From the NCBI GenBank assembly GCA_947625855.1, contig CANQPW010000003.1, positions 33 through 64,032 on the forward strand: 64,000 nucleotides of DNA, given 5' to 3'. Positions within the stretch are counted from its first letter, which is position 1. Each line of letters opens with the position of its first letter. The notes beneath the pieces were generated by a model, which was given only the letters and a program-made list of their open reading frames with translations, was not told the origin of the DNA and searched no databases. Origin of the DNA: an uncultured Clostridia bacterium (GTDB lineage Bacteria > Bacillota > Clostridia > TANB77 > CAG-465). The translations under genes were made by a program, and so were the position numbers. Shown here piece by piece: positions 1 through 64,000 of the stretch.

Positions 1-62
1 TACGGCTTTTTAGAATTATTTTTTTATTTCTCACTGAACTGTAACCCATATATTCATATTTT

Positions 63-1037
63 TTAATTTTGCATTAATATTTCTTGATTTTTTATTAAAT
101 CATAGTTTACGAGACTACTTCCATCTAAATCTTCTTTATACATATCCACACAAACAATTTGACTATTTTCATATGTCTTGTAATAATATATGCCTTTATC
201 CATATTGCAACAAGAGCTATATATAGTTATCTCATATTTATCTTCTCCCATATATACACATCCTCTTTGCTGATATACAGACTCTAATATATGAAAAAAC
301 TGACTTATACTTTCTATTTCTGATGTACCAGATATAGAATTTAATTTTGTAAATGTAGCTTTTACAAATCTTGAGGCAGATGACAAATCACCTGGCATTC
401 CAAGAGCTCCCATTCCTCTACTGTATGTTTGTAAATTAATTTTATCTGAGAAATTATTTACAGGTGGTTTTGTAGATAAGCTCATATAGTTGTTTAAATT
501 AAACATATGAATATCAAATGTAGGGTTATTTGTTAATACGCCTACTGGATTATCATATATCTTTAATCCTTCTTCTACACTTTCAACAGTTATTGATTGT
601 TCCTTATCTGATATTATAAAATGTAGTGGTGATGCAGGTAAATTATCACTAAAATTAATTAATGCAATGTTTACATTTTCAAGTAATTTTTTAACTTCTA
701 AAATATTAGAACATTGAGAAAGTACATAAGGAATAAACTCAAAAGGTGCTATATTTTGCATTCCTTCTTTTACTTCTTTATATTTTGCATTTTCTGGAAA
801 ATTTAAGCCTGCCATTCCAAGTCCTTTTTCATTTATTGCATCATAGTATAATGGATAATTATCTGATACATATGCCATCCCTATAATAGCATAATGATTT
901 TTAATGCTGTTTACTTTTCTAAAATTAAATTCATAATTTCTAGGTGTAATTGTAACTGTTTCATTATATGAATATTCAAGATCCAAATTTCTTCCAAAAT
1001 AATGATCTTTTGTATTATATGTTACTGCTGTACACAT
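63..1037 (-). CDS. bsh: Choloylglycine (bile salt) hydrolase, Ntn-hydrolase family
   Basis: 324-aa ORF starting MCTAV (Cys2 is the Ntn nucleophile). Full-length resemblance to Clostridium-type conjugated bile acid hydrolase: GRNLDLEYS, NEKGLGMAGLNFP, GVLTNNPTFD, GMPGDLSSASRF, KGIYYYKTYEN. Confidence 0.85.
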   Translation of the reverse strand: MCTAVTYNTKDHYFGRNLDLEYSYNETVTITPRNYEFNFRKVNSIKNHYAIIGMAYVSDNYPLYYDAINEKGLGMAGLNFPENAKYKEVKEGMQNIAPFEFIPYVLSQCSNILEVKKLLENVNIALINFSDNLPASPLHFIISDKEQSITVESVEEGLKIYDNPVGVLTNNPTFDIHMFNLNNYMSLSTKPPVNNFSDKINLQTYSRGMGALGMPGDLSSASRFVKATFTKLNSISGTSEIESISQFFHILESVYQQRGCVYMGEDKYEITIYSSCCNMDKGIYYYKTYENSQIVCVDMYKEDLDGSSLVNYDLIKNQEILMQN

Positions 1038-1101
1038 AAGATATTCCCCCTTTTTTTCTTATTCATTATAACATAAAAAAAAGAATTATTAAATAATAAT
1101 C

Positions 1102-1779
1102 CTATTTTATTATAGACAAAAGTATATTTAATAATTCTTTTTCATCAATTTTATTTGCATATATGCTATAATCTTTATCATCAAACTCAAAGGTTGCAAT
1201 ATATATATCATTATATTTATACACATAAACCTCATTATTATTTATAATAGTAGCCTCATTTTTTTTACTATTAATGTTATAATCAGTAAGTAGCATTCCT
1301 TTTTGAGAATATGTTATTTTAATATTTCTATCTCCATTTTCAAAACTATACACCTCATTATACTCATTTACTTTATCATCGCTTTCTAGACTTCCTGTTG
1401 CTAAATTATCATAGGTATTAATGTTATAATATTCCTTTAACTTAAATCCATCAGGCACATAAAATTTTTTATTATAATCTAAATCTTGTTTAGAGGTTTT
1501 ATCAATATTATTTAATGAATAAAATGATATACTATTATTATCTAATAAATTTAAATTAAATATTTCTCCTATTTTTTGATTTTCTATATCATTTGATATA
1601 ACTATTTTATATTGCCTTAAATTTATACTAAAAATAACAATTAATACAAAAACTAAAACAAAAGTTGGTACAATAACAAATTTAATCTTATTTTCTTTTC
1701 TTACTTTCTGCATTATAGCGTTATAATTTTTATCCTTATCAAATTTTTTATCAAGCTCATTTTTTAATTTTTCATTCAT
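1102..1779 (-). CDS. Membrane-anchored protein coupled to the sigma factor; candidate anti-sigma factor
   Basis: Preferred start is MNEKL (ATG 1777-1779) behind GAAGGTGA. It overlaps the sigma gene stop in ATGAATGA (translational coupling). One TM helix (FVIVPTFVLVFVLIVIF) follows a short cytoplasmic N-terminus. No recognisable catalytic motif. Confidence 0.45.
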   Translation of the reverse strand: MNEKLKNELDKKFDKDKNYNAIMQKVRKENKIKFVIVPTFVLVFVLIVIFSINLRQYKIVISNDIENQKIGEIFNLNLLDNNSISFYSLNNIDKTSKQDLDYNKKFYVPDGFKLKEYYNINTYDNLATGSLESDDKVNEYNEVYSFENGDRNIKITYSQKGMLLTDYNINSKKNEATIINNNEVYVYKYNDIYIATFEFDDKDYSIYANKIDEKELLNILLSIIK

Positions 1780-2311
1780 TTTTATCACCTTCAATATTTA
1801 CATTTTTCTTTATATCTTTTATTGTTCTGTATAAAACGTTTTTTACATTTGATATACTCATATTCATTTCTTCTGCAATTTCTGATATTTTTAAATTAAG
1901 ATAATAAAATAAATAAAATATTTTAATTATTTTTTCATCTTTACTTTTTATATAATTTAGTATTTTTTCAACATTTAACTTTGTAAATATCTCATCTTCT
2001 AAATCAAAATTTAAAGGAATATCAGTATCTTCCAAAATATCAGAATTACTAAAAACTATATGTTCTTTAGTTTTATATAGTTTGCCATAATATCTAAATA
2101 TTTGTTTTTTTGCTATACCAATTATATAATTTGAAATATTTTCTACTTCTATTTTTTTCTTTCTTTTTAATATTTTATATAATTCTACATATGTATCTTG
2201 TATCAAATCATTTACATCTTCAATATTTGAACATTTGCAAATAATATATTTTAACGTTTGATTATATGTTAAATTGTAAATATCTTTGAAGTCTTCTAAT
2301 AATACTTGCAT
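1772..2311 (-). CDS. Sigma-70 family (ECF-like) RNA polymerase sigma factor
   Basis: 179 aa with a region-2-like segment (LIQDTYVELYKIL) and a C-terminal region-4 HTH (LKISEIAEEMNMSISNVKNVLYRTIKDIKK). Confidence 0.75.
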   Translation of the reverse strand: MQVLLEDFKDIYNLTYNQTLKYIICKCSNIEDVNDLIQDTYVELYKILKRKKKIEVENISNYIIGIAKKQIFRYYGKLYKTKEHIVFSNSDILEDTDIPLNFDLEDEIFTKLNVEKILNYIKSKDEKIIKIFYLFYYLNLKISEIAEEMNMSISNVKNVLYRTIKDIKKNVNIEGDKNE

Positions 2312-2396
2312 CTTTTTCCCCTCTTTACTAAAAGTTATAACTAGTTTTAAAAAAGTTTCAAAAAAATCATCTATAAAGATGATTTTAAATATATTA

Positions 2397-3437
2397 TTAT
2401 ATTATTTTTCCTCCACCAACTACAATATCATCTAGATAAAATACCGCTGATTGTCCAGGTGTTATGGCTCGTACATCTTCTAAAAACTCAATCTTTATTT
2501 TATCATTTTCTTGATAAATTATAGCTTTAAAATCTTTAGTGGTATATCTTGTTTTAACATTAACTTCCATTTTTTCCTTAATTTCATCAAATAAAAGTAG
2601 ATTTATGTTATTAACATAAGCCTCCCTTTTATATAAATTTTTTTCTGTATCAACTATAACCTGATTTTTTTCTTTATTAAACCCCAGTACAAATAAAGGT
2701 TCTTTATATGATATCTTAAGTCCTTTTCTTTGCCCTATCGTATAATTATATAGTCCATTATGTCTTCCAAGTTTTGCACCACTTAAGTTTACAATGTCTC
2801 CTTCTTTTTTTACAATATCTGAATTTTTTTCTAAAAATTCCTTGTAATTTCCATCAGGTACAAAGCAAATATCTTCACTATCTTTTTTTTCTGCAACCTC
2901 TAAACCATTTTCTTTTGCAATCTTTCTTATCTCATCTTTACTTTCAAAATTTGAAAGTGGAAATATAACATGCTCTAAAATATCTTTTGGAATATTCCAC
3001 AACACATAACTTTGATCTTTGTAATAATTATCTGATTTTTTTAATACCCATTTTTGATATTTTTTACTATACTCAACTTTGGCATAATGACCTGTTGCTA
3101 TATACTCACATCCAAATTCTTTTGCTATATCATACATAGCCCCAAATTTTATATATCTATTACATTCTATACAAGGATTTGGAGTCATAGCATTTTTATA
3201 GCAATGTATAAAATCATCAATAACATACTTCTTAAATTTATCTTCTAAATCATATGATATATGTTTTATATCTAATTTTTCACATACCTTTTTTGCATCT
3301 TGAACATTTTTTGTATTATCACCATATAAATTTAAAGTTATGCCTAATACTTCAAAGCCTTGTTTTTTTAACAATAGCGCTGAAACAGAACTGTCAACGC
3401 CACCACTCATTCCAAGTAATACTTTTTTATTTTTCAT
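2397..3437 (-). CDS. mnmA: tRNA 2-thiouridine(34) synthase
   Basis: PP-loop GMSGGVDSS at the N-terminus, catalytic Cys contexts (NPCIECNRYIKFG, SEDICFV) and typical ~346-aa length. Confidence 0.9.
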   Translation of the reverse strand: MKNKKVLLGMSGGVDSSVSALLLKKQGFEVLGITLNLYGDNTKNVQDAKKVCEKLDIKHISYDLEDKFKKYVIDDFIHCYKNAMTPNPCIECNRYIKFGAMYDIAKEFGCEYIATGHYAKVEYSKKYQKWVLKKSDNYYKDQSYVLWNIPKDILEHVIFPLSNFESKDEIRKIAKENGLEVAEKKDSEDICFVPDGNYKEFLEKNSDIVKKEGDIVNLSGAKLGRHNGLYNYTIGQRKGLKISYKEPLFVLGFNKEKNQVIVDTEKNLYKREAYVNNINLLLFDEIKEKMEVNVKTRYTTKDFKAIIYQENDKIKIEFLEDVRAITPGQSAVFYLDDIVVGGGKII

Positions 3438-3523
3438 ATTTATACTATTTTTAAACCTTTCTTTTATACGCTAAAAATTATATCACATTTATGTAAATTA
3501 TACAACTGCTAATATATTAAAAT

Positions 3524-4546
3524 CTATATTAAACTTTGAGTAATTTTAAATTTATGATTATCATATTCTACCTTTGCATACGAACCATTTATAATTGTTA
3601 ATTGAGGTGGAACATGTCCAATATCTACATCATATATAATATCTATATCAAGACCTGCAAATGCCTTTTTTAAAGCATCTACTTTTGTAAAATATTGTGT
3701 ATCTTTTACAAAAGTCCTACCAACTAATACACCTTTTACATTATCAAACCAACCTACATTTCTCATAAGCCAAAGTTTTCTATAAAACTCCATAGGAGTT
3801 AATTCACAATTATCTATATACCAAATAATTCCTTCTTTAAACTGATTTGAAAATTTCTTTAAAAAGTCATATTTTGTTCCAATTAAAATAGATATTACAT
3901 CAATACAACCACCAATTATTCTACCTTCGAAACAAGCTTTATTTTTTTTATTATTAATCATTTTATAATTTACTTTTTTAGTTAAATTGTATCCTTTAAA
4001 ATTACCTTCTTTGTATTCTTCTTCCTCATATTTATCAAAATTTTCTTGAATAAATATTTTACTTTTTTTCACTAAAAAATCTAAAGTATTTTTAAGTGAT
4101 GCATGATAGTTTGATAAATTCATTGCATACTCACTTAAATTTTCAGCATGTAATGTAGAAATATTATATTTTGTTGTTAGATAAAACAGTAGTAAACTAG
4201 TATCAGAGTAGCCTTGTACAAATTTAATATCTTTTAGATTTTTTATTTCTTCTTCATACTCATCTAAATAAGGTATCATTTCCATCAAGAATTCTCCACC
4301 TCTTGCAGATATTATGTGCTTAACTTTTTTATCTTTAAAAAGTTCCATAAACTCATGTGCACGTGTTTTTCCATCGCAGCTAACTAATTTATGTGAATTT
4401 CTTGTATTTTTTGTTTCTTTTATATCATAGCCAAATTTTTTTAAATTATCTTCTGCTAAATCTATCTTCTCAAGATTTGCTCCATCAGATAATGCAACAA
4501 TTCCAATACAATCTCCATTTTTTAATTTTTCAGGATATTTTATCAT
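3524..4546 (-). CDS. LD-carboxypeptidase / MccF-like S66 peptidase
   Basis: 340 aa; GDCIGIVALS N-terminus, nucleophile context QGYSDTSLL, C-terminal DIGHVPPQ. This is the S66 Ser-His-Glu pattern. Confidence 0.7.
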   Translation of the reverse strand: MIKYPEKLKNGDCIGIVALSDGANLEKIDLAEDNLKKFGYDIKETKNTRNSHKLVSCDGKTRAHEFMELFKDKKVKHIISARGGEFLMEMIPYLDEYEEEIKNLKDIKFVQGYSDTSLLLFYLTTKYNISTLHAENLSEYAMNLSNYHASLKNTLDFLVKKSKIFIQENFDKYEEEEYKEGNFKGYNLTKKVNYKMINNKKNKACFEGRIIGGCIDVISILIGTKYDFLKKFSNQFKEGIIWYIDNCELTPMEFYRKLWLMRNVGWFDNVKGVLVGRTFVKDTQYFTKVDALKKAFAGLDIDIIYDVDIGHVPPQLTIINGSYAKVEYDNHKFKITQSLI

Positions 4547-4555
4547 AACTTCCTC

Positions 4556-5290
4556 CTAATCTAACTCATACATAATTATTGAAAGTAAATTTAGTGCAGC
4601 AGTTTCAGCTCTAAGTATTCGTGTTCCTAAACTTACAGTACACACATTTTTATTATTATTTAAAAAACTTTCAATTTCTGTTTTATCAAATCCACCTTCT
4701 GCACCAATAAATATAGCTACTTTTTTTACATTTCCGCTATTTTTTATACCACTTATTACGTTTTTTAATGATGTGTTATCATTTTCATATGCTATCATAC
4801 ATACATCATATTCATCTTCCAAATTTGTTATATTTTTAAACTCTACAAAATCTTCTACTTTTACATAATCTGTTCTTCCACATTGTTTGCATGCTTCATT
4901 TGCAATAACTCTCATTTTTTCAATTCTTTTTTCTCTTGATTTTTCATCTAATTTTACTACTACATTCCTAGAAAAAAATGGTATTATCCTACTTACACCA
5001 ATTTCAACAGCTTTTTGTATTACAAAGTCCATTTTTTCATTTTTTAACATACCCATATATAACGTTACATCAAGTGTTGGTACTCCAACAGATTTTGTAT
5101 TTTCTATTATTTCAAGCTCTATACTATGACTGTGCATTTTTAATATCTTACAGTCATATTGATTAACAATTATAACATCACCAATATTGTGCCTTAATAC
5201 TTGAATATGCTTTACTTCTTTACCAAATATTTCAAGTTTATTATTTTCCATTTTTAAATCATTTTCATTTACTATAAATCTTCTTGCCAT
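4556..5290 (-). CDS. rsmE: 16S rRNA (uracil1498-N3)-methyltransferase
   Basis: 244 aa starting MARRFIV; RsmE-type C-terminus (IGAEGGF...E, LGTRILRAETAAL). Confidence 0.85.
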   Translation of the reverse strand: MARRFIVNENDLKMENNKLEIFGKEVKHIQVLRHNIGDVIIVNQYDCKILKMHSHSIELEIIENTKSVGVPTLDVTLYMGMLKNEKMDFVIQKAVEIGVSRIIPFFSRNVVVKLDEKSREKRIEKMRVIANEACKQCGRTDYVKVEDFVEFKNITNLEDEYDVCMIAYENDNTSLKNVISGIKNSGNVKKVAIFIGAEGGFDKTEIESFLNNNKNVCTVSLGTRILRAETAALNLLSIIMYELD

Positions 5291-5405
5291 AAAAATCCTC
5301 CATTTTACTCAATTCATTTCCATTATACCACAAAGTAAAGCATTTAAAAAATATACCCAATTAAATATCACCTTTTTAGTGTATATTTTATTGAGTATAT
5401 CCTAA

Positions 5406-6266
5406 TTAATCTCTATTTATTTTTTCTGCAATTTCAACTAAATTTTCAACTAATGATACTACTGTTGTAAGACCTACACCACCAGGAACAGAGGTAACAT
5501 ATTTTACTTTTTCTAATACTCCTTGTGTATCTACATCTCCTTTTAATTTGCCATCAATTCTATTTATTCCAACATCAAGTACTACTGCACCTTCTTTTAC
5601 CATATCTTTTGTAACAAGATGTGGAACACCTGTTGCAACAATTAATATGTCAGCATTTCTTGTATAATCTTCCAAATTTTTAGTTTTAGAATGACAAACT
5701 GTAACCGTTGCATTACGATTAAGAAGTAAATGAATCATAGGTTTTCCAACAATTCTACTTCTACCAATAACTACTGCATTTTTTGATTTTAAGTCTATAT
5801 TTAAACTATCAAGTATTGTAATTATGCCTTTAGGTGTGCAAGATACTATTGTTTCATCACCTATTGCAAGTTTTCCTAAATTTAATGGATGAAATCCATC
5901 AACATCTTTATTTGGATTAATATTTAAAAGTATTTCTTCTTCATCTAAATGTTCAAATAAAGGTAATTGCACAAGTATACCATAAACGTTTTCATCTTGA
6001 TTTAGTTTATTTACAAGATCTAATATTTCCTGTTTTGTAACACTCTTATCAAAAGTATATTCATCCTCTAAAATTCCAAGTTCATCACAAAGTTTTCTTT
6101 TATTTGAAACATATATTCTTGAGGCATTATCATCATTTGCAAGTATTAAGGCAAGTTTTGGAAAAATATTTCTTTTATTTAATTCTTCAATTCTTCTTTT
6201 TAATTCTACTTTTTTGTTTTCTACAATCTCTTTTACATTTACAATTTCTCCCATTTTTATCACCAT
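5406..6266 (-). CDS. folD: Bifunctional methylenetetrahydrofolate dehydrogenase/cyclohydrolase
   Basis: LALILANDDNASRIYVSNKRK, VQLPL, DVDGFHP.N.GKL, VIGRS.IVGKP, TVCHSKT and PGGVG motifs. The start could instead be MGEIV at 6254. Confidence 0.9.
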   Translation of the reverse strand: MVIKMGEIVNVKEIVENKKVELKRRIEELNKRNIFPKLALILANDDNASRIYVSNKRKLCDELGILEDEYTFDKSVTKQEILDLVNKLNQDENVYGILVQLPLFEHLDEEEILLNINPNKDVDGFHPLNLGKLAIGDETIVSCTPKGIITILDSLNIDLKSKNAVVIGRSRIVGKPMIHLLLNRNATVTVCHSKTKNLEDYTRNADILIVATGVPHLVTKDMVKEGAVVLDVGINRIDGKLKGDVDTQGVLEKVKYVTSVPGGVGLTTVVSLVENLVEIAEKINRD

Positions 6267-6267
6267 T

Positions 6268-7044
6268 TTACCTTTCGTTTTCTTTTATAATTTTATCTAT
6301 TCCCATTTTAAAATACAAGGCTGAAGATTTTGGAGCAACTCTACTTGGAAGACCTAATTCCCACAATACTTTTTTATCTAAATTTTTAGCTACTTCAAAA
6401 TCAACACCACCAGGACGAGATGCAAGATCAATAATTAATACATCATTTTTTGTAAGCTTTAATCTTTCTTCATTTAATATCATACTTGGTATTGTATTAA
6501 AAATAATTTGCATATTTGATAAATTATTATTTAATTCATCTAAGCTTATACTATTATACCCCATTGCTTTAATTAAAGCAATATCTGTATCTTTTCTTGC
6601 TTCACAAAATATATTTACTCCAAAAGAGCTTAAATACTTTGCAAGTAATTTTCCAATTCTTCCAAAGCCTAATATACAAATATTTGAGCCATTTAATGTA
6701 TAATTTGTATTTTCTATTGCAATCTTTATTGCACCTTCAACAGTAGGAATTGCATTATATATTGCTATTTCATCTGATTGCATTAGGTCATAATATTTTA
6801 CATCTTTTAATTTTTCCTTTATTTTATCATTTAAACCTCCAGTTATAACAACTTTATTTTTTTTACTTGCAAATTCTACTAAATTATCTAATGTAATTAA
6901 TTCATCTGTTACTGTTTCACCATCTTTTGTTATTGGAATAGGTGTTATTATAATATCTGCATTTAATATATTTGTTATACTCTCTTTATATAACTCTTTT
7001 AAATATTGATTTCTTTTATCTTTTCCAAGAATACATATATTCAT
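6268..7044 (-). CDS. dpaA: Dipicolinate synthase subunit A (SpoVFA/DpaA) homologue
   Basis: Blocks closely match my recollection of B. subtilis SpoVFA: EIAIYNAIPTVEGAIKIAIENTNYTLNGS, GFGRIGK (Rossmann), FNTIPSMILNE, IDLASRPGGVDF, GLPSRVAPKS. No dpaB follows; the next gene is folD, 1 nt away. Confidence 0.7.
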   Translation of the reverse strand: MNICILGKDKRNQYLKELYKESITNILNADIIITPIPITKDGETVTDELITLDNLVEFASKKNKVVITGGLNDKIKEKLKDVKYYDLMQSDEIAIYNAIPTVEGAIKIAIENTNYTLNGSNICILGFGRIGKLLAKYLSSFGVNIFCEARKDTDIALIKAMGYNSISLDELNNNLSNMQIIFNTIPSMILNEERLKLTKNDVLIIDLASRPGGVDFEVAKNLDKKVLWELGLPSRVAPKSSALYFKMGIDKIIKENER

Positions 7045-7106
7045 AAAAAAATACCTCCTAAAACATATTAAAATATATTTTAAAAAAGGTACTTTTATTC
7101 ATAATT

Positions 7107-8270
7107 TTAAAAATGCAAAACAAAATCATATAATGCTTTATTCTTTTTTGATTCTTTTAAACTTTTTTCTGCCTTTTCTTTTACAAGCCTTACAAACTCT
7201 GAAAAATCATATAATTTATATCTGTTAATTCCCTCATTAAGTGCTACTTCTTCAAATATTGCTATCACCATATCATCTAAATTATATGCCTCTTTAACTT
7301 TAGTTTTACTTACTAACTCTTTTAGAGTTTTATCATAAAACACTTTATCTATATTTTCTCCTATATTATAGCTTACATTTACATCTTTAGTTAGTTTTAA
7401 TTTATAATCAAAACTAATATTTTTTATTCTACTATTTATCTTTTCATTAGATACACTTTTAAAGTAATATCTATATCCCTTTAATTTTTTAGTAAACCTT
7501 AATCCATCATAATATCCAAGTTTTAATAACTCATTTAAGTTTTTAGTATCAAAATTTAAAATACTAGGTAAAGTATCTTGTGGTGCTATCATATATATTT
7601 TGGCATTATTTCTTTTAATTATATCATCATAATTTCTAATTCTACTTAACTTTTTATACACTCTTACTGTAATAATATCAGTATATCCTTCCCCCTCAAG
7701 CATTTCTATTGGGCAAGGATCCCAAGCACCACCATCTATAAACTGCTTGTCATCAATTCTTGCTCTTTGAAATACTGGTAAATTTGATGTTGCAATTAAA
7801 TAATCAATTAATTTTCCTTTTGGAATATCCTCAATAAATAATTCTTGTGGTTTCATATCAGTAATACACATTGTAACAAGACCAAATCTAACATCTGACT
7901 TTCTTAGTTTTTTCTCATCAATAGTGTCTTCCATTATCTGACGCATTTTAGTTGTTGCAAGTCCTTTTTCTTTTATTATATTTCCTAACTTAGATGACAT
8001 ATATTTTACAGTATCCATATCTAAGTTTTTTTTCATTGCCTTTTCTAATTTTTCATTTTCTAAATCAAATAAATCAGAAAATGAAAGTGTTTTCCAAAGT
8101 TTATATAATTTTTTAAATTCTCCTTGTGCAAGATAGGCTGAGTTTATTGCACCAATAGATGTTCCAACCATTACATCAAATTCATATTCTGCTTCAAAAA
8201 GTGCTTTTACAACTCCAACTTGATATGCACCTTTTGCACCTCCACCTTCAAGTACTAAACCATATTTCAT
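7107..8270 (-). CDS. Patatin-like phospholipase
   Basis: Oxyanion GGGAKG, nucleophile GTSIG (GxSxG) and catalytic-dyad Asp in FIDGGAWD. The C-terminal ~150 aa have no motif I recognise. Confidence 0.8.
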   Translation of the reverse strand: MKYGLVLEGGGAKGAYQVGVVKALFEAEYEFDVMVGTSIGAINSAYLAQGEFKKLYKLWKTLSFSDLFDLENEKLEKAMKKNLDMDTVKYMSSKLGNIIKEKGLATTKMRQIMEDTIDEKKLRKSDVRFGLVTMCITDMKPQELFIEDIPKGKLIDYLIATSNLPVFQRARIDDKQFIDGGAWDPCPIEMLEGEGYTDIITVRVYKKLSRIRNYDDIIKRNNAKIYMIAPQDTLPSILNFDTKNLNELLKLGYYDGLRFTKKLKGYRYYFKSVSNEKINSRIKNISFDYKLKLTKDVNVSYNIGENIDKVFYDKTLKELVSKTKVKEAYNLDDMVIAIFEEVALNEGINRYKLYDFSEFVRLVKEKAEKSLKESKKNKALYDFVLHF

Positions 8271-8297
8271 AAAATCCCTCCTATACTTTAATATTTT

Positions 8298-9893
8298 TTA
8301 TAACATTGGAGCAAATGCAGTAAGTATTGCTTCCCATATCTTTTTTATAACAGACCTTTTCTTCCATTCATCATAATTAATTTCTATACAGCTCTTAAGA
8401 GTTGTTTCAAAATCTTCTTTTACCTTTAATTCTTCACCTGTTTTATACATATAATTTATACATTCAAAATTTAAGTGCATACTTCTAAAATCAAGATTTG
8501 CTGTTCCAACAATTGCTGTATAATCATCTGCTACAAAAGTTTTTGAATGAATAAACCCAGGTTCATATTCATATACCTTTACACCTGCTTCTAACAGTAC
8601 TTCATAATATGACCTTGTTACCTTTTGTACCATTTTTTTATCAGGTATATGTGGAAGTATAATTTTTACATCTACACCACTTCTTGCAGAATTTAAAAGT
8701 GCTGTTAACATAGCCTCACTGATTATAAAATAAGGGGTAGTAATATATATATAATCTTTTGCATTATTTATTGTCTGTATATATACACTTTCAATAGGAT
8801 TTTTTCTATTATCAGGTCCATCAGCTAAAGGTAGTACATATCCTTGTTTTGGATAAAGTAAATTCCATTTTACTTGCATTTTATCAGAAATATTTTTATA
8901 CCAGTTATAGTCTATCTCTGTTTTACTCATTTGTTCAAAAGTTCTTAGAAACATAAGTGTAAAACTCCAAGCACTATCTCCTACTATTTTTACTCCTACA
9001 TCTTTCCAATGTCCGTATTTTTCTATAATATTTACATATTCATCTGCAAGATTTACTCCACCAGTATATGCACATACTCCATCCACCACAACTATTTTTC
9101 TATGGTCTCTATAATTCATATATCCACTTATTAATACAGATATTTTGTTAAATACTTCTATATGTATTCCAGAATTTTCTAAATCTTCACGCATTTTTTT
9201 AGGAAATCTAAATAGTGTACCAAGTGAATCTACTATAAGTATTACTTTTACTCCTTCACGAGCTTTATTTTTTAATATTTCAAAAATTTCATTTGCTAGT
9301 TTTCCTGTTGAAACAATATAAAATTCCATTAAAATATATTTTTCTGCTTTTTGTAAATCTTTTTTTAAGCTTTCAAAAAACTTTTCACCAATACTAAAAT
9401 ATTCTACACCTTTATTTCTATATACAGGATAGCCAGTAACATTATTTATATATTTTATTTGATTTGCTTTATATTTATCATCTTTTGCAATTTCTTCATA
9501 TATTTCATCTATATTGCTTAAATATTCTTCTGTTCCAACTCTTACACGTCTTATCTCAAGTTCTCTTTTTTTCCTTAACTTACTATTTCCCCATAATACA
9601 AATGCAATAAGTCCTACAACCGGCATAAACATAATAAACAACATCCAAGATATTTTATATGCACTACTATCATGTCTGTATAATAAATATAATATTGCAC
9701 AAATTCTAATAATGTCATATACAACTCTTGCATATGTATATATACCTCTACCTGTCGTATAAAGTGCTATCATAAATACTACTTGTAATAAAAATAATAT
9801 TATAACTGATACTATTTTTATTACCGTGATAAATAATTTTTTTTCACCTTTTTTCTTTACAATTTTTTTATCATTTTCATTCATCTTTTCCAT
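8298..9893 (-). CDS. cls: Cardiolipin synthase
   Basis: Two N-terminal TM helices and two PLD HKD motifs (HRKIVVVDG...GGVNL and HSKTFVADD...GTANLD). Confidence 0.85.
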   Translation of the reverse strand: MEKMNENDKKIVKKKGEKKLFITVIKIVSVIILFLLQVVFMIALYTTGRGIYTYARVVYDIIRICAILYLLYRHDSSAYKISWMLFIMFMPVVGLIAFVLWGNSKLRKKRELEIRRVRVGTEEYLSNIDEIYEEIAKDDKYKANQIKYINNVTGYPVYRNKGVEYFSIGEKFFESLKKDLQKAEKYILMEFYIVSTGKLANEIFEILKNKAREGVKVILIVDSLGTLFRFPKKMREDLENSGIHIEVFNKISVLISGYMNYRDHRKIVVVDGVCAYTGGVNLADEYVNIIEKYGHWKDVGVKIVGDSAWSFTLMFLRTFEQMSKTEIDYNWYKNISDKMQVKWNLLYPKQGYVLPLADGPDNRKNPIESVYIQTINNAKDYIYITTPYFIISEAMLTALLNSARSGVDVKIILPHIPDKKMVQKVTRSYYEVLLEAGVKVYEYEPGFIHSKTFVADDYTAIVGTANLDFRSMHLNFECINYMYKTGEELKVKEDFETTLKSCIEINYDEWKKRSVIKKIWEAILTAFAPML

Positions 9894-9951
9894 GATATCC
9901 TCACTTTTTAATATATTTTTTATCCCTTTTAAACTATTTATACATTAAAAC

Positions 9952-13329
<3,378 letters not shown>

Positions 13330-13343
<14 letters not shown>

Positions 13344-14241
13344 AGCATTTACCTACCTTGTCTAAGAATATATCATTTAAACTTATATCTATAATAGAGA
13401 CTTTATATATATTACTTGAATTAAGATTTTTCATTACACTATTTATATTACTTTGATTTTCCACATTTATTATATATTTTTCATTATCTTTTACTTCTAT
13501 ATTTTTTACTCCATCTATTTTCTTTATAGCTTCCATATCTTCATCAGATATATTTCCAACTATATCTATTGTTTGAGCTAAATACTCTTTTTTTATCTCA
13601 TTTAAGTTACCATAAAGAAGTATTTTTCCTTTATCTATTATTAAAATATCCTCACATAAACTTTCTACTTGTCCCATTATATGTGATGAAAAAAGTATTA
13701 TTTTTCCTTGTTCTTTTAGTTCACATATTACTTGCTTAAACATTTCAACACTTATCGGATCAAGCCCTGAGAAAGGCTCATCAAGTATTATTAAATCTGG
13801 ATTATGTAATAAAGCTATTATAAACTGAATTTTTTGTCTATTTCCTTTAGATAAATCTTTTATCTTCATATTCATATATTCTGATATTTGAAATCTTTTA
13901 AGCCATTTTTCAAGCTCTGATAAACTTTTTTCTTCACTCATTGATTTTAAAGCACCATAATATATGCATAACTCACTTACAGTATATGTATTAATCAAAC
14001 TTCCTTCTTCTGGTAAATATCCTATTTTATTCATTGCATTTTCATCTATCTTTTTTGAGTTATAAAGTATAGTTCCCTTATCTTGATCTATAATATTTAA
14101 AATACATCTAAATATAGTTGACTTTCCTGCACCATTTCTTCCTAAAACTCCAAGAATTGTTCCTGGTTTTACAGTAAATGATACTTGGTCTACAACAGTT
14201 TTATTACCATATTTTTTAATTAAATTTTTTACTTCTAACAT
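13330..14241 (-). CDS. ABC transporter ATP-binding protein
   Basis: Walker A GRNGAGKST, signature LSKGNRQK, Walker B LIILDEPFSGLD. Confidence 0.9.
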
Positions 14242-14253
14242 ATTTTTTCACCT

Positions 14254-15279
14254 TTATAATATTAACATACAATCACCAAAGCTAAAAAATCTATATTTTT
14301 TAGATACAGCATAATTATAACATTCAAGAATTTTCTCTTTTGAAGCAAATGCTGATACAAGCATAATTAATGTAGATTCTGGTAAATGAAAATTAGTTAA
14401 AAGTGCATCTACCATTTTAAATTTATAACCTGGATAAATAAATATATCTGTTTCTTTTGCCATTTCATGAATTATACCATTTTCATCTGTTGCAGTTTCA
14501 AGAACTCTACATGATGTTGTACCAACACAAAATACTTTGTTTCCTCTTTTTTTAGTTTCGTTTATAACATCACAAGCCTCTTTAGTTATAACAAAATATT
14601 CACTATGCATTTTATGCTCACTAACATCTTCTACTTTTACAGGTCTAAATGTACCAATACCAACATGCAAAGTTACATATACTATATTTACGCCTTTTTC
14701 CTCAAGAGTTTTTAGTATTTCTTTTGTAAAGTGTAAACCAGCAGTTGGAGCAGCAGCAGATCCTAAATGTTTACAATATACAGTTTGATATCTATCTTTA
14801 TCTTCTAATTTTTCAGTAATATATGGTGGTAGTGGCATCATACCAAGTTTATCTAATATTTCATTAAATATACCATCATAATAAAACTCTATTACTCTTT
14901 GACCATCATCTAATATATCAATAACTTTTGCTTTTAGTAATTTATCATCAAATATTATTTCTTCTCCAATTTTTGCTTTTTTTCCCGGCTTTACTAATGT
15001 TTGCCATTTATTTTCTTCAGTTTGTTTTAATAAAAGCACTTCTATCATTTCTTCTTTTCCTTTTCTATGCCCAAAAAGTCTTGCAGGCATTACTTTTGTA
15101 TCATTTAAAACTAAAGTATCACCTACATTTATATAATCTATTATATTTTCAAATATTTTATCCTCATATTTACCTGTTTTTCTATCTAAAACTAACATTT
15201 TTGACTTTTGTCTTTCTTTTAGGGGTGTTTGTGCAATTAATTCATGTGGTAAATTATAATTAAAATCACTTGTCTTCAT
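14254..15279 (-). CDS. queA: S-adenosylmethionine:tRNA ribosyltransferase-isomerase
   Basis: MKTSDFNY.LP..LIAQ.P, MPLPPYI, AAPTAGLHFT, FSFGDCMLI; 341 aa. Confidence 0.92.
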   Translation of the reverse strand: MKTSDFNYNLPHELIAQTPLKERQKSKMLVLDRKTGKYEDKIFENIIDYINVGDTLVLNDTKVMPARLFGHRKGKEEMIEVLLLKQTEENKWQTLVKPGKKAKIGEEIIFDDKLLKAKVIDILDDGQRVIEFYYDGIFNEILDKLGMMPLPPYITEKLEDKDRYQTVYCKHLGSAAAPTAGLHFTKEILKTLEEKGVNIVYVTLHVGIGTFRPVKVEDVSEHKMHSEYFVITKEACDVINETKKRGNKVFCVGTTSCRVLETATDENGIIHEMAKETDIFIYPGYKFKMVDALLTNFHLPESTLIMLVSAFASKEKILECYNYAVSKKYRFFSFGDCMLIL

Positions 15280-15388
15280 TTTATTCTCCTTTTTCTTTTA
15301 CTTTTTTGAAACATTATATCATAAAATGTATAAAAAAGATATAGTATAATATAATTTGTTTAATGAATTAAAAAGCATAATTTTACAT

Positions 15389-15427
15389 AAAAAATACATC
15401 ACAAAATCTAATTTATGATGTATTTTT
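15389..15427 (-). terminator. Rho-independent terminator of the pilin-sortase operon
   Basis: Inverted repeat AAAAATACATCA / TGATGTATTTTT with a 14-nt loop. On the minus strand the stem is followed by a T-run. It lies just after the sortase stop codon (15450). Confidence 0.6.
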
Positions 15428-15449
15428 ATTCTTTTTTATTTCTATTCTA

Positions 15450-16142
15450 TTATACTCTTTCGCAATAAACTACATATCTTTGTGTATTTACCAAATATGG
15501 ATGACAAGTGATTAAAGTAAGCAAATCTTTTCCTTTTTGTATTTTTAACTTTGAAATATCTGTTGGAGATATAATATCTATTTTTATAACTTTATATTTA
15601 AGTTCTTCCATAAAGTTTCGAATATAAACTTCATCTCCTATTTCAAGCATTTCTATATCATCAAACATCTTTGCAAGACTGTATCCTCTATGTGCACCAA
15701 TTACACAATTTGTATTAATTCCACCAACAGGATATGAGGTTTGTGTCAAATGCACAGCACCTTTTTTCATATTTTCTTCTGTTGCGCCAAGAAGTATAGG
15801 TAAATCTACATTCATCTTTGGTATTCTTATATATCCTATTGTATTTTCCTCTATTCCATATTCTGCTAAATCTATATTTACTTCTTCATAGGAAAAAGGA
15901 TCTCTTAAATCTCTTTGATTAGTCTGATATAATTTTTCATTTCTTTTTTTCAACTCTTGATACAATTCTTGATATTTAACTGGTTCATATTCTGCATAAT
16001 TTTCAAATTTTTCTTTTTTTATACTTATACTTTTTGCATAAATAACATTATTTATCTTAGGTGCAAATATTACAGCTATTCCTACTAAAATTAATAATAT
16101 TGAAATTGTAACAAGAATAATAGAAGTTTTTTTATTGTTCAA
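15450..16142 (-). CDS. srtC: Class C (pilus-assembly) sortase
   Basis: N-terminal TM, lid-like DPF (LRDPFSY), GAHRG His, TLITCHPY (TLxTC) and a conserved late Arg (RYVVYCERV). Confidence 0.85.
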   Translation of the reverse strand: MNNKKTSIILVTISILLILVGIAVIFAPKINNVIYAKSISIKKEKFENYAEYEPVKYQELYQELKKRNEKLYQTNQRDLRDPFSYEEVNIDLAEYGIEENTIGYIRIPKMNVDLPILLGATEENMKKGAVHLTQTSYPVGGINTNCVIGAHRGYSLAKMFDDIEMLEIGDEVYIRNFMEELKYKVIKIDIISPTDISKLKIQKGKDLLTLITCHPYLVNTQRYVVYCERV

Positions 16143-16995
16143 TTTTCTTTTCCTTCCTTTTTTTATTTATAAACATATAACTTAAAAATATTAACAATAA
16201 TACTATACCAATTATCAATCCAATTAAATTATAATCTATTCTAATTATATCTTTTACTTGTTCATCTTTCTCTACTACTTCTTCAGGTATATATTCTGTT
16301 CTTTCAGCATGAACTAATAATCTATGAGTGTTAATAGCATATGGTGTGCAAGTTACTAGTGTTACCAAATCTCTTCCTTGTTGCATTCTTATTTTATCAA
16401 TTTGCTCAGGAGTTATAGTTTCTATTTCGTATATTTTATATGTATAAACTTGATTTAATACATAAATATAGAAATGATCACCTACTGATAATTTATCTAA
16501 ATCAGTAAATAATTTTGCACTTGGTAGTCCTCTATGACCTGTTAAAACAGATTGAGATGTATTACCTCCTATTGGAAAAGATGTGGTTTCAACATGTCCT
16601 ACTCCTTTTTCCAATACTTCATTACTTGTTCCATGATAGATTGGTAAATTAACACCTATTTTTGGTATTTTAATGTAACCTATAACACCATTTATATTTA
16701 ATACATCAGTATAATTTTCAGGCAAAGCATATCCACTTCCCTCTATGAAAGGATCGTGAAGTGGATCGCCTGATAAATTATCATTATAAATTTTTGCTTT
16801 ATATAACTCATTGTCTATATCTACATTATCCCCTAGCTGTATTACAGTTTTATCGTATTCATCAATTACTTGTACCTGATCTTTTACAGCTAAAGCATTA
16901 CTTACAGTTGGATAACTAAATATTACAATTCCTGCTAATAAGAAAAGTATAGCTAATAATAATAAAAATTTATTACTCTTATGCTTATTTTTCAT
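16132..16995 (-). CDS. srtC: Class C (pilus-assembly) sortase with C-terminal TM anchor
   Basis: N-terminal TM, lid DPLHDPF, TGHRG, TLVTCTPY, RLLVHAERT, then a C-terminal TM plus basic tail (LIGLIIGIVLLLIF...KKRKEKK). Overlaps the next sortase gene by 11 nt. Confidence 0.85.
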   Translation of the reverse strand: MKNKHKSNKFLLLLAILFLLAGIVIFSYPTVSNALAVKDQVQVIDEYDKTVIQLGDNVDIDNELYKAKIYNDNLSGDPLHDPFIEGSGYALPENYTDVLNINGVIGYIKIPKIGVNLPIYHGTSNEVLEKGVGHVETTSFPIGGNTSQSVLTGHRGLPSAKLFTDLDKLSVGDHFYIYVLNQVYTYKIYEIETITPEQIDKIRMQQGRDLVTLVTCTPYAINTHRLLVHAERTEYIPEEVVEKDEQVKDIIRIDYNLIGLIIGIVLLLIFLSYMFINKKRKEKKIEQ

Positions 16996-17010
16996 TTACA
17001 ATATTTCCCT

Positions 17011-18624
17011 CTATTTTACATCATCAGTTGGATTTGTATTTTGATCATTAGTTACTACTTTTGCTTTTTTCTTCTTTGATAAAGCTACAACAACTAATAT
17101 AATACCTATTCCTATTAATAATGTTCCTACTGCTGTAAATATTATTGTTCCCATACCACCAGTTACTGGTAATTGGAATCCTTTATGGTTTTCTATTTTT
17201 AATTCTACATTTCCATCTTTTCCATCTAATGTATTACCAACAACAACTTCTGTATGGTCTGCTTGCTCATTATATCCTTCTGGTGCTTTCTTTTCTCTTA
17301 AATAATATGTTCCTGCTTTTAAACCTTTTAATGTTAATTTTCCTTTATTTCCACTTGCGGTATCACCAACAACTAATAATTCTGTTGCATCTAAAGCATC
17401 AGATACATAATATACTCCATCAACTAATTTGAATTTTACTGCTGTTTCTTCTGAAACATCTGAATATAATGTAAATTCTGCTCCTTCTAGTAAAACATCA
17501 GCCTCTTCTGGAGTAGATTTTTTTGCAATTTTTGATATTGTAGCTTGATATGTATATACTTGTTCTGAACTTGATTTTACATTAAAGCTTTCTTCTTCAT
17601 ATGGGTTGTTACTGTAATCTAAGTAAGCTACATTTGTATTTCCTGTACTACCAGTTACAACACTTGAAAGAGCACTCTCATCAAATTCTACATTATATGT
17701 AACAACTACTTTAGTATAAGTCTCTAATGCTTTTAAATTATTAAAGTTTACTGAAAATGAAACTGGAGCTTGTGATTTATCTGGTCTTTTAGCACCTGAT
17801 GTTGTTAATTCATAATTGCTTGGTTGAATTAATGTTCTTTCATCTCCTGCTACTATTCCATATACTTGAACTGATCCTGTTACAAGTTTCATTCCAGCTG
17901 GTATATTATCACTTATGTAATAGTTCTTTGATAAACTATTTTCTGGAAATTTTGGTAAATCAGCTGTTATAGTATAAGATAATTTACTAGATGTTGCTAC
18001 ATTATCCTCATCTACTGTTTTTGTAATTGTAGGTTCACTTGATTTAATTTCTACAACTGCTTGGCTTATTTTCCAGCCATGTGGCTCATTTTCAGTATCA
18101 TATTCTGGTGTTAAATTTACAACTGATGCTTGATATACATAATATCCATTTTCTATTAATACTAAATATGTACCCATATCTAAATCTGTAATTTCAACTT
18201 TTTCAGCCTCAGTTGATTCAACTGTTTTTGGTGTTAAAGTTATTTCACCATTTCTTATAGCAGCAGCTATTGTATCGTAAAATTTTCTTGCATCTTCACT
18301 TTTATTTCCTACTTTTTCTGCAAATACTTCTGGATCTACATATGTAGAATAATCTGGGTCTTCACCTTGTGTTCCTTGTAAAAATTGTTTTACACTTTCT
18401 TCCCATTCATATGGTGGTTCAATTGGTTCATCGTTATCAAAATCATAATTTACTTTTGTCAAATTATATGCAGAAACTTTAAGACCTGTTTCTACACCTG
18501 TTATCTCAATTTTACCCTTTTCTTCTAAATCTATTGCATAGCTATTTACATTAATACTCATAGTAAAAGTAACTAAAATCATAAGTATTGCAAAGATTTT
18601 TAAAGTGTAACTTTTTCTTTTCAT
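17011..18624 (-). CDS. LPXTG-anchored isopeptide-type pilin (candidate major/backbone pilin)
   Basis: Signal peptide ending NVNSYA, E-box-like GTYYLREKKAPEGY, sorting signal LPVTGG plus TM (MGTIIFTAVGTLLIGIGIILVVVAL) plus KKKK. Sits directly upstream of two class C sortases. Confidence 0.8.
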   Translation of the reverse strand: MKRKSYTLKIFAILMILVTFTMSINVNSYAIDLEEKGKIEITGVETGLKVSAYNLTKVNYDFDNDEPIEPPYEWEESVKQFLQGTQGEDPDYSTYVDPEVFAEKVGNKSEDARKFYDTIAAAIRNGEITLTPKTVESTEAEKVEITDLDMGTYLVLIENGYYVYQASVVNLTPEYDTENEPHGWKISQAVVEIKSSEPTITKTVDEDNVATSSKLSYTITADLPKFPENSLSKNYYISDNIPAGMKLVTGSVQVYGIVAGDERTLIQPSNYELTTSGAKRPDKSQAPVSFSVNFNNLKALETYTKVVVTYNVEFDESALSSVVTGSTGNTNVAYLDYSNNPYEEESFNVKSSSEQVYTYQATISKIAKKSTPEEADVLLEGAEFTLYSDVSEETAVKFKLVDGVYYVSDALDATELLVVGDTASGNKGKLTLKGLKAGTYYLREKKAPEGYNEQADHTEVVVGNTLDGKDGNVELKIENHKGFQLPVTGGMGTIIFTAVGTLLIGIGIILVVVALSKKKKAKVVTNDQNTNPTDDVK

Positions 18625-18760
18625 AAATTTTTCCTCCTAATCATCTATATTACTATTTATCAATTTTTTACTTAAATATATAAAACAAAAAATATAAAAT
18701 CAATAAATATTAATAACAAATTTTTATATAAATTTATTCATTTAGAATAAACTCAAAAAT

Positions 18761-18789
18761 ATATTATCATATGTAAAAACAATTTGCAA
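18761..18789 (-). promoter_or_regulatory. Sigma-A-type promoter of the pilin-srtC-srtC operon
   Basis: Minus strand reads TTGCAA, 17 nt, TAATAT with an extended -10 (TGaTAATAT). It is ~140 nt upstream of the pilin ATG. Confidence 0.55.
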
Positions 18790-18839
18790 TTAAAACACTA
18801 AAAAATATGTTTTTATTTTTTATGATTTTTTACTTTATA

Positions 18840-19502
18840 CTAAATATCTTCTATTTGCCAATCAATTGGTGCCATATTGTGTTCTATTAAAAACTTATTT
18901 GTTTTTGAAAAATGAGAACAGCCATCAAATCCATATTTTACCGCAAAAGGACTTGGGTGTGAAGATGTAAGTATCAAGTGTTTTGGATTAGTTATAAGAG
19001 TCTGTTTTTGCTTTGCAAAATTTCCCCATAGTAAAAATACAACAGGAGTATCTTTTTTGTTTATTTCCTCTATTATTCTATCTGTAAATATCTCCCAACC
19101 TTTTCCTTGATGTGATGCAGGTTTATCTTTTTCAACAGTTAGAACACTATTTAGCATAAGTACACCTTGTCTTGCCCATTTTAAAAGATAACCGTTATTT
19201 GGAATTTTACATCCTAAATCTCTATTAATTTCCTTATATATATTTTGCAAAGATGGTGGTACTTTAATTCCTGGATTTACAGAAAAAGCCATTCCATGTG
19301 CCTCTCCTTCTCCATGATATGGATCTTGTCCAATGATTACAACTTTCACATATTCATATGGTGTATTTTTAAGAGCAAAAAATATATTTTCTCTTGGTGG
19401 AAATATTGTCTTAGTTTTATATTCATTATCAACAAACTCATGTAGTTTTATATAATATTCTTTTTTACTTTCTTCATTTATTATATCTTTAAAATGATTC
19501 AT
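18840..19502 (-). CDS. ung: Uracil-DNA glycosylase
   Basis: GQDPYHG, LLWG and SSHPSPF motifs; 220 aa. Confidence 0.92.
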   Translation of the reverse strand: MNHFKDIINEESKKEYYIKLHEFVDNEYKTKTIFPPRENIFFALKNTPYEYVKVVIIGQDPYHGEGEAHGMAFSVNPGIKVPPSLQNIYKEINRDLGCKIPNNGYLLKWARQGVLMLNSVLTVEKDKPASHQGKGWEIFTDRIIEEINKKDTPVVFLLWGNFAKQKQTLITNPKHLILTSSHPSPFAVKYGFDGCSHFSKTNKFLIEHNMAPIDWQIEDI

Positions 19503-19505
19503 ATT

Positions 19506-19949
19506 TTAATCTTCTCCAACTTCTATATCATATTTTTCTAATATCTCATATAATTCTTTTTGATAAATAAGTTTTATACTGTCATTTACCTTCATCTCAA
19601 AATACTTTGTATCTTCTGGATTTGATTGTTTCTCATCAGGTGATACAACACTTAAATTATTTATATCAAATTTTATTAATTCATTTTTTTCATCATCAAA
19701 ATAATATTTATTTATTAATTTTTTGCTATTATTTCTTTCTTCATATATATACAAAATTTTATCTTCTGTTATATTTATATGCTTTATATTATCACTAGAA
19801 ATACTTTTTAACTCAAAATAGTTTTCCTTACTAATTAAATTATTTAGCTCTATTTTATCTTTACTTAGTAATAAAATAACTACTATTATACAAATAATAA
19901 TAAGTATTGCTATTAGAATATTTACACTATTCTTTTTTAAAAAATCCAT
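19506..19949 (-). CDS. Hypothetical N-terminally anchored membrane protein
   Basis: 147-aa ORF with one N-terminal TM (NILIAILIIICIIVVILLL). Tightly packed between the MBL hydrolase and ung. No motif recognised. Confidence 0.5.
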   Translation of the reverse strand: MDFLKKNSVNILIAILIIICIIVVILLLSKDKIELNNLISKENYFELKSISSDNIKHINITEDKILYIYEERNNSKKLINKYYFDDEKNELIKFDINNLSVVSPDEKQSNPEDTKYFEMKVNDSIKLIYQKELYEILEKYDIEVGED

Positions 19950-19962
19950 AATTCCTCCAATT

Positions 19963-20625
19963 TTATAATTTTATATTTTTTACTGCCATAAGCATTTTTA
20001 TATATCTTTTTGTTATATCAATATTTTGAGTTTTACCATGACCTGGATATATATCAATATTAGAGAAAGTATTAAATAGCCTTCTAAGTGATTCTACCAT
20101 ATCAGGAAAATCACCTGAATATAAATCACATCTACCATATGTATCCCAAAAAACTGTATCCCCAGTAAAAAGTTTCATATTATTTTTTTCTAATATACAC
20201 ATTGAGCCTGCTGTATGTCCTGGTGTATGTATTATTACGAAGTTTAAATCACCAACATTTATTTCTTCATTATCTTTTACTACTTTTACATCATTTTCAT
20301 TAATATTTTGTTTTTTTACATTTAGTAACTCTTCATAATTTTCTTGTTTTTCAAGTAATGCTTCTAAATCTTTTACATGAACTAATATTTTTGCATTTGT
20401 ATAATTTCTAACATCTGATAATGCACCCATATGGTCTGCATGTGCGTGTGTTATAATTATATATTTTACATTGCATTTTTTAGTGTTAATTTCATTTATT
20501 ATCTTTTCTGGTTCATCACCTGGATCTATTAATACTCCATTAAAAGAATCATCATATACTAAATAACAATTAGTTATATGACCTTTGCCTCCAACATTTA
20601 CCTCTATTTTATCTATATTTATCAT
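19963..20625 (-). CDS. MBL-fold metallo-hydrolase (glyoxalase II-like)
   Basis: THAHADH metal motif, HTPGHT, later GD/GH ligands. Starts 4 nt after the relA stop. Confidence 0.8.
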   Translation of the reverse strand: MINIDKIEVNVGGKGHITNCYLVYDDSFNGVLIDPGDEPEKIINEINTKKCNVKYIIITHAHADHMGALSDVRNYTNAKILVHVKDLEALLEKQENYEELLNVKKQNINENDVKVVKDNEEINVGDLNFVIIHTPGHTAGSMCILEKNNMKLFTGDTVFWDTYGRCDLYSGDFPDMVESLRRLFNTFSNIDIYPGHGKTQNIDITKRYIKMLMAVKNIKL

Positions 20626-20629
20626 TTTC

Positions 20630-22768
20630 TCACCTAACTCTTTTTACATCAAATACACTATCAATTTTTTTAAGATTTTTTATGGTAGTTTGAAGTTTTT
20701 CTATATCTTGTATAGATATATGCACATCTGTTACATTTTCTTTATCTGGCATAACTTTAGTATTAATTTCTGTAATATCTACTTTTAAATCTTTTAATAC
20801 CTTTAATATATCTGATAAAATTCCATCCCTATCATTTGCTTTTATTCTTACATGTGTTATGAAATTTGCTTTAGTTTGTTTTTTCCATTTTACATTTATT
20901 TTTCTTGTATTTATATCTAAGTTTTTCAAATTATTGCAATCTTTTCTGTGTATAGAAACACCATTTGAAAAAGTAATATATCCTACTATTTCATCTCCTG
21001 GTATTGGAGAACAACATTTTGCAAATTTTATTAAACAGTTATTTATATTTTCTACCTCAACTAAATCTTCTGTTTTTACTTTTTTACTTTTTTCTAAGCC
21101 TTTTAATTCCTTTACTTCACCTTTTTCTTTTATGCTTTCATCATATGCCTCTAACAATCTATTTATTACTTTTAAAGGTGATACACTACCAAATCCAATA
21201 TTTTCATAGCAGTCATCAAGTGAATTAAAGTTAGATTTTTTTAACATTATTTTTATATATTCATCTTTAGTTAAAATATCTTTTGAAACTCTTTGTTTTT
21301 TTAGTTGTTTTTCAAATATTTCTTTTCCTTTTAAGATATTTACTTCTCTTCCTTCTTTTTTTAGAAAAGCTGTAATTTTATTTTTTGCACTTGTAGTCTT
21401 TACATATTTTAACCAATCTCTATTTGGACCTTTTGCATTACTACTTGTTACAATTTCAACTACATCCGTATTTTCAAGTTTAGTGTTTAATGGTACCATT
21501 CTAGAGTTAATTTTTGCCCCAATCATTTTTTCTGCAACTTTTTGATGAATTGAATATGCAAAATCAATAGGTGTAGAACCTTTTGGTAATGCTTTTATAT
21601 CACCTTTTGGTGTAAATACAAAAACTTCTTCTCCAAATAATTCTACTTTCATATTCTCCAAATTTTCTGTATTATCTATTAATTCTTGCTGTATTTCTAA
21701 TGCTTTTCTAAGCCAAATTATCTTTTTATCTGCTTCACTTATTTTTTTAGATTTTTCCTTATATGAGAAATGAGCTGCAATACCTCTTTCTGCAACATTA
21801 TGCATATCCCAAGTCCTTATCTGGATTTCAAATGGTCTTCCACCTTCTCCAAATACAGTAGTATGTAAAGATTGATACATATTAGTTTTAGGAACTGCAA
21901 TATAGTCTTTAAATCTTCCAGGCATAGGTTTATACATATCATGAACTATTCCAAGTACACTATAACAATCTTTTATTGAACTTACAATAATTCTTATTGC
22001 TAATAAATCAAACAAATCATCTGCTCTACATTTTTTATCTTTCATTTTTTTGTATATGCTATAAAAATGTTTTGGTCTTCCATAAATTTCTGCTTCTATT
22101 CCTTGCTCTTTTAATACTTTTTGAACCTCATTTATTCTATCTTTTATATATTCTTCACGTTCTTGCTTTTTTTCATCTATTTGTTCTTTTACCATTTCAT
22201 ATTCTGATGGCATAAGTATTCTAAAAGAAATATCTTCAAGCTCAGATTTAACCTTTGACATACCAAGTCTGTGTGCAATTGGAGCATATATTTTTAAACA
22301 GTCTTTTGCGAGTGCAGTTTTTTTACTTTCATCTTTTATTTTTACTATATTTCTCATATTAAATAATACATCTTCAAGTTTAATAATTACTGTCCTAATA
22401 TCTTTTGCAATTGCCATAAACATATTTCTTAGTATTTCATTATCTATTTCATCTTTCTTTTTATAATTTAAATATGATAATTTATCTATTGTTTCAATTA
22501 TTTCTAATATTTCATCTCCAAATTTTTCTTTTATTTCTTCCTTATTATAACTTTTACTTTTTAAAGCTTTATATAACAAAGATGCATAAATTGATGTATC
22601 ATCAATTCTTAATAATGCTACTTCTCTTGTAACTCCTATAACATATTCTAAAGTATCTAAATCATATATATCATTACAATATTTTGCTACCTGCTCTAAT
22701 TTTTCTTTTTCATATTTTATTTTTTCTTGATTTAAAATTTTTGATACTTCATCTAATATTTCATTCAT
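20630..22768 (-). CDS. relA: Long RelA/SpoT-homologue (p)ppGpp synthetase with a degenerate hydrolase domain
   Basis: Start reset to MNEILDE (ATG 22766-22768) behind GGAGGAAG. Synthetase motifs are intact (YGRPKHFYSIYKKM, DLLAIRIIV, FKDYIAVPKTNMYQSLHTTV, EIQIRT). TGS and ACT-like C-terminus present. The N-terminal HD region has no His before residue 166. Confidence 0.85.
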   Translation of the reverse strand: MNEILDEVSKILNQEKIKYEKEKLEQVAKYCNDIYDLDTLEYVIGVTREVALLRIDDTSIYASLLYKALKSKSYNKEEIKEKFGDEILEIIETIDKLSYLNYKKKDEIDNEILRNMFMAIAKDIRTVIIKLEDVLFNMRNIVKIKDESKKTALAKDCLKIYAPIAHRLGMSKVKSELEDISFRILMPSEYEMVKEQIDEKKQEREEYIKDRINEVQKVLKEQGIEAEIYGRPKHFYSIYKKMKDKKCRADDLFDLLAIRIIVSSIKDCYSVLGIVHDMYKPMPGRFKDYIAVPKTNMYQSLHTTVFGEGGRPFEIQIRTWDMHNVAERGIAAHFSYKEKSKKISEADKKIIWLRKALEIQQELIDNTENLENMKVELFGEEVFVFTPKGDIKALPKGSTPIDFAYSIHQKVAEKMIGAKINSRMVPLNTKLENTDVVEIVTSSNAKGPNRDWLKYVKTTSAKNKITAFLKKEGREVNILKGKEIFEKQLKKQRVSKDILTKDEYIKIMLKKSNFNSLDDCYENIGFGSVSPLKVINRLLEAYDESIKEKGEVKELKGLEKSKKVKTEDLVEVENINNCLIKFAKCCSPIPGDEIVGYITFSNGVSIHRKDCNNLKNLDINTRKINVKWKKQTKANFITHVRIKANDRDGILSDILKVLKDLKVDITEINTKVMPDKENVTDVHISIQDIEKLQTTIKNLKKIDSVFDVKRVR

Positions 22769-22864
22769 AAAACTTCCTCCAACATAATGATATTTTACTA
22801 CAAATAATAAAAAAAATAAAGAAAAAAAGGACAAGTATTATAAACTCATCCTTTTTTTATTTAA

Positions 22865-25800
22865 TTACTGATTTTTAGTTTTTATCTTTAACTTTATTAC
22901 AGCTAAAATAATAACTCCAACAAACATTAAAGATAAACCTATTTTATAAAATCGAGATGTTCCAATAGCACCAGATGCTGGAAAACTAAATACTGATGTA
23001 TTTGGTAGTAATAATTCTACTCCATTTTTTACTACAAATGCTGGTGGTAAATTTTCTCCAAGTGCTGTTATATCTGGTACATTTTTTCCTGCTTCAAATA
23101 CTACCTTCCATTGTCCTTGTGGTTTTAATCTACCAAGTGCTGCTTTATCTTCTACAAGTCTATATTCTTCTCCTAATATTATTCCTTCAAATTTTACCTG
23201 TCCATCTATGTTATCTTCTCCACTTAATTTTTCTCCTACTTTTTCAAAGCATTCATTAATATTATTTGAATCTAATAACATATTATGGTCTTCATCTGTA
23301 TGATGTGTAGGATCTTTACATACTAGTCTATATAATGTAAACTTTGCTCCATTTAATGGATTTTCTTGATTTTCACTTTCTACTTTCTTAAATTCAAAAT
23401 CTACTAAACTTGATGCATTTATATATTCTACTAATTCATCATCATCTAACTTTCCACTCTCATTTGATGGTACTGTTGTAAAGTTATTTTTTCCTTCTTC
23501 TACTTCTTCTATTTTATACTCTAATCCTTTTGGTAAATTCTCTATTGTTATATTTTGTCCATGTTTTAATTTTACACTTCCAGTAGAACTTCCATCTTCA
23601 TTTTGTGTAAATTCTATTGTTCCATCCAGTGCAGGAGTCACATCATCTACAAAGCTTGACCCTTTATAATCATAGCTATCATATAACACTATATCACTTT
23701 CTGGTGTAAATGTTATTTCAAATGTCCAGTCTCTTTCTTTATCATCAGTTGTTCCAACAACTGTTTTTCTTAAATCTAATTTTACTAATTCCTGTGTAAA
23801 TTTATTTATATAATTTGCCTCATCTGTTAAACCTGCTTCTGTGATACCTGTAATTGTTCTTTCGTTTACTTCAAAATCATCATCTTCTCTTCCTGCTACA
23901 CTTACAAATTCAAATGCAGGATTTTGTATTTCATGTTCAGTAACTATATATGATGTTCCAGCACTTAATCCAGATACTAAAATTCCTTCACCATCTTTTA
24001 GTGTAAATGTTGCAGTAGCTGTATTAGTTGCATTGTCTATATTAAATTTTAGTTCTTTTATTCTCATATCAACTGTTAGTTTAAATAAAGGATCTGTATT
24101 ATCTTCATCTTTATATACTCGTATTAAATTTCCATCTGTTTTTTCAGGACCTGAATAAGCAGTTATTGTTCCATCACTATTAACTAATCTTTCTTTATAG
24201 CTATTTCCAACCCAATACACTGTTCTTTTACCATCTACATCAAGTATATATCCTTCATTATCCGTTATAACATAAGTTGTATCTGCCTCAGGAATCCATT
24301 GTGTACCATTCCAAATATATGTAAATACTATTGCTCTTTCATTTGCTATATCTCCAATTAATTTTAAATCAAATGTAAATTCTTCATTTTTTGCCTCTAA
24401 GAAATGATTTTTATCAACATTTGCTTCAACAGTTTTTGTTATAAATAACCATGTTTCTTGAACTGCTAATGCTCCATTATTTCCAAGATAAGTTATAATA
24501 CTATAATTTGAAGAATCAGCAGTAGTACCATATACAGGTGCATAATATAGTGTTGCTGTATCTGTTTCATTTTGAGATTTCAAATGTGAGTAACTTGTTA
24601 TATTTCCAACACGTTTTCCACCAACTTTTGTTGTTACTATTATACCTTCACCTGGTTCATCTACTTCAAGACGATTAGAAACATCATAATATGTTATATA
24701 TTTTTCATTATTTTCTCCAAAGAAGTCAGACCCTTTACATGATGCTGCATATTGAACTAATCTACCATCTGCCCCATCTGGTGTTTTCTCTCTTATATAA
24801 TAATCAATTGGAATATAATATGTATCATCCATATTTATTTCTTCCATAGTTTTTACTTCATCACTTAATTCGATTTCACCACCAGTTGATGTCATTTCTC
24901 CTTCTCCGCCTGAACTATTTTTATATATTTTTAGATTATTTTGAAATACATAAAATCTATTTTTCTTTGATGGTGAAAATGTTACTGATGGATTTCCAAA
25001 AGTATATCTTCTTCTGCTATCAAAATTTTCTCCACTATAATAATTTGAATAAAAGAATGACCATTCTTCACCATCTATATTTTTCAAATTTTTTAAGAAA
25101 TATTCTCTTGAAAGTCTACTTAAATCTATTTTTCCTGTACTTTTACTTATGATTTCATCAGATATTCCAACTGTATATGTAACTCTAAGTGGTAAACAAT
25201 ACTGAGTATCTGTATTTGTCTCATATCTTAATACTTTTTGAAACTCATCAACATCTATCATATCTAAGTGTATTGGAAGTGCAGAACTTGGAATATTAAT
25301 ATGCACTGCCTCACTATACAGTGAATCAATATCGTGTTCTTCATCAGTATCATAATTATCGCTATCTTCAACCCATATTCTTATATCACTCAGTTTATAT
25401 GTTATCTTAGAATCATCACCATAACTCATATTAACTCTTTCTATTGATCTGTCTTGTGTTGGTATATTTAGACGATAAAGAGTAAATACAACATTATTTA
25501 AAGCCTCATTAGACGACAAATATCCTTCCGGCAAAAATCCTTCTTGATCTTTATTACCATCAACATATTCTCGTGTAAGATAATATGTATCACCTGCAGC
25601 CCAGCTTCCTTCATCTCCTAAGTAATTTCCTTCACTATCATACCAACCATTGCCATGACCTTTCATATCAAAATTTGCATCATAAACAGCAGTTTTTACA
25701 ATTGGATAATTTTCTCCAAATAACAATAAATTAGTGATATCTTTTACTTCCATATATTTTCCAATAGGGTCTACATATGTTAGTGCATCTGTTACTCCAG

Positions 25801-27775
25801 AATCATTTTGTCCTTCAACGGGTACAAAAGCCTCAGTAAGTAGCATATCAAATACTTGATCAAATATAGTTTCTATATTTTCATCACTTGCATCAAAATA
25901 TGCATTATTAAATTTAAATTCCTCAAGAGAATTTACATCAAATTGTGCAAGATACTCTTTTGTAAACTTTTCTTCATTTTCCATATATGGATTTGCAATA
26001 TTTTGTTCTGCATAACCTCCTGATGAGATACGAACTGCATCTGCTGGACGTGGAGAATCTTTACTACTTGAGAAACTACTACTTGAACTATACCAATATA
26101 CTGACATATCTGGTGATGCGGTACTTGCAGTTATACTACCTATTGTAGGTTCAGGTAAAAGTGGAACACCTGAGTGATTTCTTATAAAATAATCGTTAGT
26201 TTCATCATATGCTTCACAATCAATAGTTGGATGAAATAATGTAAAATCATCTATATATTTTGTTCCATCATACGAGAAGAAACGTGGTTCATTACCATTT
26301 GCATATTCATTAACCATTTTATAAACATTATTTATTGTTTCTATTGTTTCTTCTGATAAATCAGAGAATGCACTTAAATCTTCAGTCAAATAGGTCTTTG
26401 GATCTAATGACAACTTTGCATTTACATTAGAAAGGCTTACACCTATTGAATATATTGCCATTTCATTTCTATAATTTGCTTCAGCGACCTTTTTCCAATA
26501 TGATGCTGTCATTAAAGGCTTTAATGAACGCAACACATCAGTCCTTGTTTGTGAACCATGCCAATTAAAATATTCATTTACATTATATGGGTAATTTTTT
26601 TGAGTTGTAACATCTTCACTTGTAGAGAATGTATTTTTTGTATCTTCACCTACTGTTCCGGGCATCCACCAAGATGCATAATCACTTGCTGTATTTGAAG
26701 CTCCATCTGAAAGAGTTACAAAAACTGGTACATAATCTACATCTTTTGTAACATAATGTGCAACTGTATTTTCTGCTTCTGCAAGCATTCTTAATCCCAA
26801 ATAATATGCTGATTGTATATTAGTTCCACCTTCTGTTGTTTGTGATATTGTTACAATATTATCATCATTATCATCTTTATTTTCACCATTTACTTTATCC
26901 AAATTATAGTCTTTTGCATGTGTAACAACATCTGATGAAGTACTTGGTTTATATTTGAACGTTATAACTCTACCATAGCCATATTCTCTTGTATCATTAT
27001 ATATTGCACCTTCTTCACCATAATATCCTTGACTTTCACTATCAAGATCTGGCCATCCTCCTGATACAGTTAAGTATTTATACTCTATATCATCTGAGCC
27101 CGATTTACTCATTCTTGAATATGTTATTGTTTGTCCTTCTTTACCATCTACATTTACATTTGTTAACTCAACTACACCATTTTTATCTATAAAAGTACCT
27201 GCACTCTCATAGTGATCAAGTGGTATTAAAGTATATGCATTATCATCAAATAATACAATTCCAACTCTGTTATATGGACTTAATTCCATAAGATTTGTTA
27301 TCATTTTATCAGCAGCTTTTATTACTAAACTCATTCTACTATCAGAGTCATCACCTGAATACATAGAACTTGAAACATCAATTATCATAACTAAATCTAT
27401 TGGTACAGGTGGATATTCAGTTACAACTTGACTTGAACCTAAAGCAGAAAAAACATGCAAGAAATCTTCATTGTAACTTATATCAAATTTTTCATCTAAA
27501 GTAACTACATTAGGATTATTAGTACCATCATGAGCAAAAACTGACTTATCAGACCAAACACGACCATTATAACGGCCACCAACTGTTGGATTTGATACTA
27601 CACTTTTATAGTCATCTACTGTACTAGAATCAGCAATTCTAAGTACTTTTTCATCTGTTAAATCAGAATGTAATGCCAAATCTTTATCATTCATTGCACT
27701 AACAATAAAAATTGCAACACTAAAAATTAATAAAACTATACCAACCGTAAAAAAACTTAACCTTTTCTTTTTCAT
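22865..27775 (-). CDS. Giant VWA/MIDAS surface adhesin, paralog 1 (candidate pilus-tip or wall-anchored adhesin)
   Basis: 1636 aa. Signal peptide, then DLVMIIDVSSSM (DxSxS MIDAS start of a VWA domain), then a long beta-rich stalk. C-terminal Cna-B/SpaA-like modules (NPLNGAKFTLYRL, EEYRLVEDKA). C-terminal hydrophobic helix plus basic tail, preceded by LPNTS...FPASG. Confidence 0.8.
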   Translation of the reverse strand: MKKKRLSFFTVGIVLLIFSVAIFIVSAMNDKDLALHSDLTDEKVLRIADSSTVDDYKSVVSNPTVGGRYNGRVWSDKSVFAHDGTNNPNVVTLDEKFDISYNEDFLHVFSALGSSQVVTEYPPVPIDLVMIIDVSSSMYSGDDSDSRMSLVIKAADKMITNLMELSPYNRVGIVLFDDNAYTLIPLDHYESAGTFIDKNGVVELTNVNVDGKEGQTITYSRMSKSGSDDIEYKYLTVSGGWPDLDSESQGYYGEEGAIYNDTREYGYGRVITFKYKPSTSSDVVTHAKDYNLDKVNGENKDDNDDNIVTISQTTEGGTNIQSAYYLGLRMLAEAENTVAHYVTKDVDYVPVFVTLSDGASNTASDYASWWMPGTVGEDTKNTFSTSEDVTTQKNYPYNVNEYFNWHGSQTRTDVLRSLKPLMTASYWKKVAEANYRNEMAIYSIGVSLSNVNAKLSLDPKTYLTEDLSAFSDLSEETIETINNVYKMVNEYANGNEPRFFSYDGTKYIDDFTLFHPTIDCEAYDETNDYFIRNHSGVPLLPEPTIGSITASTASPDMSVYWYSSSSSFSSSKDSPRPADAVRISSGGYAEQNIANPYMENEEKFTKEYLAQFDVNSLEEFKFNNAYFDASDENIETIFDQVFDMLLTEAFVPVEGQNDSGVTDALTYVDPIGKYMEVKDITNLLLFGENYPIVKTAVYDANFDMKGHGNGWYDSEGNYLGDEGSWAAGDTYYLTREYVDGNKDQEGFLPEGYLSSNEALNNVVFTLYRLNIPTQDRSIERVNMSYGDDSKITYKLSDIRIWVEDSDNYDTDEEHDIDSLYSEAVHINIPSSALPIHLDMIDVDEFQKVLRYETNTDTQYCLPLRVTYTVGISDEIISKSTGKIDLSRLSREYFLKNLKNIDGEEWSFFYSNYYSGENFDSRRRYTFGNPSVTFSPSKKNRFYVFQNNLKIYKNSSGGEGEMTSTGGEIELSDEVKTMEEINMDDTYYIPIDYYIREKTPDGADGRLVQYAASCKGSDFFGENNEKYITYYDVSNRLEVDEPGEGIIVTTKVGGKRVGNITSYSHLKSQNETDTATLYYAPVYGTTADSSNYSIITYLGNNGALAVQETWLFITKTVEANVDKNHFLEAKNEEFTFDLKLIGDIANERAIVFTYIWNGTQWIPEADTTYVITDNEGYILDVDGKRTVYWVGNSYKERLVNSDGTITAYSGPEKTDGNLIRVYKDEDNTDPLFKLTVDMRIKELKFNIDNATNTATATFTLKDGEGILVSGLSAGTSYIVTEHEIQNPAFEFVSVAGREDDDFEVNERTITGITEAGLTDEANYINKFTQELVKLDLRKTVVGTTDDKERDWTFEITFTPESDIVLYDSYDYKGSSFVDDVTPALDGTIEFTQNEDGSSTGSVKLKHGQNITIENLPKGLEYKIEEVEEGKNNFTTVPSNESGKLDDDELVEYINASSLVDFEFKKVESENQENPLNGAKFTLYRLVCKDPTHHTDEDHNMLLDSNNINECFEKVGEKLSGEDNIDGQVKFEGIILGEEYRLVEDKAALGRLKPQGQWKVVFEAGKNVPDITALGENLPPAFVVKNGVELLLPNTSVFSFPASGAIGTSRFYKIGLSLMFVGVIILAVIKLKIKTKNQ
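23141..23618. repeat. 478-nt block perfectly identical to 28285..28762 (inside the two VWA paralogs)
   Basis: Compared line by line at a constant offset of 5144 nt with no mismatch found. Flanks on both sides show scattered substitutions. Confidence 0.85.
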
Positions 27776-27916
27776 AAAATCCCCTTAAAAATTATATAAA
27801 CGAATATAACTAATACTTAAATTTTTAATAGTATTAGCCTCTTATATATTCTTTTCATCTTACATTATTAACTTTACCATGTATTATACCCCTTAAAAAA
27901 AATACATTTCAATTTT

Positions 27917-27945
27917 ATATTACCACTACTTAAGAAAAAAATCAA
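27917..27945 (-). promoter_or_regulatory. Promoter of VWA paralog 1
   Basis: Minus strand TTGATT, 17 nt, TAATAT with TGg extended -10. The block is conserved upstream of paralog 2. A second candidate lies just downstream (TTGAAA, 18 nt, TATAAT at 27883-27912), so the true TSS is ambiguous. Confidence 0.5.
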
Positions 27946-27961
27946 TAAAATATACATAAAA

Positions 27962-27998
27962 ATATGATAGATTATCAAATTAACATAATCTATCATAT
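27962..27998 (-). terminator. Terminator of VWA paralog 2
   Basis: Perfect 14-bp inverted repeat ATATGATAGATTAT / ATAATCTATCATAT with a 9-nt loop, followed on the minus strand by TTTT. Located 10 nt after the stop codon. Confidence 0.6.
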
Positions 27999-28008
27999 TT
28001 TATATTTT

Positions 28009-31000
28009 TTACTGTTTTTCTGTCTTCATCTTTAATTTTATTACAGCCAAAATAACAACTCCAACAAACATTAAAGAAAGTCCTATTTTATAAAATAGAG
28101 ATGTTCCAATAGCACCAGATGATGGAAAACTAAATATTGATGTATTTGGTAGTAATAATTCTACTCCATTTTTAACTACAAATGCTGGTGGTAAATTTTC
28201 TCCAAGTGCTGTTATATCTGGTACATTTTTTCCTGCTTCAAATACTACCCTCCACTGTCCTTGTGGTTTTACTCTACCTAGTGTTGCTTTATCTTCTACA
28301 AGTCTATATTCTTCTCCTAATATTATTCCTTCAAATTTTACCTGTCCATCTATGTTATCTTCTCCACTTAATTTTTCTCCTACTTTTTCAAAGCATTCAT
28401 TAATATTATTTGAATCTAATAACATATTATGGTCTTCATCTGTATGATGTGTAGGATCTTTACATACTAGTCTATATAATGTAAACTTTGCTCCATTTAA
28501 TGGATTTTCTTGATTTTCACTTTCTACTTTCTTAAATTCAAAATCTACTAAACTTGATGCATTTATATATTCTACTAATTCATCATCATCTAACTTTCCA
28601 CTCTCATTTGATGGTACTGTTGTAAAGTTATTTTTTCCTTCTTCTACTTCTTCTATTTTATACTCTAATCCTTTTGGTAAATTCTCTATTGTTATATTTT
28701 GTCCATGTTTTAATTTTACACTTCCAGTAGAACTTCCATCTTCATTTTGTGTAAATTCTATTTTTCCATCCAGTGCAGGAGTCACATCATCTACAAAGCT
28801 TGACCCTTTATAATCATAACTATCATATAACACTATATCACTTTGTGGTATAAATGTTATTTTAAAAGTCCAGTCTCTTTTCTTATCCTCACTTGTTCCA
28901 ACAACTGTTTTTCTTAAATCTAATTTTACTAATTCTTGAGTAAATTTATTTACATAATTTGCCTCATCTGCTAAACCTGCTTCTGTAATACCTGTAATTG
29001 TTCTTTCGTTTACTTCAAAATCATCATCTTTTCTTCCTGTTACACTTACAAATTCAAATGCAGGATTTTGTGGCTCATGTTCAGTAACTACATATGATGT
29101 TCCAGCATTTAATCCAGATATTAAAATTCCCTCTCCATCTTTTAATGTAAATGTTGTTGTTACTATATTTGTACTCTTATCAACATTAAATTCAAGGTCT
29201 TTTATTTTCATATCAACAGTAATTTTATATAACGGTACTGTATTACTTAAATCGCTATATACACGTATTGTTTCAGATGTTTCCTTATCAGGGCCAGTAT
29301 ATGTAGTAATTGTTCCGTCTGAATTTATGGTTCTTGATTCTAAATCGTTTCCAACCCAATACTTTGTTCTCTTTCCATCTAAATCAAGTATATATCCTTC
29401 ATTATCCGTCACAACATACATATCCTCTGCTGCAGGTATCCATTTTGTTCCGTCCCATATATATGTAAATACTATTGCTCTTTCATTAGCTACATCACCT
29501 ATTAATTTTAAATCATATGTAAACTCCTCATTTTTTGCTTTTAAGAAATGATTTTTATCAACATTTGATTCAACAGTTTTTGTTATGAACAGCCATGTTT
29601 CTTGAACCGCTAATGCACCATTATTACCAAGGTAAGTTATAATACTATAATTTCCTTCCATATCTGCTACACTACCATATACAAGTGCATAATATAGTGT
29701 TGCTGTATCTGTTTCATTTTTTAATTTTAAATGTGAGTAATTTGTTATATTTCCAACACGTTTTCCACCAATTTTTGTCGCAACTACTATACCTTCACCT
29801 GGTGCATCCCCTTCTATATTTTCTGCTTCGTTATAATAAGTTATATATTTTTCACCATTATTTCCGAAAAAATCAGATCCTTTACAAGATACTGCATATT
29901 TTACTTTTCTGCCAATTGTACCATCAGAATTTTGACTAGGAATAAAATAATCTATTGTAAAATAATATGTTTCATCATCTATTATTTCATCAATACTTTT
30001 TACCTCATCACTTAGCTCAATACTACCTCCTGTTTCAACTACTTCACCTTCTCCACCAGAGCTATTTTTATATATCTTTAAATTATTTTGAAATACATAA
30101 AATCTATTTTCTGATGATGGTGAAAATGTTACTGAAGGATTTCCAAAAGTATATCTTCTTCTACTATCAAAATTTTCTCCACTATAATAATTTGAATAAA
30201 AATATGCCCATTCTTCTCCATCTTTTTCTTTTATATTATTTGTAAAATATTCTCTAGAAAGTCTACTTAAATCTATTTTTCCTGTTTTGCTATTTATTAT
30301 TTCATCAGTTATTCCAACAGTATACACAACTCTAAGTGGTAAAGCATAATCAGTTTCTGCATTTGTATTGTAGTTTATGACATTTGAAAATTCATCTATA
30401 TCTATTGAGCTTAAAAGAATTGGAAGTACATTTGTTGGTACATTAATATGTAATGCTTCCTCATAAAAAGAATCTTCATCATGTTCTTCATCAGTATTAT
30501 AATCTCCACTATCTTCAATCCATATTCTTATATCACTTAGTTTATATGTGACATCACTACTATTACCATAACTTGGATTATTTCTTATCATAGTTCTTTC
30601 ACTTTGAGCTAAATTTAGACGGTAAAGTGTAAATACTATATTATCTAATGCTTGTTTAGAGCTCAAATATCCCTCTGGTAAAAAACCTTCTTGAGTTTTT
30701 GAACCTTCAACATACTCACGTGTTAGATAATATGTATCACCTGCGTCCCAACTTCCTTCATCTCCTAAGAAGTTTCCCTCACTGTCATACCAACCATTTC
30801 CATTACCTTTCATATCAAAATTTGCGTCATATACACCAGTTTTAACTACTGGATAATTATTACCAAATAATAATAGATTAGTAACATCTTTTATTTCCAT
30901 ATATTTTCCAATAGGGTCTGTATAAGTTAAAGCATCTTTAATTCCCATATCATTATATCCCTCTATTGGTTTAAATGCTTCTCCTTCAATTTCGTATAAG

Positions 31001-32979
31001 ATTTTTCCAAGTTCTTCACTTATATTACTAGACATTACATCATAAAATCCATTGTTATATACCATATTATTTTTAACATCTTCATTTGTTATTGTGACAT
31101 CAAAAGTATCATTATATGATGCCTCTTCACTAATTGGTAACATATGTACTTTAACCTGAGCCGAATTCGTATTTGCCTCAGCATCTTGTCCATTTTTCCA
31201 TTTTTCCCAAGACGATATAAGTCCTTGATATATTGTTGCTTTAGTTATACCAAAACCATTTTGTAGTTCTGGTCCAAATAGTTCTTCATTATCCCACCAA
31301 TTTGGTATATCACTAAATAAATTATTTCCTGGGTCAACAATTGGATAAAGCCTAAGTTTTCCCCATTGTGGAATATGCTCAGCATCAATACTCATTGTAT
31401 ATGTTTTAGGGGAAATCCTAGATTCTTGAGTTGCCCCATTTTCTGTCCATCCTTGTTCATAATGCTTATCTACTGCTGTTTTCATATATGATGCTGTCAT
31501 TAAACATTGTAAAACTGCCCCTGATGTACCAAAAGTATCATTATCATTACTATAAAAAGCACCTGCATAATTCCACGCTGGAATACCTGTTAAAGATCCA
31601 TTTTCTTCTTCCATACCAGGATTATAAAGAGAAGTTATAGCATGAGTATCATTTATACCTGGCAAATATACTTTATACCATTCATCACCAACATTATCAT
31701 TTAAACGATGTGAAAAATCACGTAAATCCATAGTCCAACCTAATTCTGGTTGAGTATGGTCTATTGCTGAGTTATCATTACGATAGCCATCATAATATTC
31801 ACTATATACACCATAAAATCTATCCCAATCATCCATTTCATTAAAAGCAAAATTTGCTCCACCATCTGTCATTATAATTGTAGCAGGAATACGCGCAACA
31901 GTAGTATTCATACCATTAGGAAGAATTGTTGAAAATGTTGTTTTACTTTCCTGTGCCAGTTGTGCATATGCTAAATATATACCACCTTGTGTATTTGTAA
32001 GATAACCAATATATTCATCTGCTTCAATTTCATTTTTTTCTTCATTTACACCTAAAGATAAATTTTCATCTGTTTGCACTTTATATCCAGGATATGCTTT
32101 TACCTTAGTATTTTTAACATTATTACTAATTATTTTTGTATAAATATTATTATCTGAAAATGTTGGATTATCATTATCATCCCTATATGCTTCTGCTTTT
32201 ACTGCAAAACAAGCATCTATATTTCGCGTCCAAAGTAGACCATATTCTCCTTCATATCTAAGATCTGCAAGATTATATAACGTCTCAAAACCAACAATAC
32301 TTATATATGGTTTATCATCAATTTTTTTATAATGTGCAAGTGGCATTAAAACAGTAGCACCAGCACCATATGCTACTATGGCAACTCTATTATTTTTATT
32401 TTGTTTCATCAATTCATCAATAGTTTTATTAATCGCATCTATTGATACTTTCAAACGAGAATTCTCAATTCTTTCTTTCATCGTACGTCTTTCACTTGGC
32501 GCATAATCTCCAGTAAATGGTGCATTGAAATCATCAATATTATATCTTATATCCTGTGCCATTGACGCAGACATATCTATATTAATTACTAAATCTATTG
32601 GACTAGGTGGATATTGTTTTAAAACTTGAGATGAACCTAATGCAGAAAATACATGTAAGAAATCTTCATTAAAATCAATATTAAACCTATTATCTAGCGT
32701 AACCTCATTACTTTGTGAAGTGCCATCATGAGCATAAACGGATTTATCCGACCATACATATCCGTTATATCTACCACCATTTAGTGGATTTTCTAATAAA
32801 TCTTTATAACTATCAACTGTATTAGTATCTGCAATACGTAAAACATTCTCATCTGCAAGATCTGCATGTAATGCTGAATTATCATCATTCATGTCACTAG
32901 CAATATAAATTATTGTAAATGCAATGAGTAATACTAAACATATTGAAAAAACACTTAATCTATTAATTCTTTTTTTCAT
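28009..32979 (-). CDS. Giant VWA/MIDAS surface adhesin, paralog 2
   Basis: 1656 aa with the same architecture as paralog 1. MIDAS DLVINIDMSASM. The C-terminal ~1000 aa are highly similar to paralog 1. C-terminus LPNTS...FPSSG plus TM plus KLKMKTEKQ. Confidence 0.8.
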   Translation of the reverse strand: MKKRINRLSVFSICLVLLIAFTIIYIASDMNDDNSALHADLADENVLRIADTNTVDSYKDLLENPLNGGRYNGYVWSDKSVYAHDGTSQSNEVTLDNRFNIDFNEDFLHVFSALGSSQVLKQYPPSPIDLVINIDMSASMAQDIRYNIDDFNAPFTGDYAPSERRTMKERIENSRLKVSIDAINKTIDELMKQNKNNRVAIVAYGAGATVLMPLAHYKKIDDKPYISIVGFETLYNLADLRYEGEYGLLWTRNIDACFAVKAEAYRDDNDNPTFSDNNIYTKIISNNVKNTKVKAYPGYKVQTDENLSLGVNEEKNEIEADEYIGYLTNTQGGIYLAYAQLAQESKTTFSTILPNGMNTTVARIPATIIMTDGGANFAFNEMDDWDRFYGVYSEYYDGYRNDNSAIDHTQPELGWTMDLRDFSHRLNDNVGDEWYKVYLPGINDTHAITSLYNPGMEEENGSLTGIPAWNYAGAFYSNDNDTFGTSGAVLQCLMTASYMKTAVDKHYEQGWTENGATQESRISPKTYTMSIDAEHIPQWGKLRLYPIVDPGNNLFSDIPNWWDNEELFGPELQNGFGITKATIYQGLISSWEKWKNGQDAEANTNSAQVKVHMLPISEEASYNDTFDVTITNEDVKNNMVYNNGFYDVMSSNISEELGKILYEIEGEAFKPIEGYNDMGIKDALTYTDPIGKYMEIKDVTNLLLFGNNYPVVKTGVYDANFDMKGNGNGWYDSEGNFLGDEGSWDAGDTYYLTREYVEGSKTQEGFLPEGYLSSKQALDNIVFTLYRLNLAQSERTMIRNNPSYGNSSDVTYKLSDIRIWIEDSGDYNTDEEHDEDSFYEEALHINVPTNVLPILLSSIDIDEFSNVINYNTNAETDYALPLRVVYTVGITDEIINSKTGKIDLSRLSREYFTNNIKEKDGEEWAYFYSNYYSGENFDSRRRYTFGNPSVTFSPSSENRFYVFQNNLKIYKNSSGGEGEVVETGGSIELSDEVKSIDEIIDDETYYFTIDYFIPSQNSDGTIGRKVKYAVSCKGSDFFGNNGEKYITYYNEAENIEGDAPGEGIVVATKIGGKRVGNITNYSHLKLKNETDTATLYYALVYGSVADMEGNYSIITYLGNNGALAVQETWLFITKTVESNVDKNHFLKAKNEEFTYDLKLIGDVANERAIVFTYIWDGTKWIPAAEDMYVVTDNEGYILDLDGKRTKYWVGNDLESRTINSDGTITTYTGPDKETSETIRVYSDLSNTVPLYKITVDMKIKDLEFNVDKSTNIVTTTFTLKDGEGILISGLNAGTSYVVTEHEPQNPAFEFVSVTGRKDDDFEVNERTITGITEAGLADEANYVNKFTQELVKLDLRKTVVGTSEDKKRDWTFKITFIPQSDIVLYDSYDYKGSSFVDDVTPALDGKIEFTQNEDGSSTGSVKLKHGQNITIENLPKGLEYKIEEVEEGKNNFTTVPSNESGKLDDDELVEYINASSLVDFEFKKVESENQENPLNGAKFTLYRLVCKDPTHHTDEDHNMLLDSNNINECFEKVGEKLSGEDNIDGQVKFEGIILGEEYRLVEDKATLGRVKPQGQWRVVFEAGKNVPDITALGENLPPAFVVKNGVELLLPNTSIFSFPSSGAIGTSLFYKIGLSLMFVGVVILAVIKLKMKTEKQ

Positions 32980-33078
32980 ACTTTACCCCTTAAAAAACAA
33001 AAAATTTACTTAATTTACAATATCAACTTATAATTATATTGTTCATATTAATTATTATTATAAATTTATATGTATTTT

Positions 33079-33168
33079 TTAAGAGATTTTTTTGTTTAAA
33101 TAAATATCTGTGTGTGTGTGTGTGTGTGTGTGTAGTTTATTCACATTTTCGTGCAATATTGTTACCAT
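33079..33168 (-). CDS. Candidate 29-codon leader ORF containing the (CA)12 tract
   Basis: AAGGAGA (33178-33184), 9-nt spacer, ATG at 33168. Encodes MVTILHENVNKL(HT)4DIYLNKKIS, stop TAA at 33079-33081. Lies downstream of the predicted promoter. Too short for the ORF track; found by hand translation. Confidence 0.3.
   Translation of the reverse strand: MVTILHENVNKLHTHTHTHTDIYLNKKIS
33109..33132. repeat. (TG)12 / (CA)12 dinucleotide microsatellite
   Basis: Read directly: ctg(tg)11tag, giving 12 uninterrupted TG units. It is 130 nt upstream of the paralog 2 ATG. No comparable tract lies upstream of paralog 1. Confidence 0.97.
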
Positions 33169-33207
33169 AATATTCTATCTCCTTTTTAAACGTACTATTA
33201 TAATTTT

Positions 33208-33236
33208 ATATTACCATTACTAAGAAAAAAAATCAA
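33208..33236 (-). promoter_or_regulatory. Promoter of VWA paralog 2
   Basis: Minus strand TTGATT, 17 nt, TAATAT with TGg extended -10. Sits within a ~40-nt block nearly identical to 27911-27950. Confidence 0.55.
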
Positions 33237-33331
33237 TAAATAATGTCTAAAAATATGATTATATTTGTATAATAATATATTAATCACTATAATAATAAAG
33301 CAATAAATAAAAAATAATATCTACAAATATA

Positions 33332-33355
33332 CCCCAGTTGAACCATCAACTGGGG
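33332..33355 (-). terminator. Terminator of the 3432-aa adhesin gene
   Basis: Perfect GC-containing hairpin CCCCAGTTGA-acca-TCAACTGGGG, 10 nt after the stop codon. The minus strand continues TATATTTGT. Confidence 0.7.
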
Positions 33356-33365
33356 TTATTAGTGA

Positions 33366-36300
33366 TTATTTAATTTTTTGCTTTTTAGATTTTTTTATTA
33401 AAACTATTGAGAAAATTACAAATAATATACTACAAATTGAAGTTAATATATATTTTGTTATATTAATATCTGATGTATCTACATTACCAACATTAACATA
33501 TATCTTTTCATTTTCTATATCTATGTATATATTTTCTGTTACTTTACCTGATATTTGTTTTTCATTAACCTTATTTATTTTTGTAACATAATCTTCTGCA
33601 TTTAATTCACTTATTTCATAATCAAAGTTTTCAGGTACTTTATATATTAATATTGTTTGATTATTTGATATTTTTATAACACCTTCACCAGATACTATTT
33701 TTCCTTCAGATACAACTTCATCTTTTTCATTTAGTATCTCATAATCTAAGTCTTCTGTGTAATTACCTAATTCATTAGTAATTTTTACACTTATTTCAAA
33801 TTGTTCATTTAAGTCCTCTTCTTTTGCTTTTAATTTTTTTGTTATATAAATATCAGGTTTATATTCATATATATAACTTACAATAACAGTATTTTCCTCT
33901 ATAATTCCACTTGCATTTTCTGGAACACTAACTAAATAATAATTTTCAAATTCTTTATATTCAGTTTCATATTCATCGCCTAATAATACATCTTCAATTA
34001 CAATATCATCTATAATTTTTGTACCATCAGTTTTCTCATATTTTACAATAATTCTTGCCTTTATTCTTTGAAATTCTACTTGCACATGTATATTTTCTTT
34101 TACAGATTTAAACTTATCTAATACATATGGTAATGATCTATCATCTGGTAATTCTTGTTCTACACCATTTACAAGTATTTTTGATATTTCAAAATATTGG
34201 TCTGGTACTATTTCAATATCTTCTACACTATCTTTTCCATATTCTACATATTCATATACATCATCATATTGTCCTGATATAGTACCATTTTCTGATAAAA
34301 CTTCTGTTGTAATTTCAAATTTTCTTAAACAAAATTCAACTGAAATTTCATAATCTTGATATATATTTTCAATTTTTGGCAATGTATAAGGTGAAATTCT
34401 ATCATCTGGTAAAGCTTGTTCTTCACCATTTATTGTAATTTTTGATATCTCATATCCTGTATCAGGTGTTATAACTACATCACTTGTTTGAGAATATCCT
34501 AAAACTACTCTTTCTACATATTCTTCATCTTGTGCAGTTATTGTACCGCCTTCACCATTTACTTTTGTTGTAATTTTATATGTTATTATACTATTTTTTA
34601 CAGTTACATCATTTTCATTTTTGGTTACTTCAGAATCATATATATCTATATCTTGTTCTTCAACGCTATAATCTATTTTACTACCATTAGCATTTTTAAA
34701 CAAATTATCAATTGTTTTCTTGTAATCTTCATTTTTTAATAATTCAACATTTTCCATAAAGATATTTCCATCTAAATATACATTTACATATATTGTATCT
34801 GGTCTATATCCTTCAAAACCTTCATCAACAAATTCTTTTGTAATATTTAGGGATATTTTTTCAACTTCATGTGAATTTGTTACATTAAATGTTTTTGCAT
34901 CACTATCATATATAATATCTGATGTATAACCATTTGGTACTTGTTCTTCTAAAGTATAATTTATTTCATTTCCAGCCTCATATTTATCTAAATCAGATAT
35001 TGTTATACTGTTACTATCTAGTATAATATTATCATTTACTACTTTATCACCATTTTTCAAAGTAAATTTTACAGTTTTTGGTCTTATTCCATCTCTATTA
35101 TCATCATCTTGCCATATTTTGTTTATTATTACATATGTTTTTTCAATTTCATGTTTATTTTTTAATGTAAATGTATTAGTTGCATCATCAAAGTCTTTAC
35201 TCTCAAGTGTATAATCTGTCAATTCATTTTCTAATACATCATATATAATAGCCTCTCCACCATTTTCATATACATATACTTCATCAAATGATGCACTAAA
35301 CTCATTTTCTGCATCTAATGTTTTCTTTTGTATTTCTCTACCATTTGATGTTAATGTTACTTCAACACTTTCTGGTCTTTTTCCATCCTGATTGTTATTA
35401 TCATTCCATTCTTTCTTTACAGAAATTACTTTCTTTTGAGGTGTATATGTATTTGTTGCCTTAAATGTTTTTGTATCACTGTTATACTCAATTTTAGATG
35501 TATATTTTTCTGATAATTCTACTTCTTCAACTATATAATTTATCTCAACACCATCTGAATTTTTATCTAAATCTGTTATAGTTATTGCCCAACCATTTTC
35601 CTCATTTAATATAACATTGTCCTTTACAACTTCACCGTCTCTTTTTATTACAAAATATGCATTTTCTGGTCTTATTCCATCTCTGTCATCTTCATCTTGC
35701 CATGTTTTTGTAATTATTATTTCTGCCTTTTCAATTTCATGTTTATTTTTTAGTGTAAATGTATTTGTTTCATTATCAAAATCTTTACTTTCAAGTGTAT
35801 AATATGATATTTCATTTTCTGATACATCATAGGAAATAGGCTCTCCACCATTTTCATATACATATACTTCATCAAATGATGCAGTAAAGTTATTTTCTTT
35901 ATTTAAAGTTATTTTTTGTCCTTCTGCATTATTTGCAAGTAAAGTTACTTCAATACTTTCTGGTCTTCTTCTGTCTTGATCTTCATTATCAATCCATTCT
36001 TTTCTTACAGAAATTACCTTTTTCTTAGGCTCATATGTATTTGTTACATTAAATGTTTTTGTATTACTATCATATTTAATATCTGATGTATATTCATCTG
36101 GTGTATCTTCTTCCAAAGTATAATTTATTTCATTTCCAGCCTCATATTTATCTAAATAATATATTGTTGTACTATTATTACTTGAAGAATCTAATATAAT
36201 GTTATCTTCTACTACTTTTTCTCCATTTTTTAATGTGAATTTTATAGTTTCTGGTCTTATACCATCTCTGTCATTTTCATCATCCCAAACTTTTGATATA

Positions 36301-39300
36301 GTCCTTTCTGTTTTTTCTATATCATGTTTGTTTGTTATAACAAAGGTATTAGTATCATCTTCAAAATGTTTATCTTCAAGTGTATATTCTGCTATATCAT
36401 TTTCTGATACATCATAAGAAATAGGTTCTCCATCTTCATTTACAAAAACTTCTTCAAAACTACCACTCCAAGAATTATCATTATTAAGTGTTATAGTCTG
36501 TAATATATTTCCTTTTGATGTTAAATTTACTTCAACACTTCCTGGTCTTTTTCCATCTTGATTTTCGTTATCGTCCCATTCTTTTCTTACAGAAATTACC
36601 TTTTTCTTAGGCTCATATGTATTTGTTATAGTATAAGTCTGTGTTTCTTCACTATATTGTGTATCAGATGTATATTCACCTGGTTTTTCTTCTTCTAATG
36701 TGTATACTATTTGTGTTTGTGCTTCATATTTATCCAAATTAGATATTGTTGTTGACCAACCATTTGCATCACTTAATACAATATCATCTTTTAATACAGT
36801 ATCATTTTTCTTTAGTACAAAATTTAAACTTTCTGGTCTTATACCATCTCTATTATTATCATCTTGCCATATTTTTGTTATTGTTCTTGACACTTTTTCA
36901 ATCTCATGTTTATTTGTTATAGTATATGTATTAGTTACCTCATCAAAATTTTTACTCTCAAGTGTATAATCTGTTATTTCATTTTCTGATACATCATATG
37001 TAATAGGGCTTCCACCATTTTCATATACATATACTTCATCAAATGATGCACTCCACTCATTTTCTGCATTTAAAGTTCTCTTTTGTGCTTCTTCACCATT
37101 TGAAGTTAATGTTACTTCAACGCTTTCTGGTCTTTTTCCATCTTGATTTTCGTTATCATTCCATTCTTTCTTTACAGAAATTACCTTCTTTTCAGGTGTA
37201 TATGTATTTGTTACGTTATATGTTTTTGTATCAGCATCATATTCTATATTAGATGTATATTTTTCTGATATTTCTTTTTCTTCAACTGTATAATTTATCT
37301 CTACGCCATTTGAATTTTTATCTAAATCTGATATAGTTGTTGTCCAACCATTTGTACTATTTAATACAATATTATCTTTTACAATTTCACCGTCTTTTTT
37401 TATTACAAAATATGCATTTGCTGGTCTTAGGCCATCTCTGTTTTCCTCATCTTGCCATATTTTTGTAATTGTTATCTCAGCTTTTTGTACTTCATAATTA
37501 TTAGTTATTGTATAAGTATGATTTTCATCGTTATATTCTATATCTTCTTTTAGATATCCTGGTACAGCTTCTTCTTCAACGCTATAATTAAGCTTTGTAC
37601 CAGCCTCATATACTGGAACTTCTCTAAATCTATCATGCCATCCATTTTCTTCATTTAATGTTAAAGTTTGTTCTACTTTACCATTTAACATTAAATTTAC
37701 TTTTACAGACTCTGGTCTTACTCTATCCTGATTTTCTTTATCATTCCATTTTTTTACAACAAGTATTGTTTTAGTTTCAGGTGTATGCTCATTTTCTAAG
37801 ATGAATTCTCCTCTTCTTATCTCTATTACATTAGGTGTATATCCTTCAACGTCATTTTCTGAAATAGTATATGTAATAGGAGCTTTATTTTCATATTCAA
37901 ATTCATCACTGAAAGTATATTTCCAAGCGTTTCCATCATTTAGCTCTACACTTTTGTATGTTTCACCATTTTTTAGTAAATTAATTGTTACGCTACCTTT
38001 TCTTTTGCCATCTTGATTATCATTATCTTTCCACTCTTTTGTAACAGTTATATTTCTTTTACTTGGTGTATGTGTATTAGTTATAGTAAATGTCTTTGTT
38101 CCATCATCATATACTGTATCAGATGTATAACCATCTTGTTCAATTTCTGATACTTCATAAACTATTTTCTCTTTATCTTTATACACATCTAAATCAGTTA
38201 TTGTTTTTGACCAACCATTAGCATCATTTAATACTATATCATCTTCTACTATATCTTCACCATTTTTTAATGATACTCTTACATTTCTTGGTCTTAATCC
38301 ATCTCTATTGTCATCATCTTGCCATACTTTTGTTATTGTTATATCAGTTTTTTCAATCTCATGTTTATTTGTTATAGTATATGTATCTGTTTCATCATTA
38401 TATATTTTACTTTCTTGGAAATAATCATTAAATCCTTGCTCATTTACATCATAAGATACTTTTTCTCCTGCGTTATATGCAAACACCTCATCAAATGAAC
38501 CAGCCCAACCATTTGCTTCATTTAAAGTAATTCTTTGAACCTCACCATCATTTGAAGTTAAAATCATTGTCACATCTTGTGGTCTTTTTCCATCCTGATC
38601 AAAATTATCATTCCATTCTTTCTTTACAGAAATTACTCTTTTTTCAGGAGTATGTGTATTAGTTACAACAAAAACATCATTTTCATCTTTTGTTACTGTA
38701 TAGGTATAACCGGCTATATCGTTTTCAGTTATTGTATAGTCAATAGGTGTACCATTTTCATTTACATTTACATTATCAAATGTATGTTGCCATCCATTTC
38801 CATCGTCTAATACAGCAGATTGAACTACTCTTCCATTAGCACATAAATTCAAAGTTACATTTTCTGGTCTTTTTCCATCTTGGTCATTTTCATCATTCCA
38901 CTCTTTTCTTACTGAAACACTAGTTTTTTGTGGAACATAAGTATTTGTTACTATATAAGTACGTTGGAATTCTTCATTTTCTCCTTTTTTTAATTGTATA
39001 TCAACATCATAATTTTCTTTTGCAACTCTAAATTCTTCGCCTAAATCTACTTCTTTTACTTCATATACATATTCTTCCATTTGGTCATTGTATTTTTCAA
39101 CAAATGGCCATACATATTTCCAACCAGTATCAGCAGTTAATTCAACTAATCCTACATTTGTATCCCCAACCATATATGGTGCTCCATCTGCATAAAGTTG
39201 AACTTCTATTCTTTCAGGTCTTATTCCATCAGCATCATTTTCATCATTCCATACTTTTTCAACTGATACTTGTACTTCTGGTGGATAACAGTTATATATA

Positions 39301-42300
39301 TCTAATTTATTTTGATTATATATTACTCCATATCCAGCTGGAACAACAGTCTCTTCTACTGTCCACGAAATTTCATTACCATCTTCATATACGTATAAAT
39401 CATTAAAAGTATATTCCCATTCATCACTATTTCCATTTGAATTAGAAGCATTTAGTGTAATTTCATCACTATATCTTTCACCATTTTTTAGTAAAACAAA
39501 AGTTATACTATCAGGTCTTGTGCTATCACTATTACTTCCATCTCTCCATATTTTTGTTACAGTCTTATTTGTTCTTAATGGTGTATGTTTATTCTTGAAA
39601 GTATATATATTACTTGCTTCTTCAAAATTTTTACTTTCTTGTTCATAATCTGTAATATCTACTTCTTCTACATCATATGTAATTTCATCTCCGCCCTCAT
39701 ATACAGGTAAATCTTCAAATACAAAAGTATATGAATTTGATTGATTTAACATACAACTTTTTAGATATTCTCCATTTTTAGATAATTTTATCTCTAAATC
39801 TTGTGGTCTTTTTCCATCTCTATTGTTATCATCATCCCACTCTTTTATAACAGTTATATTTTTAGTTAGTGGTGTATGAGTATTAGTTAATGTCCAATTA
39901 TTTGTTCCCTCATCATTTACTTTACTTGTTAAATTATATTCATTAACTTCTCTTTCTTCTATCTCATAATTTATTTCTATTTGTGTATTAGGTTCGTATT
40001 TATCAACATCTATACTTGTAGTCCATCCATTATCATTATTTAGCTCTACTGTATATGCTACTTCATCTCCATTTTTTATATCACAAATAACATTAACTGG
40101 TCTTTTTCCATCTTGATTGCTTGCATCATCCCAGATTTTTGTAATATTTATTTTCTTTGTTTCAACCCATTTTGCATAAAGATTTGTATTTTTAGTAATT
40201 GGTGTTTCAAAGTCGAATTTTTCATCATTTTCCCTATTATACCAACCATCAAATCTAAATCCTTCTTTTGTTGGATCAGAAGGTTTATGTGCAAGTTTTC
40301 CATGACTTACTAGTTCTAAGTATAAATTATCTCCTTCTTTGCTATAATACATACTTTCATCAGTAAAATCACCATCTTCTGTATCATAATATACATCGTA
40401 TATTATATTTTTAAAATATAGATCTATTGTAGCTGTTCCCTCAGTAGATACTATAACCATTAAAACAGAGCTTTTTTCACTATCAAATTCATGACCTACA
40501 TATAATGGACTTTCCTCTGATAAATATTCATAATAATCAGTAGCATATATATATTTTCCTACTGAATCTTCACCTTCTGCTTTAAAATCTGGAGATTCTG
40601 GATATGTTCCATCATCTTGCATAAAGTAATAATTTATTTTATAATCTCCTTTTCTTTCAACAGGTGAATAATAGAAATATATAACATTAACAAGTTCGTT
40701 GTCTCTATCACTTGTAAGTACCATCATTTTTTTGTATGCGTCAACTTCATAACCATCTATTTCTATGCTTTCTTCTACGACCATGAAAATATCTTCATAA
40801 GTATCTTGCTCAATTACATTTCCAGGTCTTTTAAATTCTCCCTCTTTGCTATCATGTAATATAACATCTGGTGATGGAACCTCACCATTTTCATATACTT
40901 TTCCTGTATTTTCAACATAATATACTATATATTTCATATTTGGTTGTGGAGTATAGAAAAAGTATAGTATATTTTCATCAGGATTTGTAGAAATTTCTAG
41001 GTTTTTCTCATAACGGTCTACAAAGTACATATTTTGTAATGCACCTTCTAGCACAAGTACTGCATCTTCTGTAACAACTGTTCCATATTTTACATTAGTT
41101 ACTACCTTTTCATCTTGTAGATAATCACTTTCACTATAACTTGCAGGATCTTTTATTAAATTTCCATCATCATCATATTTTGCAAGCACATATCTTACTC
41201 TATACGTTCCTTCTTGTCTTGCTTCCCAAACTGCATCAAGTTGTAAATCTTTATATACTTTCTGTGAATCACTAAATAAGTATTCAACATATTCTCCTAA
41301 ATCATTTGTATAATACCAACCTTTAAATGTATAACCATCTCTTGTAGGTTGAGGTGACGGTTTCTTTAAAAGACTTCCAGAATTTACAACTGTTTTATAC
41401 TTTCCATCTTCAAGTGTATATCCTGTATTACCTCCAACACCTGCTCTCCATCTTCCATTTTTAGTATCAAATACTGCATCATGTTTTGGTACTATCCAAT
41501 TAGCATATATAACTAAGTTTTGATCCATTGTAGTATAAGTTGAGTCTTCCCATGGAAATTCTGTTCTAAACGCTGCATCTAAATACCATTTATCAAAAGG
41601 TCTTATTTCACCTTCTTGAGTAATTAATGGATATTGCAATTTATTATCTTCATCATTTTCCATTGCTTCTTGAATAGTTAAAAGATCAGAAATACTTGCT
41701 CCATATTTTAAAACTAAATGCTTTTTACCATCTGTAAGAGTCCTAATATAATACCCTTTATTATTTAATGGCTGTATTATATCCTCACTTGGAACATAAT
41801 CATTTACTATATTATTTAATGTAAGCTCATATTCTATTCTATCGTAATAGAAATAGATATCTGCTGCGCTATCACGTGTTGTGCCTCCTTGACCATCTTG
41901 ACCATTCCAAGCTTTATATACATTTGTAACACCCCAAATATTTGGTGGGTTCATTCCAGATTTTGTAGATGTTGCAACAACTATATAGTTATATACATCA
42001 TCATATTTTTTTCCATCATGAGTATATTCTGCATCAGCTGACTGATCTAACATATCATAAAGTATATGGAATTTAAAATATCTTGGTGATGTACTCCAGT
42101 ATCCATACATTTCGTGTACTTGACTTGGATCATCAGCATTTATAATCAAATCTGATGACATTGTATAGTACCTACCTTGAATATTATGATTTGTATTATT
42201 ATGCCAATAAGGTGAGCTACTGTTTGTTCCCCAAGTCATAAAATAATATGTTGTATTTGAATGAGTTACATCACTTATATATTCAGGTGAAGGCCAAAGT

Positions 42301-43664
42301 GTTGATATATCTTGGTTATACTTTGCTTTTATCTGATAATCAGCATTAGTATAAGTGTTATTATTTATTGTTATTGTAGCTGCTGAATCAACTGTTTGCC
42401 ATGAACATGCTGACTCACTTCCACCTGTTGCAAGAGCAATTTGATTATTTCTATTACTATATCTTCCGACCATAAATCTTATAGTATATTCTTTTCTATC
42501 GTAATATACATTTACGTTTGTAGTACCATCACCTTTTACATATACATCATAGTTGCTTCTACTTCTATCTCTATCATATTGAAAGAATTGCTTTTCATCA
42601 GGTTTTAAAATTAACATTCCTTTTGCAATTTCTTCTTCAAAACGAGTTGTATCAAAATCACTTACTAAACTTCCTGTTGGAGCGCCATTTATTACATATG
42701 TACCAACATTTGTATAGTTGTTGTTATTAGCATTTTCAAGGAAATACACAACTGTAAAAGATGTAGTTGAAGCCTCATAAACTGCTTTAAAATAAACATC
42801 TTCATTTGGCATAGTTTCAGGTGTATCAACAACTATTTCATCCCCATCATCAGTTGTTTGTATGCAGTTCCATTTTGTGAATGTATATCCTGCCTTTTCA
42901 GGTGTATAATTTTGTAAATAACTTTGAATATTTGCAGTATATGGAACAGCCAAAGGCTCATAATATGTTCCACCATCAGAATCTAAATACATATATGGTT
43001 GATTTAAATCATAGTATATTTCTAATTTTGTTTTACCATCTCCACTAACAACAGCAGATAACTTTGATCTTTCTGTATTTATTGTATATCCTTCTTTTTC
43101 TTGTGCTTTAACACTTACTTTATCTCCAATATATACATCCTCTGTATATTCTACTTCACTTTCTGTATCATAAGATGTTAAGTCACTTGCTTTTTGAAGA
43201 TAAGTTACGACTTTATAACTTGACAAAGAAGGTGTATAAGATACGGTATAATAAATTTTATACACATTGTTAAATCCTGATTGTTTTTCTACTTTTACAT
43301 AGTCAAGTTTGTTTACTCTTTCAACAAATGCTGAATCAGTAAACTCATTTATACTATCTATATTTGAGGTAAAACCATCAAATTGCTTTATAGTAAGATT
43401 TATATCCTCATTTTCCCCAAAGCAATAAACATCTTTACTGTCTGCAATTTCACCTGTTCTATCATACATATATTTTATTGTTACTATATACATAGTTTGG
43501 TCTACATCAGTTATAGTAGAGCCAGCAGCAACTTTTCTACCATTAAGGCCAAAATTACTAAATCCCATAATTACTGATATAACCAATCCTATAATAAAAA
43601 ACACTAACAAATGTGAAAAAAGACTATGTCTTCTTCTTTTTGTTTTACTTCCTTTAATTTTCAT
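33366..43664 (-). CDS. 3432-aa multi-repeat surface adhesin (MucBP-like and GW/GY beta-repeat N-terminal region, ~19 Cna-B-type domains, C-terminal membrane anchor)
   Basis: Signal/anchor MKIKGSKTKRRRHS plus TM. Listeria-Bacteroides-type repeats (GYTFTKWN, DGYTFKGWYY, EGFRFDGWYN...LYAKW). 19 copies of the K-x-W-x-D-x(2-3)-N/D-x-D-G-x-R-P signature. Two ~85-aa tandem modules, a MucBP-like module (RIIVKYEKTDG...VSYIYE), then TM plus KKSKKQKIK. Confidence 0.8.
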   Translation of the reverse strand: MKIKGSKTKRRRHSLFSHLLVFFIIGLVISVIMGFSNFGLNGRKVAAGSTITDVDQTMYIVTIKYMYDRTGEIADSKDVYCFGENEDINLTIKQFDGFTSNIDSINEFTDSAFVERVNKLDYVKVEKQSGFNNVYKIYYTVSYTPSLSSYKVVTYLQKASDLTSYDTESEVEYTEDVYIGDKVSVKAQEKEGYTINTERSKLSAVVSGDGKTKLEIYYDLNQPYMYLDSDGGTYYEPLAVPYTANIQSYLQNYTPEKAGYTFTKWNCIQTTDDGDEIVVDTPETMPNEDVYFKAVYEASTTSFTVVYFLENANNNNYTNVGTYVINGAPTGSLVSDFDTTRFEEEIAKGMLILKPDEKQFFQYDRDRSRSNYDVYVKGDGTTNVNVYYDRKEYTIRFMVGRYSNRNNQIALATGGSESACSWQTVDSAATITINNNTYTNADYQIKAKYNQDISTLWPSPEYISDVTHSNTTYYFMTWGTNSSSPYWHNNTNHNIQGRYYTMSSDLIINADDPSQVHEMYGYWSTSPRYFKFHILYDMLDQSADAEYTHDGKKYDDVYNYIVVATSTKSGMNPPNIWGVTNVYKAWNGQDGQGGTTRDSAADIYFYYDRIEYELTLNNIVNDYVPSEDIIQPLNNKGYYIRTLTDGKKHLVLKYGASISDLLTIQEAMENDEDNKLQYPLITQEGEIRPFDKWYLDAAFRTEFPWEDSTYTTMDQNLVIYANWIVPKHDAVFDTKNGRWRAGVGGNTGYTLEDGKYKTVVNSGSLLKKPSPQPTRDGYTFKGWYYTNDLGEYVEYLFSDSQKVYKDLQLDAVWEARQEGTYRVRYVLAKYDDDGNLIKDPASYSESDYLQDEKVVTNVKYGTVVTEDAVLVLEGALQNMYFVDRYEKNLEISTNPDENILYFFYTPQPNMKYIVYYVENTGKVYENGEVPSPDVILHDSKEGEFKRPGNVIEQDTYEDIFMVVEESIEIDGYEVDAYKKMMVLTSDRDNELVNVIYFYYSPVERKGDYKINYYFMQDDGTYPESPDFKAEGEDSVGKYIYATDYYEYLSEESPLYVGHEFDSEKSSVLMVIVSTEGTATIDLYFKNIIYDVYYDTEDGDFTDESMYYSKEGDNLYLELVSHGKLAHKPSDPTKEGFRFDGWYNRENDEKFDFETPITKNTNLYAKWVETKKINITKIWDDASNQDGKRPVNVICDIKNGDEVAYTVELNNDNGWTTSIDVDKYEPNTQIEINYEIEEREVNEYNLTSKVNDEGTNNWTLTNTHTPLTKNITVIKEWDDDNNRDGKRPQDLEIKLSKNGEYLKSCMLNQSNSYTFVFEDLPVYEGGDEITYDVEEVDITDYEQESKNFEEASNIYTFKNKHTPLRTNKTVTKIWRDGSNSDSTRPDSITFVLLKNGERYSDEITLNASNSNGNSDEWEYTFNDLYVYEDGNEISWTVEETVVPAGYGVIYNQNKLDIYNCYPPEVQVSVEKVWNDENDADGIRPERIEVQLYADGAPYMVGDTNVGLVELTADTGWKYVWPFVEKYNDQMEEYVYEVKEVDLGEEFRVAKENYDVDIQLKKGENEEFQRTYIVTNTYVPQKTSVSVRKEWNDENDQDGKRPENVTLNLCANGRVVQSAVLDDGNGWQHTFDNVNVNENGTPIDYTITENDIAGYTYTVTKDENDVFVVTNTHTPEKRVISVKKEWNDNFDQDGKRPQDVTMILTSNDGEVQRITLNEANGWAGSFDEVFAYNAGEKVSYDVNEQGFNDYFQESKIYNDETDTYTITNKHEIEKTDITITKVWQDDDNRDGLRPRNVRVSLKNGEDIVEDDIVLNDANGWSKTITDLDVYKDKEKIVYEVSEIEQDGYTSDTVYDDGTKTFTITNTHTPSKRNITVTKEWKDNDNQDGKRKGSVTINLLKNGETYKSVELNDGNAWKYTFSDEFEYENKAPITYTISENDVEGYTPNVIEIRRGEFILENEHTPETKTILVVKKWNDKENQDRVRPESVKVNLMLNGKVEQTLTLNEENGWHDRFREVPVYEAGTKLNYSVEEEAVPGYLKEDIEYNDENHTYTITNNYEVQKAEITITKIWQDEENRDGLRPANAYFVIKKDGEIVKDNIVLNSTNGWTTTISDLDKNSNGVEINYTVEEKEISEKYTSNIEYDADTKTYNVTNTYTPEKKVISVKKEWNDNENQDGKRPESVEVTLTSNGEEAQKRTLNAENEWSASFDEVYVYENGGSPITYDVSENEITDYTLESKNFDEVTNTYTITNKHEIEKVSRTITKIWQDDNNRDGIRPESLNFVLKKNDTVLKDDIVLSDANGWSTTISNLDKYEAQTQIVYTLEEEKPGEYTSDTQYSEETQTYTITNTYEPKKKVISVRKEWDDNENQDGKRPGSVEVNLTSKGNILQTITLNNDNSWSGSFEEVFVNEDGEPISYDVSENDIAEYTLEDKHFEDDTNTFVITNKHDIEKTERTISKVWDDENDRDGIRPETIKFTLKNGEKVVEDNIILDSSSNNSTTIYYLDKYEAGNEINYTLEEDTPDEYTSDIKYDSNTKTFNVTNTYEPKKKVISVRKEWIDNEDQDRRRPESIEVTLLANNAEGQKITLNKENNFTASFDEVYVYENGGEPISYDVSENEISYYTLESKDFDNETNTFTLKNKHEIEKAEIIITKTWQDEDDRDGIRPENAYFVIKRDGEVVKDNVILNEENGWAITITDLDKNSDGVEINYIVEEVELSEKYTSKIEYNSDTKTFKATNTYTPQKKVISVKKEWNDNNNQDGKRPESVEVTLTSNGREIQKKTLDAENEFSASFDEVYVYENGGEAIIYDVLENELTDYTLESKDFDDATNTFTLKNKHEIEKTYVIINKIWQDDDNRDGIRPKTVKFTLKNGDKVVNDNIILDSNSITISDLDKYEAGNEINYTLEEQVPNGYTSDIIYDSDAKTFNVTNSHEVEKISLNITKEFVDEGFEGYRPDTIYVNVYLDGNIFMENVELLKNEDYKKTIDNLFKNANGSKIDYSVEEQDIDIYDSEVTKNENDVTVKNSIITYKITTKVNGEGGTITAQDEEYVERVVLGYSQTSDVVITPDTGYEISKITINGEEQALPDDRISPYTLPKIENIYQDYEISVEFCLRKFEITTEVLSENGTISGQYDDVYEYVEYGKDSVEDIEIVPDQYFEISKILVNGVEQELPDDRSLPYVLDKFKSVKENIHVQVEFQRIKARIIVKYEKTDGTKIIDDIVIEDVLLGDEYETEYKEFENYYLVSVPENASGIIEENTVIVSYIYEYKPDIYITKKLKAKEEDLNEQFEISVKITNELGNYTEDLDYEILNEKDEVVSEGKIVSGEGVIKISNNQTILIYKVPENFDYEISELNAEDYVTKINKVNEKQISGKVTENIYIDIENEKIYVNVGNVDTSDINITKYILTSICSILFVIFSIVLIKKSKKQKIK
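34590..40165 (-). repeat. Intragenic tandem array of ~19 Cna-B-type domain repeats (~290 bp each; a two-domain ~585-bp period in the distal half)
   Basis: The xTKxWxDxxNxDGxRP signature recurs at ~290-bp spacing. A-type units recur at ~38300, 37445, 36860, 36275, 35690 and 35105, alternating with B-type units (VxKEWNDNxNQDGKRPESV). Boundaries are approximate. Confidence 0.75.
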
Positions 43665-43705
43665 ATAATCACCAATATATTCACTTAAAAATATAATTCC
43701 ATTCT

Positions 43706-43734
43706 CGTTATACCAAAAACATAAAAATTTTTCA
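43706..43734 (-). promoter_or_regulatory. Promoter of the 3432-aa adhesin gene
   Basis: Minus strand TTGAAA, 17 nt, TATAAC with TGg extended -10, ~40 nt upstream of the ATG. Confidence 0.5.
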
Positions 43735-43780
43735 AGAAAAATGGCATATTTTTTAATATTTTTTTATATTTTCAAGAAAT

Positions 43781-45466
43781 TTATACAATTTTTTTAAAAT
43801 CTTGTATTACGATTTGAATAGTCTTAGGTGTATTAAATGTATTTAGCTCAATATTTCCTATAACATCTATTTTATTTCCAATTGTTATTTCATCACGTCT
43901 TTCCCCTTGAGAAAACGCAATTCCCTCAATTAAACTCTTTTCATCTTGAAGTGTAAGTTTTAAATGTTTATCCTCTTTTATAGTTCTAATAGAAGCTACC
44001 TTAAGTCCTTTATATATAAACAAAGGAACAGGATTTGATTGTCCATATGGTTTCATACTAACTATGTCTTTTATAATCTGAGAGTTTAAATCTTTTTTTG
44101 TAATTTGCATATCTATATCTATTATCTGCTCATTTGCATTTTTATTCATATTTTTTGATACTTCTTCAAATAAATCTACAAACTTTGAAATATTTTCTTC
44201 AAGAATACTTAGTCCAGCTGCAAGTTCATGACCGCCAAACTGAATTAATGTATCCTTACATTCTGTAAGTGCATCATATAGTGAAAAACCTGCTTGACAT
44301 CTTCCAGAACCTCTAATTACATCTTGTTCTTTTGTAAGTAATATAACAGGCTTGTAATATATGTTTACAAGTCTTGATGCAACAATCCCTATAACTCCAT
44401 TATGCCAACTAGGATTATATAGTACAATACTATTTCTATTTTCCATATTATTTTTCTTTATCATATCAATTGCTTCATCAAATATATATTTTTCAACTGA
44501 TTGACGTTCTATATTAAGTTCATCTAATTTTTTAGCTATATTACGCGCTTTTTCAACATCTTCTTCAAGTAACAAAGTAACAGCAACTCTTGCATTTCCC
44601 ATTCTACCACAAGCATTTATTCTAGGTGCCATTCCAAAAGATACCATTATACTGTCTATACTTTTAAAATTTACAATATCAAGTAATGCTTTAAGTCCTA
44701 CATTTTTAGTATTTTCCATCTGTTTTAAGCCATATTTAGAAATAATCCTATTTTCATCAACAAGAGGTACTATATCAGAAATTGTACCAACTGCAACTAT
44801 ATCAAGATACTTTAAATAACTACTATCATCAAGACCATATTTTTTACTTAATGCTTCCAAACATTTAAAAGCAACTCCTACTCCAGCATGCATTTTAAAA
44901 GGAAATTTATCATCTTTTTGCTTAGGATTAATAATTGCTAGTGCATCAGGAAGAATCTCTGCACATTCATGATGGTCTGTTATGCACACATCAAGACCAA
45001 TACTTTTTGCATATTCCACTTCTTCTACTGCAGTTATTCCACAATCAACAGTAATAACTAAATTTACACCGTCCTTTTTTATATACTCCAATGCATTTTT
45101 ATTCATACCATAACCTTCTACTAATCTATCAGGTAAATAATAACTAACATTTGCACCAAGTTCAGTTAAGAATTTATACATTATTGTAATACTAGTTATA
45201 CCATCTACATCATAATCTCCATAAATACAAATTTTTTCTTTATTTGTTATAGCTTTATCAACTCTTTCTACAAACTTATCCATATCTTTCATCAAATATG
45301 GATCTTTTAAATTACTTAAATCTCCATTTAAAAAATTATCAATATTTTCATATTCTATATTTCTTGAAATGAGTAATTTTGCCATAATCTCTGATATATT
45401 AAAATCTTGCATTATTTTCTTTACATATTCACTATCATATTTTTTTACATTCCATATCTTTTGCAT
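43781..45466 (-). CDS. recJ: Single-stranded-DNA-specific exonuclease RecJ
   Basis: DHH-family motifs GDYDVDG, TVDCG, ITDHHE and GGH.LAAG. Start preferred at MQKIW (ATG 45464-45466) behind GGAGG. The ORF-track start at 45478 overlaps that RBS. Confidence 0.88.
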   Translation of the reverse strand: MQKIWNVKKYDSEYVKKIMQDFNISEIMAKLLISRNIEYENIDNFLNGDLSNLKDPYLMKDMDKFVERVDKAITNKEKICIYGDYDVDGITSITIMYKFLTELGANVSYYLPDRLVEGYGMNKNALEYIKKDGVNLVITVDCGITAVEEVEYAKSIGLDVCITDHHECAEILPDALAIINPKQKDDKFPFKMHAGVGVAFKCLEALSKKYGLDDSSYLKYLDIVAVGTISDIVPLVDENRIISKYGLKQMENTKNVGLKALLDIVNFKSIDSIMVSFGMAPRINACGRMGNARVAVTLLLEEDVEKARNIAKKLDELNIERQSVEKYIFDEAIDMIKKNNMENRNSIVLYNPSWHNGVIGIVASRLVNIYYKPVILLTKEQDVIRGSGRCQAGFSLYDALTECKDTLIQFGGHELAAGLSILEENISKFVDLFEEVSKNMNKNANEQIIDIDMQITKKDLNSQIIKDIVSMKPYGQSNPVPLFIYKGLKVASIRTIKEDKHLKLTLQDEKSLIEGIAFSQGERRDEITIGNKIDVIGNIELNTFNTPKTIQIVIQDFKKIV

Positions 45467-45576
45467 TTTTACCTCCATAATAATTTTAATCTAATATATA
45501 CATTTTACTACAAAAAGTATAAAAAATAAATATATATATAGAAAATGGTGATAGAATTAACTACCACCATTTAATT

Positions 45577-45774
45577 TTATTCATCTTCAAAGATACTATC
45601 CTCATCATCAAACTCATCATCTTCATACTCGTCATATTCATCATCATCAGGAGCCTGACTATCTAAATCTTCTTTATTTCTCTTGCTTAATATAATCTCT
45701 GCAATATTTATTCCGATAAAAGCAGAAAATACAACTACAAACAAATAAATCAAAAAGTTTTTTACATACCTCAT
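45577..45774 (-). CDS. Small membrane protein with a poly-acidic C-terminal tail
   Basis: 65 aa: one TM (FLIYLFVVVFSAFIGINIAEIIL), then DDDEYDEYEDDEFDDEDSIFEDE. GGAGGA RBS. Confidence 0.5.
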   Translation of the reverse strand: MRYVKNFLIYLFVVVFSAFIGINIAEIILSKRNKEDLDSQAPDDDEYDEYEDDEFDDEDSIFEDE

Positions 45775-45775
45775 A

Positions 45776-45946
45776 TTAATTATCCTCCACTTTATTGTTA
45801 TAATAGCAACTTCCTGTACGCATTTCCATATATTCCATTGATTCTTTAATTTTAAAAATTAATTTAATAAAGATATAAAAAAATACAAAAAATTGAATTA
45901 AACAAGCAAAAATAATAATACTTAAAATATTTTTTCTTTTTTCCAT
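45776..45946 (-). CDS. Candidate 56-aa small membrane protein (below the ORF-track cutoff)
   Basis: GGAGGG RBS plus ATG at 45946. Encodes MEKRKNILSIIIFACLIQFFVFFYIFIKLIF...; stop at 45776-45778, 1 nt before the next ATG, whose RBS lies inside its 3' end. Confidence 0.4.
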   Translation of the reverse strand: MEKRKNILSIIIFACLIQFFVFFYIFIKLIFKIKESMEYMEMRTGSCYYNNKVEDN

Positions 45947-46113
45947 AATTTTTTTCCCTCCAATTTAAGAGAAACCTAAATTAACAAATTTGTTTAAATA
46001 TTACTAAAAATACAGTGAAATTATACTACTTTAATTTAGTTTTGTCAAATTTTTTCTTAACTAACTTACTACATTTGGCATTTAATATATTAATACTTAG
46101 GAAAGGAGAATTT

Positions 46114-46659
46114 ATGTTAACTGTTATACAATCTTTTTTATTTGCTTTTTCTGCAAATATAGATAATATTGCAATAGGTATTTCCTATGGAATTAAAAAT
46201 ATTAAAATACCATTTAAAGTAAATAGCATAATATCTATATTTGTTGCAATTATAACATTTTTAGTTATGTATATAAGTAGATATATTAGTAATTTTTTTG
46301 AAATAAAAATTATAAATAAAATTGGAGCATATCTATTAATTATTCTTGGTTCATATTATATAATAAAAGATTTAATATATAAAAAAAAGAAAAGTGATAA
46401 CTTATCCAAATTATCACTTAAAAATATAATAATCTTATCAATTACTTTAGCAACTAATAATGTATCTGTTGGTATACTTGCAAGTATGATAAATATTAAC
46501 TATTTTCTAACATTAATATTTACATTTATACTTAGTTTTCTTATGCTTATTTTTGGAAATAGACTTGGAAGAAAAATGATTAATAACAAAATAGAAAAAT
46601 ATTCAAACATTATTTCTTCCTTAGTATTAATATTACTTGGAATATTACAATTATTTTAG
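46114..46659 (+). CDS. ytaF: YtaF/MntP-family (DUF204) membrane protein
   Basis: Start reset to MLTVIQS (ATG 46114) behind AGGAAAGGAGA. FAFSANIDNIAIGISYGIKNIKIPFK matches the YtaF/MntP N-terminal repeat. Multi-TM. Confidence 0.6.
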   Translation: MLTVIQSFLFAFSANIDNIAIGISYGIKNIKIPFKVNSIISIFVAIITFLVMYISRYISNFFEIKIINKIGAYLLIILGSYYIIKDLIYKKKKSDNLSKLSLKNIIILSITLATNNVSVGILASMININYFLTLIFTFILSFLMLIFGNRLGRKMINNKIEKYSNIISSLVLILLGILQLF

Positions 46660-47090
46660 CTTAGGAAAAATACTAATTCATATATTCCAAAAGATATAAT
46701 TACCATACCTAAAATAACAAAATCAACTATCATTAACTTTTTTATATTCTTTCTTTCTTTTCTCAAATAAAATATACAAAATATTCTAAATATTAAGCTA
46801 AAGAATACAAACATCATTATAAATCCAAAAGGTTCTAAAAGCATATGTGGATTGCTTAACACATTTTTTAAATTTGCAATATATCTTGTACCACCACAAA
46901 GTGGGCAAGGCTTTCCAAACATCTCTTTATATGGACATTTAGTAAGAATAGGTGAAATATAATTTAACACTTTTGCTACTACTGGAAATAAAATAATGTA
47001 TATTACTAAGAACAAAATTATATAATTAAAAGATTTATACATCTTTATTATTTTCTCTTTATTTTCTATATCTTGCATAAAAACCACCAT
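46656..47090 (-). CDS. DUF2752-like membrane protein
   Basis: Hallmark CPYKEMFGKPCPLCGGTRY (CPxCGxTR) between TM helices; 144 aa. Confidence 0.65.
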   Translation of the reverse strand: MVVFMQDIENKEKIIKMYKSFNYIILFLVIYIILFPVVAKVLNYISPILTKCPYKEMFGKPCPLCGGTRYIANLKNVLSNPHMLLEPFGFIMMFVFFSLIFRIFCIFYLRKERKNIKKLMIVDFVILGMVIISFGIYELVFFLS

Positions 47091-47131
47091 AATTTAAATA
47101 TCACATATGCTTAAACATATGTGATATTATT

Positions 47132-47383
47132 TTATAATTCTTCCATTATTCCTAATGCTGCAAGTCCTACATACATAACAATTATTACAACGATAGCAAT
47201 AGCATTAAGAACTATTCCTGCAACAGCCATACCTTTAGGTTGTTTTGCTTTTGACTTTAACACTGTATCTACTATTCCAAGTATTAAACCTACAACAGCT
47301 GGAACTGAAAAGAAAATATTACATGCAGGTATTAGACCTCCAATAAAAGATACAATACCTAATACTAATGAAGCAATTCCCAT
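47132..47383 (-). CDS. Small two-TM protein, DUF4190-like
   Basis: 83 aa; MGIASLVLGIVSF...GLILGIV...GMAVAGIVLNAIAIVV. Paralogous to 47458..47697. The overlapping plus-strand ORF is a shadow. Confidence 0.55.
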   Translation of the reverse strand: MGIASLVLGIVSFIGGLIPACNIFFSVPAVVGLILGIVDTVLKSKAKQPKGMAVAGIVLNAIAIVVIIVMYVGLAALGIMEEL

Positions 47384-47457
47384 AATATTTATTCCTCCTT
47401 AATATATAATCAGTATATATTATATAAAAAAAATTGTCAATAAAAAGTTTGTTATTT

Positions 47458-47697
47458 TTAAATACTCATCAAATATGGTACTACCCATACTATTGATACA
47501 AAAATACTAGTAATCATTGCTATTGAAGAAAGAATTAATCCTGCTATTGCACAACCTTTTGAATCATTTTCACTTGTCTTTCTTACTGTACCAATTATAC
47601 CAAATATAAAGCCTAACAATGATAATATTTGACTTAAACAAGGTACACAACTAAATAAAAATCCACAAATTCCAAGTATTAAAGAAGCTACTCCCAC
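47458..47697 (-). CDS. Small two-TM protein, DUF4190-like (paralog)
   Basis: 79 aa; MGVASLILGICGF...GFIFGII...GCAIAGLILSSIAMI. Same layout as the neighbouring gene. Confidence 0.55.
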   Translation of the reverse strand: MGVASLILGICGFLFSCVPCLSQILSLLGFIFGIIGTVRKTSENDSKGCAIAGLILSSIAMITSIFVSIVWVVPYLMSI

Positions 47698-47735
47698 AAT
47701 TACTCCTCCTTTTTATTTTCTATATAATTAGTTTT

Positions 47736-48656
47736 TTACGCATTTTCTGTAAGTATTGGTAAAATTTGTTTTTTTCTTGACACAACACCTGGTAAAAATG
47801 CAGTATTATCAACTAATTTTACATTATATGATTTCTCCACAAGATCTGCTCTTTTTCCTAGAACAATTACTTGTGAATTACTTTCAATAATATCTGTAAT
47901 AGCAAGTACAAAAAGGTCTAAGCCTTCATTATTTACTGTATTTGCAATAGAATTTTCAAGTTCAGATTTTCTTTTTAACATATCAGGAATACTTGCAGTA
48001 TTTACCTGAGCAATCTTTGCTTTTACATCTTTTAACATTACTTCTTTTGAATCAAGTGTTATTAATTCATCTGCTGTAAGATCTGATAAATCAGTACCTG
48101 CCTTTAACATATTTAAACCATATTCTTCCATATTAATATTTGCTATTTTTTCAAGTTCTTTCGCAATTTTTACATCTTCTTCTGTGCAAGTAGGTGATTT
48201 AAAAAGTAAAGTATCAGAAATTATTGCACTAAGCATAAGAATAGCATCATTTCTTTCAATTTTAATATTTTCTTCCATATATTTTTTATACATTATAGAT
48301 GCTGTGCATCCTAGTGGTTCAGCCCTATAATATAGTGGTGCTGAAGTTTTAAAATCACATATTCTATGATGATCTACTACACAAGTAATAGTTGCATTTT
48401 CTATATTATTTACACTTTGAGCAAACTCATTGTGATCAACTAATACAACTTCTTGTCCATCTAAAACTTCATCAATCATTCTTGGTGCTTCTATCCCTAA
48501 ATAATCTAATACATATTGTGTTTCTTTATTCACATTTCCAAGCCTTACAGCCTCAACATCAAAACCTAAATTTTTATCAAATTTTTCCATAAGTAAAGCT
48601 GATAATATACTATCAGTATCTGGATTTTTATGTCCAAAAATTAAAATTTTCCCCAT
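47736..48656 (-). CDS. ppaC: Manganese-dependent (family II) inorganic pyrophosphatase
   Basis: FGHKNPDTDS, VDHNE, VVDHHR, DTLLFKSPT; 306 aa. Confidence 0.9.
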   Translation of the reverse strand: MGKILIFGHKNPDTDSILSALLMEKFDKNLGFDVEAVRLGNVNKETQYVLDYLGIEAPRMIDEVLDGQEVVLVDHNEFAQSVNNIENATITCVVDHHRICDFKTSAPLYYRAEPLGCTASIMYKKYMEENIKIERNDAILMLSAIISDTLLFKSPTCTEEDVKIAKELEKIANINMEEYGLNMLKAGTDLSDLTADELITLDSKEVMLKDVKAKIAQVNTASIPDMLKRKSELENSIANTVNNEGLDLFVLAITDIIESNSQVIVLGKRADLVEKSYNVKLVDNTAFLPGVVSRKKQILPILTENA

Positions 48657-48670
48657 TTTTTATCTCCCCT

Positions 48671-49270
48671 TTAAAACTTTTCTTCTTGTTTTGCAAGTAT
48701 TCTTTGTATACTTGCTCTATGTTTAAAAATAACTATTGCAGTTGCTATAACTACTGCCCAAATGTAATCATATCCCATAACTAAAGCTATTATAAAATAC
48801 AAAATTGTACCTGCAATTGTGCCTTTTGCAATAGTTCTTGTAACTGCCATTATAATTAGAGCTGAAATTAAACAAATTATAAATATTTTTGTATCTAATA
48901 TCATAATCAAAGTCATTCCAACTACTACACCTTTTCCACCTACAAATTTATAATATATAGGAAAACAATGCCCTATAATAGTAGCTAATATAAATACTGT
49001 TTTAAATGTTGTCATATCAGTAGTATAACCAAATAGCTTTGTTACCCAAGATATAATAAAATAACTTAAAAATACTTTTAATATATCAAGAATTATAACA
49101 ACACTACCAAGTACCTTTCCAAGAACACGCATAGCATTTGCAGTTCCAGCATTTCCACTTCCAAGTTTTCGTATATCCTCACCAGTTTTTCTTTTACATA
49201 TTTCTATTGCAGGATTTATACTACATAAAAGATATGTAATTAAAAAAATAATAATAATATAAAAATACAT
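48671..49270 (-). CDS. plsY: Glycerol-3-phosphate acyltransferase PlsY
   Basis: GSGNAGTANAMRVLG, GGKGV and a polytopic 199-aa protein. Confidence 0.88.
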   Translation of the reverse strand: MYFYIIIIFLITYLLCSINPAIEICKRKTGEDIRKLGSGNAGTANAMRVLGKVLGSVVIILDILKVFLSYFIISWVTKLFGYTTDMTTFKTVFILATIIGHCFPIYYKFVGGKGVVVGMTLIMILDTKIFIICLISALIIMAVTRTIAKGTIAGTILYFIIALVMGYDYIWAVVIATAIVIFKHRASIQRILAKQEEKF

Positions 49271-49288
49271 TTAAATTACTCCCCATAA

Positions 49289-50617
49289 TTAAACATCTTT
49301 TTCACCTTTTTCACGTATTATCATATGAATAGGTGTTCCATCAAATCCAAACTTTTTTCTTAATTGATTTTCTAAATATCTTACATATGAAAAATGCATA
49401 AGACTTTTTGAATTAACAAATATTACAAAAGTAGGTGGTCTTACAGATACCTGTGTCATATAGTATATTTTTAACCTTTTTCCTTTATCAGAAGGTGGTT
49501 GAGTTATTGCAACAGCCTCAGCTAAAGTATCATTTAACATACCTGTTGGCACTCTCAAACTGTTTTGTTTATCTACCTCATTTATTAATTCAAATATTTT
49601 GTTAATTCTTTGACCAGTTAAAGCTGATATAAAAAGTATAGGTGCATAATCTAAATATGCTAATTTTTCATATACTTTTTTTCTATAACTTTCTAAAGTA
49701 TTTGTTTCCTTTTCAACTAAATCCCATTTGTTAATTAAGATAATAACACCTTTACCCGCTTCATGGGCAAGTCCTGCTATTTTTTCATCTTGTTCTGTAA
49801 CTCCTTCTGTTGCATCTATTACAATCAAACATACTTGTGCTCTATCTATTGCACTTTTTGCTTTTATTATAGAATATTTTTCAAGTTCTTCATACACTTT
49901 GTTTTTTCTTCTTATTCCTGCTGTATCAATAAATGTATATTTACCATATTCATTTTCATAATGTGTATCTATTGCATCTCTTGTTGTTCCGGCAATCTCT
50001 GATACTATAACTCTTTCTTCACCCAGAATTTTATTTACAATAGATGACTTACCAGCATTAGGTTTACCAATTATTGCAACTTTTATTTCATCTTCTATCT
50101 CTTGATTTTCTTCTTCACTACCTAGTTTATTATATATTTCATCTAGTAATTCACCTATTCCAAGCTTTTTACCAGCAGATATAGGTAATGGATCACCAAG
50201 TCCTAAATCATAAAATTCATATAATTCACTAGGTGGTGCACCTACTCTATCACATTTATTACAAACTAAAATTATAGGTTTCTTTGTTCTTCTTAACATT
50301 TGTGCAACTTGTGTATCAGATGTAGTTACTCCAGCTTTTACATCCGTTATAAAAACTATAACATCTGCTATATCCATAGCAAGCTCTGCTTGCCTTCTCA
50401 TTTGCTTTAAAATAACATCTTCTGACTGGGGTTCAATACCACCAGTATCTATTATTTGAAATGTAGTATTTCTCCAATTACAATCTGCATATATTCTATC
50501 TCTAGTAACACCTGGTGTATCTTTTACAATAGCTATTTTCTCATCTGCAAGTACATTGAACAAAGTAGATTTTCCAACATTTGGACGTCCTACAATTGCT
50601 ACACTCTTTTTAGTCAT
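49289..50617 (-). CDS. der: Ribosome-biogenesis GTPase Der (EngA)
   Basis: Start reset to MTKKSVAIVG (ATG 50615-50617) behind AAGGAGGAAG. Two G domains (GRPNVGKST, DTGG, NKCD; GKPNAGKSS, DTAG, NKWD) plus a KH-like C-terminus. Confidence 0.92.
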   Translation of the reverse strand: MTKKSVAIVGRPNVGKSTLFNVLADEKIAIVKDTPGVTRDRIYADCNWRNTTFQIIDTGGIEPQSEDVILKQMRRQAELAMDIADVIVFITDVKAGVTTSDTQVAQMLRRTKKPIILVCNKCDRVGAPPSELYEFYDLGLGDPLPISAGKKLGIGELLDEIYNKLGSEEENQEIEDEIKVAIIGKPNAGKSSIVNKILGEERVIVSEIAGTTRDAIDTHYENEYGKYTFIDTAGIRRKNKVYEELEKYSIIKAKSAIDRAQVCLIVIDATEGVTEQDEKIAGLAHEAGKGVIILINKWDLVEKETNTLESYRKKVYEKLAYLDYAPILFISALTGQRINKIFELINEVDKQNSLRVPTGMLNDTLAEAVAITQPPSDKGKRLKIYYMTQVSVRPPTFVIFVNSKSLMHFSYVRYLENQLRKKFGFDGTPIHMIIREKGEKDV

Positions 50618-50686
50618 TTCTTCCTCCTTGTACTTAAATTTTAGTATTATATATTTTAACATTTTTTACATAAAATGTCAAAACTA

Positions 50687-51013
50687 TTACTTTTTATCTA
50701 AATTTTCTGTTTCTTCATCAATCCAATTTAAATACTTAGTACTTGGACTTGAAATATCAAAAACTAAAAATTCAAAGCACTCATAACTATGTATACCTTT
50801 AACTATGTTATATATTTTATTTACTAAGTACTTCTTAGTTTTTAGTAACAATATATACTCTTTACTTTTTTCTATATCTTTTTTCCATCTCCAAATACTA
50901 TTACAATTTAATACTTGACAACTACTAACAAGTCTTTCTTGTAATAATTTTTCTTGAGTAATTTTTACTTCTTTTTTATTTCCAAAAGTTATTTGAATTA
51001 AACAATATTCCAT
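50687..51013 (-). CDS. cutA: CutA-like divalent-cation tolerance protein
   Basis: 108 aa; pattern ...SCQV...SIWRWKKDIE...EYILLLKT...HSYE.FEFLV...YLNWI parallels CutA1 (AC...S.Y.W.G.....E.....KT....HPY..PE.....YL.W). Confidence 0.55.
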   Translation of the reverse strand: MEYCLIQITFGNKKEVKITQEKLLQERLVSSCQVLNCNSIWRWKKDIEKSKEYILLLKTKKYLVNKIYNIVKGIHSYECFEFLVFDISSPSTKYLNWIDEETENLDKK

Positions 51014-51025
51014 ATTTCCTCCAGA

Positions 51026-51271
51026 TTATTTTTTCTTTAACTTTTTTATCTCATTTAAGCTTTTATCTAATTCTTCTTTATCTTCTTTTTTAAGATTCAT
51101 TTCATTTTCATTTATTTTTCTTCCCATAATATTAAAAACTAAAGTCAAAATAAGCAATAAAATAGAATATATCCTATTTAAATTAAAATATACAGTATAA
51201 AATACTAATGCAATAGTAAGAATTGCAAGAATTAGTGTAATATAGCTAATAATACTAGATTTTGAAGACAT
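51026..51271 (-). CDS. Small membrane protein
   Basis: 81 aa, two hydrophobic helices followed by a Lys/Glu-rich tail. No motif recognised. Confidence 0.45.
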   Translation of the reverse strand: MSSKSSIISYITLILAILTIALVFYTVYFNLNRIYSILLLILTLVFNIMGRKINENEMNLKKEDKEELDKSLNEIKKLKKK

Positions 51272-51281
51272 GACATCACCT

Positions 51282-52799
51282 TTATTTTAACTTTCTTTTC
51301 TTTATATTTACTTTTCCTATTTTCATATAATCTGGTAATTTTTGATTAACCTCATATATTACATCATCTACTTGTTTTTCATCAAGTTCTGTAACTACAT
51401 TTGAAATTATAACGCCATTTTTCTCAAAGACATTAACATTTAAAAACTTTTTTGTATCTTGCATTATTTCTTCGATTTCTTGTGGATATATAACATTTCC
51501 ATCATCTAAAACAATTTTTCTTACAGTGCTTCCAACTATATATAAATTGTTGTCTTTTATATAGCCTATATCTTTAGTATGATAATATCCTTTATAATCA
51601 AATGCCTCTTTAGTTTTTTGAACATCGTTATAATAACATCTTGTAACGGAATCACCTTTTATAATTATTTCTCCATATCCTAAAGAATTTGGTTCATATA
51701 TTTTAACATCAAGATTTTCCAAGATTTCACCCTCTGAATATATATTCTTTTTATTATAATATTCAAATGAAATTAAAGATAAAGCCTCTTTTACACCATA
51801 CATATTTTGAATTTTAAATCCAACATCAAAATAAAACTCTTTTTATTTTTTATCAAAATTTTCACCTAAAAGTATTAAATATTTAATATTTCCACCAAGA
51901 AAATTATGAAATTTTTTGAAAAATTTTACTTTATCTACCTTTATACCATATTTATATAATAACTTAGATTTTGATATTTTTTTATTTATCTTTTCAATAT
52001 TTTTTTCACCATATTTTTCTATTATCTCTTTATAGTTTTTAGGTACACCAAAAAAGGTTGTAATATTCTCATTTAAAAAATCTAAATAATTTTCTTCTGC
52101 TATATATAGTTTTGTAGAAGTATAATATGAATATAGATAGGCATAAATACTTATATAGTGGTTAAACATTGGTAAACTAAATAAAATACTATCCTCTTTA
52201 GACAATGGAAGTCGCATATTAAAATACTTAAAATTTGCAAGTAGATTTTCTTGAGTAAACGTAATAAATTTAATATTATTTGAAAAATCTACATTTAATT
52301 CACAAGCCTTACTATCATCTATATCATCAAATAAAAATTTATCCTGTTTTTTATCAAGTATTTTTCTTCCATCATTTATTAATTTTTTTATATCATTATC
52401 AAGATTAAAATATACTATATCTTTATATTTTTCTTTTAAAGAAGTTACTTCTTCTATATCACTTGAATATATAATACAAGAAATTGGTATATTATTTAAA
52501 ATTTTTTCTAATGAATAAAGTTTAAAAGAGTTATCTACTGGAATTACTACTCCCACATAGCCTAGTATTGCAGTCCAAGACACAAGCCACTCATATGAAT
52601 TTTTCCCTATAAGTAATATATTTTTATTTGATAAATTTTTAGATAATAACATCTCAGATAATGATAATATATCTAAAATTACATCTCTATATTTTTTTGT
52701 TATAACATTACTTTCATTTTTATACGTTATAAAATCATTGTCACCATATTTTTCATATGAGACCTTTAATAACTCTTGAACTTTACTCATATTTTTCAC
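51282..52799 (-). pseudogene. Acyl-CoA synthetase-like (AMP-binding family) gene interrupted by one in-frame TAA
   Basis: ORFs 51843..52799 and 51282..51803 are in the same frame. Reading through TAA (51843-51845) gives ...GENFDKK*KEFYFDVGFKIQNMYGVKEA..., which restores the family block f...G..i..gYG.TE. The usual (S/T)GTTGxPKG motif is replaced by ITFTQENLLANF. Confidence 0.65.
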
Positions 52800-52804
52800 C
52801 TTTA

Positions 52805-55369
52805 TTAAATTATTGTTACTTTTCCAGTATTACCATCTAATCTTACTTTATCTCCAGTTTTTAGAAATGATTTTGCATCTTTTATACCTGATACATATGG
52901 AATTTTTAGATCTCTTGTAAGTACAGATGTACCAGAAAACATTGAACCATACTCTGTTATGATACCAGCACTTAATGCTATATCAAAAAACCATCCAAAA
53001 TCAGTTGTTTCTGCTACGATTATTTTTCCTTTAACATCCTTTAAATCCTCTTTAGTATAAGCAACTAATATTTCGCCTTCTACCTCTCCTGCTGAATATC
53101 CTGAGCCTAAAAATTCATCTTTTCTTTCATCATATTCAAAATAATTTACATTTAAGTGATACTTGTTATATAGTCCATTTGAATATACAAGTTTAGTATA
53201 TGAAGGTAATTTAAAATAACACATATACTCTTGTCTTCTTTTTACTGCTATACTTTTTAAATCTATTTCTTTTTCATCTATTGAATCAAATATCTCATCA
53301 ACTGTTAAATAAAAGATATCACTTACACTATTAATTTTTCCTTCATTATATAAATTTTTAGATATAGCGTTAAATATTACTCTTACCATATCATATAGTT
53401 TTCCTCTAATTGATTTTGAAACTTCTTTAAGCTCTACTACCTCCCTAGAGTTCATTTCTAATTTTTTTATTTTAGAACGATTTATAATTCCTGTATTTTT
53501 CTTTACGATTAAAGGTAAATTCTCATCAACATAGTTCATAATTAAACTATTTACATTTTTTATCTTTTCACCATTTTCCACATATTCCAATATTCTTTCT
53601 ATAAGCATTTTTGGATTACTATTAAAAGTAGTACTTTCAAGTTTTAAACTATCAAGAACAATATCTCCATAATCATCTAAATATTTCTTTAATCTTTTTG
53701 AAAATTCCCCATCTTGATTTACAAATTCTCTAACCTTAGGATTTGTATCTAAATTAACTAGTTTCGCTTTTATATCATCATCAACCATATTTGATATTTC
53801 TAGTAATTCTCTTAAAAATTTTTCTGTTTCATTATTATATATATCTGTTATATAGTCTGTTATAAACTTTTTATTATCTGGTACTTTTACTTTTTTTAAT
53901 TTACTTACTAGTTCTCCTAAATACATATATGTATAAATTTCGTTTATAAATGTTAAGTCAAAATCAGATAATATTTTTGATACATAATCTTTATACAAGT
54001 CTTTTAATTCATTATTTGACAATTCTTTACTATACTTTTCAAAAAAACTTCTATACAGTATATTAAATTGTTCAATATAATTTCTCATAGCAGCCTTATC
54101 ATTTTTAAATAATTTTTTTGAATTATTCATTATTTTTCTTCTCATACTGCCATTTATTTTTCTTTCATATCCTTTTATAGGCTTTTTCTTCTTAGCATCT
54201 AAAAAGCCCATTTTTTCTTGCCAAGCAGGTAATAATACATCATTTTGTGGTATAAATTCCAAAAATAAATTCCAATTTCTAACATTACAATACATTCTAC
54301 CATTTACACAACAAATCATATTATTAAATTCTTTTTCATATTTATTTATTATTTCTTCATTTTGTGTAGTTCTTCTTGCAATATTTTTTATAGTATCAGT
54401 ATAAGCATGTATTGCAAAAGACTCTGTAAGTGGCAATATTACACCTTGAAACTTATCTACAATATCTTTATTATTAAGATATATAAATTCTGATTTTTCA
54501 TCAATACTCTCAATTTTTTTAGCTTGAATTATAAATAATTCTTTATTACATAAATTCCATTGTATTTCTGTATATTTTCCAAAAGATTTTTCAATCTTTA
54601 ATACTTCTTCAATAATTATTTTTAAATTTTCTTTTTCAAGTAATACAGAATTATTTTTTTGTTCATAAAATACCACTCTATCATACTTGTTATAATGGTA
54701 TAATGTTGTATCAATTTTTTGAGCTAAAACTTCCTCACATGTACCTTTTCCTACTGAAATAACCATTTCATTTATTAAGCCTTTAGGATTTGAGGTATAT
54801 GCTATTCCAGATATATCGCTTTTTTCCATTTTTTGTATAATTACGCCCATTCTTACTTGATCTATGTTTATATTATTTTTATGAAAATATTTTAATGATT
54901 TAACAGAATATACAGAATACCAGCATTTTCTAATATATTCAAAAACTTCTGATCTTTTAATATTTGAAAACTCTACAAAAATTCTATCATTAGACTTTGC
55001 ATTAAAATCTTCATATGTACTTGATGAACGTATACTAAATAAATCTTCTTCTTTAAATTTTTCTCTTAAAAATATATTTATTTTATCCTCAAGCTCAAAA
55101 CATCTTATTGATTTTATTTTAGAAATTATTTCATCACTTTTAATTTTTATATCTTCTTCATCGTTATAATCTATTTCTGATATTCTATCTAAATAACTTT
55201 TTTTCCTAAAATCTAATGCTTCTTCAAAAGCTCTTGAATTAAAACAATAAAAATCAGGCACTCTTACATTTTGTTTTTTTAATAAATTTAGATTATATCC
55301 TTTATTTCCCATTTCATTTAAAGTACCTTCTTTAATTATATACTTATTTGCAACAACTTTTTTTCCCAT
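52805..55369 (-). CDS. PEP-utilising-enzyme-family protein (PEP synthase / rifampin-phosphotransferase-like architecture), swivel His absent
   Basis: N-terminal PEP/pyruvate-binding ATP-grasp motifs (GNKGYNLNLL, VRVPDFYCF, IRSSSTYED, GVIIQKM...SGIAYTSNP). C-terminal mobile domain (KIIVAETTDFGW...EYGSMFSGTSVLTRDLKIPYVSG), where the consensus GGxTSHAAI has Gly in place of His. Confidence 0.65.
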   Translation of the reverse strand: MGKKVVANKYIIKEGTLNEMGNKGYNLNLLKKQNVRVPDFYCFNSRAFEEALDFRKKSYLDRISEIDYNDEEDIKIKSDEIISKIKSIRCFELEDKINIFLREKFKEEDLFSIRSSSTYEDFNAKSNDRIFVEFSNIKRSEVFEYIRKCWYSVYSVKSLKYFHKNNINIDQVRMGVIIQKMEKSDISGIAYTSNPKGLINEMVISVGKGTCEEVLAQKIDTTLYHYNKYDRVVFYEQKNNSVLLEKENLKIIIEEVLKIEKSFGKYTEIQWNLCNKELFIIQAKKIESIDEKSEFIYLNNKDIVDKFQGVILPLTESFAIHAYTDTIKNIARRTTQNEEIINKYEKEFNNMICCVNGRMYCNVRNWNLFLEFIPQNDVLLPAWQEKMGFLDAKKKKPIKGYERKINGSMRRKIMNNSKKLFKNDKAAMRNYIEQFNILYRSFFEKYSKELSNNELKDLYKDYVSKILSDFDLTFINEIYTYMYLGELVSKLKKVKVPDNKKFITDYITDIYNNETEKFLRELLEISNMVDDDIKAKLVNLDTNPKVREFVNQDGEFSKRLKKYLDDYGDIVLDSLKLESTTFNSNPKMLIERILEYVENGEKIKNVNSLIMNYVDENLPLIVKKNTGIINRSKIKKLEMNSREVVELKEVSKSIRGKLYDMVRVIFNAISKNLYNEGKINSVSDIFYLTVDEIFDSIDEKEIDLKSIAVKRRQEYMCYFKLPSYTKLVYSNGLYNKYHLNVNYFEYDERKDEFLGSGYSAGEVEGEILVAYTKEDLKDVKGKIIVAETTDFGWFFDIALSAGIITEYGSMFSGTSVLTRDLKIPYVSGIKDAKSFLKTGDKVRLDGNTGKVTII

Positions 55370-55393
55370 ACATCAAACCTCTTAAAAATATAA

Positions 55394-55945
55394 TTATATT
55401 GTTATATCCCCATCAAAATATTTTTTTATCAATTTTCTAAAGCCTTCTGTATTTTGTGGATGCTCATCTACTCCATAAGATACAAAAGTCTCACCATTTT
55501 TAAAAACTACTTCAAGTCTATAATTCCAAGCATTAGTTTCATTTTCTACTTCATCTGGTATATTTGATACATTAAAATCTAAAGCACCTGAATTATAAAA
55601 ATCTTCATTAAAGTTAAGATATTTAGTTTCATTCCATTTCCCATCAATATTTACACTTTCATCGCCTAAATTATGTAAAGTATATATATTACCATTTTTT
55701 AATTCTACTTCATATACATCGTAACCACCAACTAATGTACCTTCTGAATATGAAAATTTAACTAAAGGATTTGCAGAATGCTCATAACTACTATCTCTTA
55801 CAAAATAAAAAGTTGCAATACATATCATTATCAATATTCCAATAACTGCTATGATACCTATTATTTTAAATGCTTTATTTATCTTTTCATCTTCACTTTC
55901 AATACCAAGTTTTTTTATTTCTTTTTTCTTTATTTTACTAGGCAT
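55394..55945 (-). CDS. Hypothetical N-terminally anchored protein
   Basis: 183 aa with one TM (IIGIIAVIGILIMICIATFYF). GGGAGG RBS. First gene downstream of a consensus promoter. Confidence 0.5.
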   Translation of the reverse strand: MPSKIKKKEIKKLGIESEDEKINKAFKIIGIIAVIGILIMICIATFYFVRDSSYEHSANPLVKFSYSEGTLVGGYDVYEVELKNGNIYTLHNLGDESVNIDGKWNETKYLNFNEDFYNSGALDFNVSNIPDEVENETNAWNYRLEVVFKNGETFVSYGVDEHPQNTEGFRKLIKKYFDGDITI

Positions 55946-55971
55946 AAAAAACCTCCCAATATTACAAAAAA

Positions 55972-56000
55972 ATTATATCATAGTAAAAAAAATATATCAA
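55972..56000 (-). promoter_or_regulatory. Promoter of the 55945..49289 minus-strand gene string
   Basis: Minus strand TTGATA, 17 nt, TATAAT with TGa extended -10. Confidence 0.6.
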
Positions 56001-56009
56001 TTTTTTTGT

Positions 56010-56038
56010 TTGAAATTTTATTTTTTGTATGATATAAT
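56010..56038 (+). promoter_or_regulatory. Divergent promoter of the PHP-domain gene
   Basis: Plus strand TTGAAA, 17 nt, TATAAT with TGa extended -10, ~50 nt upstream of the AGGAGG RBS. Confidence 0.6.
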
Positions 56039-56090
56039 AGCCTCTGCTATTTTATGTATTATAAAATGACTAATTTTATAGGAGGAAAAA

Positions 56091-57191
56091 ATGTTAAATA
56101 AGGCTGATATTTCTTTATTTTTAAGCTACATTAAAAGCAGTAATGAAAGATTATATAATCTCATACAAAAAGGGCAAAAATATATAAATAATGGGATTTC
56201 TACTGAAGCTGATTTACATATACATTCAACTTTTTCTGATGGATCTTTTGATATTTTGCAAATATTACTTATGGGAAAATTATATAACTTGAAAAAAATT
56301 GTAATAACAGATCACAATACTATTCTTAATGGTGCAAATTATTTAGAAAAATTAAAACAGGATTTAGCTACACTTACTACACCATTCGAAAAGACACCAG
56401 ATAGTGATAAAATAAAATTTATGATTAAAAATATGCCTCAAAAAATAGATATAGAAATTGGATGTGAAATTGCATGTAAAATTTTAGATAAAAAAACAAA
56501 TAAATATATACCAATTGAAATACTTGCATACCGCTCAGATCCTATTTTTCTTCAAAATTTTATAGATAAATACAATTTTAGTAAAAAAACTTCTCAAACT
56601 GAACAATTAAAAGAACTCATGAAACTATGTGAAATGCAAGGTCTTGTATTTTCAAAAGAATTAATTGTTCCAAAGGGTATGTTTGCAACAGAAATACTTT
56701 GTAAAGAATTAATAAAACATGAAGAAAATAAAAAGTTTTTTATGGATACTCATCCTATTGTTTGGTCTATACCAAAACTATTTTATAAAAAGTTTTGTGC
56801 AAACCCAACTTCACCATTCTACCTTGATACCACAAAAGAGCTTCCACTTTATACTGATACTATTGATGCAATTATATCTTCAAATGGATTACCTTTTCTT
56901 GCTCATCCATTCTTGTATATTTATGAAAATATAGATGATGTTAAATGTCTTTTAGATACATTAACAAATACATCAAATATTAAAGGATTTGAAGCCTATC
57001 ATTCTGAACATAATACTGAACAAATAGAATTTATCAAAAAATATGCTTTATCCAAAAATATGTTATTTAGTGGTGGTACTGATTTTCATAATGGTCCTCG
57101 TACATTACTTGGATTTGGTCAAGAAAAATCTACACTCAATTTAACACTTGATATGTTTCCTTGGATAAATAGTGAAAGAAATATATTATAA
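56091..57191 (+). CDS. PHP-domain metal-dependent phosphoesterase
   Basis: DLHIHSTFSDGS, ITDHNT, LAHPF, EAYHSEH and GGTDFHNG, the PHP His/Asp ligand series. Large insertion between motifs. Confidence 0.75.
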   Translation: MLNKADISLFLSYIKSSNERLYNLIQKGQKYINNGISTEADLHIHSTFSDGSFDILQILLMGKLYNLKKIVITDHNTILNGANYLEKLKQDLATLTTPFEKTPDSDKIKFMIKNMPQKIDIEIGCEIACKILDKKTNKYIPIEILAYRSDPIFLQNFIDKYNFSKKTSQTEQLKELMKLCEMQGLVFSKELIVPKGMFATEILCKELIKHEENKKFFMDTHPIVWSIPKLFYKKFCANPTSPFYLDTTKELPLYTDTIDAIISSNGLPFLAHPFLYIYENIDDVKCLLDTLTNTSNIKGFEAYHSEHNTEQIEFIKKYALSKNMLFSGGTDFHNGPRTLLGFGQEKSTLNLTLDMFPWINSERNIL

Positions 57192-57230
57192 CAATAACAA
57201 CAATAATAATAACAATAATAATAATAATAA
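57189..57230. repeat. (YAA)14 trinucleotide tract (TAA/CAA)
   Basis: Begins with the PHP gene stop codon and continues in frame: TAA CAA TAA CAA CAA TAA TAA TAA CAA TAA TAA TAA TAA TAA. Confidence 0.9.
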
Positions 57231-57252
57231 ATTAAAAAATATATAAAAAAGT

Positions 57253-57287
57253 AAAGGTGCAAAGATAAAATTTTTCTTTGCACCTTT
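57253..57287. terminator. Bidirectional terminator between the convergent PHP gene and purB
   Basis: Perfect 12-bp stem AAAGGTGCAAAG / CTTTGCACCTTT with an 11-nt loop. A-run on the left and T-run on the right serve both strands. Confidence 0.75.
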
Positions 57288-57293
57288 TTGTTA

Positions 57294-58715
57294 TTAAAGT
57301 TCGTCTACAAGCTTTTCAGCAAGTCCGATATAATTACTTGGAGTAAGTTCTAATAATATTTTCTTATCATTATCATTAAGAAAAGTTAAATTATTTACAA
57401 AATCTTCTATTGTTTCTTTTGTTACCTTTTTGCCACGCGTAAGACTCTTTAACATCTCATAAGGATCTGATACACCATATTTTTTACCGTATTTTCTAAG
57501 AACGGTTTGGATAGGTTCTGCCAATACTTCATAACTATCATTTAAGTCATTTTGTATTACTTCCTCATTTACTGCAACTTTATTTAAGCCTCCAAGTGTC
57601 TGTTCAAGACTTAACAGAGAATGTCCAAATGCCATCCCTATCGTGCGTAAAGATGAAGAGTCAGACAAATCTCTTTGCCACCTACTTCTTGAAAGTTTAT
57701 TTGATAATGCCATAAATAACGCATTAGAAGTATCAATATTTGACTCACTATTTTCAAACCTTATAGGATTTACCTTATGAGGCATTGTAGATGAGCCAAC
57801 CTCATTTTTTACAGTTACTTGCTTAAAATAGTCAATAGAAATATATGACCACATATCAAGGTCTAAATCAAGCACTATATTATTAAAATGCCTGATAGCA
57901 TCAAATAAATGAGCCATATAGTCATGAGGTTCAATCTGAGTTGTAAGCTCACTATATCCAATGCCTAAAATTTCTTTTACAAATCCGCTGCAAAGCACAG
58001 GCCAATTCTCATTTGGAAATGCTGTAACAATTGCACTATAATTTCCTGTTGCTCCACTAAACTTTCCATTTGTCTTTATACTTTTTATAACTTCTAATGC
58101 TTTTTCAAGCCTGCTTACATAAACTGCTATCTCTTTTCCAACAGTAGTAGGAGTTGCTTTTTGCCCATGAGTTCTTGCTACCATTGCAATGTTTTTGTAA
58201 TCATATGCAAGGGTTATAAGCTTAGAAATAAGGTCAGATGCAGCAGGTATCCATACATTAAGTAAACTTTCTGAAAGCATCATAGCATAAGAGGTACTGT
58301 TAATATCTTCTGAAGTACATCCAATGTGAACAAGAGTTATATATTTTTCAAGATTTAATTCTATTAACTTTGTATCAATATAAAATTCTACCGCTTTTAC
58401 ATCATGATTTGTTATTTTTTCAACATCTTTTACTTTAAGTGCTTCATCAATGTTAAAATTTTCATATATGCTATCAATTTTTTCAATATCATCAATATCT
58501 ACATCACCTTCAATAGCAGGGATATCATTTACTCTAAATATAACAAATTTTAACCAGCAAAGTTCTACATATAACCGATATTTAATTAAACCATATTCTG
58601 AAAAGTATTCATTTAACTTTTCACCTGTACTTGCATATCTTCCATCTAAAGGGCATAATGAAATTAGTGCAATCTTTCTTGCAATTTCCTCTCCAAATAC
58701 ATCTTTTTTTTCCAT
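57294..58715 (-). CDS. purB: Adenylosuccinate lyase
   Basis: LCPLDGRY near the N-terminus and fumarate-lyase signature GSSTMPHKVNP. Start preferred at MEKKDVF (ATG 58713-58715) behind AAGGAAGG. Confidence 0.9.
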   Translation of the reverse strand: MEKKDVFGEEIARKIALISLCPLDGRYASTGEKLNEYFSEYGLIKYRLYVELCWLKFVIFRVNDIPAIEGDVDIDDIEKIDSIYENFNIDEALKVKDVEKITNHDVKAVEFYIDTKLIELNLEKYITLVHIGCTSEDINSTSYAMMLSESLLNVWIPAASDLISKLITLAYDYKNIAMVARTHGQKATPTTVGKEIAVYVSRLEKALEVIKSIKTNGKFSGATGNYSAIVTAFPNENWPVLCSGFVKEILGIGYSELTTQIEPHDYMAHLFDAIRHFNNIVLDLDLDMWSYISIDYFKQVTVKNEVGSSTMPHKVNPIRFENSESNIDTSNALFMALSNKLSRSRWQRDLSDSSSLRTIGMAFGHSLLSLEQTLGGLNKVAVNEEVIQNDLNDSYEVLAEPIQTVLRKYGKKYGVSDPYEMLKSLTRGKKVTKETIEDFVNNLTFLNDNDKKILLELTPSNYIGLAEKLVDEL

Positions 58716-58767
58716 AAAAAAGCCTTCCTTTCTGGAATTATCCATTATTTTTTTATTTTTTTGAGAT

Positions 58768-58796
58768 ATTATATATTAAAGTCATTGTTTTGTCAA
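58768..58796 (-). promoter_or_regulatory. purB promoter
   Basis: Minus strand reads perfect consensus TTGACA, 17 nt, TATAAT. The leader is only ~45 nt. Confidence 0.7.
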
Positions 58797-58806
58797 CTTT
58801 GCATAT

Positions 58807-58844
58807 AAAAAGTACCTCTAGAATAACTCTTTTGAGGTACTTTT
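58807..58844 (-). terminator. Terminator of the fused ABC transporter gene
   Basis: Inverted repeat AAAAGTACCTC / GAGGTACTTTT, 16-nt loop, T-run on the minus strand, 5 nt after the stop codon. Confidence 0.65.
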
Positions 58845-58848
58845 AAAT

Positions 58849-61200
58849 TTATTCTGTTCTTAATGCTTCTACTGGATCTTTTTTTGCTGCAATTTTCGAA
58901 GGTATAAAACCACCAATTAAAGTTAATATAATACTTATTACAAGTAATATTATTGCATGAACTGGATTTAGTTTTGCAACATTTTCAAGATCTGTTAAAT
59001 TATATAGTATGTTGTTTATTGGATATGTAAGTAGGTATGCAATTGCTATACCAATACCTCCTGAGCATATTCCAACAATAAATGTTTCTGCATTAAATAC
59101 TCTTGTTATATCTTTCTTTCTTGCACCTATTGCTCTTAAAATTCCTATTTCTTTTGTTCTTTCAAGTACAGATATATATGTTATTATTCCTATCATTATT
59201 GATGATACAACAAGTGATATTGCAGAAAATGCTATTAATACTATTGTTATAGCGTCCATAATACCAGATGTCATATTAGTGATTGTTTCTGATAAATCAG
59301 TATATATTACCTTATCATCGCTTTCTTTTTCATCATTCCAATCATCTAAATATTTTACAACTTTTTCTTTATTTTCAAAAGATGATGGGTACATGATAAC
59401 GGCTGCTGGTATATCTTCTCCTCCTAAATAAGAAAGTATTTGATCTTTTTCGCCCTCTTTAAACTCCTGATTTGTTAATATGTTATAATTTACGTCCCTT
59501 TGATCTTTTACTATATCTGAATTTTTACCACGTTCGTAAATAAGGTCTACTAAGTCTGTACTATAAGCTATTCCACCTGCAAGAAGTGATATTGTTACAT
59601 CTTCTTTTGATCTTACAACACCTACTATTTTTAAATCTATATTTTCTTCTGATTCATACATTTTTTCATAATCTAGTGATGGTGTATATACTCCATATGG
59701 TGTTTTTGTGTAATAATCATCATTTGATACAAGTTTAAATTCTGTTCCAACTATGTCTGAAAAACTTATTTTTTCTACATCATCTGTATCAAATCCTAAA
59801 TTTTTCATAACATCTTTATTTACTCTATTTTTATAATCAACTACTAAAACTAAATCTGTTGCCTCTTTAGGATATTCTCCCTCTAACAAGTCATAATATT
59901 CTTCTAAGTAATTTTTTTCTTCATCAAGCATATTTGGATACATTGTGCAATTCATTGAAGTAAGTCCACTTGTATCAGCACTAACTTGTGAATTTACACC
60001 TGCTGAAACTATTACAGGTACAACTTTGTCATCTACTTTTCTAATTAAATTCAAATTGGATATACTAATATAGCCAATACTACTACAATCATCTTTATTT
60101 ATTTTCTCAATATAATCCATATATTCTTCTGAAAATACATTTGTATGTAACATTCTTGAAAGCCCAGCATCATATAGTTCTACTTCTTTTGTGTCTGGAT
60201 ATTCATTTGTGCCTTTTATTACTGATTCTAACTCATCATGTTCTTCAAGTAATACATCTTCATCTACTTGCATAGCTGATTGATTAATAATTATTGGGAA
60301 TTGATCCATTGTATCTTTTATATACTTATCAATTTGTATCTGAAATCCTGATGATAAACTAAGTATTACAGCAATTCCTATTATTCCAATACTTGATGCA
60401 AATGCTGTAAGTAATGTTCTTCCTTTTTTAGTTTTTATATTATTAAAAGATAGTTTTAAAGCTGATAAAAATCCCATTGCAGTTTTTACAATACTATATT
60501 CATTTTCTTCCTTTTTTTCTTCTTTTATAGGGTTTGAATCAGAAATTAATTTTCCATCTTTTAACTCAATAATTCTAGTTGCATATTTTTCTGCAAGCTC
60601 TTTATTATGTGTAACCATAATTACAAGTTTATCTTTTGCAATTTCTTTTATAAGTTCCATAATTTGAACACTTGTCTTACTATCTAATGCGCCTGTTGGT
60701 TCATCAGCCATAATTATATCTGGATTATTTACTAATGCTCTTGCAATTGCAACTCTTTGCATTTGCCCACCAGATAATTGATTTGGCTTTTTATTCATAT
60801 GCTCTTTTAATCCTACTTTTTCTAGTGCTTCTTTTGCTCTTTCTTTTTTTTGCTTTCCATGAACGCCACTTAAAGTCATAGCAAGCTCTACATTTTCAAG
60901 CACACTTATATGAGTTATTAGATTATAATTTTGAAATATAAAACCTATACAATTATTTCTATAAGCATCCCATTCTCTATCTTTAAATTTGCTTGTTGGT
61001 TTGTTATTTATTATTAACTCCCCTGTATCATACTTATCAAGTCCACCAATTATATTTAAAAGTGTAGACTTTCCACTACCACTTGGACCAAGCACTGCTA
61101 CAAATTCATTTTTTCTAAAGTCTATACTTACATTATCTAATGCTTGTTGAGTATAATCTGCTGTTTTATAACTTTTACTTATATTCTGTAATTTTAACAT
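58849..61200 (-). CDS. MacB-like fused ABC transporter (ATPase plus FtsX-type permease)
   Basis: N-terminal Walker A GPSGSGKSTLLN, LSGGQMQRVAIARAL, IIMADEPTGALD. Then TM1, a large extracytoplasmic domain and a C-terminal FtsX-like 3-TM bundle (ERTKEIGILRAIGARK). Confidence 0.85.
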   Translation of the reverse strand: MLKLQNISKSYKTADYTQQALDNVSIDFRKNEFVAVLGPSGSGKSTLLNIIGGLDKYDTGELIINNKPTSKFKDREWDAYRNNCIGFIFQNYNLITHISVLENVELAMTLSGVHGKQKKERAKEALEKVGLKEHMNKKPNQLSGGQMQRVAIARALVNNPDIIMADEPTGALDSKTSVQIMELIKEIAKDKLVIMVTHNKELAEKYATRIIELKDGKLISDSNPIKEEKKEENEYSIVKTAMGFLSALKLSFNNIKTKKGRTLLTAFASSIGIIGIAVILSLSSGFQIQIDKYIKDTMDQFPIIINQSAMQVDEDVLLEEHDELESVIKGTNEYPDTKEVELYDAGLSRMLHTNVFSEEYMDYIEKINKDDCSSIGYISISNLNLIRKVDDKVVPVIVSAGVNSQVSADTSGLTSMNCTMYPNMLDEEKNYLEEYYDLLEGEYPKEATDLVLVVDYKNRVNKDVMKNLGFDTDDVEKISFSDIVGTEFKLVSNDDYYTKTPYGVYTPSLDYEKMYESEENIDLKIVGVVRSKEDVTISLLAGGIAYSTDLVDLIYERGKNSDIVKDQRDVNYNILTNQEFKEGEKDQILSYLGGEDIPAAVIMYPSSFENKEKVVKYLDDWNDEKESDDKVIYTDLSETITNMTSGIMDAITIVLIAFSAISLVVSSIMIGIITYISVLERTKEIGILRAIGARKKDITRVFNAETFIVGICSGGIGIAIAYLLTYPINNILYNLTDLENVAKLNPVHAIILLVISIILTLIGGFIPSKIAAKKDPVEALRTE

Positions 61201-61283
61201 TTCTCCTCCTTAATATAACTATAATATATAATTATATTACACAACCTATAAATTATAAAGAAATTTCACAAAAATTTCATAAT

Positions 61284-61904
61284 TTACTTAATATTTTCTA
61301 AATATGTTTTATTTGTTTTATCAATTAAATTAAGTAATACATCTCCTTGTGTATATTTATTATCTATAATTTCATCCCTATGAGACACTTCTTCTGTTTT
61401 TATCTCATTATTTTCAATATAAATATTTGTAACCGTTTCAGAGTCCAAATTTTCATTTACTGCCATCAAATATTTTCCCACACTCATTTGATACAACGAA
61501 GTATTTAAGGCGTTTATCATTCCTATAATTTTTGCTTCATTATCTATATATTTATAAAAAATGTATTTATAATTTGAATCTGACTCAGCTATTTTAATTA
61601 TTAACTCCTGTGTACCATCTTTTTCAATGTCAGATAATGCATAATACACTTCTTTTTCACCATAACTTTGAAGTATTTTACTATAATTATTTTTTATACT
61701 CTCATTTATTTTATTTTCTGCTACTTCACTATTTTCCATATCGACTTTTTCGCTTTTTAAACTAATTTCATAATCATTTATTATAGGAAAAACATATTTT
61801 GTAAAAAGAACACCTAATGAACTTGATACTACAATTATTATTATAACTAATACTATTTTTTTTACCATATTTGTAACCTCTTTCTTTTTTTGGTATTTTA
61901 TCAC
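61284..61904 (-). CDS. Hypothetical N-terminally anchored protein
   Basis: 206 aa with one TM (IVLVIIIIVVSSSLGVLF). No motif recognised. Confidence 0.45.
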   Translation of the reverse strand: MIKYQKKKEVTNMVKKIVLVIIIIVVSSSLGVLFTKYVFPIINDYEISLKSEKVDMENSEVAENKINESIKNNYSKILQSYGEKEVYYALSDIEKDGTQELIIKIAESDSNYKYIFYKYIDNEAKIIGMINALNTSLYQMSVGKYLMAVNENLDSETVTNIYIENNEIKTEEVSHRDEIIDNKYTQGDVLLNLIDKTNKTYLENIK

Positions 61905-61983
61905 AGAAAATTTAATTAGTAAATATAGCTTTAAGTGTTTTTTTCACTTAAAGCTAATAAATAATAATTTATTTTATATTTTT

Positions 61984-62595
61984 TTACATTTGGTTTTTAC
62001 ATACTTTTTCTTTTAATTTATAAAAGTTTTCATTTGAATTTTTTTCTATTTTAGATTTTTTATCAAGCAATCTAGTTGTAATTACCTTATCAAGTTTTAT
62101 ATATTCATCTACACTAAAATCTTTATTTGCAGATAAAATATTAAAATTACATTCTTCTTCAACACTTAAATAATCTGTTAAATACAACCCATTTAAAAGA
62201 TAAAAATATAATCTTTTAAGTCTTGTACCATAATCAGAAAATTTTTCATCTAACTCATCAATATTTAAGTATACTTTTTTATCTTTTTTCTCATTTAAGC
62301 ACCATTTTAACAAATAACTGCCATATCCTTTTGAACGTTTATTAGAATCAATAGCAAGATAAAATATAAACACTAAATTTTTATAATTAAACAAATATGT
62401 AAAACCACATAATACATCATCATCATATAAACAAAATATTTCCGCCTTTTTTAAATAAACATTTAAAATAAGTAAAAAAAGTGATTCTCTCTCTATTTTT
62501 GGAAAAGAATTTTTATATATTTTGTTTACATCACTTAAATTTTTCATTTTAAATTTTTCTACTCTTAACATTTTACTTTTCCATTCCCACTTCAC
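61984..62595 (-). CDS. GNAT-family N-acetyltransferase
   Basis: Acetyl-CoA-binding-like block LAIDSNKRSKGYGSYLLKW (R/Q-x-x-G-x-G/A). Confidence 0.6.
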   Translation of the reverse strand: MKWEWKSKMLRVEKFKMKNLSDVNKIYKNSFPKIERESLFLLILNVYLKKAEIFCLYDDDVLCGFTYLFNYKNLVFIFYLAIDSNKRSKGYGSYLLKWCLNEKKDKKVYLNIDELDEKFSDYGTRLKRLYFYLLNGLYLTDYLSVEEECNFNILSANKDFSVDEYIKLDKVITTRLLDKKSKIEKNSNENFYKLKEKVCKNQM

Positions 62596-62605
62596 ATATA
62601 ACCTT

Positions 62606-63157
62606 TTATAGTTTTATCCAATATCTTTGTATAATACCTGATTTTGTAAGTCCTACCTCATCTATAACTTCATTTTCTAATATACCACCATTATCAATAA
62701 TTGTTTTATATGAACCTACATTATTTTTATCACATGTTAATAAAACTTTATCTATATTATATTCTCTACAATTATCTAATAGTTTTCTTAACATTTCTTT
62801 TGCATAGCCTTTTCTTCTTTCCTCTGGCAAAACACTATAACCTATATTTCCACCATATTTAAAAAGAAACTCTGATAAAGTATGCTTAAAATCTATTATT
62901 CCAACTAATTTATCATCTGAGCATCTAATAGCTAAATATACTGTTGAAGGAACATAATCATTTTTATATTTTTTTAATAGTCTATTTTCAAAATCAATCC
63001 ATTCTTCATATGTTTCACAATCTTCAAGACCTGAACATCCATCAAAAGATTCATCTTTTTCTAAAAATACTTTTCTATAATTCATTACCTGTTCTTTATA
63101 ATCCATTGTAGGTTTTACTAATTTTAAATTATCTTTATTTTCTATTATTTCTTTCAA
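62606..63157 (-). CDS. GNAT-family N-acetyltransferase
   Basis: IGYSVLPEERRKGYAKEMLRKLL motif; 183 aa. Confidence 0.7.
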   Translation of the reverse strand: MKEIIENKDNLKLVKPTMDYKEQVMNYRKVFLEKDESFDGCSGLEDCETYEEWIDFENRLLKKYKNDYVPSTVYLAIRCSDDKLVGIIDFKHTLSEFLFKYGGNIGYSVLPEERRKGYAKEMLRKLLDNCREYNIDKVLLTCDKNNVGSYKTIIDNGGILENEVIDEVGLTKSGIIQRYWIKL

Positions 63158-63234
63158 AATATCACCTCACTTTTTAATTTATTTGCCCAATTTCTAAATC
63201 TTATTACCATTTTGTTGAATATAAAATCATAAAT

Positions 63235-63765
63235 TTATCTCCATATATCTCCATTTATATGCTTTGTTAATGCCATAATAAAAGCATTTTTTGTCAAATC
63301 AATTCTTGATACTTCATCTTTTGTTAAGAAACTTATTCCACCTTTTCCCTTACCTAATTCTTTTCCACTAAATATCTTATCCATGACTTTTCCAAGTTCT
63401 GTTTCTTTTATTTCTTCTATATATTTATTTGGAATTGGAAAGCCTTGACTTATTCCTACACTTTGTAGCCCCTCTTTACTTTCAACTACTGCACAATTTA
63501 TATCAATCCATTCTCCTAATAAATTAGTAATTCCTGCCTCACTTGATACAAAGTAATCTGCAATTATATTATTATTTTTTGCATATTCTTTCAAGTTTTT
63601 TACTCTATTTTTAGCCCCTTGTAATATTTCCTCATTTATTGGTTGATCCCCTACATCTGAATTTACAGGTATTCCCTCTATTTCAACACTATTAAAATAT
63701 CTTTCAAAAGCTTTTTTTGCACCTTCTATTTTTCCTGGATTCTTCGTTCCCATTAATACTTTCAT
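63235..63765 (-). CDS. Inosine/xanthosine triphosphatase (YjjX/DUF84 family)
   Basis: GTKNPGKIEGAKKAF, GAKNRV, SSEAG, GGISFLTK...R....ALT parallel E. coli YjjX blocks. Confidence 0.7.
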   Translation of the reverse strand: MKVLMGTKNPGKIEGAKKAFERYFNSVEIEGIPVNSDVGDQPINEEILQGAKNRVKNLKEYAKNNNIIADYFVSSEAGITNLLGEWIDINCAVVESKEGLQSVGISQGFPIPNKYIEEIKETELGKVMDKIFSGKELGKGKGGISFLTKDEVSRIDLTKNAFIMALTKHINGDIWR

Positions 63766-63814
63766 CTAACTTCAATCCCCTTCACATAACTATAAACTCC
63801 GCAAAATTAATAAT

Positions 63815-64000
63815 TTATTTTACTATAATTTTTTCATTTAGCTTTTTATATATTGGCCTCATTTGTTCTTCATTTGTAAATTCTATTGCTTTTTCAATTG
63901 GAACCCATTTAATATTGCTATTTTCATCTTCTTTAATTCTTAATTTTTCATTTTCATCTGCCTGTACTAAAAAACAACAATCTAAATGCAAATGAGATGG
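63815..64000 (-). CDS. C-terminal fragment of a NUDIX-like hydrolase (5' end outside the window)
   Basis: Hand translation of the minus strand from the window edge: PSHLHLDCCFLVQADENEKLRIKEDENSNIKWVPIEKAIEFT...IIVK, stop at 63815-63817. The HLDxxF...KWxxxxxA tail is typical of a NUDIX subfamily. Confidence 0.4.
   Translation of the reverse strand, partial: PSHLHLDCCFLVQADENEKLRIKEDENSNIKWVPIEKAIEFTNEEQMRPIYKKLNEKIIVK

Follow-up and report, generated by a model that had tools for sequence, protein, structure and literature searches.

The window analysed here, a 64,000-nt stretch of a contig from an uncultured Clostridia bacterium (genomic GC content 26%), carries a rel gene on the minus strand at 20630..22768. 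The open reading frame and its translation give a long RSH protein of 712 aa, whose ATG start codon at 22768 lies 7 nt after a GGAGG Shine-Dalgarno sequence read directly from the DNA (22776..22780, minus strand). The protein matches Pfam HD_4, RelA_SpoT, TGS, RelA_AH_RIS and ACT_4, in that order, and its domains run pseudo-HD, SYNTH, TGS, AH/RIS (ZFD) and ACT (RRM). All on the minus strand, the pseudo-hydrolase (HD) domain takes up residues 1–190 (22199..22768; HD_4, 90 bits), the (p)ppGpp synthetase domain residues 230–340 (21749..22081; RelA_SpoT, 143 bits over the full profile length), the TGS domain residues 382–441 (21446..21625; 82.7 bits) and the C-terminal ACT/RRM domain residues 633–710 (20639..20872; ACT_4, 57 bits). 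The score against TIGR00691 is 665.8 bits (cut-off 499.2), and these domain and profile matches place the window's Rel, at full length, among the long RSHs of the Rel lineage. The next gene, also on the minus strand (19963..20625), encodes an MBL-fold hydrolase of 220 aa with a THAHADH motif (Lactamase_B, 93 bits); its start at 20625 is 4 nt past the rel stop codon, the distance given in the original prediction. A terminator-like hairpin (22822..22858, minus strand), the sole such site in 19400–23000, stands between the upstream adhesin gene and rel. Hence, rel and the MBL gene probably form a transcription unit of their own.

By the textbook rule, Bacillota have one bifunctional Rel, and its hydrolase is indispensable as the sole route of (p)ppGpp removal; the job is split between RelA and SpoT in Beta- and Gammaproteobacteria only. 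We compared the window's Rel with the solved proteins of B. subtilis (6yxa, 8acu), S. aureus (7oiw) and RelSeq (1vj7) using HMMER alignments, in which Rel residue i corresponds to RelSeq residue i+11, and scored the catalytic residues as had been proposed. Of the four Mn ligands in RelSeq, three have given way to other residues (H53 to Y42, H77 to Y66, D78 to K67), and so has the catalytic Glu-Asp pair (E81 to K70, D82 to S71). Further changes are R145 to V134, H147 to F136 and T151 to N140. The segment LLYKALKSK (residues 64–72; 22553..22579, minus strand) pairs with (F/L)LHDVVEDT (LLHDVVEDT), a pairing also followed at the codon level, and EDVLFNMRN, within KLEDVLFNMRN (residues 130–140; 22349..22381, minus strand), pairs with ADRLHNMRT of KLADRLHNMRT, both without gaps in all four alignments. 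Both substitutions had been predicted by eye, as had the lack of histidine in the first 165 residues: none precedes the His at residue 166, in APIAHRLG. The HP motif, said to have become IGV, needs to be moved: its column holds Y42-V43 of EYVIGV (residues 41–46; 22631..22648, minus strand), in place of H53-P54, where close relatives read DHVIGV or EHVLGV. The codon of Y42 is TAT; the relatives have CAT. Just upstream of EYVIGV, a deletion of seven residues takes out the EGQxRKS segment that bears R44 and K45, a change seen in the window's Rel alone among 18 aligned sequences. The claim that every HD ligand had been lost holds for H53, H77 and D78 but not for the fourth Mn ligand D144 (D133 here), which is kept together with N148 (N137). 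Among the residues that mark a bifunctional Rel [HS] (H53, H77, D78, D144 and E81/D82), D144 alone is present. With other residues at H53, H77, D78, E81 and D82 and no R44/K45 loop, the protein is predicted to lack the hydrolase half-reaction, and its hydrolase site is, on the evidence of its residues, dead. The domain is nevertheless predicted to keep the HD fold despite the loss of its active site: in an AF2 model, pLDDT is 81–92 over most of the HD domain, and the N-terminal model superimposes on the N-terminal domains of S. aureus and B. subtilis Rel with TM of 0.83–0.88.

The other half of the protein presents a different picture. The synthetase motifs GRPKH, DLLAIR, RFKD, YQSLHTTV and EIQIRT are all present, and alignment to B. 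subtilis Rel and E. coli RelA places GRPKH, D264 in DLLAxR, YQSLHT and E323 in ExQIRT where a long-RSH synthetase has them. The TGS, AH/RIS and ACT parts are intact as well. By motif and domain conservation the synthetase half is intact, and the description of a synthetase-only Rel stands for this full-length member of the Rel lineage of long RSHs. The closest proteins by sequence and predicted fold are the bifunctional Rel enzymes of Bacillota (6yxa/8acu, 7oiw, 1vj7), which share its domain order and synthetase motifs and from which it differs in the hydrolase residues and the deleted loop. Structure-based identity is 40–42% to B. subtilis and S. aureus Rel versus 33–34% to RelA; whole-protein similarity to E. 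coli RelA amounts to 489 bits. The protein scores below the cut-offs of both the RelA equivalog NF008124 (534.7 bits versus 728) and the SpoT equivalog NF008303 (517.9 bits versus 947), and its HD site, unlike that expected of SpoT, is degenerate. Sajish et al. are said to have found a basic RXKD motif in the synthetase of bifunctional Rel and an acidic EXDD in RelA; the window's protein reads GRFKDYIAVPK, that is, RXKD and not EXDD.

In its architecture, the protein resembles RelA of Beta- and Gammaproteobacteria (5iqr, 5kpv; monofunctional [hS]), which is likewise a long RSH with a folded but dead HD domain. The two also have in common that this domain has evolved more quickly than the synthetase, and that it is accompanied by an intact synthetase and by C-terminal domains for ribosome sensing. 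Unlike RelA, the window's protein has an independent origin within the Firmicute Rel clade and is accompanied by no SpoT paralogue, being the only long RSH in the genome. We suggest that the window's Rel acts like E. coli RelA, probably as a ribosome- and tRNA-sensing (p)ppGpp synthetase, and that its N-terminal HD domain would be a folded pseudo-enzyme, possibly kept for a structural or allosteric need of the synthetase, as in RelA. A Firmicute lineage would thus have independently made its only long RSH a RelA-like synthetase.

We looked at the same columns in 69 Rel proteins of the GTDB family (49 from the genus and 20 from five other genera) and in 16 from four sister families; every genome in this comparison is a metagenome bin. 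The HD site is degenerate in 69 of 69 family proteins, across six genera, and intact in 16 of 16 from the sister families. Since all 49 Rel of the genus and the 20 from other genera are degenerate, the loss in the window is not explained by chance or sequencing error. In a tree built on non-HD columns, the family proteins form one clade, all degenerate, and the window's Rel nests within Clostridia Rel, its nearest outgroup being the intact Rel of the sister families. By this tree, the active site disappeared a single time, in the common ancestor of the GTDB family as a whole. From the columns, the pattern in that ancestor is reconstructed as H-H-E-K-F/Y-D-N at H53, H77, D78, E81, D82, D144 and N148. 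The site then decayed further in separate lineages, and in the window's lineage the column pattern has the last two His turned to Tyr by AT-ward CAT to TAT changes. Relatives document a graded series from H-H-E-K-F-D-N through H-H-G-K-C-D-N to complete loss, which amounts to a natural experiment on what the synthetase still requires of the pseudo-HD domain. Clostridia are given as Rel[HS] by Atkinson et al. 2011 (PMC3153485), and no account of a hydrolase-dead clostridial Rel turned up in a full-text literature search.

One might ask whether a rebuilt active site lets the degenerate domain go on hydrolysing (p)ppGpp. The ancestral H-H-E...D-N still offers four potential metal ligands and has been maintained in five genera, which hints at some retained function in relatives, and D133 and N137 (D144 and N148) persist in the window. 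However, this Rel retains a single one of the four ligands and neither catalytic acid, its R44/K45 loop is gone, and one clade lacks all seven positions, D144 and N148 included. Moreover, the HD domain evolves fast: within the family its mean identity is 0.58 versus 0.80 for the synthetase (80% within the genus), compared with 0.73 versus 0.77, which we count as equal, in the sister families, and the end branch of the window's HD domain is 0.46 versus 0.14 for its closest relative. We therefore regard a rebuilt site as extremely improbable. Stop codons or domain-scale deletions were found in none of the 42 full-length family Rel recovered; in one relative (G077), Rel is split across two frames.

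Another place to seek the missing activity is the MBL-fold protein, put forward in the original prediction on its position. It lies in a tight operon arrangement with rel and follows Rel at almost every family locus looked at, its HxHxDH metal site is intact, and it gives a very weak match to the nucleotide phosphodiesterase Apyc1 (E 0.005, 16.8 bits, cut-off 50). Yet the Rel-then-MBL neighbourhood is common to the family and to sister families, where the MBL gene follows an intact Rel in six of six loci with a captured downstream region. Hence, the adjacency is older than the loss of the HD site. Glyoxalase II and YcbL-type thioesterases give the best matches, by family as well as by structure: the nearest solved relatives (7l0b, 7ev5, 2xf4, 2zwr) are YcbL/GloB-type glyoxalase II, with E-values of 1e–20 to 1e–26 against 7l0b, 2xf4 and 2zwr. 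The HxHxDH site is present as THAHADH; the GloB equivalog TIGR03413 scores 92.7 bits, below its cut-off of 200.8. Adjacency to intact Rel together with likeness to glyoxalase II makes the position uninformative about alarmones. No MBL-fold (p)ppGpp hydrolase is known to us, and a full-text literature search found no description of one. That this protein replaces the Rel hydrolase is very unlikely; on present evidence, it is probably an ancestral operon partner unrelated to alarmone turnover.

A whole-genome search, as the original prediction had called for, found neither a second long RSH nor a SAS in this genome, which has one SYNTH domain only. A RelA_SpoT match of 14.9 bits on contig C8 was considered as a second synthetase and rejected, as it falls in a 572-aa protein without a supporting Pfam domain. 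The search did return one stand-alone HD candidate, a tandem-HD protein of 556 aa on a separate contig (G000:C6:3501-5168; HD_4, 70.6 bits, cut-off 27.2), which sequence sources label merely as 'HD domain-containing protein'. Its first domain (HD1) keeps R44, K45, H53, H77, D78, E81, D82, D144 and N148. Across 25 homologues, H180, R185, H194, P195, H219, D220, E223, D286 and N290 are invariant and D224 nearly so; the second domain is invariantly a conserved degenerate copy (HE..K, N-R..T). As in a SAH, a stand-alone RSH-type HD domain carries the complete catalytic set and there is no SYNTH domain. The model of the protein has pLDDT of 89, and its confident fold matches are all RSH-type hydrolases (the SAH/Aph1 group and Rel hydrolase domains). 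Judged by its residues, the tandem-HD protein is the best hydrolase candidate in this genome. Overall, we consider it probable that a RelA-like Rel with a pseudo-enzyme HD domain works here alongside the tandem-HD protein, which would most likely clear (p)ppGpp in trans. If so, this partner would represent a second, convergent route to splitting synthesis and hydrolysis.

The need for another hydrolase, expected by the original prediction, is matched in this genome by one HD candidate but not across the family. Stand-alone HD_4 proteins, the form an RSH hydrolase would take, were not found in 40 of 72 species-level family genomes with Rel, and neither relaxing the threshold to E ≤ 10 nor querying with the SAH of a close relative changed this. 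A weak match in one genome (G005) proved to be a WhiA-like protein, and assembly incompleteness does not account for the missing hydrolases, with more than 20 of the 40 genomes at least 96% complete. With 40 of 72 dead-Rel genomes lacking the protein, a SAH is not obligatory in the lineage, and since stand-alone HD_4 proteins are patchy even among near-identical relatives, they cannot be the lineage-wide solution, which also makes hydrolysis in trans the weak step of our reading. Nine of the 40 genomes also carry a small alarmone synthetase, and together these observations point to an unrecognised turnover route. We tentatively propose that the whole family of small-genome gut Clostridia may run its (p)ppGpp system without an RSH-type hydrolase, by way of a non-RSH enzyme or route. 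As most relatives have no RSH hydrolase, (p)ppGpp degradation becomes testable in a defined set of ~1.3-Mb genomes.

The same absence bears on the window's own genome, where (p)ppGpp might be cleared outside the RSH superfamily by Nudix enzymes (of the NahA, MutT, NudG or Ndx8 kind), by an undescribed enzyme or by dilution. The tandem-HD protein would then do another job, such as hydrolysis of (p)ppApp or NADPH. Six Nudix genes and one Ppx/GppA-like gene are present in this genome, and the tandem-HD fold is as good a match to the (p)ppApp hydrolase (7smg, TM 0.8) and Mesh1 as to SAHs; by the fold matches to 7smg and 5vxa, (p)ppApp and NADPH are candidate substrates alternative to (p)ppGpp. On the other hand, none of the Nudix proteins of this genome was tied to alarmones in our analysis, and HD1, which keeps the ppGpp-binding R44/K45, has its nearest sequence matches among the hydrolase domains of long RSHs (65.6 bits with S. 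aureus Rel versus at most 30 bits with SAH/Aph1 chains). We hold the non-RSH route to be unlikely in this genome and prefer hydrolysis in trans by the tandem-HD protein.

With Mesh1, the SAHs of P. aeruginosa (6yvc) and T. denticola (7p1y), RelH of C. glutamicum (7qoc) and Aph1 (7smg), the tandem-HD protein shares a stand-alone RSH-type HD domain and the full H...HP...HD..ED...D..N set. Unlike them, it has two HD domains, the second degenerate, and no mention of a tandem-HD SAH was found in a full-text literature search. We looked into a recent fission of the ancestral Rel HD domain as its source. However, the stand-alone HDs group outside the Rel clade of the order, and one sister family has a single-HD relative alongside an intact Rel, so that we reject a fission origin. 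By sequence comparison, the tandem goes back to a single-HD ancestor, still extant in a sister family, that underwent internal duplication. The 550-aa tandem-HD forms also bear an extra helical N-terminal domain of 150 aa.

The rel gene (20630-22768, minus strand; 712 codons from an ATG at 22768 to the end at 20630) is preceded by a GGAGG sequence (22776-22780, minus strand). Its product shows the Pfam order HD_4 (90 bits), RelA_SpoT (143 bits), TGS, RelA_AH_RIS, ACT_4, matches the NCBIfam RelA/SpoT subfamily model TIGR00691 (665.8 bits, cut-off 499.2) and does not reach the equivalog cut-off of either RelA or SpoT. HMMER alignments with B. subtilis Rel, S. aureus Rel and S. equisimilis Rel (RelSeq, 1vj7) are gap-free over query residues 44-146, hence query residue i corresponds to RelSeq residue i+11. 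Three of the Mn ligands are replaced (H53 by Y42, H77 by Y66, D78 by K67), as are the catalytic pair (E81 by K70, D82 by S71) and, in the active-site motif, R145 (V134), H147 (F136) and T151 (N140); D144 and N148 are kept as D133 and N137. In the multiple alignment a 7-residue deletion, found in this genome only, removes the EGQxRKS loop with R44 and K45. The original prediction that every His/Asp ligand was lost thus holds for H53, H77 and D78 but not for D144, and its reading of the first motif (HP to IGV) was off by two in register, since H53 aligns with Y42 of EYVIGV (DHVIGV in the same columns of close relatives). With these two corrections, alignment to B. subtilis Rel and RelSeq upholds the loss of the catalytic site. 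The first histidine is indeed residue 166, leaving none in the first 165, and the synthetase motifs are intact as predicted (GRPKH, DLLAIR, RFKD, YQSLHTTV and EIQIRT all found).

Modelled with AlphaFold2, residues 1-385 reach pLDDT 81-92 across most of the HD domain and match the N-terminal domains of S. aureus and B. subtilis Rel (TM 0.83-0.88, rmsd 2.5-3.4 Å). By this model, the HD domain is a folded pseudo-enzyme rather than a decaying remnant. The pseudo-HD of RelA has been argued to be a switch for synthesis (Sinha and Winther 2021, PMC8012599), and by analogy such a role is most likely the reason for retention of the fold here. In function the protein would resemble RelA-like [hS] long RSHs; however, its structure-based identity to RelA is only 33-34%, versus 40-42% to B. 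subtilis and S. aureus Rel. Its RXKD motif is that of bifunctional Rel and it nests among Clostridia Rel, which marks it by sequence as a Firmicute Rel by descent. Unlike in the RelA/SpoT pair, no SpoT-like paralogue is present in the genome. Clostridia have been given as Rel[HS], often with a small alarmone synthetase (SAS), with hydrolase loss discussed for RelA[hS] only (Atkinson et al. 2011, PMC3153485); the passages retrieved from Jimmy et al. (2020, PMC7229694) do not mention hydrolase-dead Clostridia Rel. Overall, sequence, fold and phylogeny together give good support to the proposal of a synthetase-only Rel.

We took the HD columns from every Rel that could be fetched. The site is degenerate in 49/49 Rel of the same genus and in 20/20 from the GTDB family's five other genera, whereas all 16 Rel from the order's four sister families read R-K-Y-H-P-H-D-E-D-T-D-R-H-N-T. 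Five genera and part of the own genus share the pattern H53, H77, E78, K81, F/Y82, D144, N148. Other clades of the genus have H-H-G-K-C-D-N, and in one clade of 17 none of the seven positions survives (F-Y-P-D-Y-E-Y). Y-Y-K-K-S-D-N occurs in the window's Rel alone, its nearest relatives (G003, G065) being H-H-G-K-C-D-N. A single CAT to TAT transition accounts for each His-to-Tyr change, and GGA to AAA for G78K; all these changes are AT-ward, as expected of unconstrained sites in a low-GC genome (1.31 Mb, 73 contigs, 98% complete, ~26% GC). Close relatives in public records go by uncultured Clostridia or Clostridium sp. CAG:921 and originate from the guts of humans, mice, rabbits and ruminants.

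Among 201 sampled genomes of the order, the divergent N-terminal type is confined to the family: N-terminal matches there reach E 1e-37 or better and start at residue 1-11, bar a few truncated or split ORFs, versus 1e-25 to 1e-34 and a start near residue 45 in other families. One Rel (G077:C19:10029-11037, locus L164) is in two pieces, a 194-aa HD ORF and a 552-aa remainder. In a tree from non-HD columns the family forms a single clade with full support, and the simplest history suggested by this is one ancestral inactivation with decay continuing afterwards. Mean pairwise identity within the genus is 0.58 for HD versus 0.80 for synthetase plus TGS; in the sister families the two halves are equally conserved (0.73 and 0.77). 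The HD domain of the family is relaxed yet maintained.

The MBL gene (19963-20625), which starts 4 nt past rel and encodes an intact HxHxDH site, had been put forward by position as a compensating hydrolase. It lies directly 3' of Rel in nearly all family loci, but its orthologue also directly follows intact Rel in 6/6 sister-family loci with captured downstream region, so the adjacency is older than the HD loss. Among protein families and solved structures alike, the MBL protein best matches glyoxalase II/YcbL-type enzymes. A compensating role is thus not supported by the adjacency. A gene at 19506-19949 (minus strand), flanked by the MBL gene and ung (18840-19502), encodes a 147-aa protein that has a single N-terminal transmembrane helix and no match in a family search. 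The slot directly upstream of rel, recJ in relatives, is taken by a surface-protein gene (22865-27775, minus strand; 1636 aa) whose product has an LPXTG-like sorting signal at its C-terminus, and a terminator-like hairpin (22822-22858) lies between this gene and rel.

The genome has one SYNTH domain; a second weak match is not an RSH. Its sole further HD_4 protein, found by genome search, is a candidate for the small alarmone hydrolase (SAH) that had been predicted: a 556-aa tandem-HD protein (G000:C6:3501-5168) with an all-helical N-terminal part and two HD_4 domains. The first domain (HEGQFRKGGQPYIIHP ... LLHDVIED ... KLNDRTDN) has all catalytic and ppGpp-binding positions, invariant in 25 diverse homologues, and the second is degenerate without exception (LLHEVFKK, SNRANT). 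Among solved sequences, long-RSH hydrolase domains come closest (S. aureus Rel, 65.6 bits), versus at most 30 bits for classical SAHs, Mesh1 and the (p)ppApp hydrolase. Fold matches of the model (pLDDT 89) at probability 1.0 are exclusively Rel hydrolase domains, SAHs, Mesh1 and the (p)ppApp hydrolase. More than 370 metagenomic homologues are all named merely 'HD domain-containing protein'. A domain tree derives the two halves by internal duplication from a single-HD protein that persists in a sister family together with intact Rel, and rules out stand-alone HD proteins as recent Rel fission products. The tandem-HD protein is our best candidate (p)ppGpp hydrolase in this genome, likely an SAH partnering Rel with (p)ppGpp as putative substrate; it would clear the (p)ppGpp made by the hydrolase-dead Rel. 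About 30 nt beyond its gene lies a convergent gene for a 117-aa HPF/RaiA-like ribosome hibernation factor (L004 2692-3045, minus strand), and an ABC-transporter ATPase gene lies upstream.

The most interesting finding concerns the relatives rather than the window: most of them lack any recognisable (p)ppGpp hydrolase. Among 79 family genomes, 72 have a dead Rel; at least one stand-alone HD_4 protein was found in 32 of these and none in 40. Such proteins belong to at least four unrelated types (tandem-HD, 161-188 aa, 459-680 aa, singletons) and are patchy even among near-identical relatives (e.g. G047 and G042 versus G048). Incompleteness is excluded as the cause, since completeness is 96% or higher in more than 20 of the 40 genomes. 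RelQ/RelP-like SAS (226-264 aa, 100-111 bits; e.g. G058:C3:174182-174544, G003:C26:41130-41495) occur in ~20/79 genomes, concentrated in the clade with the fully erased HD site; the window's genome has none. Nine genomes combine dead Rel and SAS with no HD_4 hydrolase (G005, G006, G008, G015, G018, G050, G056, G058, G059), and searching five of them again, at E ≤ 10 and also with the SAH of a close relative, returned only Rel itself and one false match, a WhiA-like protein. By these searches, the lineage overall evidently gets by without an SAH. Nudix enzymes degrade (p)ppGpp in other bacteria (NahA, MutT/NudG, Ndx8); the window's genome has six Nudix genes, none linked to alarmones in this analysis, and one Ppx/GppA-like gene.

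Five genomes of genus g16 (G082, G083, G085, G089, G092; 94-100% complete) lack Rel and any SYNTH domain and have one HD_4 protein each (~251 aa, e.g. G083:C4:111276-111677); by gene content they are hydrolase-only in a family otherwise synthetase-only. In genus g14, G074 has, besides a dead Rel, a 314-aa ORF (G074:C23:8450-9376, L158) whose Rel-type HD site is fully intact (RQYHPHDEDTDRHNT). Downstream of it is a synthetase remnant broken by TAA, and the ORF has the appearance of a second long RSH in decay towards a hydrolase-only protein.

What the first reader, a model, noticed from the sequence alone, without database searches (positions are those of the whole stretch)
22865..32979. Tandem giant VWA adhesin paralogs are mosaics: shared leader and stalk, swapped ligand-binding head, and a 478-nt zero-mismatch block
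Seen: the two genes (1636 and 1656 aa) form a direct repeat with a 5144-nt offset. The first ~130 aa up to the MIDAS start are clearly homologous (DLVMIIDVSSSM vs DLVINIDMSASM). The next ~500 aa, the VWA head and its insertions (~25830-27360 vs ~30975-32560), are barely alignable by eye. From FVPVEGQNDSGVTDALTYVDPIGKY / FKPIEGYNDMGIKDALTYTDPIGKY onward the ~1000-aa stalks are highly similar. Inside the stalk, 23141-23618 and 28285-28762 are identical at every position I compared, while both flanks carry substitutions. The ~40-nt promoter block is duplicated too. Inference: duplication was followed by head replacement or diversification, and ongoing gene conversion homogenises the stalk. This is a cassette-like way to present alternative binding specificities on one scaffold.
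Basis: partly seen in the sequence, partly recalled or inferred. Interest (0 to 1): 0.68.

Follow-up and report, generated by a model that had tools for sequence, protein, structure and literature searches.

The report
Tandem pilus-tip adhesins, shared stalk
Two neighbouring genes of an uncultured, very AT-rich gut Clostridia-type bacterium encode giant pilus-tip adhesins that share a stalk kept alike by gene conversion but carry two anciently different binding heads; this is a familiar bacterial way of offering alternative adhesins, seen here in an uncharacterised protein family.

Summary
Genes A (22865-27775, -) and B (28009-32979, -) are tandem paralogs. Amino-acid identity is 66% in the leader, 27% in the VWA head over the residues that align at all (no detectable DNA similarity), and 81% in the stalk. 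The 478-nt zero-mismatch block (23141-23618 = 28285-28762) is real in this assembly and far beyond chance.

Both proteins are sortase-pilus tip adhesins of the RrgA/GBS104/SpaC/PitA type, and both keep the MIDAS residues. The two heads did not diverge in place. Each belongs to an old head class with closer relatives in other genomes: head B is 52% identical to a head in a rabbit-gut MAG, head A 39% to others. The leader and stalk are each other's closest relatives.

Synonymous sites are saturated in leader and head, intermediate in mid-stalk, and nearly identical in the last 1.1 kb. That pattern fits repeated, 3'-biased gene conversion. A low-coverage contig from another sample carries a 52-138-nt A-type patch inside B.

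A related MAG has six such paralogs with the same mosaic. Each has a poly-G tract in its promoter spacer. Window gene B has a (CA)12.5 tract in an upstream mini-ORF. I rate this a new variant of a known kind, of moderate interest.

The parts
22865..27775 (-). Gene A, 1636-aa VWA tip adhesin: signal peptide and leader aa 1-126, head aa 127-649, stalk aa 650-1636, sorting signal FPASG + TM + KLKIKTK
28009..32979 (-). Gene B, 1656-aa paralog: leader aa 1-129, head aa 130-668, stalk aa 669-1656, sorting signal FPSSG + TM + KLKMKTEK
25829..27397 (-). Head A: VWA core with MIDAS D133-x-S135-x-S137, T318, D357, plus large inserted arms. This head class is rare.
30976..32592 (-). Head B: VWA core with MIDAS DMSAS at 135-139, the T of LTNTQG (327-332) and the D of MTDGGA (370-375). 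Different arms. 52% identical to head T1 of a rabbit-gut MAG.
23141..23618 (-). Zero-mismatch block, copy in A (aa 1386-1545). It spans the end of DUF7601 and the start of the SpaA-type domain and does not follow domain borders.
28285..28762 (-). Zero-mismatch block, copy in B
22853..23940 (-). 3' low-divergence zone of A, about 96% identical to 27998-29084 in B. It surrounds the identical block and runs 12 nt past the stop codon.
27874..27968 (-). Conserved upstream block of A. It holds the promoter-like TTGAAA-18-TATAAT and an RBS followed by the mini-ORF MVKLIM*.
33162..33259 (-). Conserved upstream block of B, 77.6% identical to that of A
33079..33168 (-). 29-codon upstream ORF of B (MVTILHENVNKLHTHTHTHTDIYLNKKIS*) behind an AAGGAG site. 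It is homologous to the true N-terminus of the closest relative (L006, MKTLAIVHTHTHTIYNLLEK).
33109..33133 (-). Perfect (CA)12.5 tract inside that upstream ORF. It is the only dinucleotide repeat of 6 or more units in the 64-kb window.
27930..28012 (-). AT-rich hairpin followed by a T-run between B and A; probable terminator of B
   Evidence: -19.9 kcal/mol, z = -4.2
22822..22858 (-). Terminator-like hairpin after A, before relA
17011..18624 (-). SpaH/EbpB-type major pilin (LPVTG), the probable shaft for A and B
15450..16995 (-). Two sortase genes, orthologous (62% and 57%) to the pair that follows tip and pilin genes in L001
33366..43664 (-). Upstream neighbour: 3432-aa surface protein with 19 Cna_B repeats. 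It has no DNA similarity to A or B.

Best explanation
A and B are two complete, separately transcribed genes for alternative tip adhesins of one sortase-assembled pilus. The probable shaft pilin is at 17011-18624 and its two sortases at 15450-16995.

Each protein is a Sec-exported chain with three parts. The leader and the first stalk segment probably form a split beta domain, and a VWA/MIDAS head with large arms is inserted into it. A long stalk of Ig-like domains (DUF5979, DUF7601, SpaA type) then ends in an FP(A/S)SG sorting signal.

The two heads belong to two old head classes and probably bind different ligands. The scaffold evolves in concert. Homologous recombination between the tandem copies (gene conversion) repeatedly overwrites the stalk, most often and most recently at its 3' end, and the latest event left 478 identical nucleotides. 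The unalignable heads block conversion tracts, so they stay distinct. The short leader beyond them has drifted to synonymous saturation.

A likely functional consequence is that both tips keep the same C-terminal module and sorting signal, which the pilus sortase and shaft must recognise.

Shown: the mosaic, the conversion signature, the head-class relationships, the domain family, and orthology of the neighbouring genes. Inferred: that both proteins sit on the same pilus, that they bind different ligands, and that the leader packs against the first stalk segment.
For: Domain family. Pfam finds VWA, DUF7601 x2, SpaA and DUF5979. The AF2 models have pLDDT 73 and 80. Their best PDB matches are PitA 7w6b, GBS104 3txa, SpaC 6m48/6m3y and RrgA 2ww8. 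MIDAS residues are invariant across 15 family members including A and B.

Pilus context. In the closest relatives the tip gene is followed directly by pilin, sortase and sortase. The window's pilin and sortases are their orthologs at 40%, 62% and 57%.

Conversion signature. pS per 50 codons is 0.49-0.55 in the leader, 0.17-0.58 across the rest of the stalk, about 0.1 just before the block, and 0 within it. At positions with the same amino acid, the same codon is used in 0.64 of cases in the leader (0.60 expected at saturation) and 0.65 in the head (0.65 expected). In the stalk the fraction is 0.76-0.80, then 0.93, then 0.994 (z = 10) towards the 3' end. The run-length permutation test never reached 478 nt.

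Discordant ancestry. Leaders and stalks of A and B are each other's best hits (70% and 75%, against at most 59% and 44% elsewhere). Each head has far better hits in other genomes. Among 83 family members, A/B is the most extreme pair that combines a similar scaffold with dissimilar heads (0.73 / 0.04 / 0.79).

The same pattern in an independent array. All six heads in L003/L005 have closer relatives outside the array, all six leaders have their closest relative inside it, and five of six stalk segments do too.

Second strain. In L084's gene B, 209 of 214 A/B-informative sites are B-type and 5 consecutive sites (28936-28987) are A-type. These are 5 of only 7 differences between the strains (P about 2e-6).

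Composition. GC3 of the heads (0.12-0.13) equals that of the rest of the genome (about 0.10), so there is no sign of recent foreign DNA.

Precedent. Actinomyces oris type 2 fimbriae carry one of two alternate tips that share a similar sorting signal, and that signal suffices for tip placement (PMC11389406).
Against: No experiment or expression data exist. The tip genes are separated from pilin and sortases by relA, an MBL hydrolase, an unknown ORF and ung, so use of the same pilus is inferred.

The source contig and all three same-species contigs appear to be short-read metagenome assemblies. Bubble-popping or repeat resolution could create exact identity, and could create the 5-site patch in L084, which is bounded by two 43-nt identical runs.

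L085 switches from A-type to B-type exactly inside the block and differs from the window at 11 sites there. It could be a chimera. If so, it hints that the two block copies are not identical in every strain, or perhaps not in this one.

Family-wide, heads and stalks are reassorted between genomes as well. Import of a head by recombination therefore cannot be excluded for A/B.

I had no model coordinates, so MIDAS geometry and the packing of leader against stalk were not checked.
Confidence: 0.7

Rival explanations
1. Recent tandem duplication followed by import of a foreign head. The donor would be another strain or species, and the piece may have included the promoter and leader. Recombination would occur at the conserved flanks (FLHVFSALGSSQ...DxSxS and DPIGKYME...LLLFG). 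Gene conversion acts only in the 3' stalk.
For: Head B is 52% identical to a head in an uncultured Bacilli MAG, while the scaffolds of those two proteins score only 0.45 and 0.29. Many between-genome pairs combine similar heads with very different stalks, or the reverse. The leader is older than the stalk at synonymous sites, as expected if leader and head arrived together.
Against: B's leader is still closest to A's (70% against at most 56%). No donor is known closer than 52%. At 40-59% protein identity there is no DNA homology to drive exchange between known relatives. Head GC3 is fully host-like, although all relatives are AT-rich too (28-32% GC), so this test is weak. The model needs an extra mechanism, whereas intragenic conversion is directly visible.
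Confidence: 0.2
2. The heads diverged in place after duplication, under strong diversifying selection, from one ancestral head.
For: Head dN per window is 0.7-1.6, at or above dS. Arms of VWA tip pilins are known to be the most variable parts (PMC7893114).
Against: Each head has much closer relatives in other genomes than in its neighbour. The A and B heads share only a 46-aa BLAST match. Head dS estimates are unreliable because the alignment is poor and synonymous sites are saturated.
Confidence: 0.03
3. The exact 478-nt identity is an assembly artefact. Two nearly identical paralogous segments were collapsed and written twice during repeat resolution. The mosaic itself is real.
For: Related same-species contigs are SPAdes-style NODE contigs at about 2.5x coverage. 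L085 crosses from A-type to B-type inside the block and carries 11 differences there but none elsewhere outside its noisy contig end.
Against: The flanks, at 1-6% divergence, were not collapsed although they lie in the same graph region. The 64-kb contig traverses both copies with consistent flanks. L084 independently assembles the block between B-specific flanks with one SNP. Even with about 2% hidden differences, the 3' 1.1 kb would remain far less diverged than the saturated 5' parts.
Confidence: 0.13
4. The stalk similarity, including the block, reflects purifying selection on the protein, with no recombination.
For: The C-terminal module must fit the same sortase and shaft.
Against: Synonymous sites are identical too: same-codon use is 0.994 in the columns that hold the block (1501-1660), against 0.63 expected. 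The block ignores domain borders.
Confidence: 0.01

Closest known systems
VWA-containing sortase-pilus tip adhesins: RrgA (S. pneumoniae), GBS104 (S. agalactiae), SpaC (L. rhamnosus GG), PitA (S. oralis)
   Same: Signal peptide. A VWA/MIDAS domain with inserted arms, nested between N- and C-terminal scaffold segments. [quoted passage not shown] Neighbouring major pilin and sortases. These are the top Foldseek matches for both models (architecture from PMC7893114).
   Different: A and B are about twice as long. No sequence-level hit to any of these proteins was found in PDB. The stalk is built of DUF7601, DUF5979 and an unnamed roughly 650-aa region. The sorting motif is FP(A/S)SG rather than LPXTG. 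There are two tandem copies with different head classes. The tip genes are separated from the pilin and sortase genes by housekeeping genes.
Staphylococcus aureus sdrC-sdrD-sdrE locus
   Same: Adjacent paralogous wall-anchored adhesin genes whose ligand-binding A domains are divergent (full-length identity 34-43%). The wall-proximal CnaB repeat is 94-97% identical between paralogs (PMC3775735). This is the same logic of a variable head on a homogenised stalk.
   Different: Sdr proteins are monomeric MSCRAMMs, not pilus tips. Their heads are DEv-IgG A domains, not VWA. No pilus sortase or shaft is involved.
Actinomyces oris type 2 fimbria with alternate tips FimB and CafA
   Same: [quoted passage not shown] One tip gene lies away from the pilin and sortase genes. 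The sorting signal is necessary and sufficient for tip placement (PMC11389406).
   Different: By my recollection, FimB and CafA are not tandem mosaic paralogs with a common stalk. No gene conversion has been reported between them. They belong to actinobacteria, not AT-rich Clostridia.
Phase-variable adhesin genes controlled by simple sequence repeats. One example is H. pylori sabA, with tracts in the promoter and the 5' coding region (PMC2715451, abstract). From my own knowledge, H. influenzae hif and N. meningitidis opc/porA have repeats in the promoter spacer.
   Same: Relatives of A and B carry G8-G10 between consensus -35 and -10 hexamers, or (AC)n or poly-G in the first codons. B carries (CA)12.5 in its 5' region.
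   Different: In B the tract sits in a mini-ORF that stop codons separate from the main ORF, so a simple ON/OFF frameshift does not apply. A has no tract. No length polymorphism could be observed.

Membership tests
Sortase-assembled pilus tip adhesin with VWA domain (RrgA/GBS104/SpaC/PitA type) | N-terminal Sec signal peptide | tested here: met
   By sequence: MKKKRLSFFTVGIVLLIFSVAIFIVSA in A and MKKRINRLSVFSICLVLLIAFTIIYIAS in B. No dedicated predictor was run.
Sortase-assembled pilus tip adhesin with VWA domain (RrgA/GBS104/SpaC/PitA type) | VWA fold with a complete MIDAS motif (DxSxS, T, D) | tested here: met
   Pfam VWA_2/VWA passes its cut-off in A and falls below it in B. D133, S135, S137, D357 and G358 are invariant and T318 nearly invariant in 15 family members including both. 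Alternating strand and helix with high pLDDT is predicted in the core. The 3-D geometry was not inspected.
Sortase-assembled pilus tip adhesin with VWA domain (RrgA/GBS104/SpaC/PitA type) | Overall fold resembles solved tip pilins | tested here: met
   Foldseek against PDB. A: PitA 1.2e-7, GBS104 5e-6, SpaC 2e-5, RrgA 4e-5. B: RrgA 7e-7, GBS104 1e-6, SpaC 9e-6. TM-scores are low (0.13-0.24), as expected for long multi-domain chains.
Sortase-assembled pilus tip adhesin with VWA domain (RrgA/GBS104/SpaC/PitA type) | C-terminal cell-wall sorting signal: LPXTG-like motif, hydrophobic stretch, basic tail | tested here: inconclusive
   The hydrophobic stretch and KLKIKTK tail are present. The motif is FPASG in A and FPSSG in B, with an LPNTS 8 residues upstream. 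Relatives have IP(D/A)(S/A/T)G at the same place. Pfam Gram_pos_anchor does not hit A or B. The pilin has a canonical LPVTG.
Sortase-assembled pilus tip adhesin with VWA domain (RrgA/GBS104/SpaC/PitA type) | Encoded with a major pilin and pilus-type sortase(s) | tested here: met
   The SpaH/EbpB-type pilin and two sortases lie 4.2-7.4 kb downstream on the same strand. They are orthologous to the pilin, sortase and sortase directly adjacent to the tip gene in L001/L006. In the window they are separated from A by relA, MBL, orf147 and ung.
Sortase-assembled pilus tip adhesin with VWA domain (RrgA/GBS104/SpaC/PitA type) | Covalent incorporation at the pilus tip | not testable with these tools
   Needs immunogold EM or mass spectrometry of pili.
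Interlocus (paralog) gene conversion | Identical or near-identical tract significantly longer than expected from the flanking divergence | tested here: met
   478 nt observed. The null maximum was 101 nt for the whole stalk and 301 nt for the 3' 1150 nt in 20,000 permutations each.
Interlocus (paralog) gene conversion | Homogeneity extends to synonymous sites and varies along the gene | tested here: met
   The same-codon fraction is at the saturation expectation in leader and head, and rises to 0.76-0.80, 0.93 and 0.994 towards the 3' end.
Interlocus (paralog) gene conversion | Segments of one gene have conflicting phylogenetic neighbours | tested here: met
   scaffolds cluster within a genome, heads cluster across genomes.
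Interlocus (paralog) gene conversion | Between-strain polymorphism in which clustered variants in one paralog match the other paralog | tested here: inconclusive
   L084 has 5 consecutive A-type sites in B. The contig has 2.6x coverage and the patch is bounded by 43-nt identical runs, so an assembly bubble artefact is possible. L085 is ambiguous or chimeric.
Programmed cassette variation (pilE/pilS, vlsE type) | Silent, promoterless donor cassettes that feed one expression site | tested here: not met
   Both genes are full-length and each has an RBS, a start codon, an upstream block and a terminator-like hairpin. No partial head copies turned up in the self-comparison of 15000-46000.
SSR-mediated phase-variable contingency gene | Simple sequence repeat placed in the promoter spacer or 5' coding region so that length changes alter expression | tested here: inconclusive
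   Met in relatives. The T array has TTGACA-N10-G8-10-TATAAT. L006 is in frame and L001 out of frame at (AC)n. 21 of 24 SSRs fall in the 3.1% of sequence just upstream of family genes, P = 5e-29. In the window, B's (CA)12.5 lies in an upstream mini-ORF that is not fused to the gene, and A has none.

The most novel reading that the evidence does not exclude
The tip-adhesin family to which A and B belong may be a contingency system of gut Firmicutes. It would comprise arrays of two to six alternative pilus tips, each a different VWA head class on a locally homogenised scaffold, and each switched independently by a simple-sequence repeat in its promoter spacer or 5' end. A clonal population would then display a stochastic mixture of pilus tip specificities. 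In the window, B's (CA)12.5 mini-ORF would be a working (translational or polarity) switch for the second tip, with A as the constitutive one. The conserved leader and neck would act as recombination handles for exchanging heads between co-resident bacteria.
Probability: 0.15. Interest if true: 0.7.

Novelty: new variant of a known kind. Interest (0 to 1): 0.45.

Why it matters
Sortase pili are the main long-range adhesins of Gram-positive gut bacteria, and their tip decides what the cell sticks to. This locus shows how an uncultured, host-restricted lineage can hold two (six in a relative) tip specificities compatible with one shaft and sortase. Recombination keeps the pilus-joining module uniform, and the non-homologous heads are protected from homogenisation.

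The result gives a concrete, testable set of head classes for ligand discovery in the rabbit-gut microbiota. It also identifies repeat-controlled promoters that suggest phase-variable piliation in Firmicutes, which I could not find described. The underlying principles are already known: variable head on a conserved stalk, concerted evolution of tandem adhesin genes, and alternate pilus tips.

Tried and rejected
- Exact look-ups of A and B in the contig index found nothing. The cluster table showed both are on an NCBI contig of 64,266 nt.
- Close-relative scans with protein A found nothing in GTDB genomes or JGI metagenomes. No full-length second strain was available.
- Head-only homolog searches returned only 1 and 5 hits because of the word prefilter. 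The exhaustive search showed head class A is truly rare: 4 proteins at E <= 1e-30 among 1.84 billion representatives.
- Rfam found no RNA family in the window.
- The family profile search against PDB sequences gave only a weak generic VWA hit.
- The promoter scan is uninformative at 26% GC: 80 sites found, 82 expected.
- The GC/GC3 test for a foreign head has no power, because all relatives are equally AT-rich.
- The six-gene array in L003/L005 has no long identical tracts (maximum 74 nt). Recent conversion is therefore not universal in such arrays.
- Literature searches for tandem or alternative VWA tip pilins, for phase-variable sortase pili and for the rabbit MAG study found no direct precedent.
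- Rejected: in-place diversification of the heads, purifying selection as the cause of the block, and a silent-cassette system.
- Not possible: inspecting model coordinates for MIDAS geometry or for packing of leader against stalk.

Full report
**1. Observation**

The region holds two long ORFs on the minus strand: A (22865-27775, 1636 aa) and B (28009-32979, 1656 aa). They form a direct repeat with an offset of 5144-5147 nt in the stalk and 5198 nt in the leader.

Comparing the region with itself by blastn gives three collinear matches:
- 22853-25834 with 27998-30981, 85.4% over 2995 nt.
- 27387-27791 with 32585-32996, 71.8%.
- the upstream blocks 27874-27968 with 33162-33259, 77.6%.

Nothing matches between 25835-27386 and 30982-32584. 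Segments 23141-23618 and 28285-28762 are identical at all 478 positions, and this is the longest identical run at that offset.

At protein level, identity is 66% in the leader and 81% in the stalk. It is 27% in the head, where only 435 of 628 alignment columns pair residues.

**2. Is the block more than chance?**

The stalk has 437 differences in 2961 aligned nucleotides. In 20,000 permutations of their positions the longest identical run was 101 nt.

Within the least diverged 3' 1150 nt (49 differences), the longest permuted run was 301 nt. The block covers A residues 1386-1545. It spans the end of the second DUF7601 domain and the start of the SpaA-type domain, so it does not follow a domain border.

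**3. What the genes are**

Pfam finds an N-terminal VWA domain, two DUF7601 domains, a SpaA prealbumin-like domain and, in B, DUF5979.

AlphaFold models of residues about 30-990 of each protein, built on a 40-sequence alignment, reach mean pLDDT 73 (A) and 80 (B). Their best matches among solved structures are the VWA tip pilins of sortase pili:
- PitA (7w6b)
- GBS104 (3txa)
- SpaC (6m48/6m3y)
- RrgA (2ww8)

The MIDAS residues are invariant in an alignment of 15 family members that includes A and B: D133-x-S135-x-S137 and D357 invariant, T318 nearly so. Both proteins end in a hydrophobic stretch and basic tail preceded by FPASG (A) or FPSSG (B). Relatives have IP(D/A)(S/A/T)G at that place.

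In RrgA and GBS104 the VWA domain is inserted between the N- and C-terminal halves of split stalk domains, and its arms are the most variable parts (PMC7893114). The 'leader' of A and B is beta-rich. By analogy it is probably half of such a split domain. That would explain why both flanks of the head belong to the conserved scaffold. I could not check this on coordinates.

**4. Context**

Gene order on the minus strand is as follows:
- recJ
- a 3432-aa protein with 19 Cna_B repeats
- B
- A
- relA/spoT
- an MBL hydrolase
- an unknown 147-aa ORF
- ung
- a SpaH/EbpB-type major pilin (LPVTG)
- two sortases

In the closest relatives the tip gene is followed directly by pilin, sortase and sortase. 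The window's pilin and sortases are orthologous to those at 40%, 62% and 57% identity, in the same order. A and B are therefore very probably tips for that pilus, although four housekeeping genes now separate them from it.

Each gene has its own upstream block, RBS and a terminator-like hairpin behind it. The window has 26.3% GC and GC3 of about 10%.

**5. Divergence profile**

In 50-codon windows, pS is 0.49-0.55 in the leader and 0.17-0.58 in the stalk up to column 1400. It is about 0.1 in the 100 codons before the block and in the 50 codons after it. It is 0 across the 150 codons inside the block, then rises to 0.19 in the last 44 codons.

Because GC3 is so low, pS near 0.5 is close to saturation. 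I therefore compared codon choice at positions that encode the same amino acid in both genes:

| Region | Same codon, observed | Expected if saturated |
|---|---|---|
| Leader | 0.64 | 0.60 |
| Head | 0.65 | 0.65 |
| Stalk, three successive segments | 0.76-0.80 (z about 4) | about 0.63 |
| Columns 1401-1500 | 0.93 | 0.63 |
| Columns 1501-1660 (contain the block) | 0.994 (z = 10) | 0.63 |
| 3' end | 0.89 | 0.57 |

So there is no single duplication date. The time since last common ancestry falls from 5' to 3'. This is the signature of repeated, 3'-biased gene conversion. It cannot be produced by selection on the protein.

**6. Origin of the heads**

Segment-wise BLAST was run against 46 homologs and then against 83 family members taken from 78 loci. 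The leader and first stalk segment of A and B are each other's best hits, at 70% and 75% identity. The next best hits are at most 59% and 44%.

The heads behave differently:
- Head A's best hits are heads in other genomes, at 38-39% over about 570-580 aa.
- Head B's best hit is a head in an uncultured Bacilli MAG from rabbit gut, at 52% over 549 aa. Further hits at 37-41% come from Lachnospiraceae, Oscillospiraceae and Monoglobus MAGs.
- The A and B heads share only a 46-aa match.

An exhaustive search of 1.84 billion representatives found only four proteins with a class-A head at E <= 1e-30.

In orthologous pairs from different genomes, head similarity tracks scaffold similarity. A scaffold score of 0.75-0.95 goes with a head score of 0.6-0.99. 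A/B scores 0.73 / 0.04 / 0.79 and is the most extreme outlier. In-place diversification is thus excluded, and the two heads are old classes.

**7. An independent array with the same design**

A contig from a rabbit-gut Bacilli MAG (L003/L005) carries six tandem paralogs of 1138-1262 aa, followed by a pilin gene. Mean pairwise identity is 61-78% in the leader, 15-42% in the head and 46-76% over most of the stalk.

All six heads have closer relatives outside the array than inside it. All six leaders and five of six first stalk segments have their closest relative inside the array. There are no long identical tracts (maximum 74 nt), so homogenisation there is older.

Tandem arrays are rare. They occur on 2 of about 76 distinct contigs. 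The family itself has 369 relatives and occurs almost only in rabbit-gut MAGs of Clostridia, Bacilli and Oscillospiraceae.

Across the family, heads and stalks are also reassorted between genomes. Real exchange of heads between scaffolds has therefore happened over long time scales.

**8. Other samples of the same species**

The cluster table led to three short, low-coverage ENA contigs.

L084 covers the 3' 1.9 kb of B, the 233-nt spacer and the first 780 nt of A. It shows 7 mismatches and one 52-nt deletion.
- It confirms the B-A junction.
- It assembles the block between B-specific flanks with one SNP.
- Of 214 A/B-informative sites in its B gene, 209 are B-type. Five consecutive sites (28936-28987) are A-type, and these are 5 of the 7 strain differences (P about 2e-6).

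This looks like a polymorphic conversion patch of 52-138 nt. However, the patch is bounded by two 43-nt identical runs and coverage is 2.6x, so a graph-bubble artefact cannot be excluded.

L085 is A-type at 241 sites upstream of the block and B-type at 32 sites downstream. It then continues into the B-A spacer. It differs from the window at 11 sites inside the block and at none outside it, apart from its noisy contig end. It is either a chimera formed in the repeat or a recombinant. In either case it suggests that the block is not identical between copies in every strain.

L086 confirms the junction and head A, with one mismatch per aligned piece. It also has 63-nt, 1-nt and 127-nt deletions of uncertain reality.

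**9. Simple-sequence repeats (outside the original finding)**

B's 5' region contains a perfect (CA)12.5 tract (33109-33133). It is the only dinucleotide repeat of 6 or more units in the window.

The tract lies in a 29-codon upstream ORF behind an AAGGAG site. The peptide, MVTILHENVNKLHTHTHTHTDIYLNKKIS*, is homologous to the real N-terminus of the closest relative L006, MKTLAIVHTHTHTIYNLLEK. In L006 an (AC)9.5 tract is in frame. In L001 an (AC)10 tract puts the RBS-linked ATG out of frame, with a stop after 18 codons. A has only the remnant MVKLIM* and no tract.

In the six-gene array every paralog has TTGACA-N10-G(8-10)-TATAAT, that is, a poly-G tract filling the promoter spacer, which is then 18-20 nt long.

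Over all loci, 21 of 24 distinct repeats of this kind lie in the 3.1% of sequence just upstream of the leader domain of family genes (binomial P = 5e-29). This supports repeat-mediated switching as a family trait. For B itself the tract is uncoupled from the main ORF, and its function is open.

**10. Explanation and rivals**

Best-supported (confidence about 0.7): A and B are old, resident alternative tip adhesins. Their scaffold is kept alike by conversion between the tandem copies, and the non-homologous heads act as barriers to conversion tracts. The C-terminal pilus-joining module is the most recently homogenised part. A precedent for two alternate tips with a similar sorting signal on one shaft exists in Actinomyces oris (PMC11389406). 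A precedent for adjacent adhesin paralogs with divergent heads and a 94-97% identical wall-proximal domain exists in the S. aureus sdr locus (PMC3775735).

Rivals:
- Import of a foreign head after a recent duplication: about 0.2.
- Exactness of the block as an assembly artefact: about 0.13. This would not remove the mosaic or the synonymous-site gradient.
- In-place diversification of the heads: about 0.03.
- Purifying selection alone: about 0.01.

**11. Verdict**

It needs correction on how the heads arose, on what the leader and the 'promoter block' are, and on the cassette analogy.

All the principles involved are known. What appears undescribed is their combination in sortase-pilus tips of an uncultured gut lineage, together with repeat-bearing promoters in relatives (searches found no precedent). 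I rate it a new variant of a known kind, interest 0.45.

Noticed in passing
window 33109-33133 (tract); 33079-33168 (upstream ORF), - strand: Perfect (CA)12.5 repeat, the only dinucleotide repeat of 6 or more units in 64 kb. It lies in a 29-codon ORF upstream of gene B, behind an AAGGAG site. The peptide (..LHTHTHTHTDIYLNKK..) is homologous to the real N-terminus of the closest relative. Stop codons in all frames separate it from B's ORF. Gene A has only MVKLIM* and no tract.
   Followed up: partly
L003 6500-20497 and L005 2100-21000 (same contig, CANRKS010000004.1): Six tandem VWA tip-adhesin paralogs followed by a pilin gene. Each paralog has the promoter TTGACA-N10-G(8-10)-TATAAT, so a poly-G tract fills the spacer (18-20 nt). 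This is the classic layout of slipped-strand phase variation.
   Followed up: partly
all fetched loci L001-L083 plus window: 21 of 24 distinct poly-G/C (8 or more) or dinucleotide (6 or more units) repeats lie within 600 nt upstream of the leader domain of family genes, which is 3.1% of the sequence (P = 5e-29). 17 of 72 family genes carry one.
   Followed up: yes
L006 9947-10010 and L001 9991-10060: The two closest relatives carry (AC)9.5 and (AC)10 in codons 7-13. In L006 the RBS-linked ATG is in frame with the 1636-aa ORF. In L001 it runs into a stop after 18 codons, and the annotation starts at an in-frame TTG instead. This looks like ON and OFF states of a translational switch.
   Followed up: partly
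window 18840-22834: relA/spoT, an MBL-fold hydrolase, an unknown 147-aa ORF (no Pfam or NCBIfam hit) and ung sit between the tip adhesin genes and their pilin and sortase genes. In relatives these are adjacent. The three big adhesin genes (20.8 kb) lie between recJ and relA.
   Followed up: partly
window 33366-43664, - strand: 3432-aa surface protein with 19 Cna_B repeats, two Listeria-Bacteroides repeats, MucBP and DUF7601. Its C-terminus has a TM segment and a basic tail but no recognisable LPXTG-like motif. Internal DNA repeats show spacings of 588 and 261 nt.
   Followed up: no
L084 (vs window 29444-29495); L086 (vs window 27338-27400, 27283, 25798-25924): Same-species contigs from other samples carry deletions that would disrupt the genes. 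In L084 a 52-nt deletion would frameshift B. In L086 a 63-nt deletion would remove the MIDAS DxSxS of A, and there are also a 1-nt and a 127-nt deletion. Coverage is only 2.2-2.6x, so these may be assembly errors or real pseudogenisation.
   Followed up: partly
L085 (vs window 23393-23540 / 28537-28684): The contig is A-type upstream and B-type downstream of the 478-nt block. It has 11 differences from the window inside the block and none elsewhere apart from its noisy contig end. One of them (23540/28684) is shared with L084. It is either a chimera or a recombinant, and it hints that block copies differ in other strains.
   Followed up: partly
locus table: The family (369 tblastn-confirmed relatives among GTDB species genomes) is almost confined to rabbit-gut ('Lapin') MAGs of uncultured Clostridia, Bacilli and Oscillospiraceae, plus a few 'HAN' Eubacterium and Oscillospiraceae MAGs. 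Head lengths range from about 330 to 930 aa and protein lengths from about 900 to more than 4700 aa.
   Followed up: no
window 22868-23000 and 28012-28144 (C-termini): The tip sorting signal is FPASG/FPSSG-AIGT, with an LPNTS 8 residues upstream. The shaft pilin has LPVTGGMGT. The tandem LPXT(S) + FPxSG arrangement recalls LPXTG + FLIAG in A. oris tip pilins (PMC11389406). That resemblance is untested.
   Followed up: no

Follow-up and report, generated by a model that had tools for sequence, protein, structure and literature searches.

The recJ-relA junction of this uncultured Clostridia bacterium holds a 20.8-kb block (22865–43664) filled by three minus-strand open reading frames, which encode candidate adhesins of 1636 (adh1), 1656 (adh2) and 3432 amino acids (adh3). 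The block is an accessory insertion, specific to this lineage, at a hotspot of gene gain; it was probably acquired without a mobile element, and the module to which it belongs was probably split afterwards. The block is not self-contained, but is one half of a sortase-built pilus system whose pilin and two class C sortases lie 4.2 kb downstream of the adhesin genes, inside the ung-queA slot.

The adhesin block and its flanking genes

The species is represented by one assembly, a metagenome-assembled genome (MAG) of 73 contigs, from which a stretch of 64,000 nucleotides (the window) was analysed. Open reading frame coordinates and Pfam matches agree with the original prediction of three consecutive minus-strand genes bounded directly by relA and recJ (Table 1). 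The same prediction, that one third of the window encodes three proteins, is close to the computed value, as adh1, adh2 and adh3 comprise 20,181 coding bases, or 31.5% of the window; relative to the 1.31-Mb genome, their share is 1.6%.

Table 1. Features of the adhesin block, its flanks and the ung-queA slot
Feature	Position	Strand	Description
queA	14254..15279	-	Core gene bounding the second variable slot; Pfam Queuosine_synth
Two overlapping class C (pilus-polymerising) sortase genes	15450..16995	-	NF033745 class_C_sortase
Major (backbone) pilin	17011..18624	-	537 aa; NF033902 SpaH/EbpB major pilin, 125.8 bits (cut-off 95)
MBL-fold hydrolase, 147-aa membrane protein and ung	18840..20625	-	Pfam; housekeeping genes lying, together with relA, between the halves of the pilus system
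relA, long RelA/SpoT homologue	20630..22768	-	Downstream core flank; Pfam HD_4, RelA_SpoT, TGS, ACT
adh1 terminator hairpin	22822..22858	-	15-bp stem; -16.3 kcal/mol, z -5.3; immediately 5' of the retained relA promoter-like segment
adh1	22865..27775	-	1636 aa; tandem paralog of adh2 whose VWA head differs; Pfam VWA_2, DUF7601, SpaA
adh2 terminator	27953..28005	-	AT-rich hairpin of 21 bp with a downstream U tract; -18.6 kcal/mol, z -6.0
adh2	28009..32979	-	1656 aa; candidate pilus-tip adhesin; Pfam
(CA/TG)12 microsatellite	33109..33133	.	adh2 leader, within a small upstream ORF; Tandem Repeats Finder, 12.5 copies, 100% match
adh3 terminator hairpin	33331..33356	-	11-bp stem with 6 GC pairs; -23.2 kcal/mol, z -5.5
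adh3	33366..43664	-	3432 aa; fibrillar adhesin; Pfam
recJ-to-adhesin spacer	43665..43780	-	116 bp; promoter-like TTGAAA-17-TGgTATAAC 5' of adh3, read from sequence
recJ	43781..45478	-	Upstream core flank; Pfam DHH, DHHA1, RecJ_OB

RecJ is 80–81% identical to that of the nearest congeners, G003 and G065, RelA is 81% identical to that of G003, and the order relA-MBL-(hypothetical)-ung is the same in G003, G065, G011, G012, G020 and others. The relA start is an ATG at 22768 preceded by GGAGG; a longer form of the reading frame, extended through a TTG to 22834, is probably spurious because the relatives align from residue 1–7 of the ATG form. When the sequence 3' of the recJ stop codon was read directly, no hairpin was found.

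Each of the three adhesin genes had been credited with its own signal peptide, hairpin terminator and promoter-like element. The first two attributions agree with the sequence: all three N-termini, read by eye, have a K/R-rich start and then a hydrophobic stretch, and a strong hairpin follows every stop codon (z -5.3 to -6.0), with none of 200 shuffles folding as well as the native sequence. The third stands in part. Promoter-like hexamers are present, both as TTGAAA-18-TATAAT at 27912–27883 and as an element common to adh1 and adh2 (TTGATT-17-TGgTAATAT), as well as upstream of adh3 (Table 1), but consensus matches are no more frequent than chance predicts for DNA of 26% GC (132 found versus 147.8 +/- 12.4 expected). 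Close to relA, the motif TTTGTAGTA(A/C)AATA is common to the focal locus and the G003 spacer. When the four spacers were compared with each other and with the whole window, the sole similarity was between the homologous leaders of adh1 and adh2; the pilin leader showed none that would link it to the adhesin genes, and no remnant of rearrangement, either a pseudogene fragment or a repeat, was found in the four spacers.

The recJ-relA junction in related genomes

Both flanking genes are present in 48 of the 49 congeners, and none of these 48 carries the adhesin block at the recJ-relA site. The gap between the two genes is approximately 23–170 bp, and thus less than 200 bp, in 31 of them (146 bp in G003). 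Among 16 genomes that represent other families of the order, 10 have gaps of 111–286 bp, as do G066 and G067. A further 13 of the 48 hold 0.66–5.0 kb of unrelated cargo at the junction in at least nine different sets, for example a nitroreductase with a GDPD, an MBL-like with a HipA-like protein, an MFS protein, Ham1, recG with a GT4 and a sortase, or PDDEXK_2. In four additional congeners recJ and relA lie on separate contigs. The junction is a recurrent hotspot of gene gain in this genus, poor in mobile elements. The original reading of the block as an accessory insertion withstood this comparison, since recJ and relA are neighbours in the lineage and no relative has orthologues at the site. 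Its description of the junction as normally tight holds for the 31 congeners with short gaps, but has to be qualified by the recurrent insertions found in the other 13.

The Bacillus-type neighbourhood recJ-apt-relA-dtd, against which the block had originally been judged, is not the local baseline, as the congeners have recJ-relA-MBL-(hypothetical)-ung. Neither apt nor dtd is ever found between recJ and relA in the genus; dtd occurs in only one of 24 congeners, and apt, if present, is located elsewhere. Both had correctly been reported as missing from the window and are in fact missing from the whole focal genome. Because they are lacking genome-wide and are not part of the congener gene order, their absence is unrelated to the block, which did not displace them. 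In reduced Clostridia, a missing apt or dtd beside relA should therefore not be interpreted as displacement.

Small gaps in G021 and G018 were considered as deletion scars of the island and rejected, as they have no similarity to it. The G018 gap contains a small MBL-like gene, and the G021 gap contains a tandem pair of units, both equipped with promoter and terminator but without an open reading frame; no Rfam family was detected in the latter. In the sister-clade species G065, a gene for a PD-(D/E)XK (Rpn-like) nuclease occupies the recJ-relA slot.

The candidate adhesins

On the basis of their sequences, adh1 and adh2 are tandem head-swapped paralogs of a family of VWA tip adhesins. Adh2 has a VWA-like head with the MIDAS-type motif DMSAS (DxSxS), a conserved core, DUF5979, DUF7601 and SpaA domains and a C-terminal sorting signal consisting of FPSSG, a transmembrane segment and KMK. 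In adh1 the DxSxS motif of the head reads DVSSS and the sorting signal is FPASG. VWA_2 scores 39.1 bits in adh1 (cut-off 27) and only 18 bits in adh2, with DxSxS present in both. Identity between the two proteins rises from less than 25% in the head to approximately 80% in the stalk and approximately 100% over the last ~200 amino acids. The FP(A/S)SG signal is conserved as [FIL]PxSG, not as LPXTG, in four of the five nearest homologues; the fifth (P0005) has LPNLG. Genes resembling adh1 were found in three of 49 congeners, at 32–40% identity and always at other genomic places. A protein-pattern scan of species-representative genomes with adh1 alone returned no close homologues, and a scan of such genomes with a seven-sequence alignment returned 32 adhesin loci. 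The adh2 head shares 66% identity with the adhesins of L021 and of the contiguous operon L022. The surroundings of the nearest adhesin homologues have no link to recJ, relA, ung or queA.

The giant adh3 protein begins with a signal or anchor followed by ~1100 amino acids with three Listeria-Bacteroides repeats (Flg_new), and continues into a stalk with 19 Cna_B stretches (Pfam, 1024 bits) as well as MucBP and DUF7601 domains. It ends in VNVGNVDTSDINITKY, a transmembrane segment and the K-rich tail KKSKKQKIK. This layout of 19 Cna_B stretches, an N-terminal non-repeat region, MucBP and a hydrophobic anchor with a basic tail is that of the Cna/MSCRAMM-type repeat-stalk adhesins, from which adh3 differs in having no LPXTG-like motif. 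Genes resembling adh3 are present in six of 49 congeners (46–50% identity), again all at other places. At the position where adh3 has no LPXTG-type signal, four aligned congener homologues end in EY[SIV][AS]PTG, and their operons also encode an APTG pilin, a minor pilin, a signal peptidase and a sortase, partner genes that are absent from the focal genome. As adh3 has neither the [AS]PTG motif of its family nor the usual partners, its attachment is probably through the C-terminal membrane anchor.

The pilin-sortase cassette and its relationship to the adhesins

The 537-amino-acid pilin carries the Pfam domains GramPos_pilinBB, SpaA and Gram_pos_anchor, together with LPVTG, a transmembrane segment, a KKKK tail and an E-box (YYLREKKAPEGY); reading the sequence directly, we did not find the canonical YPKN pilin motif. 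The two sortases (16132–16995 and 15450–16142) score 262.8 and 214.9 bits against NF033745 (cut-off 160), and DPF lid motifs are readable in both. The slot that contains these genes is only 125 bp long in G055. Pilin and sortases do not form one contiguous cluster with the adhesin genes, as relA, the MBL gene, the hypothetical gene and ung (18840–22768), as well as terminators, lie between them.

In all eight informative homologous loci (G005, G006, G063, L018, L020, L022, L023 and L038), the order adhesin-pilin-sortase(-sortase) is contiguous. The nearest contiguous operon to both halves of the focal system is L022 (stalk 58%, pilin 50%), followed by L018, L020, L023 and L038 (stalk 43–46%, pilin 40–45%, sortases 56–64%), and the furthest are the congeners (stalk 32%, pilin 29%, sortases 40%). 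The focal sortases are 56–64% identical to the sortase pairs of contiguous operons. This ranking of relatives by similarity is identical for the adhesin half and the assembly half, both of which, as judged by sequence comparison, descend from one adhesin-pilin-sortase-sortase module.

Most probably, adh1 and adh2 are exported by Sec. The two class C sortases would then capture them through the FP(A/S)SG signal and attach them at the tip of the polymerised LPVTG major pilin, resulting in pili with two alternative binding heads. The sorting motifs of adh1, adh2 and adh3 are non-canonical and the pilin has no recognisable YPKN, and for these reasons pilus assembly is something that we infer, as the most likely fate of these proteins.

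Mobility features and composition

No integrase, transposase, recombinase or conjugation gene was found among the Pfam matches of the window's open reading frames, ARAGORN detected no tRNA gene in the window, the boundaries of the block have no direct repeat of at least 12 nt in common, and no Rfam family was detected in 14000–47000. The lack of integrase, transposase, tRNA and flanking direct repeats that had been noted originally is thus confirmed. GC3 of the adhesin genes is 0.10–0.11 (genome 0.12 +/- 0.04) and their synonymous codon usage is native (z 0.3–0.9), values that are uninformative on the date or source of the block because synonymous differences from the nearest relative have reached saturation at four-fold sites. 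In the compositional scan proposed with the original prediction, tetranucleotide distance lay at the 82nd–99th percentile, but it tracks GC1/GC2 and hence amino-acid content. Among the features of genomic islands of the mobile-element type, the block displays sporadic distribution only, and has neither mobility genes, nor tRNA or repeats, nor atypical composition.

When recJ and relA were compared with those of G003 and G065 by identity in sliding windows, no clear donor-like segment appeared at the boundaries, and extra divergence was seen only in the fast-evolving N-terminus of RelA. The ung gene shows 94.5% protein identity to G003, and its four-fold-site figure of 63%, versus 53–57% for its neighbours, is equally saturated; ung was rejected as a recombination anchor because its high protein identity reflects purifying selection and not recent transfer. 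The gene for the DNA-uptake channel, comEC, is present in the focal genome.

Origin of the block

We favour entry of the module by recombination without a mobile element as the most likely route, either by a double crossover in the flanking core genes or by illegitimate recombination, with another low-GC gut Clostridia lineage as the probable donor. In the most likely order of events, a later local rearrangement would then have placed relA-MBL-hypothetical-ung between the adhesin half and the assembly half, and the tip-adhesin genes would subsequently have undergone tandem duplication, head replacement and gene conversion. No rearrangement would be needed if the adhesins had entered recJ-relA and the pilin-sortase cassette had entered ung-queA as two independent gains. 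Each of these slots is variable on its own account in relatives, stand-alone adhesins of the wider family without an adjacent pilin or sortase match exist (L040, L043, L044), and the spacers contain no scar of a rearrangement. However, the two halves show the same relative ranking and comparable divergence, and the eight nearest informative loci are contiguous, so that two separate captures would require the same or very similar donors; we regard two independent gains as unlikely. It is distinctly unlikely that the carrier was an ICE, a transposon or a phage-like element from which the integrase or transposase was afterwards deleted, given that neither an integrase or transposase nor a tRNA, an att-like repeat or a pseudogene remnant was found in the window, that its spacers are merely 96–386 bp long and that the cargo in the 13 congeners is also mostly without mobility genes. 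A degraded element would nevertheless accord with the gene in the G065 slot, which belongs to a PD-(D/E)XK 'transposase' family (143.8 bits), with one copy of that family elsewhere in the focal genome, and with a split from the nearest relative that is old enough for mobility genes to have been lost.

Could the block be ancestral in the genus, and lost by the relatives? The divergence of the module from that in MAGs of other families (stalk 46%, sortases 57–59%) resembles that of relA (45%), so the module may be old in the order, and since the focal genome (G000) is the outgroup to G003 and G065, a single loss could account for that clade. Yet many precise deletions restoring spacers of 23–80 bp would be needed in 31 congeners and in other families, and those families carry the module at different loci, which leaves ancestral presence with very little probability. 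To attribute the arrangement to a chimeric MAG contig that falsely joins the adhesin genes to recJ and relA, one would have to accept that four separate junctions are all wrong, although each lies in unique sequence with its terminator and promoter layout intact, GC3 and codon usage match the genome, and the adh2-adh1 join recurs, at 98–99.9% identity, on contigs from three other samples. Such an artefact is highly improbable, even in a 73-contig MAG where other Cna_B genes are found at contig ends and where adh1 and adh2 share a near-identical block of ~480 nt. We further speculate, with little confidence, that recJ-relA and ung-queA are targeted by an unrecognised scarless integration process, such as recombination driven by a PD-(D/E)XK (Rpn-like) nuclease. 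If true, this could explain both the unrelated, integrase-free cargo that occupies or disrupts the junction in 17 of 48 congeners and the presence of one pilus module straddling a four-gene housekeeping block.

Comparison with known systems

The locus resembles the Ebp pili of Enterococcus faecalis and the SpaA-type pili of Corynebacterium diphtheriae in that it encodes large candidate tip proteins with a VWA-like head, a MIDAS-like DxSxS and a SpaA/DUF7601 stalk, as well as class C sortases of its own and a major pilin that carries LPXTG and an E-box. SpaCBA and RrgA are further sortase-assembled pilus types with a VWA tip adhesin. Unlike in the Ebp and SpaA-type systems, 4.2 kb containing relA, the MBL gene, the hypothetical gene and ung lie here between the pilin-sortase cassette and the candidate tip-adhesin genes, each of which has its own terminator. 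These alternative tip genes are two in number and encode proteins of ~1640 amino acids with FP(A/S)SG instead of LPXTG, and there is no base pilin gene and no YPKN motif. Streptococcal pilus islands (the rlrA islet, PI-1/PI-2 and FCT) form contiguous blocks, in many cases with IS elements or repeats at their edges. The focal block is like these islands in consisting of accessory pilus/adhesin genes of patchy distribution between core genes, but differs in being split and in lacking any mobility gene or repeat. Large VWA pilins occupy the tip of the pilus, and class C sortases are normally encoded within the same cluster (PMC3708956).

Hotspots that lack mobile elements and diversify via recombination at flanking core genes have been documented (Oliveira et al. 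2017, PMC5635113). The recJ-relA junction is similar to these in that the same core genes bound different accessory genes in different species, no integrase or transposase is present, and the genome encodes comEC; it differs in that species of one genus with saturated synonymous divergence were compared, and not strains, and in that one functional module extends across two neighbouring hotspots. Hotspot insertion of pilus or adhesin genes is already well known, and it is the gene order that is unusual here. The locus provides a clean natural case of a core-gene junction that gained genes with no mobile-element signature, as well as a sortase-pilus module in which adhesin and assembly genes are physically uncoupled, and annotation that is limited to sortase-contiguous genes may miss tip adhesins of this kind.

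Almost all homologues of these genes come from 'Lapin' MAGs of several classes, and the habitat of the species therefore appears to be the rabbit gut. One adhesion system takes up approximately 1.8% (24 kb) of this reduced 1.31-Mb gut genome, an expenditure that suggests strong selection for attachment in the habitat.

Gene layout

The three adhesin genes predicted between recJ and relA were confirmed in size and position, flanked by RecJ and a RelA/SpoT homologue. The focal genome (1.31 Mb in 73 contigs, 98% complete, ~26% GC) contributes nearly the whole of contig C3 to the window. Within a few bases 3' of each adhesin gene lies a strong hairpin (-16.3, -18.6 and -23.2 kcal/mol; z -5.3 to -6.0), and 0 of 200 shuffles fold as well, in agreement with the original prediction of a separate terminator for each gene. 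The promoter-like hexamers also assigned to the three genes are present 5' of each, but matches of this sort are no more frequent than chance predicts in AT-rich DNA such as this (132 versus 148 expected).

Coordinates of features in the window
Feature	Position	Strand	Remarks
Choloylglycine (bile salt) hydrolase family gene	63-1037		355 bits
ABC ATPase; ABC-2 permease fused to CPBP (Rce1-like) protease	11094-14241		between queA and tgt
Major pilin	17011-18624		SpaH/EbpB family, 125.8 bits (cut-off 95); LPVTG and E-box
ung	18840-19502
relA (long RelA/SpoT homologue)	start ATG 22768		start behind GGAGG; bounds the adhesin block on the other side from RecJ
adh1	22865-27775	minus	1636 aa
adh2	28009-32979	minus	1656 aa
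(CA/TG)12 tract	33109-33133		uninterrupted; adh2 leader
adh3	33366-43664	minus	3432 aa
adh3 C-terminus	33366-33560		carries VNVGNVDTSD
RecJ	43781-45478		bounds the adhesin block on one side

The (CA/TG)12 tract falls within a small upstream ORF with a good RBS (MVTILHENVNKLHTHTHTHTHTDIYLNKKIS), is absent from the adh1 leader, and is a possible contingency locus. The choloylglycine hydrolase gene is consistent with a gut habitat.

The recJ-relA junction in relatives

In the same genus, recJ and relA are separated by ~23-170 bp in 31 of the 48 genomes that have both genes, by 0.66-5.0 kb of other genes in 13, and lie on separate contigs in 4. They are also adjacent in 10 of 16 genomes from other families of the order (111-286 bp) and in both of two unclassified MAGs (~210 bp). 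The cargo of occupied slots includes a nitroreductase with GDPD, an MBL-like gene with or without a HipA-like gene, MFS transporters, Ham1-like genes, and recG with a GT4 glycosyltransferase and a sortase. In the two nearest congeners, whose relA and recJ are ~80% identical to those of the window, the spacer is 146 bp (G003) or the slot is 1.4 kb and holds only a PD-(D/E)XK nuclease 'transposase' family gene (L067, G065:C13 5528-6388, from a sister-clade species; PF12784, 143.8 bits). Given tight gaps in most relatives and varied cargo in others, the junction is ancestrally tight yet a recurrent site of gain, so that "normally tight", as it was first described, is true of the majority only. 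The 20.8 kb in the window is its largest contiguous fill.

Some slot contents are of separate interest. The focal genome has one PF12784 gene, on contig C25. The gap in G021 (L010, G021:C27 5670-6470) holds two tandem ~400-bp units, each with a near-consensus TTGACA-17-TATAAT promoter, ~200 nt conserved without an ORF and a GC-stem terminator; the gap gave no Rfam match, and the units are possibly novel small RNA genes. In G014 (L012/L025, G014:C55 3165-5680), where relA is on another contig, the genes after recJ encode an SH3-like, a secreted 219-aa (TasA-like as judged by eye) and a signal-peptidase-like protein, which may be another surface-structure cargo.

The original prediction also listed apt and dtd as missing. 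Neither was found in the window or in the whole focal genome, but this has no connection with the insertion: apt scores above cut-off in 9 of 24 congeners, in none of them between recJ and relA, and dtd occurs in 1 of 24 congeners as against 15 of the 16 genomes from other families, with relA-dtd adjacency kept in family f3. Both absences are attributable to genome reduction in the genus.

The adhesins and their pilus partners

Both adh1 and adh2 encode an N-terminal signal-like segment, a VWA head with DxSxS, a conserved core of ~500 aa matching no Pfam family, a stalk of DUF5979, DUF7601 and SpaA domains, and a C-terminal FP(A/S)SG followed by a hydrophobic segment and a basic tail. Of the five nearest homologues, four keep FPxSG as [FIL]PxSG and the fifth (P0005) has LPNLG; the 'LPNTS' upstream is not conserved. 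With identities of ~65% in the leader, <25% in the head and ~80% in the stalk, and the last ~200 aa essentially identical, adh1 and adh2 are tandem paralogs.

Downstream of relA are an MBL-fold hydrolase, a 147-aa membrane protein, ung, the major pilin, two class C sortases (262.8 and 214.9 bits; cut-off 160) and queA. By gene content, the adhesin block is half of a pilus system. In every informative homologous locus (G005, G006, G063, L018, L020 (two MAGs of another lineage), L022, L023, L038) a pilin and one or two class C sortases come immediately after the adhesin. The nearest locus, L022, matches the window at 58% in the adhesin stalk, 66% in the adh2 head, 50% in the pilin and 59% in a sortase (srt1). 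The corresponding stalk, pilin and sortase values are 43-46%, 40-45% and 56-64% for L018, L020, L023 and L038, and 32-33%, 28-30% and 31-41% for congener loci L015-L017. Since relatives rank alike by all three components, both halves descend from one module.

The third adhesin is of another kind. Its ~1100 N-terminal residues contain three Listeria-Bacteroides repeats, followed by 19 Cna_B domains, MucBP and DUF7601, and a C-terminal membrane anchor. Its four congener homologues end in EY[SIV][AS]PTG; adh3 of the window has a 7-residue-longer segment (VNVGNVDTSD) in its place and retains their TM segment and basic tail. The congener homologues belong to a different operon (signal peptidase, APTG pilin, sortase, minor pilin), and these partner genes are absent from the focal genome.

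Similar genes are sparse among relatives: adh1-like genes occur in 3 of 49 congeners (32-40% identity), and adh3-like N-terminal regions in 6 of 49 (46-50%) and in 0 of a further 151 genomes sampled across the order. No congener copy lies at recJ-relA which, with adjacency in most relatives, bears out an accessory insertion into a conserved neighbourhood. Among 5.8 billion proteins, adh1 finds its best matches at 45-51% identity. In species-representative genomes (L035-L066), nearly all matches to the VWA adhesin family fall in 'Lapin' MAGs from rabbit gut. These belong to Clostridia, Bacilli, Oscillospiraceae, Eggerthellaceae and Atopobiaceae (GC 0.26-0.64), which suggests a family spread across phyla and linked to habitat.

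Origin of the arrangement

In the compositional scans proposed for the block, tetranucleotide distance lies at the 82nd-99th percentile, which is consistent with unusual amino-acid content. Total GC is slightly up (0.28-0.30 versus 0.26), and GC3 (0.10-0.11 versus 0.12 +/- 0.04) and synonymous codon usage (z 0.3-0.9) are native. Four-fold sites compared with G003 are saturated in all flanking genes (53-63% identity), which implies an old split from the nearest known relative, with amelioration to be expected. Composition is neither for nor against a foreign origin.

As first reported, the window has no tRNA, its ORFs give no matches to integrase, transposase or recombinase families, and no repeat of at least 12 nt is common to both block boundaries. 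Published hotspots without mobile elements diversify through recombination at flanking core genes (PMC5635113), and the case here resembles these: no mobility machinery is visible, relatives show the junction to be promiscuous, and the genome carries comEC. Sliding identity against G003 and G065 gave no clear recombination tracts in recJ or relA. The window keeps, beside relA, the promoter-like segment from the relA end of the G003 spacer, which places the insertion between this segment and the stop codon of recJ.

A chimeric assembly could produce such a layout, but four junctions, all in unique sequence, would have to be wrong, the composition of the block matches the genome, and the adh2-adh1 join recurs on contigs from three other samples at 98-99.9% identity. 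The finding is real. The ung-queA interval behaves like the recJ-relA slot: it measures 125 bp in G055 and elsewhere contains 1.2-3.1 kb of genes that differ. In the window, its sole contents are the pilin and sortases. That the module straddles relA-ung could reflect one gain and a later local rearrangement, such as tandem duplication with reciprocal loss, or two gains from similar donors; neither spacers nor boundaries showed a scar telling these apart. That a hotspot without mobile elements gains accessory genes for pili and adhesins is a known kind of event; what is uncommon is a pilus module split over two adjacent hotspots, and an adhesin-only block that is a composite of two adhesin systems.

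Other observations in the same stretch

Since queA and tgt directly adjoin each other in congener G055, the transporter genes between them in the window mark a third lineage-variable slot. The ung protein is unusually conserved: it is 94.5% identical to that of G003 and 88-93% identical to those of six other congeners whose relA is at 62-78%, and its synonymous sites are saturated despite this high protein conservation. G011 and G012 carry an ung variant at 73-75%.

Follow-up and report, generated by a model that had tools for sequence, protein, structure and literature searches.

The mRNA leader of a surface adhesin gene in the window (by which we mean the whole 64 kb stretch of DNA that was analysed, with a GC content of 26%) contains a (CA)12 microsatellite, which sits inside a short ORF led by a strong Shine-Dalgarno (SD) sequence. 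This repeat-framed leader is a real feature and a probable phase switch. The mechanism that we propose for it, to which we give an even chance, is that (CA)12, lying in a leader ORF (uORF) of the adhesin mRNA which is translated, acts as a slipped-strand contingency repeat, and that the frame in which the leader is read sets the unmasking of the adhesin SD. The leader ORF, its three possible ends and the gene downstream are as follows.

33179 to 33185, minus strand: SD of the leader ORF, AAGGAGA, followed after 9 nt by the ATG (33168-33166)
33079 to 33168, minus strand: leader ORF at n = 12, 29 codons plus TAA (33081-33079), read directly
33109 to 33132, minus strand: (CA)12 microsatellite, wholly inside the leader ORF, encoding (His-Thr)n
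33096 to 33098, minus strand: TAA stop used at n = 10, 13 or 16, giving a short peptide, 8 nt 5' of the base of the predicted hairpin
33023 to 33025, minus strand: TGA stop used at n = 11, 14 or 17, giving a long peptide, in the hairpin interior and 31 nt 5' of the adhesin SD
28009 to 32979, minus strand: surface adhesin of 1656 aa, downstream of the leader

The repeat, the SD-ATG and the three stops are read directly from the DNA. The product at n = 12 is MVTILHENVNKL(HT)4DIYLNKKIS. The SD-ATG sits 36 nt upstream of the repeat, and each CA unit that is gained or lost shifts the leader ORF by 2 nt. In silico, n = 13 or 10 brings a stop four codons past the repeat, and the ORF has 47 codons at n = 11 and 49 at n = 14, with the TGA 43 nt ahead of the adhesin ATG. 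The first-pass annotation had described this anatomy (AAGGAGA, 9 nt, ATG at 33168, stop at 33079), the long frame for n = 11 and 14 (about 47 codons to the TGA at 33023-33025, about 30 nt before the adhesin RBS) and the stop after four more codons for n = 13, and all of it is confirmed on the minus strand. The TGA is a true stop here, since genes in the window end with TAA, TAG and TGA in 29, 6 and 2 cases, respectively, and the long ORFs are free of in-frame TGA; genetic code 4, which would affect this stop, is ruled out by the same stop-codon usage and intact long ORFs.

The window contains 27 sites with a strong SD plus ATG, and these are almost always real gene starts; just two intergenic ones that open no long ORF were noted, the leader described here and that of a paralog, the other short SD-ATG sites having been placed by eye against the ORF list, with the site at 47324 left unassigned to a class. 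Taken alone, the frames that remain open past the repeat carry no significance, since we estimate that at the base composition of the window about 9% of frames would reach 26 codons without a stop. The repeat itself is exceptional in its surroundings: it is called by TRF as (TG)12.5 with 100% matches, no other perfect dinucleotide array occurs in the 64 kb, and no second site in the window has a run of 10 TG/CA bases. The tract ends 129 nt ahead of the adhesin ATG and all frames stop first, which excludes a repeat read in frame with the adhesin. The plus strand across the repeat carries ORFs of 43 and 37 aa with TTG or GTG starts.

Transcription of the leader probably starts near 33201, judging from a predicted promoter that is shared with the leader of the paralogous adhesin (paralog 1). 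The elements that bear on the transcription unit are the following.

33208 to 33236, minus strand: predicted sigma-70-type promoter, TTGATT (33236-33231), a 17-nt spacer with a TGn extended -10, and TAATAT (33213-33208)
33331 to 33356, minus strand: intrinsic terminator of the upstream gene for a 3432-aa Cna_B protein, from terminator scans
27860 to 27945, minus strand: leader of paralog 1, with promoter block (27945-27917), SD AAGGGG (27894-27889) and mini-ORF (27880-27860)

The promoter block is near-identical 5' of paralog 1, where two compensating 1-nt indels hold the spacer at 17 nt. It is missing from the promoter-scan list because only 8 of its 12 positions match the consensus. In this A/T-rich region, promoter-like matches occur at the level expected by chance (47 found, 45 expected). 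The terminator at 33331-33356 makes the adhesin gene its own transcription unit. No Rfam family reaches threshold, and the leader has only chance-level matches. The SD of the leader ORF is predicted to be accessible, with P(unpaired) of 0.87, and is some 17-23 nt away from the 5' end inferred for the mRNA.

Downstream of the repeat, the leader is predicted to fold into a hairpin which sequesters the adhesin SD.

32985 to 33087, minus strand: predicted leader RNA hairpin, -21.9 kcal/mol, z = -3.03
33081 to 33086, minus strand: anti-SD UCUCUU, predicted to pair with the adhesin SD over its full six bases
32986 to 32991, minus strand: adhesin SD AAGGGG, 6 nt 5' of the ATG at 32979

The basal stem of 15 bp (about -13 kcal/mol) pairs 33087-33073 (AUCUCUUAAAAAAUA) with 32999-32985 (UGUUUUUUAAGGGGU); the arms enclose a weak inner hairpin of A-U pairs (-8.4 kcal/mol). 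Two of 200 shuffled sequences fold as stably, and the antisense strand folds less well (-15.5 kcal/mol, z = -2.0), so that the hairpin is strand-specific. Its pairs are mostly A-U in a genome of 26% GC, which counts against it. The adhesin SD has a predicted P(unpaired) of 0.01 at every n tested and is the least accessible among the 15 strong-SD genes of the window, two others being at 0.05 or below.

The three stops are distributed around this structure: that of n = 13 precedes the stem by 8 nt, that of n = 12 lies in the 5' arm and that of n = 11 in the interior. At n = 12, the anti-SD spans the final two sense codons of the leader ORF and the first base of its stop codon, a coincidence that could be due to chance, with a probability that we estimate at roughly 5-10%. 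In the folding model, blocking the footprint of a ribosome at the n = 12 stop raises the P(unpaired) of the SD from 0.01 to 0.71, and a footprint at the n = 13 stop leaves it at 0.01-0.16. With a ribosome at the n = 11 stop, the basal stem can re-form in the thermodynamic model, which counts against an open SD in that state. Two scans show no terminator-like site from 33330 to 32960, and the U-run of the hairpin lies within its 3' arm, not 3' of the stem; an intrinsic terminator was thus rejected. Because the hairpin is predicted to pair with the adhesin SD and is not terminator-like, the control would act on translation initiation, not on transcription termination.

The position of the repeat inside the leader reading frame suggests that whether ribosomes get as far as the hairpin that hides the SD, and open it, probably depends on repeat number. 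In the proposed sequence of events, transcription would start near 33201, from the TTGATT-17-TAATAT promoter, and ribosomes would load at AAGGAGA and the ATG at 33168 and translate through the repeat. Gain or loss of units, to which we infer that the repeat is prone, would shift the frame and so define three states. When n leaves a remainder of 1 on division by 3, the ribosome would stop at 33098-33096, before the hairpin, the SD would stay paired with UCUCUU and expression would be low or off. When n is a multiple of 3, as in the sequenced n = 12, termination would take place right on the anti-SD in the 5' arm, which would free the SD and turn expression on. With a remainder of 2, the ribosome would pass the 5' arm and enter the hairpin interior, with expression on or intermediate.

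Folding the leader in each repeat state, as the first-pass annotation had proposed, reveals no difference: the predicted fold and the SD accessibility are identical for n = 9 to 18. A length effect exerted through RNA folding is therefore rejected, and any effect must lie in which frame is read and where the ribosome stands. The earlier idea that repeat number decides where translation of a cis-acting, non-conserved peptide stops, possibly with consequences for RBS exposure, holds up together with the anatomy, and gains indirect support from the leaders of homologs and from the predicted SD-masking hairpin.

The adhesin belongs to a family whose members can be compared upstream of their genes. 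It has an N-terminal VWA-like head, in which the motif DMSAS (DxSxS) is read as the VWA metal-binding (MIDAS) motif, and a stalk of DUF5979, DUF7601 and SpaA Ig-like domains. The C-terminus has LPNTS (not LPXTG), then about 20 residues, a hydrophobic segment and the Lys-rich KLKMKTEKQ; no sortase was seen among the few annotated genes of the window. A protein search with the N-terminal 500 aa gave 7 matches only, all at 54% identity or less, and their leaders are unrelated and of higher GC. Genome scans used search patterns built from an alignment of 4 sequences (a more diverse set gave none).

Tracts of 8 or more G or C are concentrated within 600 nt upstream of the homologous adhesin genes, with 21 in 41.8 kb against 3 in the other 585 kb. 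When only non-coding lengths are counted, the figures are 21 tracts per 13.1 kb upstream and 1 per 12.6 kb elsewhere, where the 21 are all upstream-region tracts, whether masked as non-coding or not, the mask being applied to the lengths. Of the 73 loci, 20 carry such tracts, and all but one of the 21 are runs of G when read on the sense strand. By these counts, the presence of a hypermutable tract 5' of the gene characterises the adhesin family as a whole.

Three unrelated leaders of this family (L002/L018, L020/L021/L023 and L022) show a promoter, an SD-ATG uORF running through poly-G, and an intrinsic terminator. In each type, one frame stops 20-61 nt ahead of the terminator stem and the remaining frames end in the terminator or 23-76 nt past it, with the exception of one L022 frame, which falls 3 nt short. 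The assemblies captured different states, since L020 has G10 (short) and L021 has G12 (long). From their layout, these leaders look like true members, with a poly-G repeat, of the class defined by the pil1 locus of Streptococcus gallolyticus. Resemblances between the window leader and those of L020/L021 and L002 (TTTATTGATTTTTTT, TTATGGTRA, and AATAAA before the tract) were rejected as homology, the best local alignment score being 40 against a shuffled maximum of 45; none of the leaders compared shares significant sequence homology with that of the window.

Other relatives carry the tract in the promoter itself. In L004 the promoter reads TTGACA-17-TATAAT and its spacer includes G8; in L012 these hexamers stand 19 nt apart, with G9 between them; L050 is similar. 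Two of the three low-GC relatives (L004 and L012) thus have poly-G in the promoter spacer and no SD-led uORF. Membership of the adhesin family consequently does not dictate a leader-ORF mechanism. Phase variation through homopolymers in promoter spacers is classic in Neisseria porA and opc and in Haemophilus influenzae hif. The window shares with the three spacer-type homologs a slippage-prone tract immediately 5' of a surface-protein gene of the same family, and in most homologs the tract adjoins a -10-like hexamer. It is accordingly conceivable, if very unlikely, that a functional promoter lies at or 3' of the repeat, whose length would alter the promoter geometry. GATATT directly 3' of the window repeat would fit such an arrangement, as would an 11/12 promoter match in paralog 1 (TTGAAA-18-TATAAT, 27912-27883), which would start transcription at the mini-ORF. 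However, this alternative promoter is degraded in paralog 2 (20-nt spacer, TAGAAT), and promoter-like matches are, as said, at chance level in the region. Unlike the spacers of the homologs, the 24-nt tract exceeds any workable distance between -35 and -10, for which 16-19 nt are taken, is not flanked by an acceptable -35, and lies within an SD-led ORF, 3' of the best-conserved promoter block; a role as promoter spacer was rejected on these grounds.

The enrichment of tracts across the family shows that a tract matters, not how, and it would equally suit a repeat whose RNA or DNA acts directly on expression, independently of the leader frame. The (CA)n tract could serve Rho or an RNA-binding protein as a C-rich, G-free loading site, or a small RNA as its target; it could also act as a spacer whose length alters the distance between the elements on either side, or as a Z-DNA-prone element with an effect on transcription. 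Even taken together, we judge these options unlikely. Many homologs have a tract and no SD-led uORF (L010, L014, L035, L041 and L080), and the window repeat is predicted to be unstructured (P(unpaired) of about 0.8). Moraxella uspA1 and uspA2, with repeats in the 5' UTR, and the H. influenzae hmw genes, with repeats upstream, also speak for direct action, since these repeats tune expression and no uORF is involved. In Helicobacter pylori, the G-repeat in the tlpB leader is targeted by the sRNA RepG, as outlined in PMC8295292. The likeness to tlpB lies in a variable-type simple repeat in an mRNA leader with post-transcriptional modulation; the difference is that tlpB, in that outline, needs a trans-acting sRNA which pairs with the repeat, and no uORF, whereas the window offers no TG-rich partner sequence elsewhere for the repeat and no Rfam match. 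The constancy of the fold and of SD accessibility from n = 9 to 18 also argues against direct action, and the combination of a dinucleotide unit with an SD-ATG 36 nt upstream corresponds to what a frame-reading device needs.

Comparison of the two paralogs bears on another explanation. The two adhesins have a common stalk and different heads. In the paralog 1 leader, the SD is followed after 8 nt by ATG GTA AAG TTA ATA ATG TAA, a mini-ORF of 6 codons whose sequence start and coordinates agree with those given in the first-pass annotation (AAGGGG, 8 nt, ATG GTA, 27860-27880). This leader has no repeat and no significant hairpin (z = -1.2), and the SD of the paralog 1 adhesin is open (predicted P(unpaired) of 0.55). 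The SD-ATG is therefore kept in both leaders, and the leader peptide is not conserved. Six codons behind a conserved SD-ATG mean that the element could be a 5' ribosome-binding stabiliser of the mRNA instead of a frame sensor; Bacillus mRNAs are well known to carry SD-like stabilisers close to the 5' end.

On this basis, the repeat might be a neutral or recently expanded microsatellite, the SD-ATG mini-ORF a constitutive 5' stabiliser or translation enhancer of both paralogs, and the hairpin an A/T-rich by-product, which its A-U richness, the 2 of 200 equal shuffles and the prediction of a buried SD in 3 of the 15 genes would all allow. We consider this improbable, to much the same degree as direct action, since the perfect 24-nt CA array is unique in 64 kb of 26% GC DNA and sits in a type of region that holds a long homopolymer in 20 of 73 homologous loci. 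To our knowledge, perfect arrays of this length are seldom retained in bacteria unless they are selected. The frame-dependent unmasking of the adhesin SD remains our preferred reading.

The idea of such a switch is not new. The first-pass annotation knew of no described example for sortase-type adhesins, but the same switch logic is known from pil1 and pil3 of S. gallolyticus, where GCAGA repeats lie in a leader peptide whose length decides whether the ribosome disrupts a downstream hairpin (Danne 2014, PLoS Pathog 10:e1003860, PMC3894217). The attenuation-like mechanism of pil1 was tested experimentally, including with ATG and stop-codon mutants (PMC3894217). In the literature that was searched, a leader-peptide repeat switch is described for S. 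gallolyticus only. As in pil1 and pil3, the window has a predicted promoter and then a short leader ORF behind a recognisable RBS; the repeat lies wholly within that ORF, and its unit is not divisible by 3. A stem-loop, predicted in the window, separates the leader from the gene for the adhesin or pilus. One frame has its stop ahead of this stem-loop, the others inside it or past it, the sequence of the peptide would be irrelevant, and the target is a Gram-positive adhesin, in the window a putative cell-wall one. The two systems differ in the repeat unit, which is a dinucleotide in the window (12 units, 24 nt) and a pentanucleotide in S. gallolyticus (22 units, 110 nt). The hairpin of the window lacks a U-tract, with predicted SD pairing in place of a terminator, and no sortase or pilin genes were seen next to the window adhesin among the few genes annotated. 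What is new here, on the predicted fold, is the dinucleotide repeat combined with an SD-masking hairpin without a terminator.

The masking of the SD also recalls the translational attenuation of ermC and cat. In general terms, the regulated SD pairs there, as it would here, with a segment of the leader ORF, and ribosome occupancy frees the SD. Drug-induced stalling sets the position of the ribosome in those systems, which is a physiological signal, whereas in the window it would follow a heritable and reversible frameshift in the repeat, a stochastic genetic signal.

A broader reading, which we advance tentatively and hold to be rather less probable than the frame-dependent switch taken singly, joins a translational repeat switch (with three states, off, on and intermediate, heritable and without a terminator) to at least three switch designs in the family of adhesins with a VWA head. 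These designs of the 5' end, evolved or acquired, would be the promoter spacer, the leader peptide with a terminator, and the leader peptide with an SD mask. If true, the leader-peptide repeat switch would be widespread and would operate in uncultured gut Firmicutes, with homopolymers and dinucleotides besides pentanucleotides, and it could be wired to translation initiation. One of the two paralogs would then be switched stochastically and the other would be constitutive. An SD-led mini-ORF across a simple repeat, plus a hairpin, 5' of a surface-protein gene would provide a search rule for annotation, which would flag phase-variable adhesins in metagenome-assembled genomes that are beyond the reach of experiments.

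Sequences of the same species were sought by exact-protein look-ups, a protein search, a GTDB genome scan and two metagenome scans, which gave either nothing or relatives of no more than 54% identity. Exact-sequence look-ups of the adhesin and of a RelA-like protein gave no record. A gapped DNA pattern spanning the repeat, designed for strain variants, had no match in metagenome contigs, and a protein-pattern scan of the same metagenome collection gave no relatives of the adhesin. The family appears in these searches only in gut MAGs with isolate names starting with 'Lapin' or 'SRP314395_co1', which belong to Clostridia and Bacilli and range from 26 to 65% GC.

A small leader ORF with its own Shine-Dalgarno sequence (SD) precedes the gene of a 1656-aa adhesin (paralog 2), next to the gene of a 1636-aa adhesin (paralog 1). 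The features are listed in the order of transcription; n is the number of CA units (12 in the sequenced state).

Ending at 33366, minus strand: gene of a 3432-aa Cna_B-repeat protein (ORF and domain calls)
33356-33331, minus strand: GC-rich intrinsic terminator 3' of the 3432-aa gene (terminator scan)
33236-33208, minus strand: predicted promoter block of paralog 2 (paralog alignment)
33185-33179, minus strand: leader SD AAGGAGA, then 9 nt and ATG 33168
33132-33109, minus strand: perfect (CA)12 inside the leader ORF (tandem-repeat search)
33087-32985, minus strand: predicted long leader hairpin (-21.9 kcal/mol, z = -3.03)
33087-33073 paired with 32999-32985, minus strand: 15-bp basal stem, AUCUCUUAAAAAAUA with UGUUUUUUAAGGGGU (about -13 kcal/mol of the predicted fold)
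32979-28009, minus strand: adhesin gene, 1656 aa (paralog 2)
27945-27917, minus strand: predicted promoter block of paralog 1 (paralog alignment)
27775-22865, minus strand: adhesin gene, 1636 aa (paralog 1)

The spacer between the 3432-aa gene and the 1656-aa adhesin gene is 386 nt, and that between the two adhesin genes 233 nt. The (CA)12 array is the sole perfect dinucleotide array within the 64 kb. The leader ORF product is MVTILHENVNKL(HT)4DIYLNKKIS at n = 12, with TAA at 33081-33079. With n = 11 or 14, the edited ORF has 47 or 49 codons and ends at TGA 33025-33023 (TGA is a genuine stop codon in the source genome); with n = 13 or 10, it stops 4 codons past the repeat (33098-33096). In-silico repeat editing thus wholly reproduces the leader anatomy and the stop positions that the first-pass annotation had assigned to each repeat number. 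Only one of the two paralogs has a repeat-bearing leader; that of paralog 1 has AAGGGG, 8 nt, then a 6-codon ORF (27880-27860). The two leader peptides are alike only in Met-Val and any role must therefore be in cis, as the annotation had argued.

The same annotation knew of no described example for sortase-type adhesins. This is wrong, because such a switch has been shown experimentally for the S. gallolyticus pilus loci pil1 and pil3 (PMC3894217). There, 22 (or 13) GCAGA repeats lie in an RBS-led leader peptide ORF, which is followed by a stem-loop terminator. An out-of-frame change in the repeat leads to a longer peptide, the ribosome covers the terminator, and transcription proceeds into the pilus genes, as was borne out by mutants of the ATG, with a triple stop or with the terminator deleted (PMC3894217). 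Neither a second organism with a leader-peptide repeat switch nor an SD-masking version of it was found in the literature searched.

By sequence or prediction, the window shows five of the features that define the pil1-type switch and lacks one, the hairpin not being a terminator: two scans of the stretch from the repeat to the adhesin start detected no terminator-like site, which rules out that role. The window feature is therefore classed as working like the pil1-type system, in a variant form. The hairpin is matched by 2 of 200 shuffled sequences, and the antisense strand folds more weakly (-15.5 kcal/mol, z = -2.0). The basal stem is mostly A-U. In the predicted fold, the adhesin SD AAGGGG (32991-32986) is paired over its full six bases with UCUCUU (33086-33081), the stretch in which the n = 12 leader ORF has its last two sense codons and the first base of its stop codon; the probability that such an overlap between stop codon and anti-SD arises at random is estimated at about 1 in 10 to 1 in 20. 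A buried SD is predicted for 3 of the 15 strong-SD genes of the window. The paralog 1 leader, which lacks the repeat, has no significant structure (z = -1.2), and its adhesin SD is predicted to be accessible (P(unpaired) of 0.55).

Folding the leader in each state, a check proposed in the annotation, reveals no change with repeat number: the predicted P(unpaired) of the SD is 0.01 throughout, for n = 0 to 18, which rules out that repeat length acts via the leader fold. A repeat that acts independently of the uORF is unlikely. The position of a ribosome does matter in the model. When a footprint is imposed at the stop of each frame and SD pairing is recomputed, steric effects being ignored, the predicted P(unpaired) of the SD is 0.71 for the n = 12 stop, 0.01-0.16 for n = 13 or 10, and 0.01 for n = 11 or 14, where the ribosome has to melt the 5' arm before reaching a stop inside the hairpin. 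The best explanation, put forward with moderate confidence, is a leader-peptide repeat switch of the pil1 kind whose hairpin would mask the RBS instead of terminating transcription. Under this model, n = 12, as sequenced, should be "on" and n = 1 mod 3 "off".

A block consisting of TTGATT, 17 nt that include a TGn extended -10 motif, and TAATAT is near-identical in both paralog leaders. The copies are separated by two cancelling 1-nt indels which keep the spacer at 17 nt in both, the pattern expected from a working promoter. Transcription would start near 33201, about 16 nt upstream of the leader SD; we infer this start, since promoter-like matches in this A/T-rich region occur at chance density (47 observed, 45 expected). 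Paralog 1 has a second, better hexamer match, TTGAAA-18-TATAAT (27912-27883), which would start transcripts at the mini-ORF itself; its counterpart in paralog 2 is a poor match with a 20-nt spacer. Both strands of the window contain 27 strong-SD-plus-ATG sites, among which the two leader mini-ORFs are the only intergenic ones noted without a long ORF.

The source species has no further record in any collection searched. For the adhesin head, which is VWA-like with a DMSAS motif, the genome collection contains 78 homologous loci (L004-L081), with identities of 30-54% and a locus GC of 27% to 65%. All 78 isolate names begin with "Lapin" (most) or "SRP314395_co1", the taxon labels include Clostridia, Bacilli, Lachnospiraceae, Oscillospiraceae and others, and no family member was found in JGI metagenomes. 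This suggests a family that is host- or habitat-restricted yet spread across taxa.

G/C tracts of at least 8 nt number 21 within 600 nt upstream of the adhesin starts (41.8 kb), versus 3 in the other 585 kb (Poisson p about 1e-34), and they precede the adhesin gene at 20 of 73 loci. For non-coding lengths only, with the mask applied to the upstream length and all 21 upstream tracts kept, the figures are 21 per 13.1 kb versus one non-coding tract in 12.6 kb elsewhere. Examples of long tracts are G17 (L014:1741-1757), G14 (L035:3530-3543) and G12 (L021:1372-1383). Some loci are related (L002 = L018; L020/L021/L023; L010/L041/L080), and well over ten independent lineages have an upstream tract despite this. 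A slippage-prone tract before the adhesin is therefore a family trait, and (CA)12 is its version in a genome of 26% GC. Set against this trait, it is unlikely that the repeat is neutral and the SD-ATG a 5' stabiliser common to both paralogs. The open frames past the repeat are nothing unusual at the base composition of the window. The tract has G on the sense strand in 20 of 21 cases (binomial p = 2e-5), a bias with no obvious reason where the tract is in a promoter spacer. A second G9 in L012 (7867-7875) is non-coding, 3.9 kb downstream of the adhesin start, and may precede a further gene of this type.

Judging from sequence, the relatives use the tract in at least two designs.

Tract designs among homologous loci
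Promoter spacer, L004: TTGACA-17-TATAAT, G8 in the spacer
Promoter spacer, L012: same perfect hexamers, 19-nt spacer with G9
Promoter spacer, L050: similar to L004 and L012
Leader peptide and terminator, L002/L018: AAGGAGG-10-ATG, G8
Leader peptide and terminator, L020/L021/L023: GGTGA-4-ATG; G10, G12 and G10, respectively
Leader peptide and terminator, L022: AGGAGG-9-ATG, G9

Two of the three low-GC relatives nearest the window in composition, L004 and L012, thus have the promoter-spacer design. An effect at promoter level in the window is very unlikely. In the leader-peptide design, which has the pil1/pil3 layout, a good promoter is followed by an SD-ATG uORF through poly-G and an intrinsic terminator 36-65 nt past the tract. 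L002/L018 and L020/L021/L023 have one frame that stops 34-61 nt short of the terminator and two whose stops lie inside it or 23-76 nt beyond; in L022, two frames stop ahead of it, by 20 nt and 3 nt, and the third 33 nt past it. The peptides of these three groups are mutually unrelated, and the leaders look like plain new pil1-type members using poly-G. Taking together the leader-peptide switch, the uORF-independent action and the promoter-level effect, it is quite probable that the repeat renders adhesin expression phase-variable by some route.

Of the Ig-like stalk domains, DUF7601 and SpaA occur in both paralogs and DUF5979 in paralog 2 alone. Each C-terminus combines the LPNTS motif with a hydrophobic segment and a Lys-rich tail. 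Identity between the two proteins is 80% over the C-terminal 1016 residues, approaching 100% in about the last 260, and 52% over residues 1-218, and the rest of the head does not align; the locus therefore codes for one stalk with two heads. Gene conversion of the stalk, or head-cassette swapping, would fit this pattern (22865-25900 versus 28009-31060). The "sortase-type" label is plausible and unproven, because LPNTS is non-canonical and no sortase is among the few annotated window genes. The 3432-, 1656- and 1636-aa surface proteins, all very large, are encoded in tandem (22865-43664, minus strand), with a RecJ-like gene (43781-45478) on one side and a RelA/SpoT-like gene (20630-22834) on the other; in composition, the three genes do not differ from the flanks. 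The 3432-aa protein has 19 Cna_B domains, MucBP, and a C-terminal hydrophobic segment with a Lys-rich tail; no LPXTG-like motif is present at this end.

Several homologous loci have further peculiarities. Tyrosine recombinase genes (Phage_integrase and SAM-like N-terminal domain; L010:376-1614, L080:2632-3747) lie directly upstream of adhesin and poly-G, which hints that some family members are carried on integrative elements. The motif CTCC..AAATTTnGTC-Gn-TA(T/C)TA(G/A)T surrounds the tract in L010:1834-1870, L041:3740-3775, L080:3870-3905 and L002:1780-1815, loci in which no sigma-70 -35 hexamer can be recognised; the motif may represent another type of promoter or a conserved site of some other kind. 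In L032:3831-3965, which has G12, the stop codon of an upstream ORF overlaps, as ATGA, a possible in-frame start of the adhesin (ATG AAG CGG ATG AAA...), and with G13 the ORF is apparently fused in frame with the adhesin; the switch may here have a version that works by translational coupling or by an N-terminal extension. Several higher-GC homologs (L020:3830-3850, L021, L023, L077, L043:3965-3982, L048:3930-3955) have TTTCTTTCC(A/G)GGAGG(A/G)A just 5' of the adhesin start, with its own pyrimidine stretch complementary to the SD. L020, L021, L023 and L077 share a leader of about 150 nt with a long inverted repeat, CGCACAGTTT..AAACTGTGCG. In L023:3420-3640, a small ORF for an HTH-like peptide (MVNTAKLKLQMKKLNITQADVAKCLGIAQPTANQ...) separates the poly-G/terminator module from the adhesin gene; L020 and L021 lack this insert. 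In ENA contigs of about 3x coverage, gene calling splits the homologous adhesin genes into two consecutive ORFs, e.g., 535 aa + 2045 aa (L001:592-2959; L002:2073-9914; L003:10001-13149), which may reflect assembly frameshifts or real ones.
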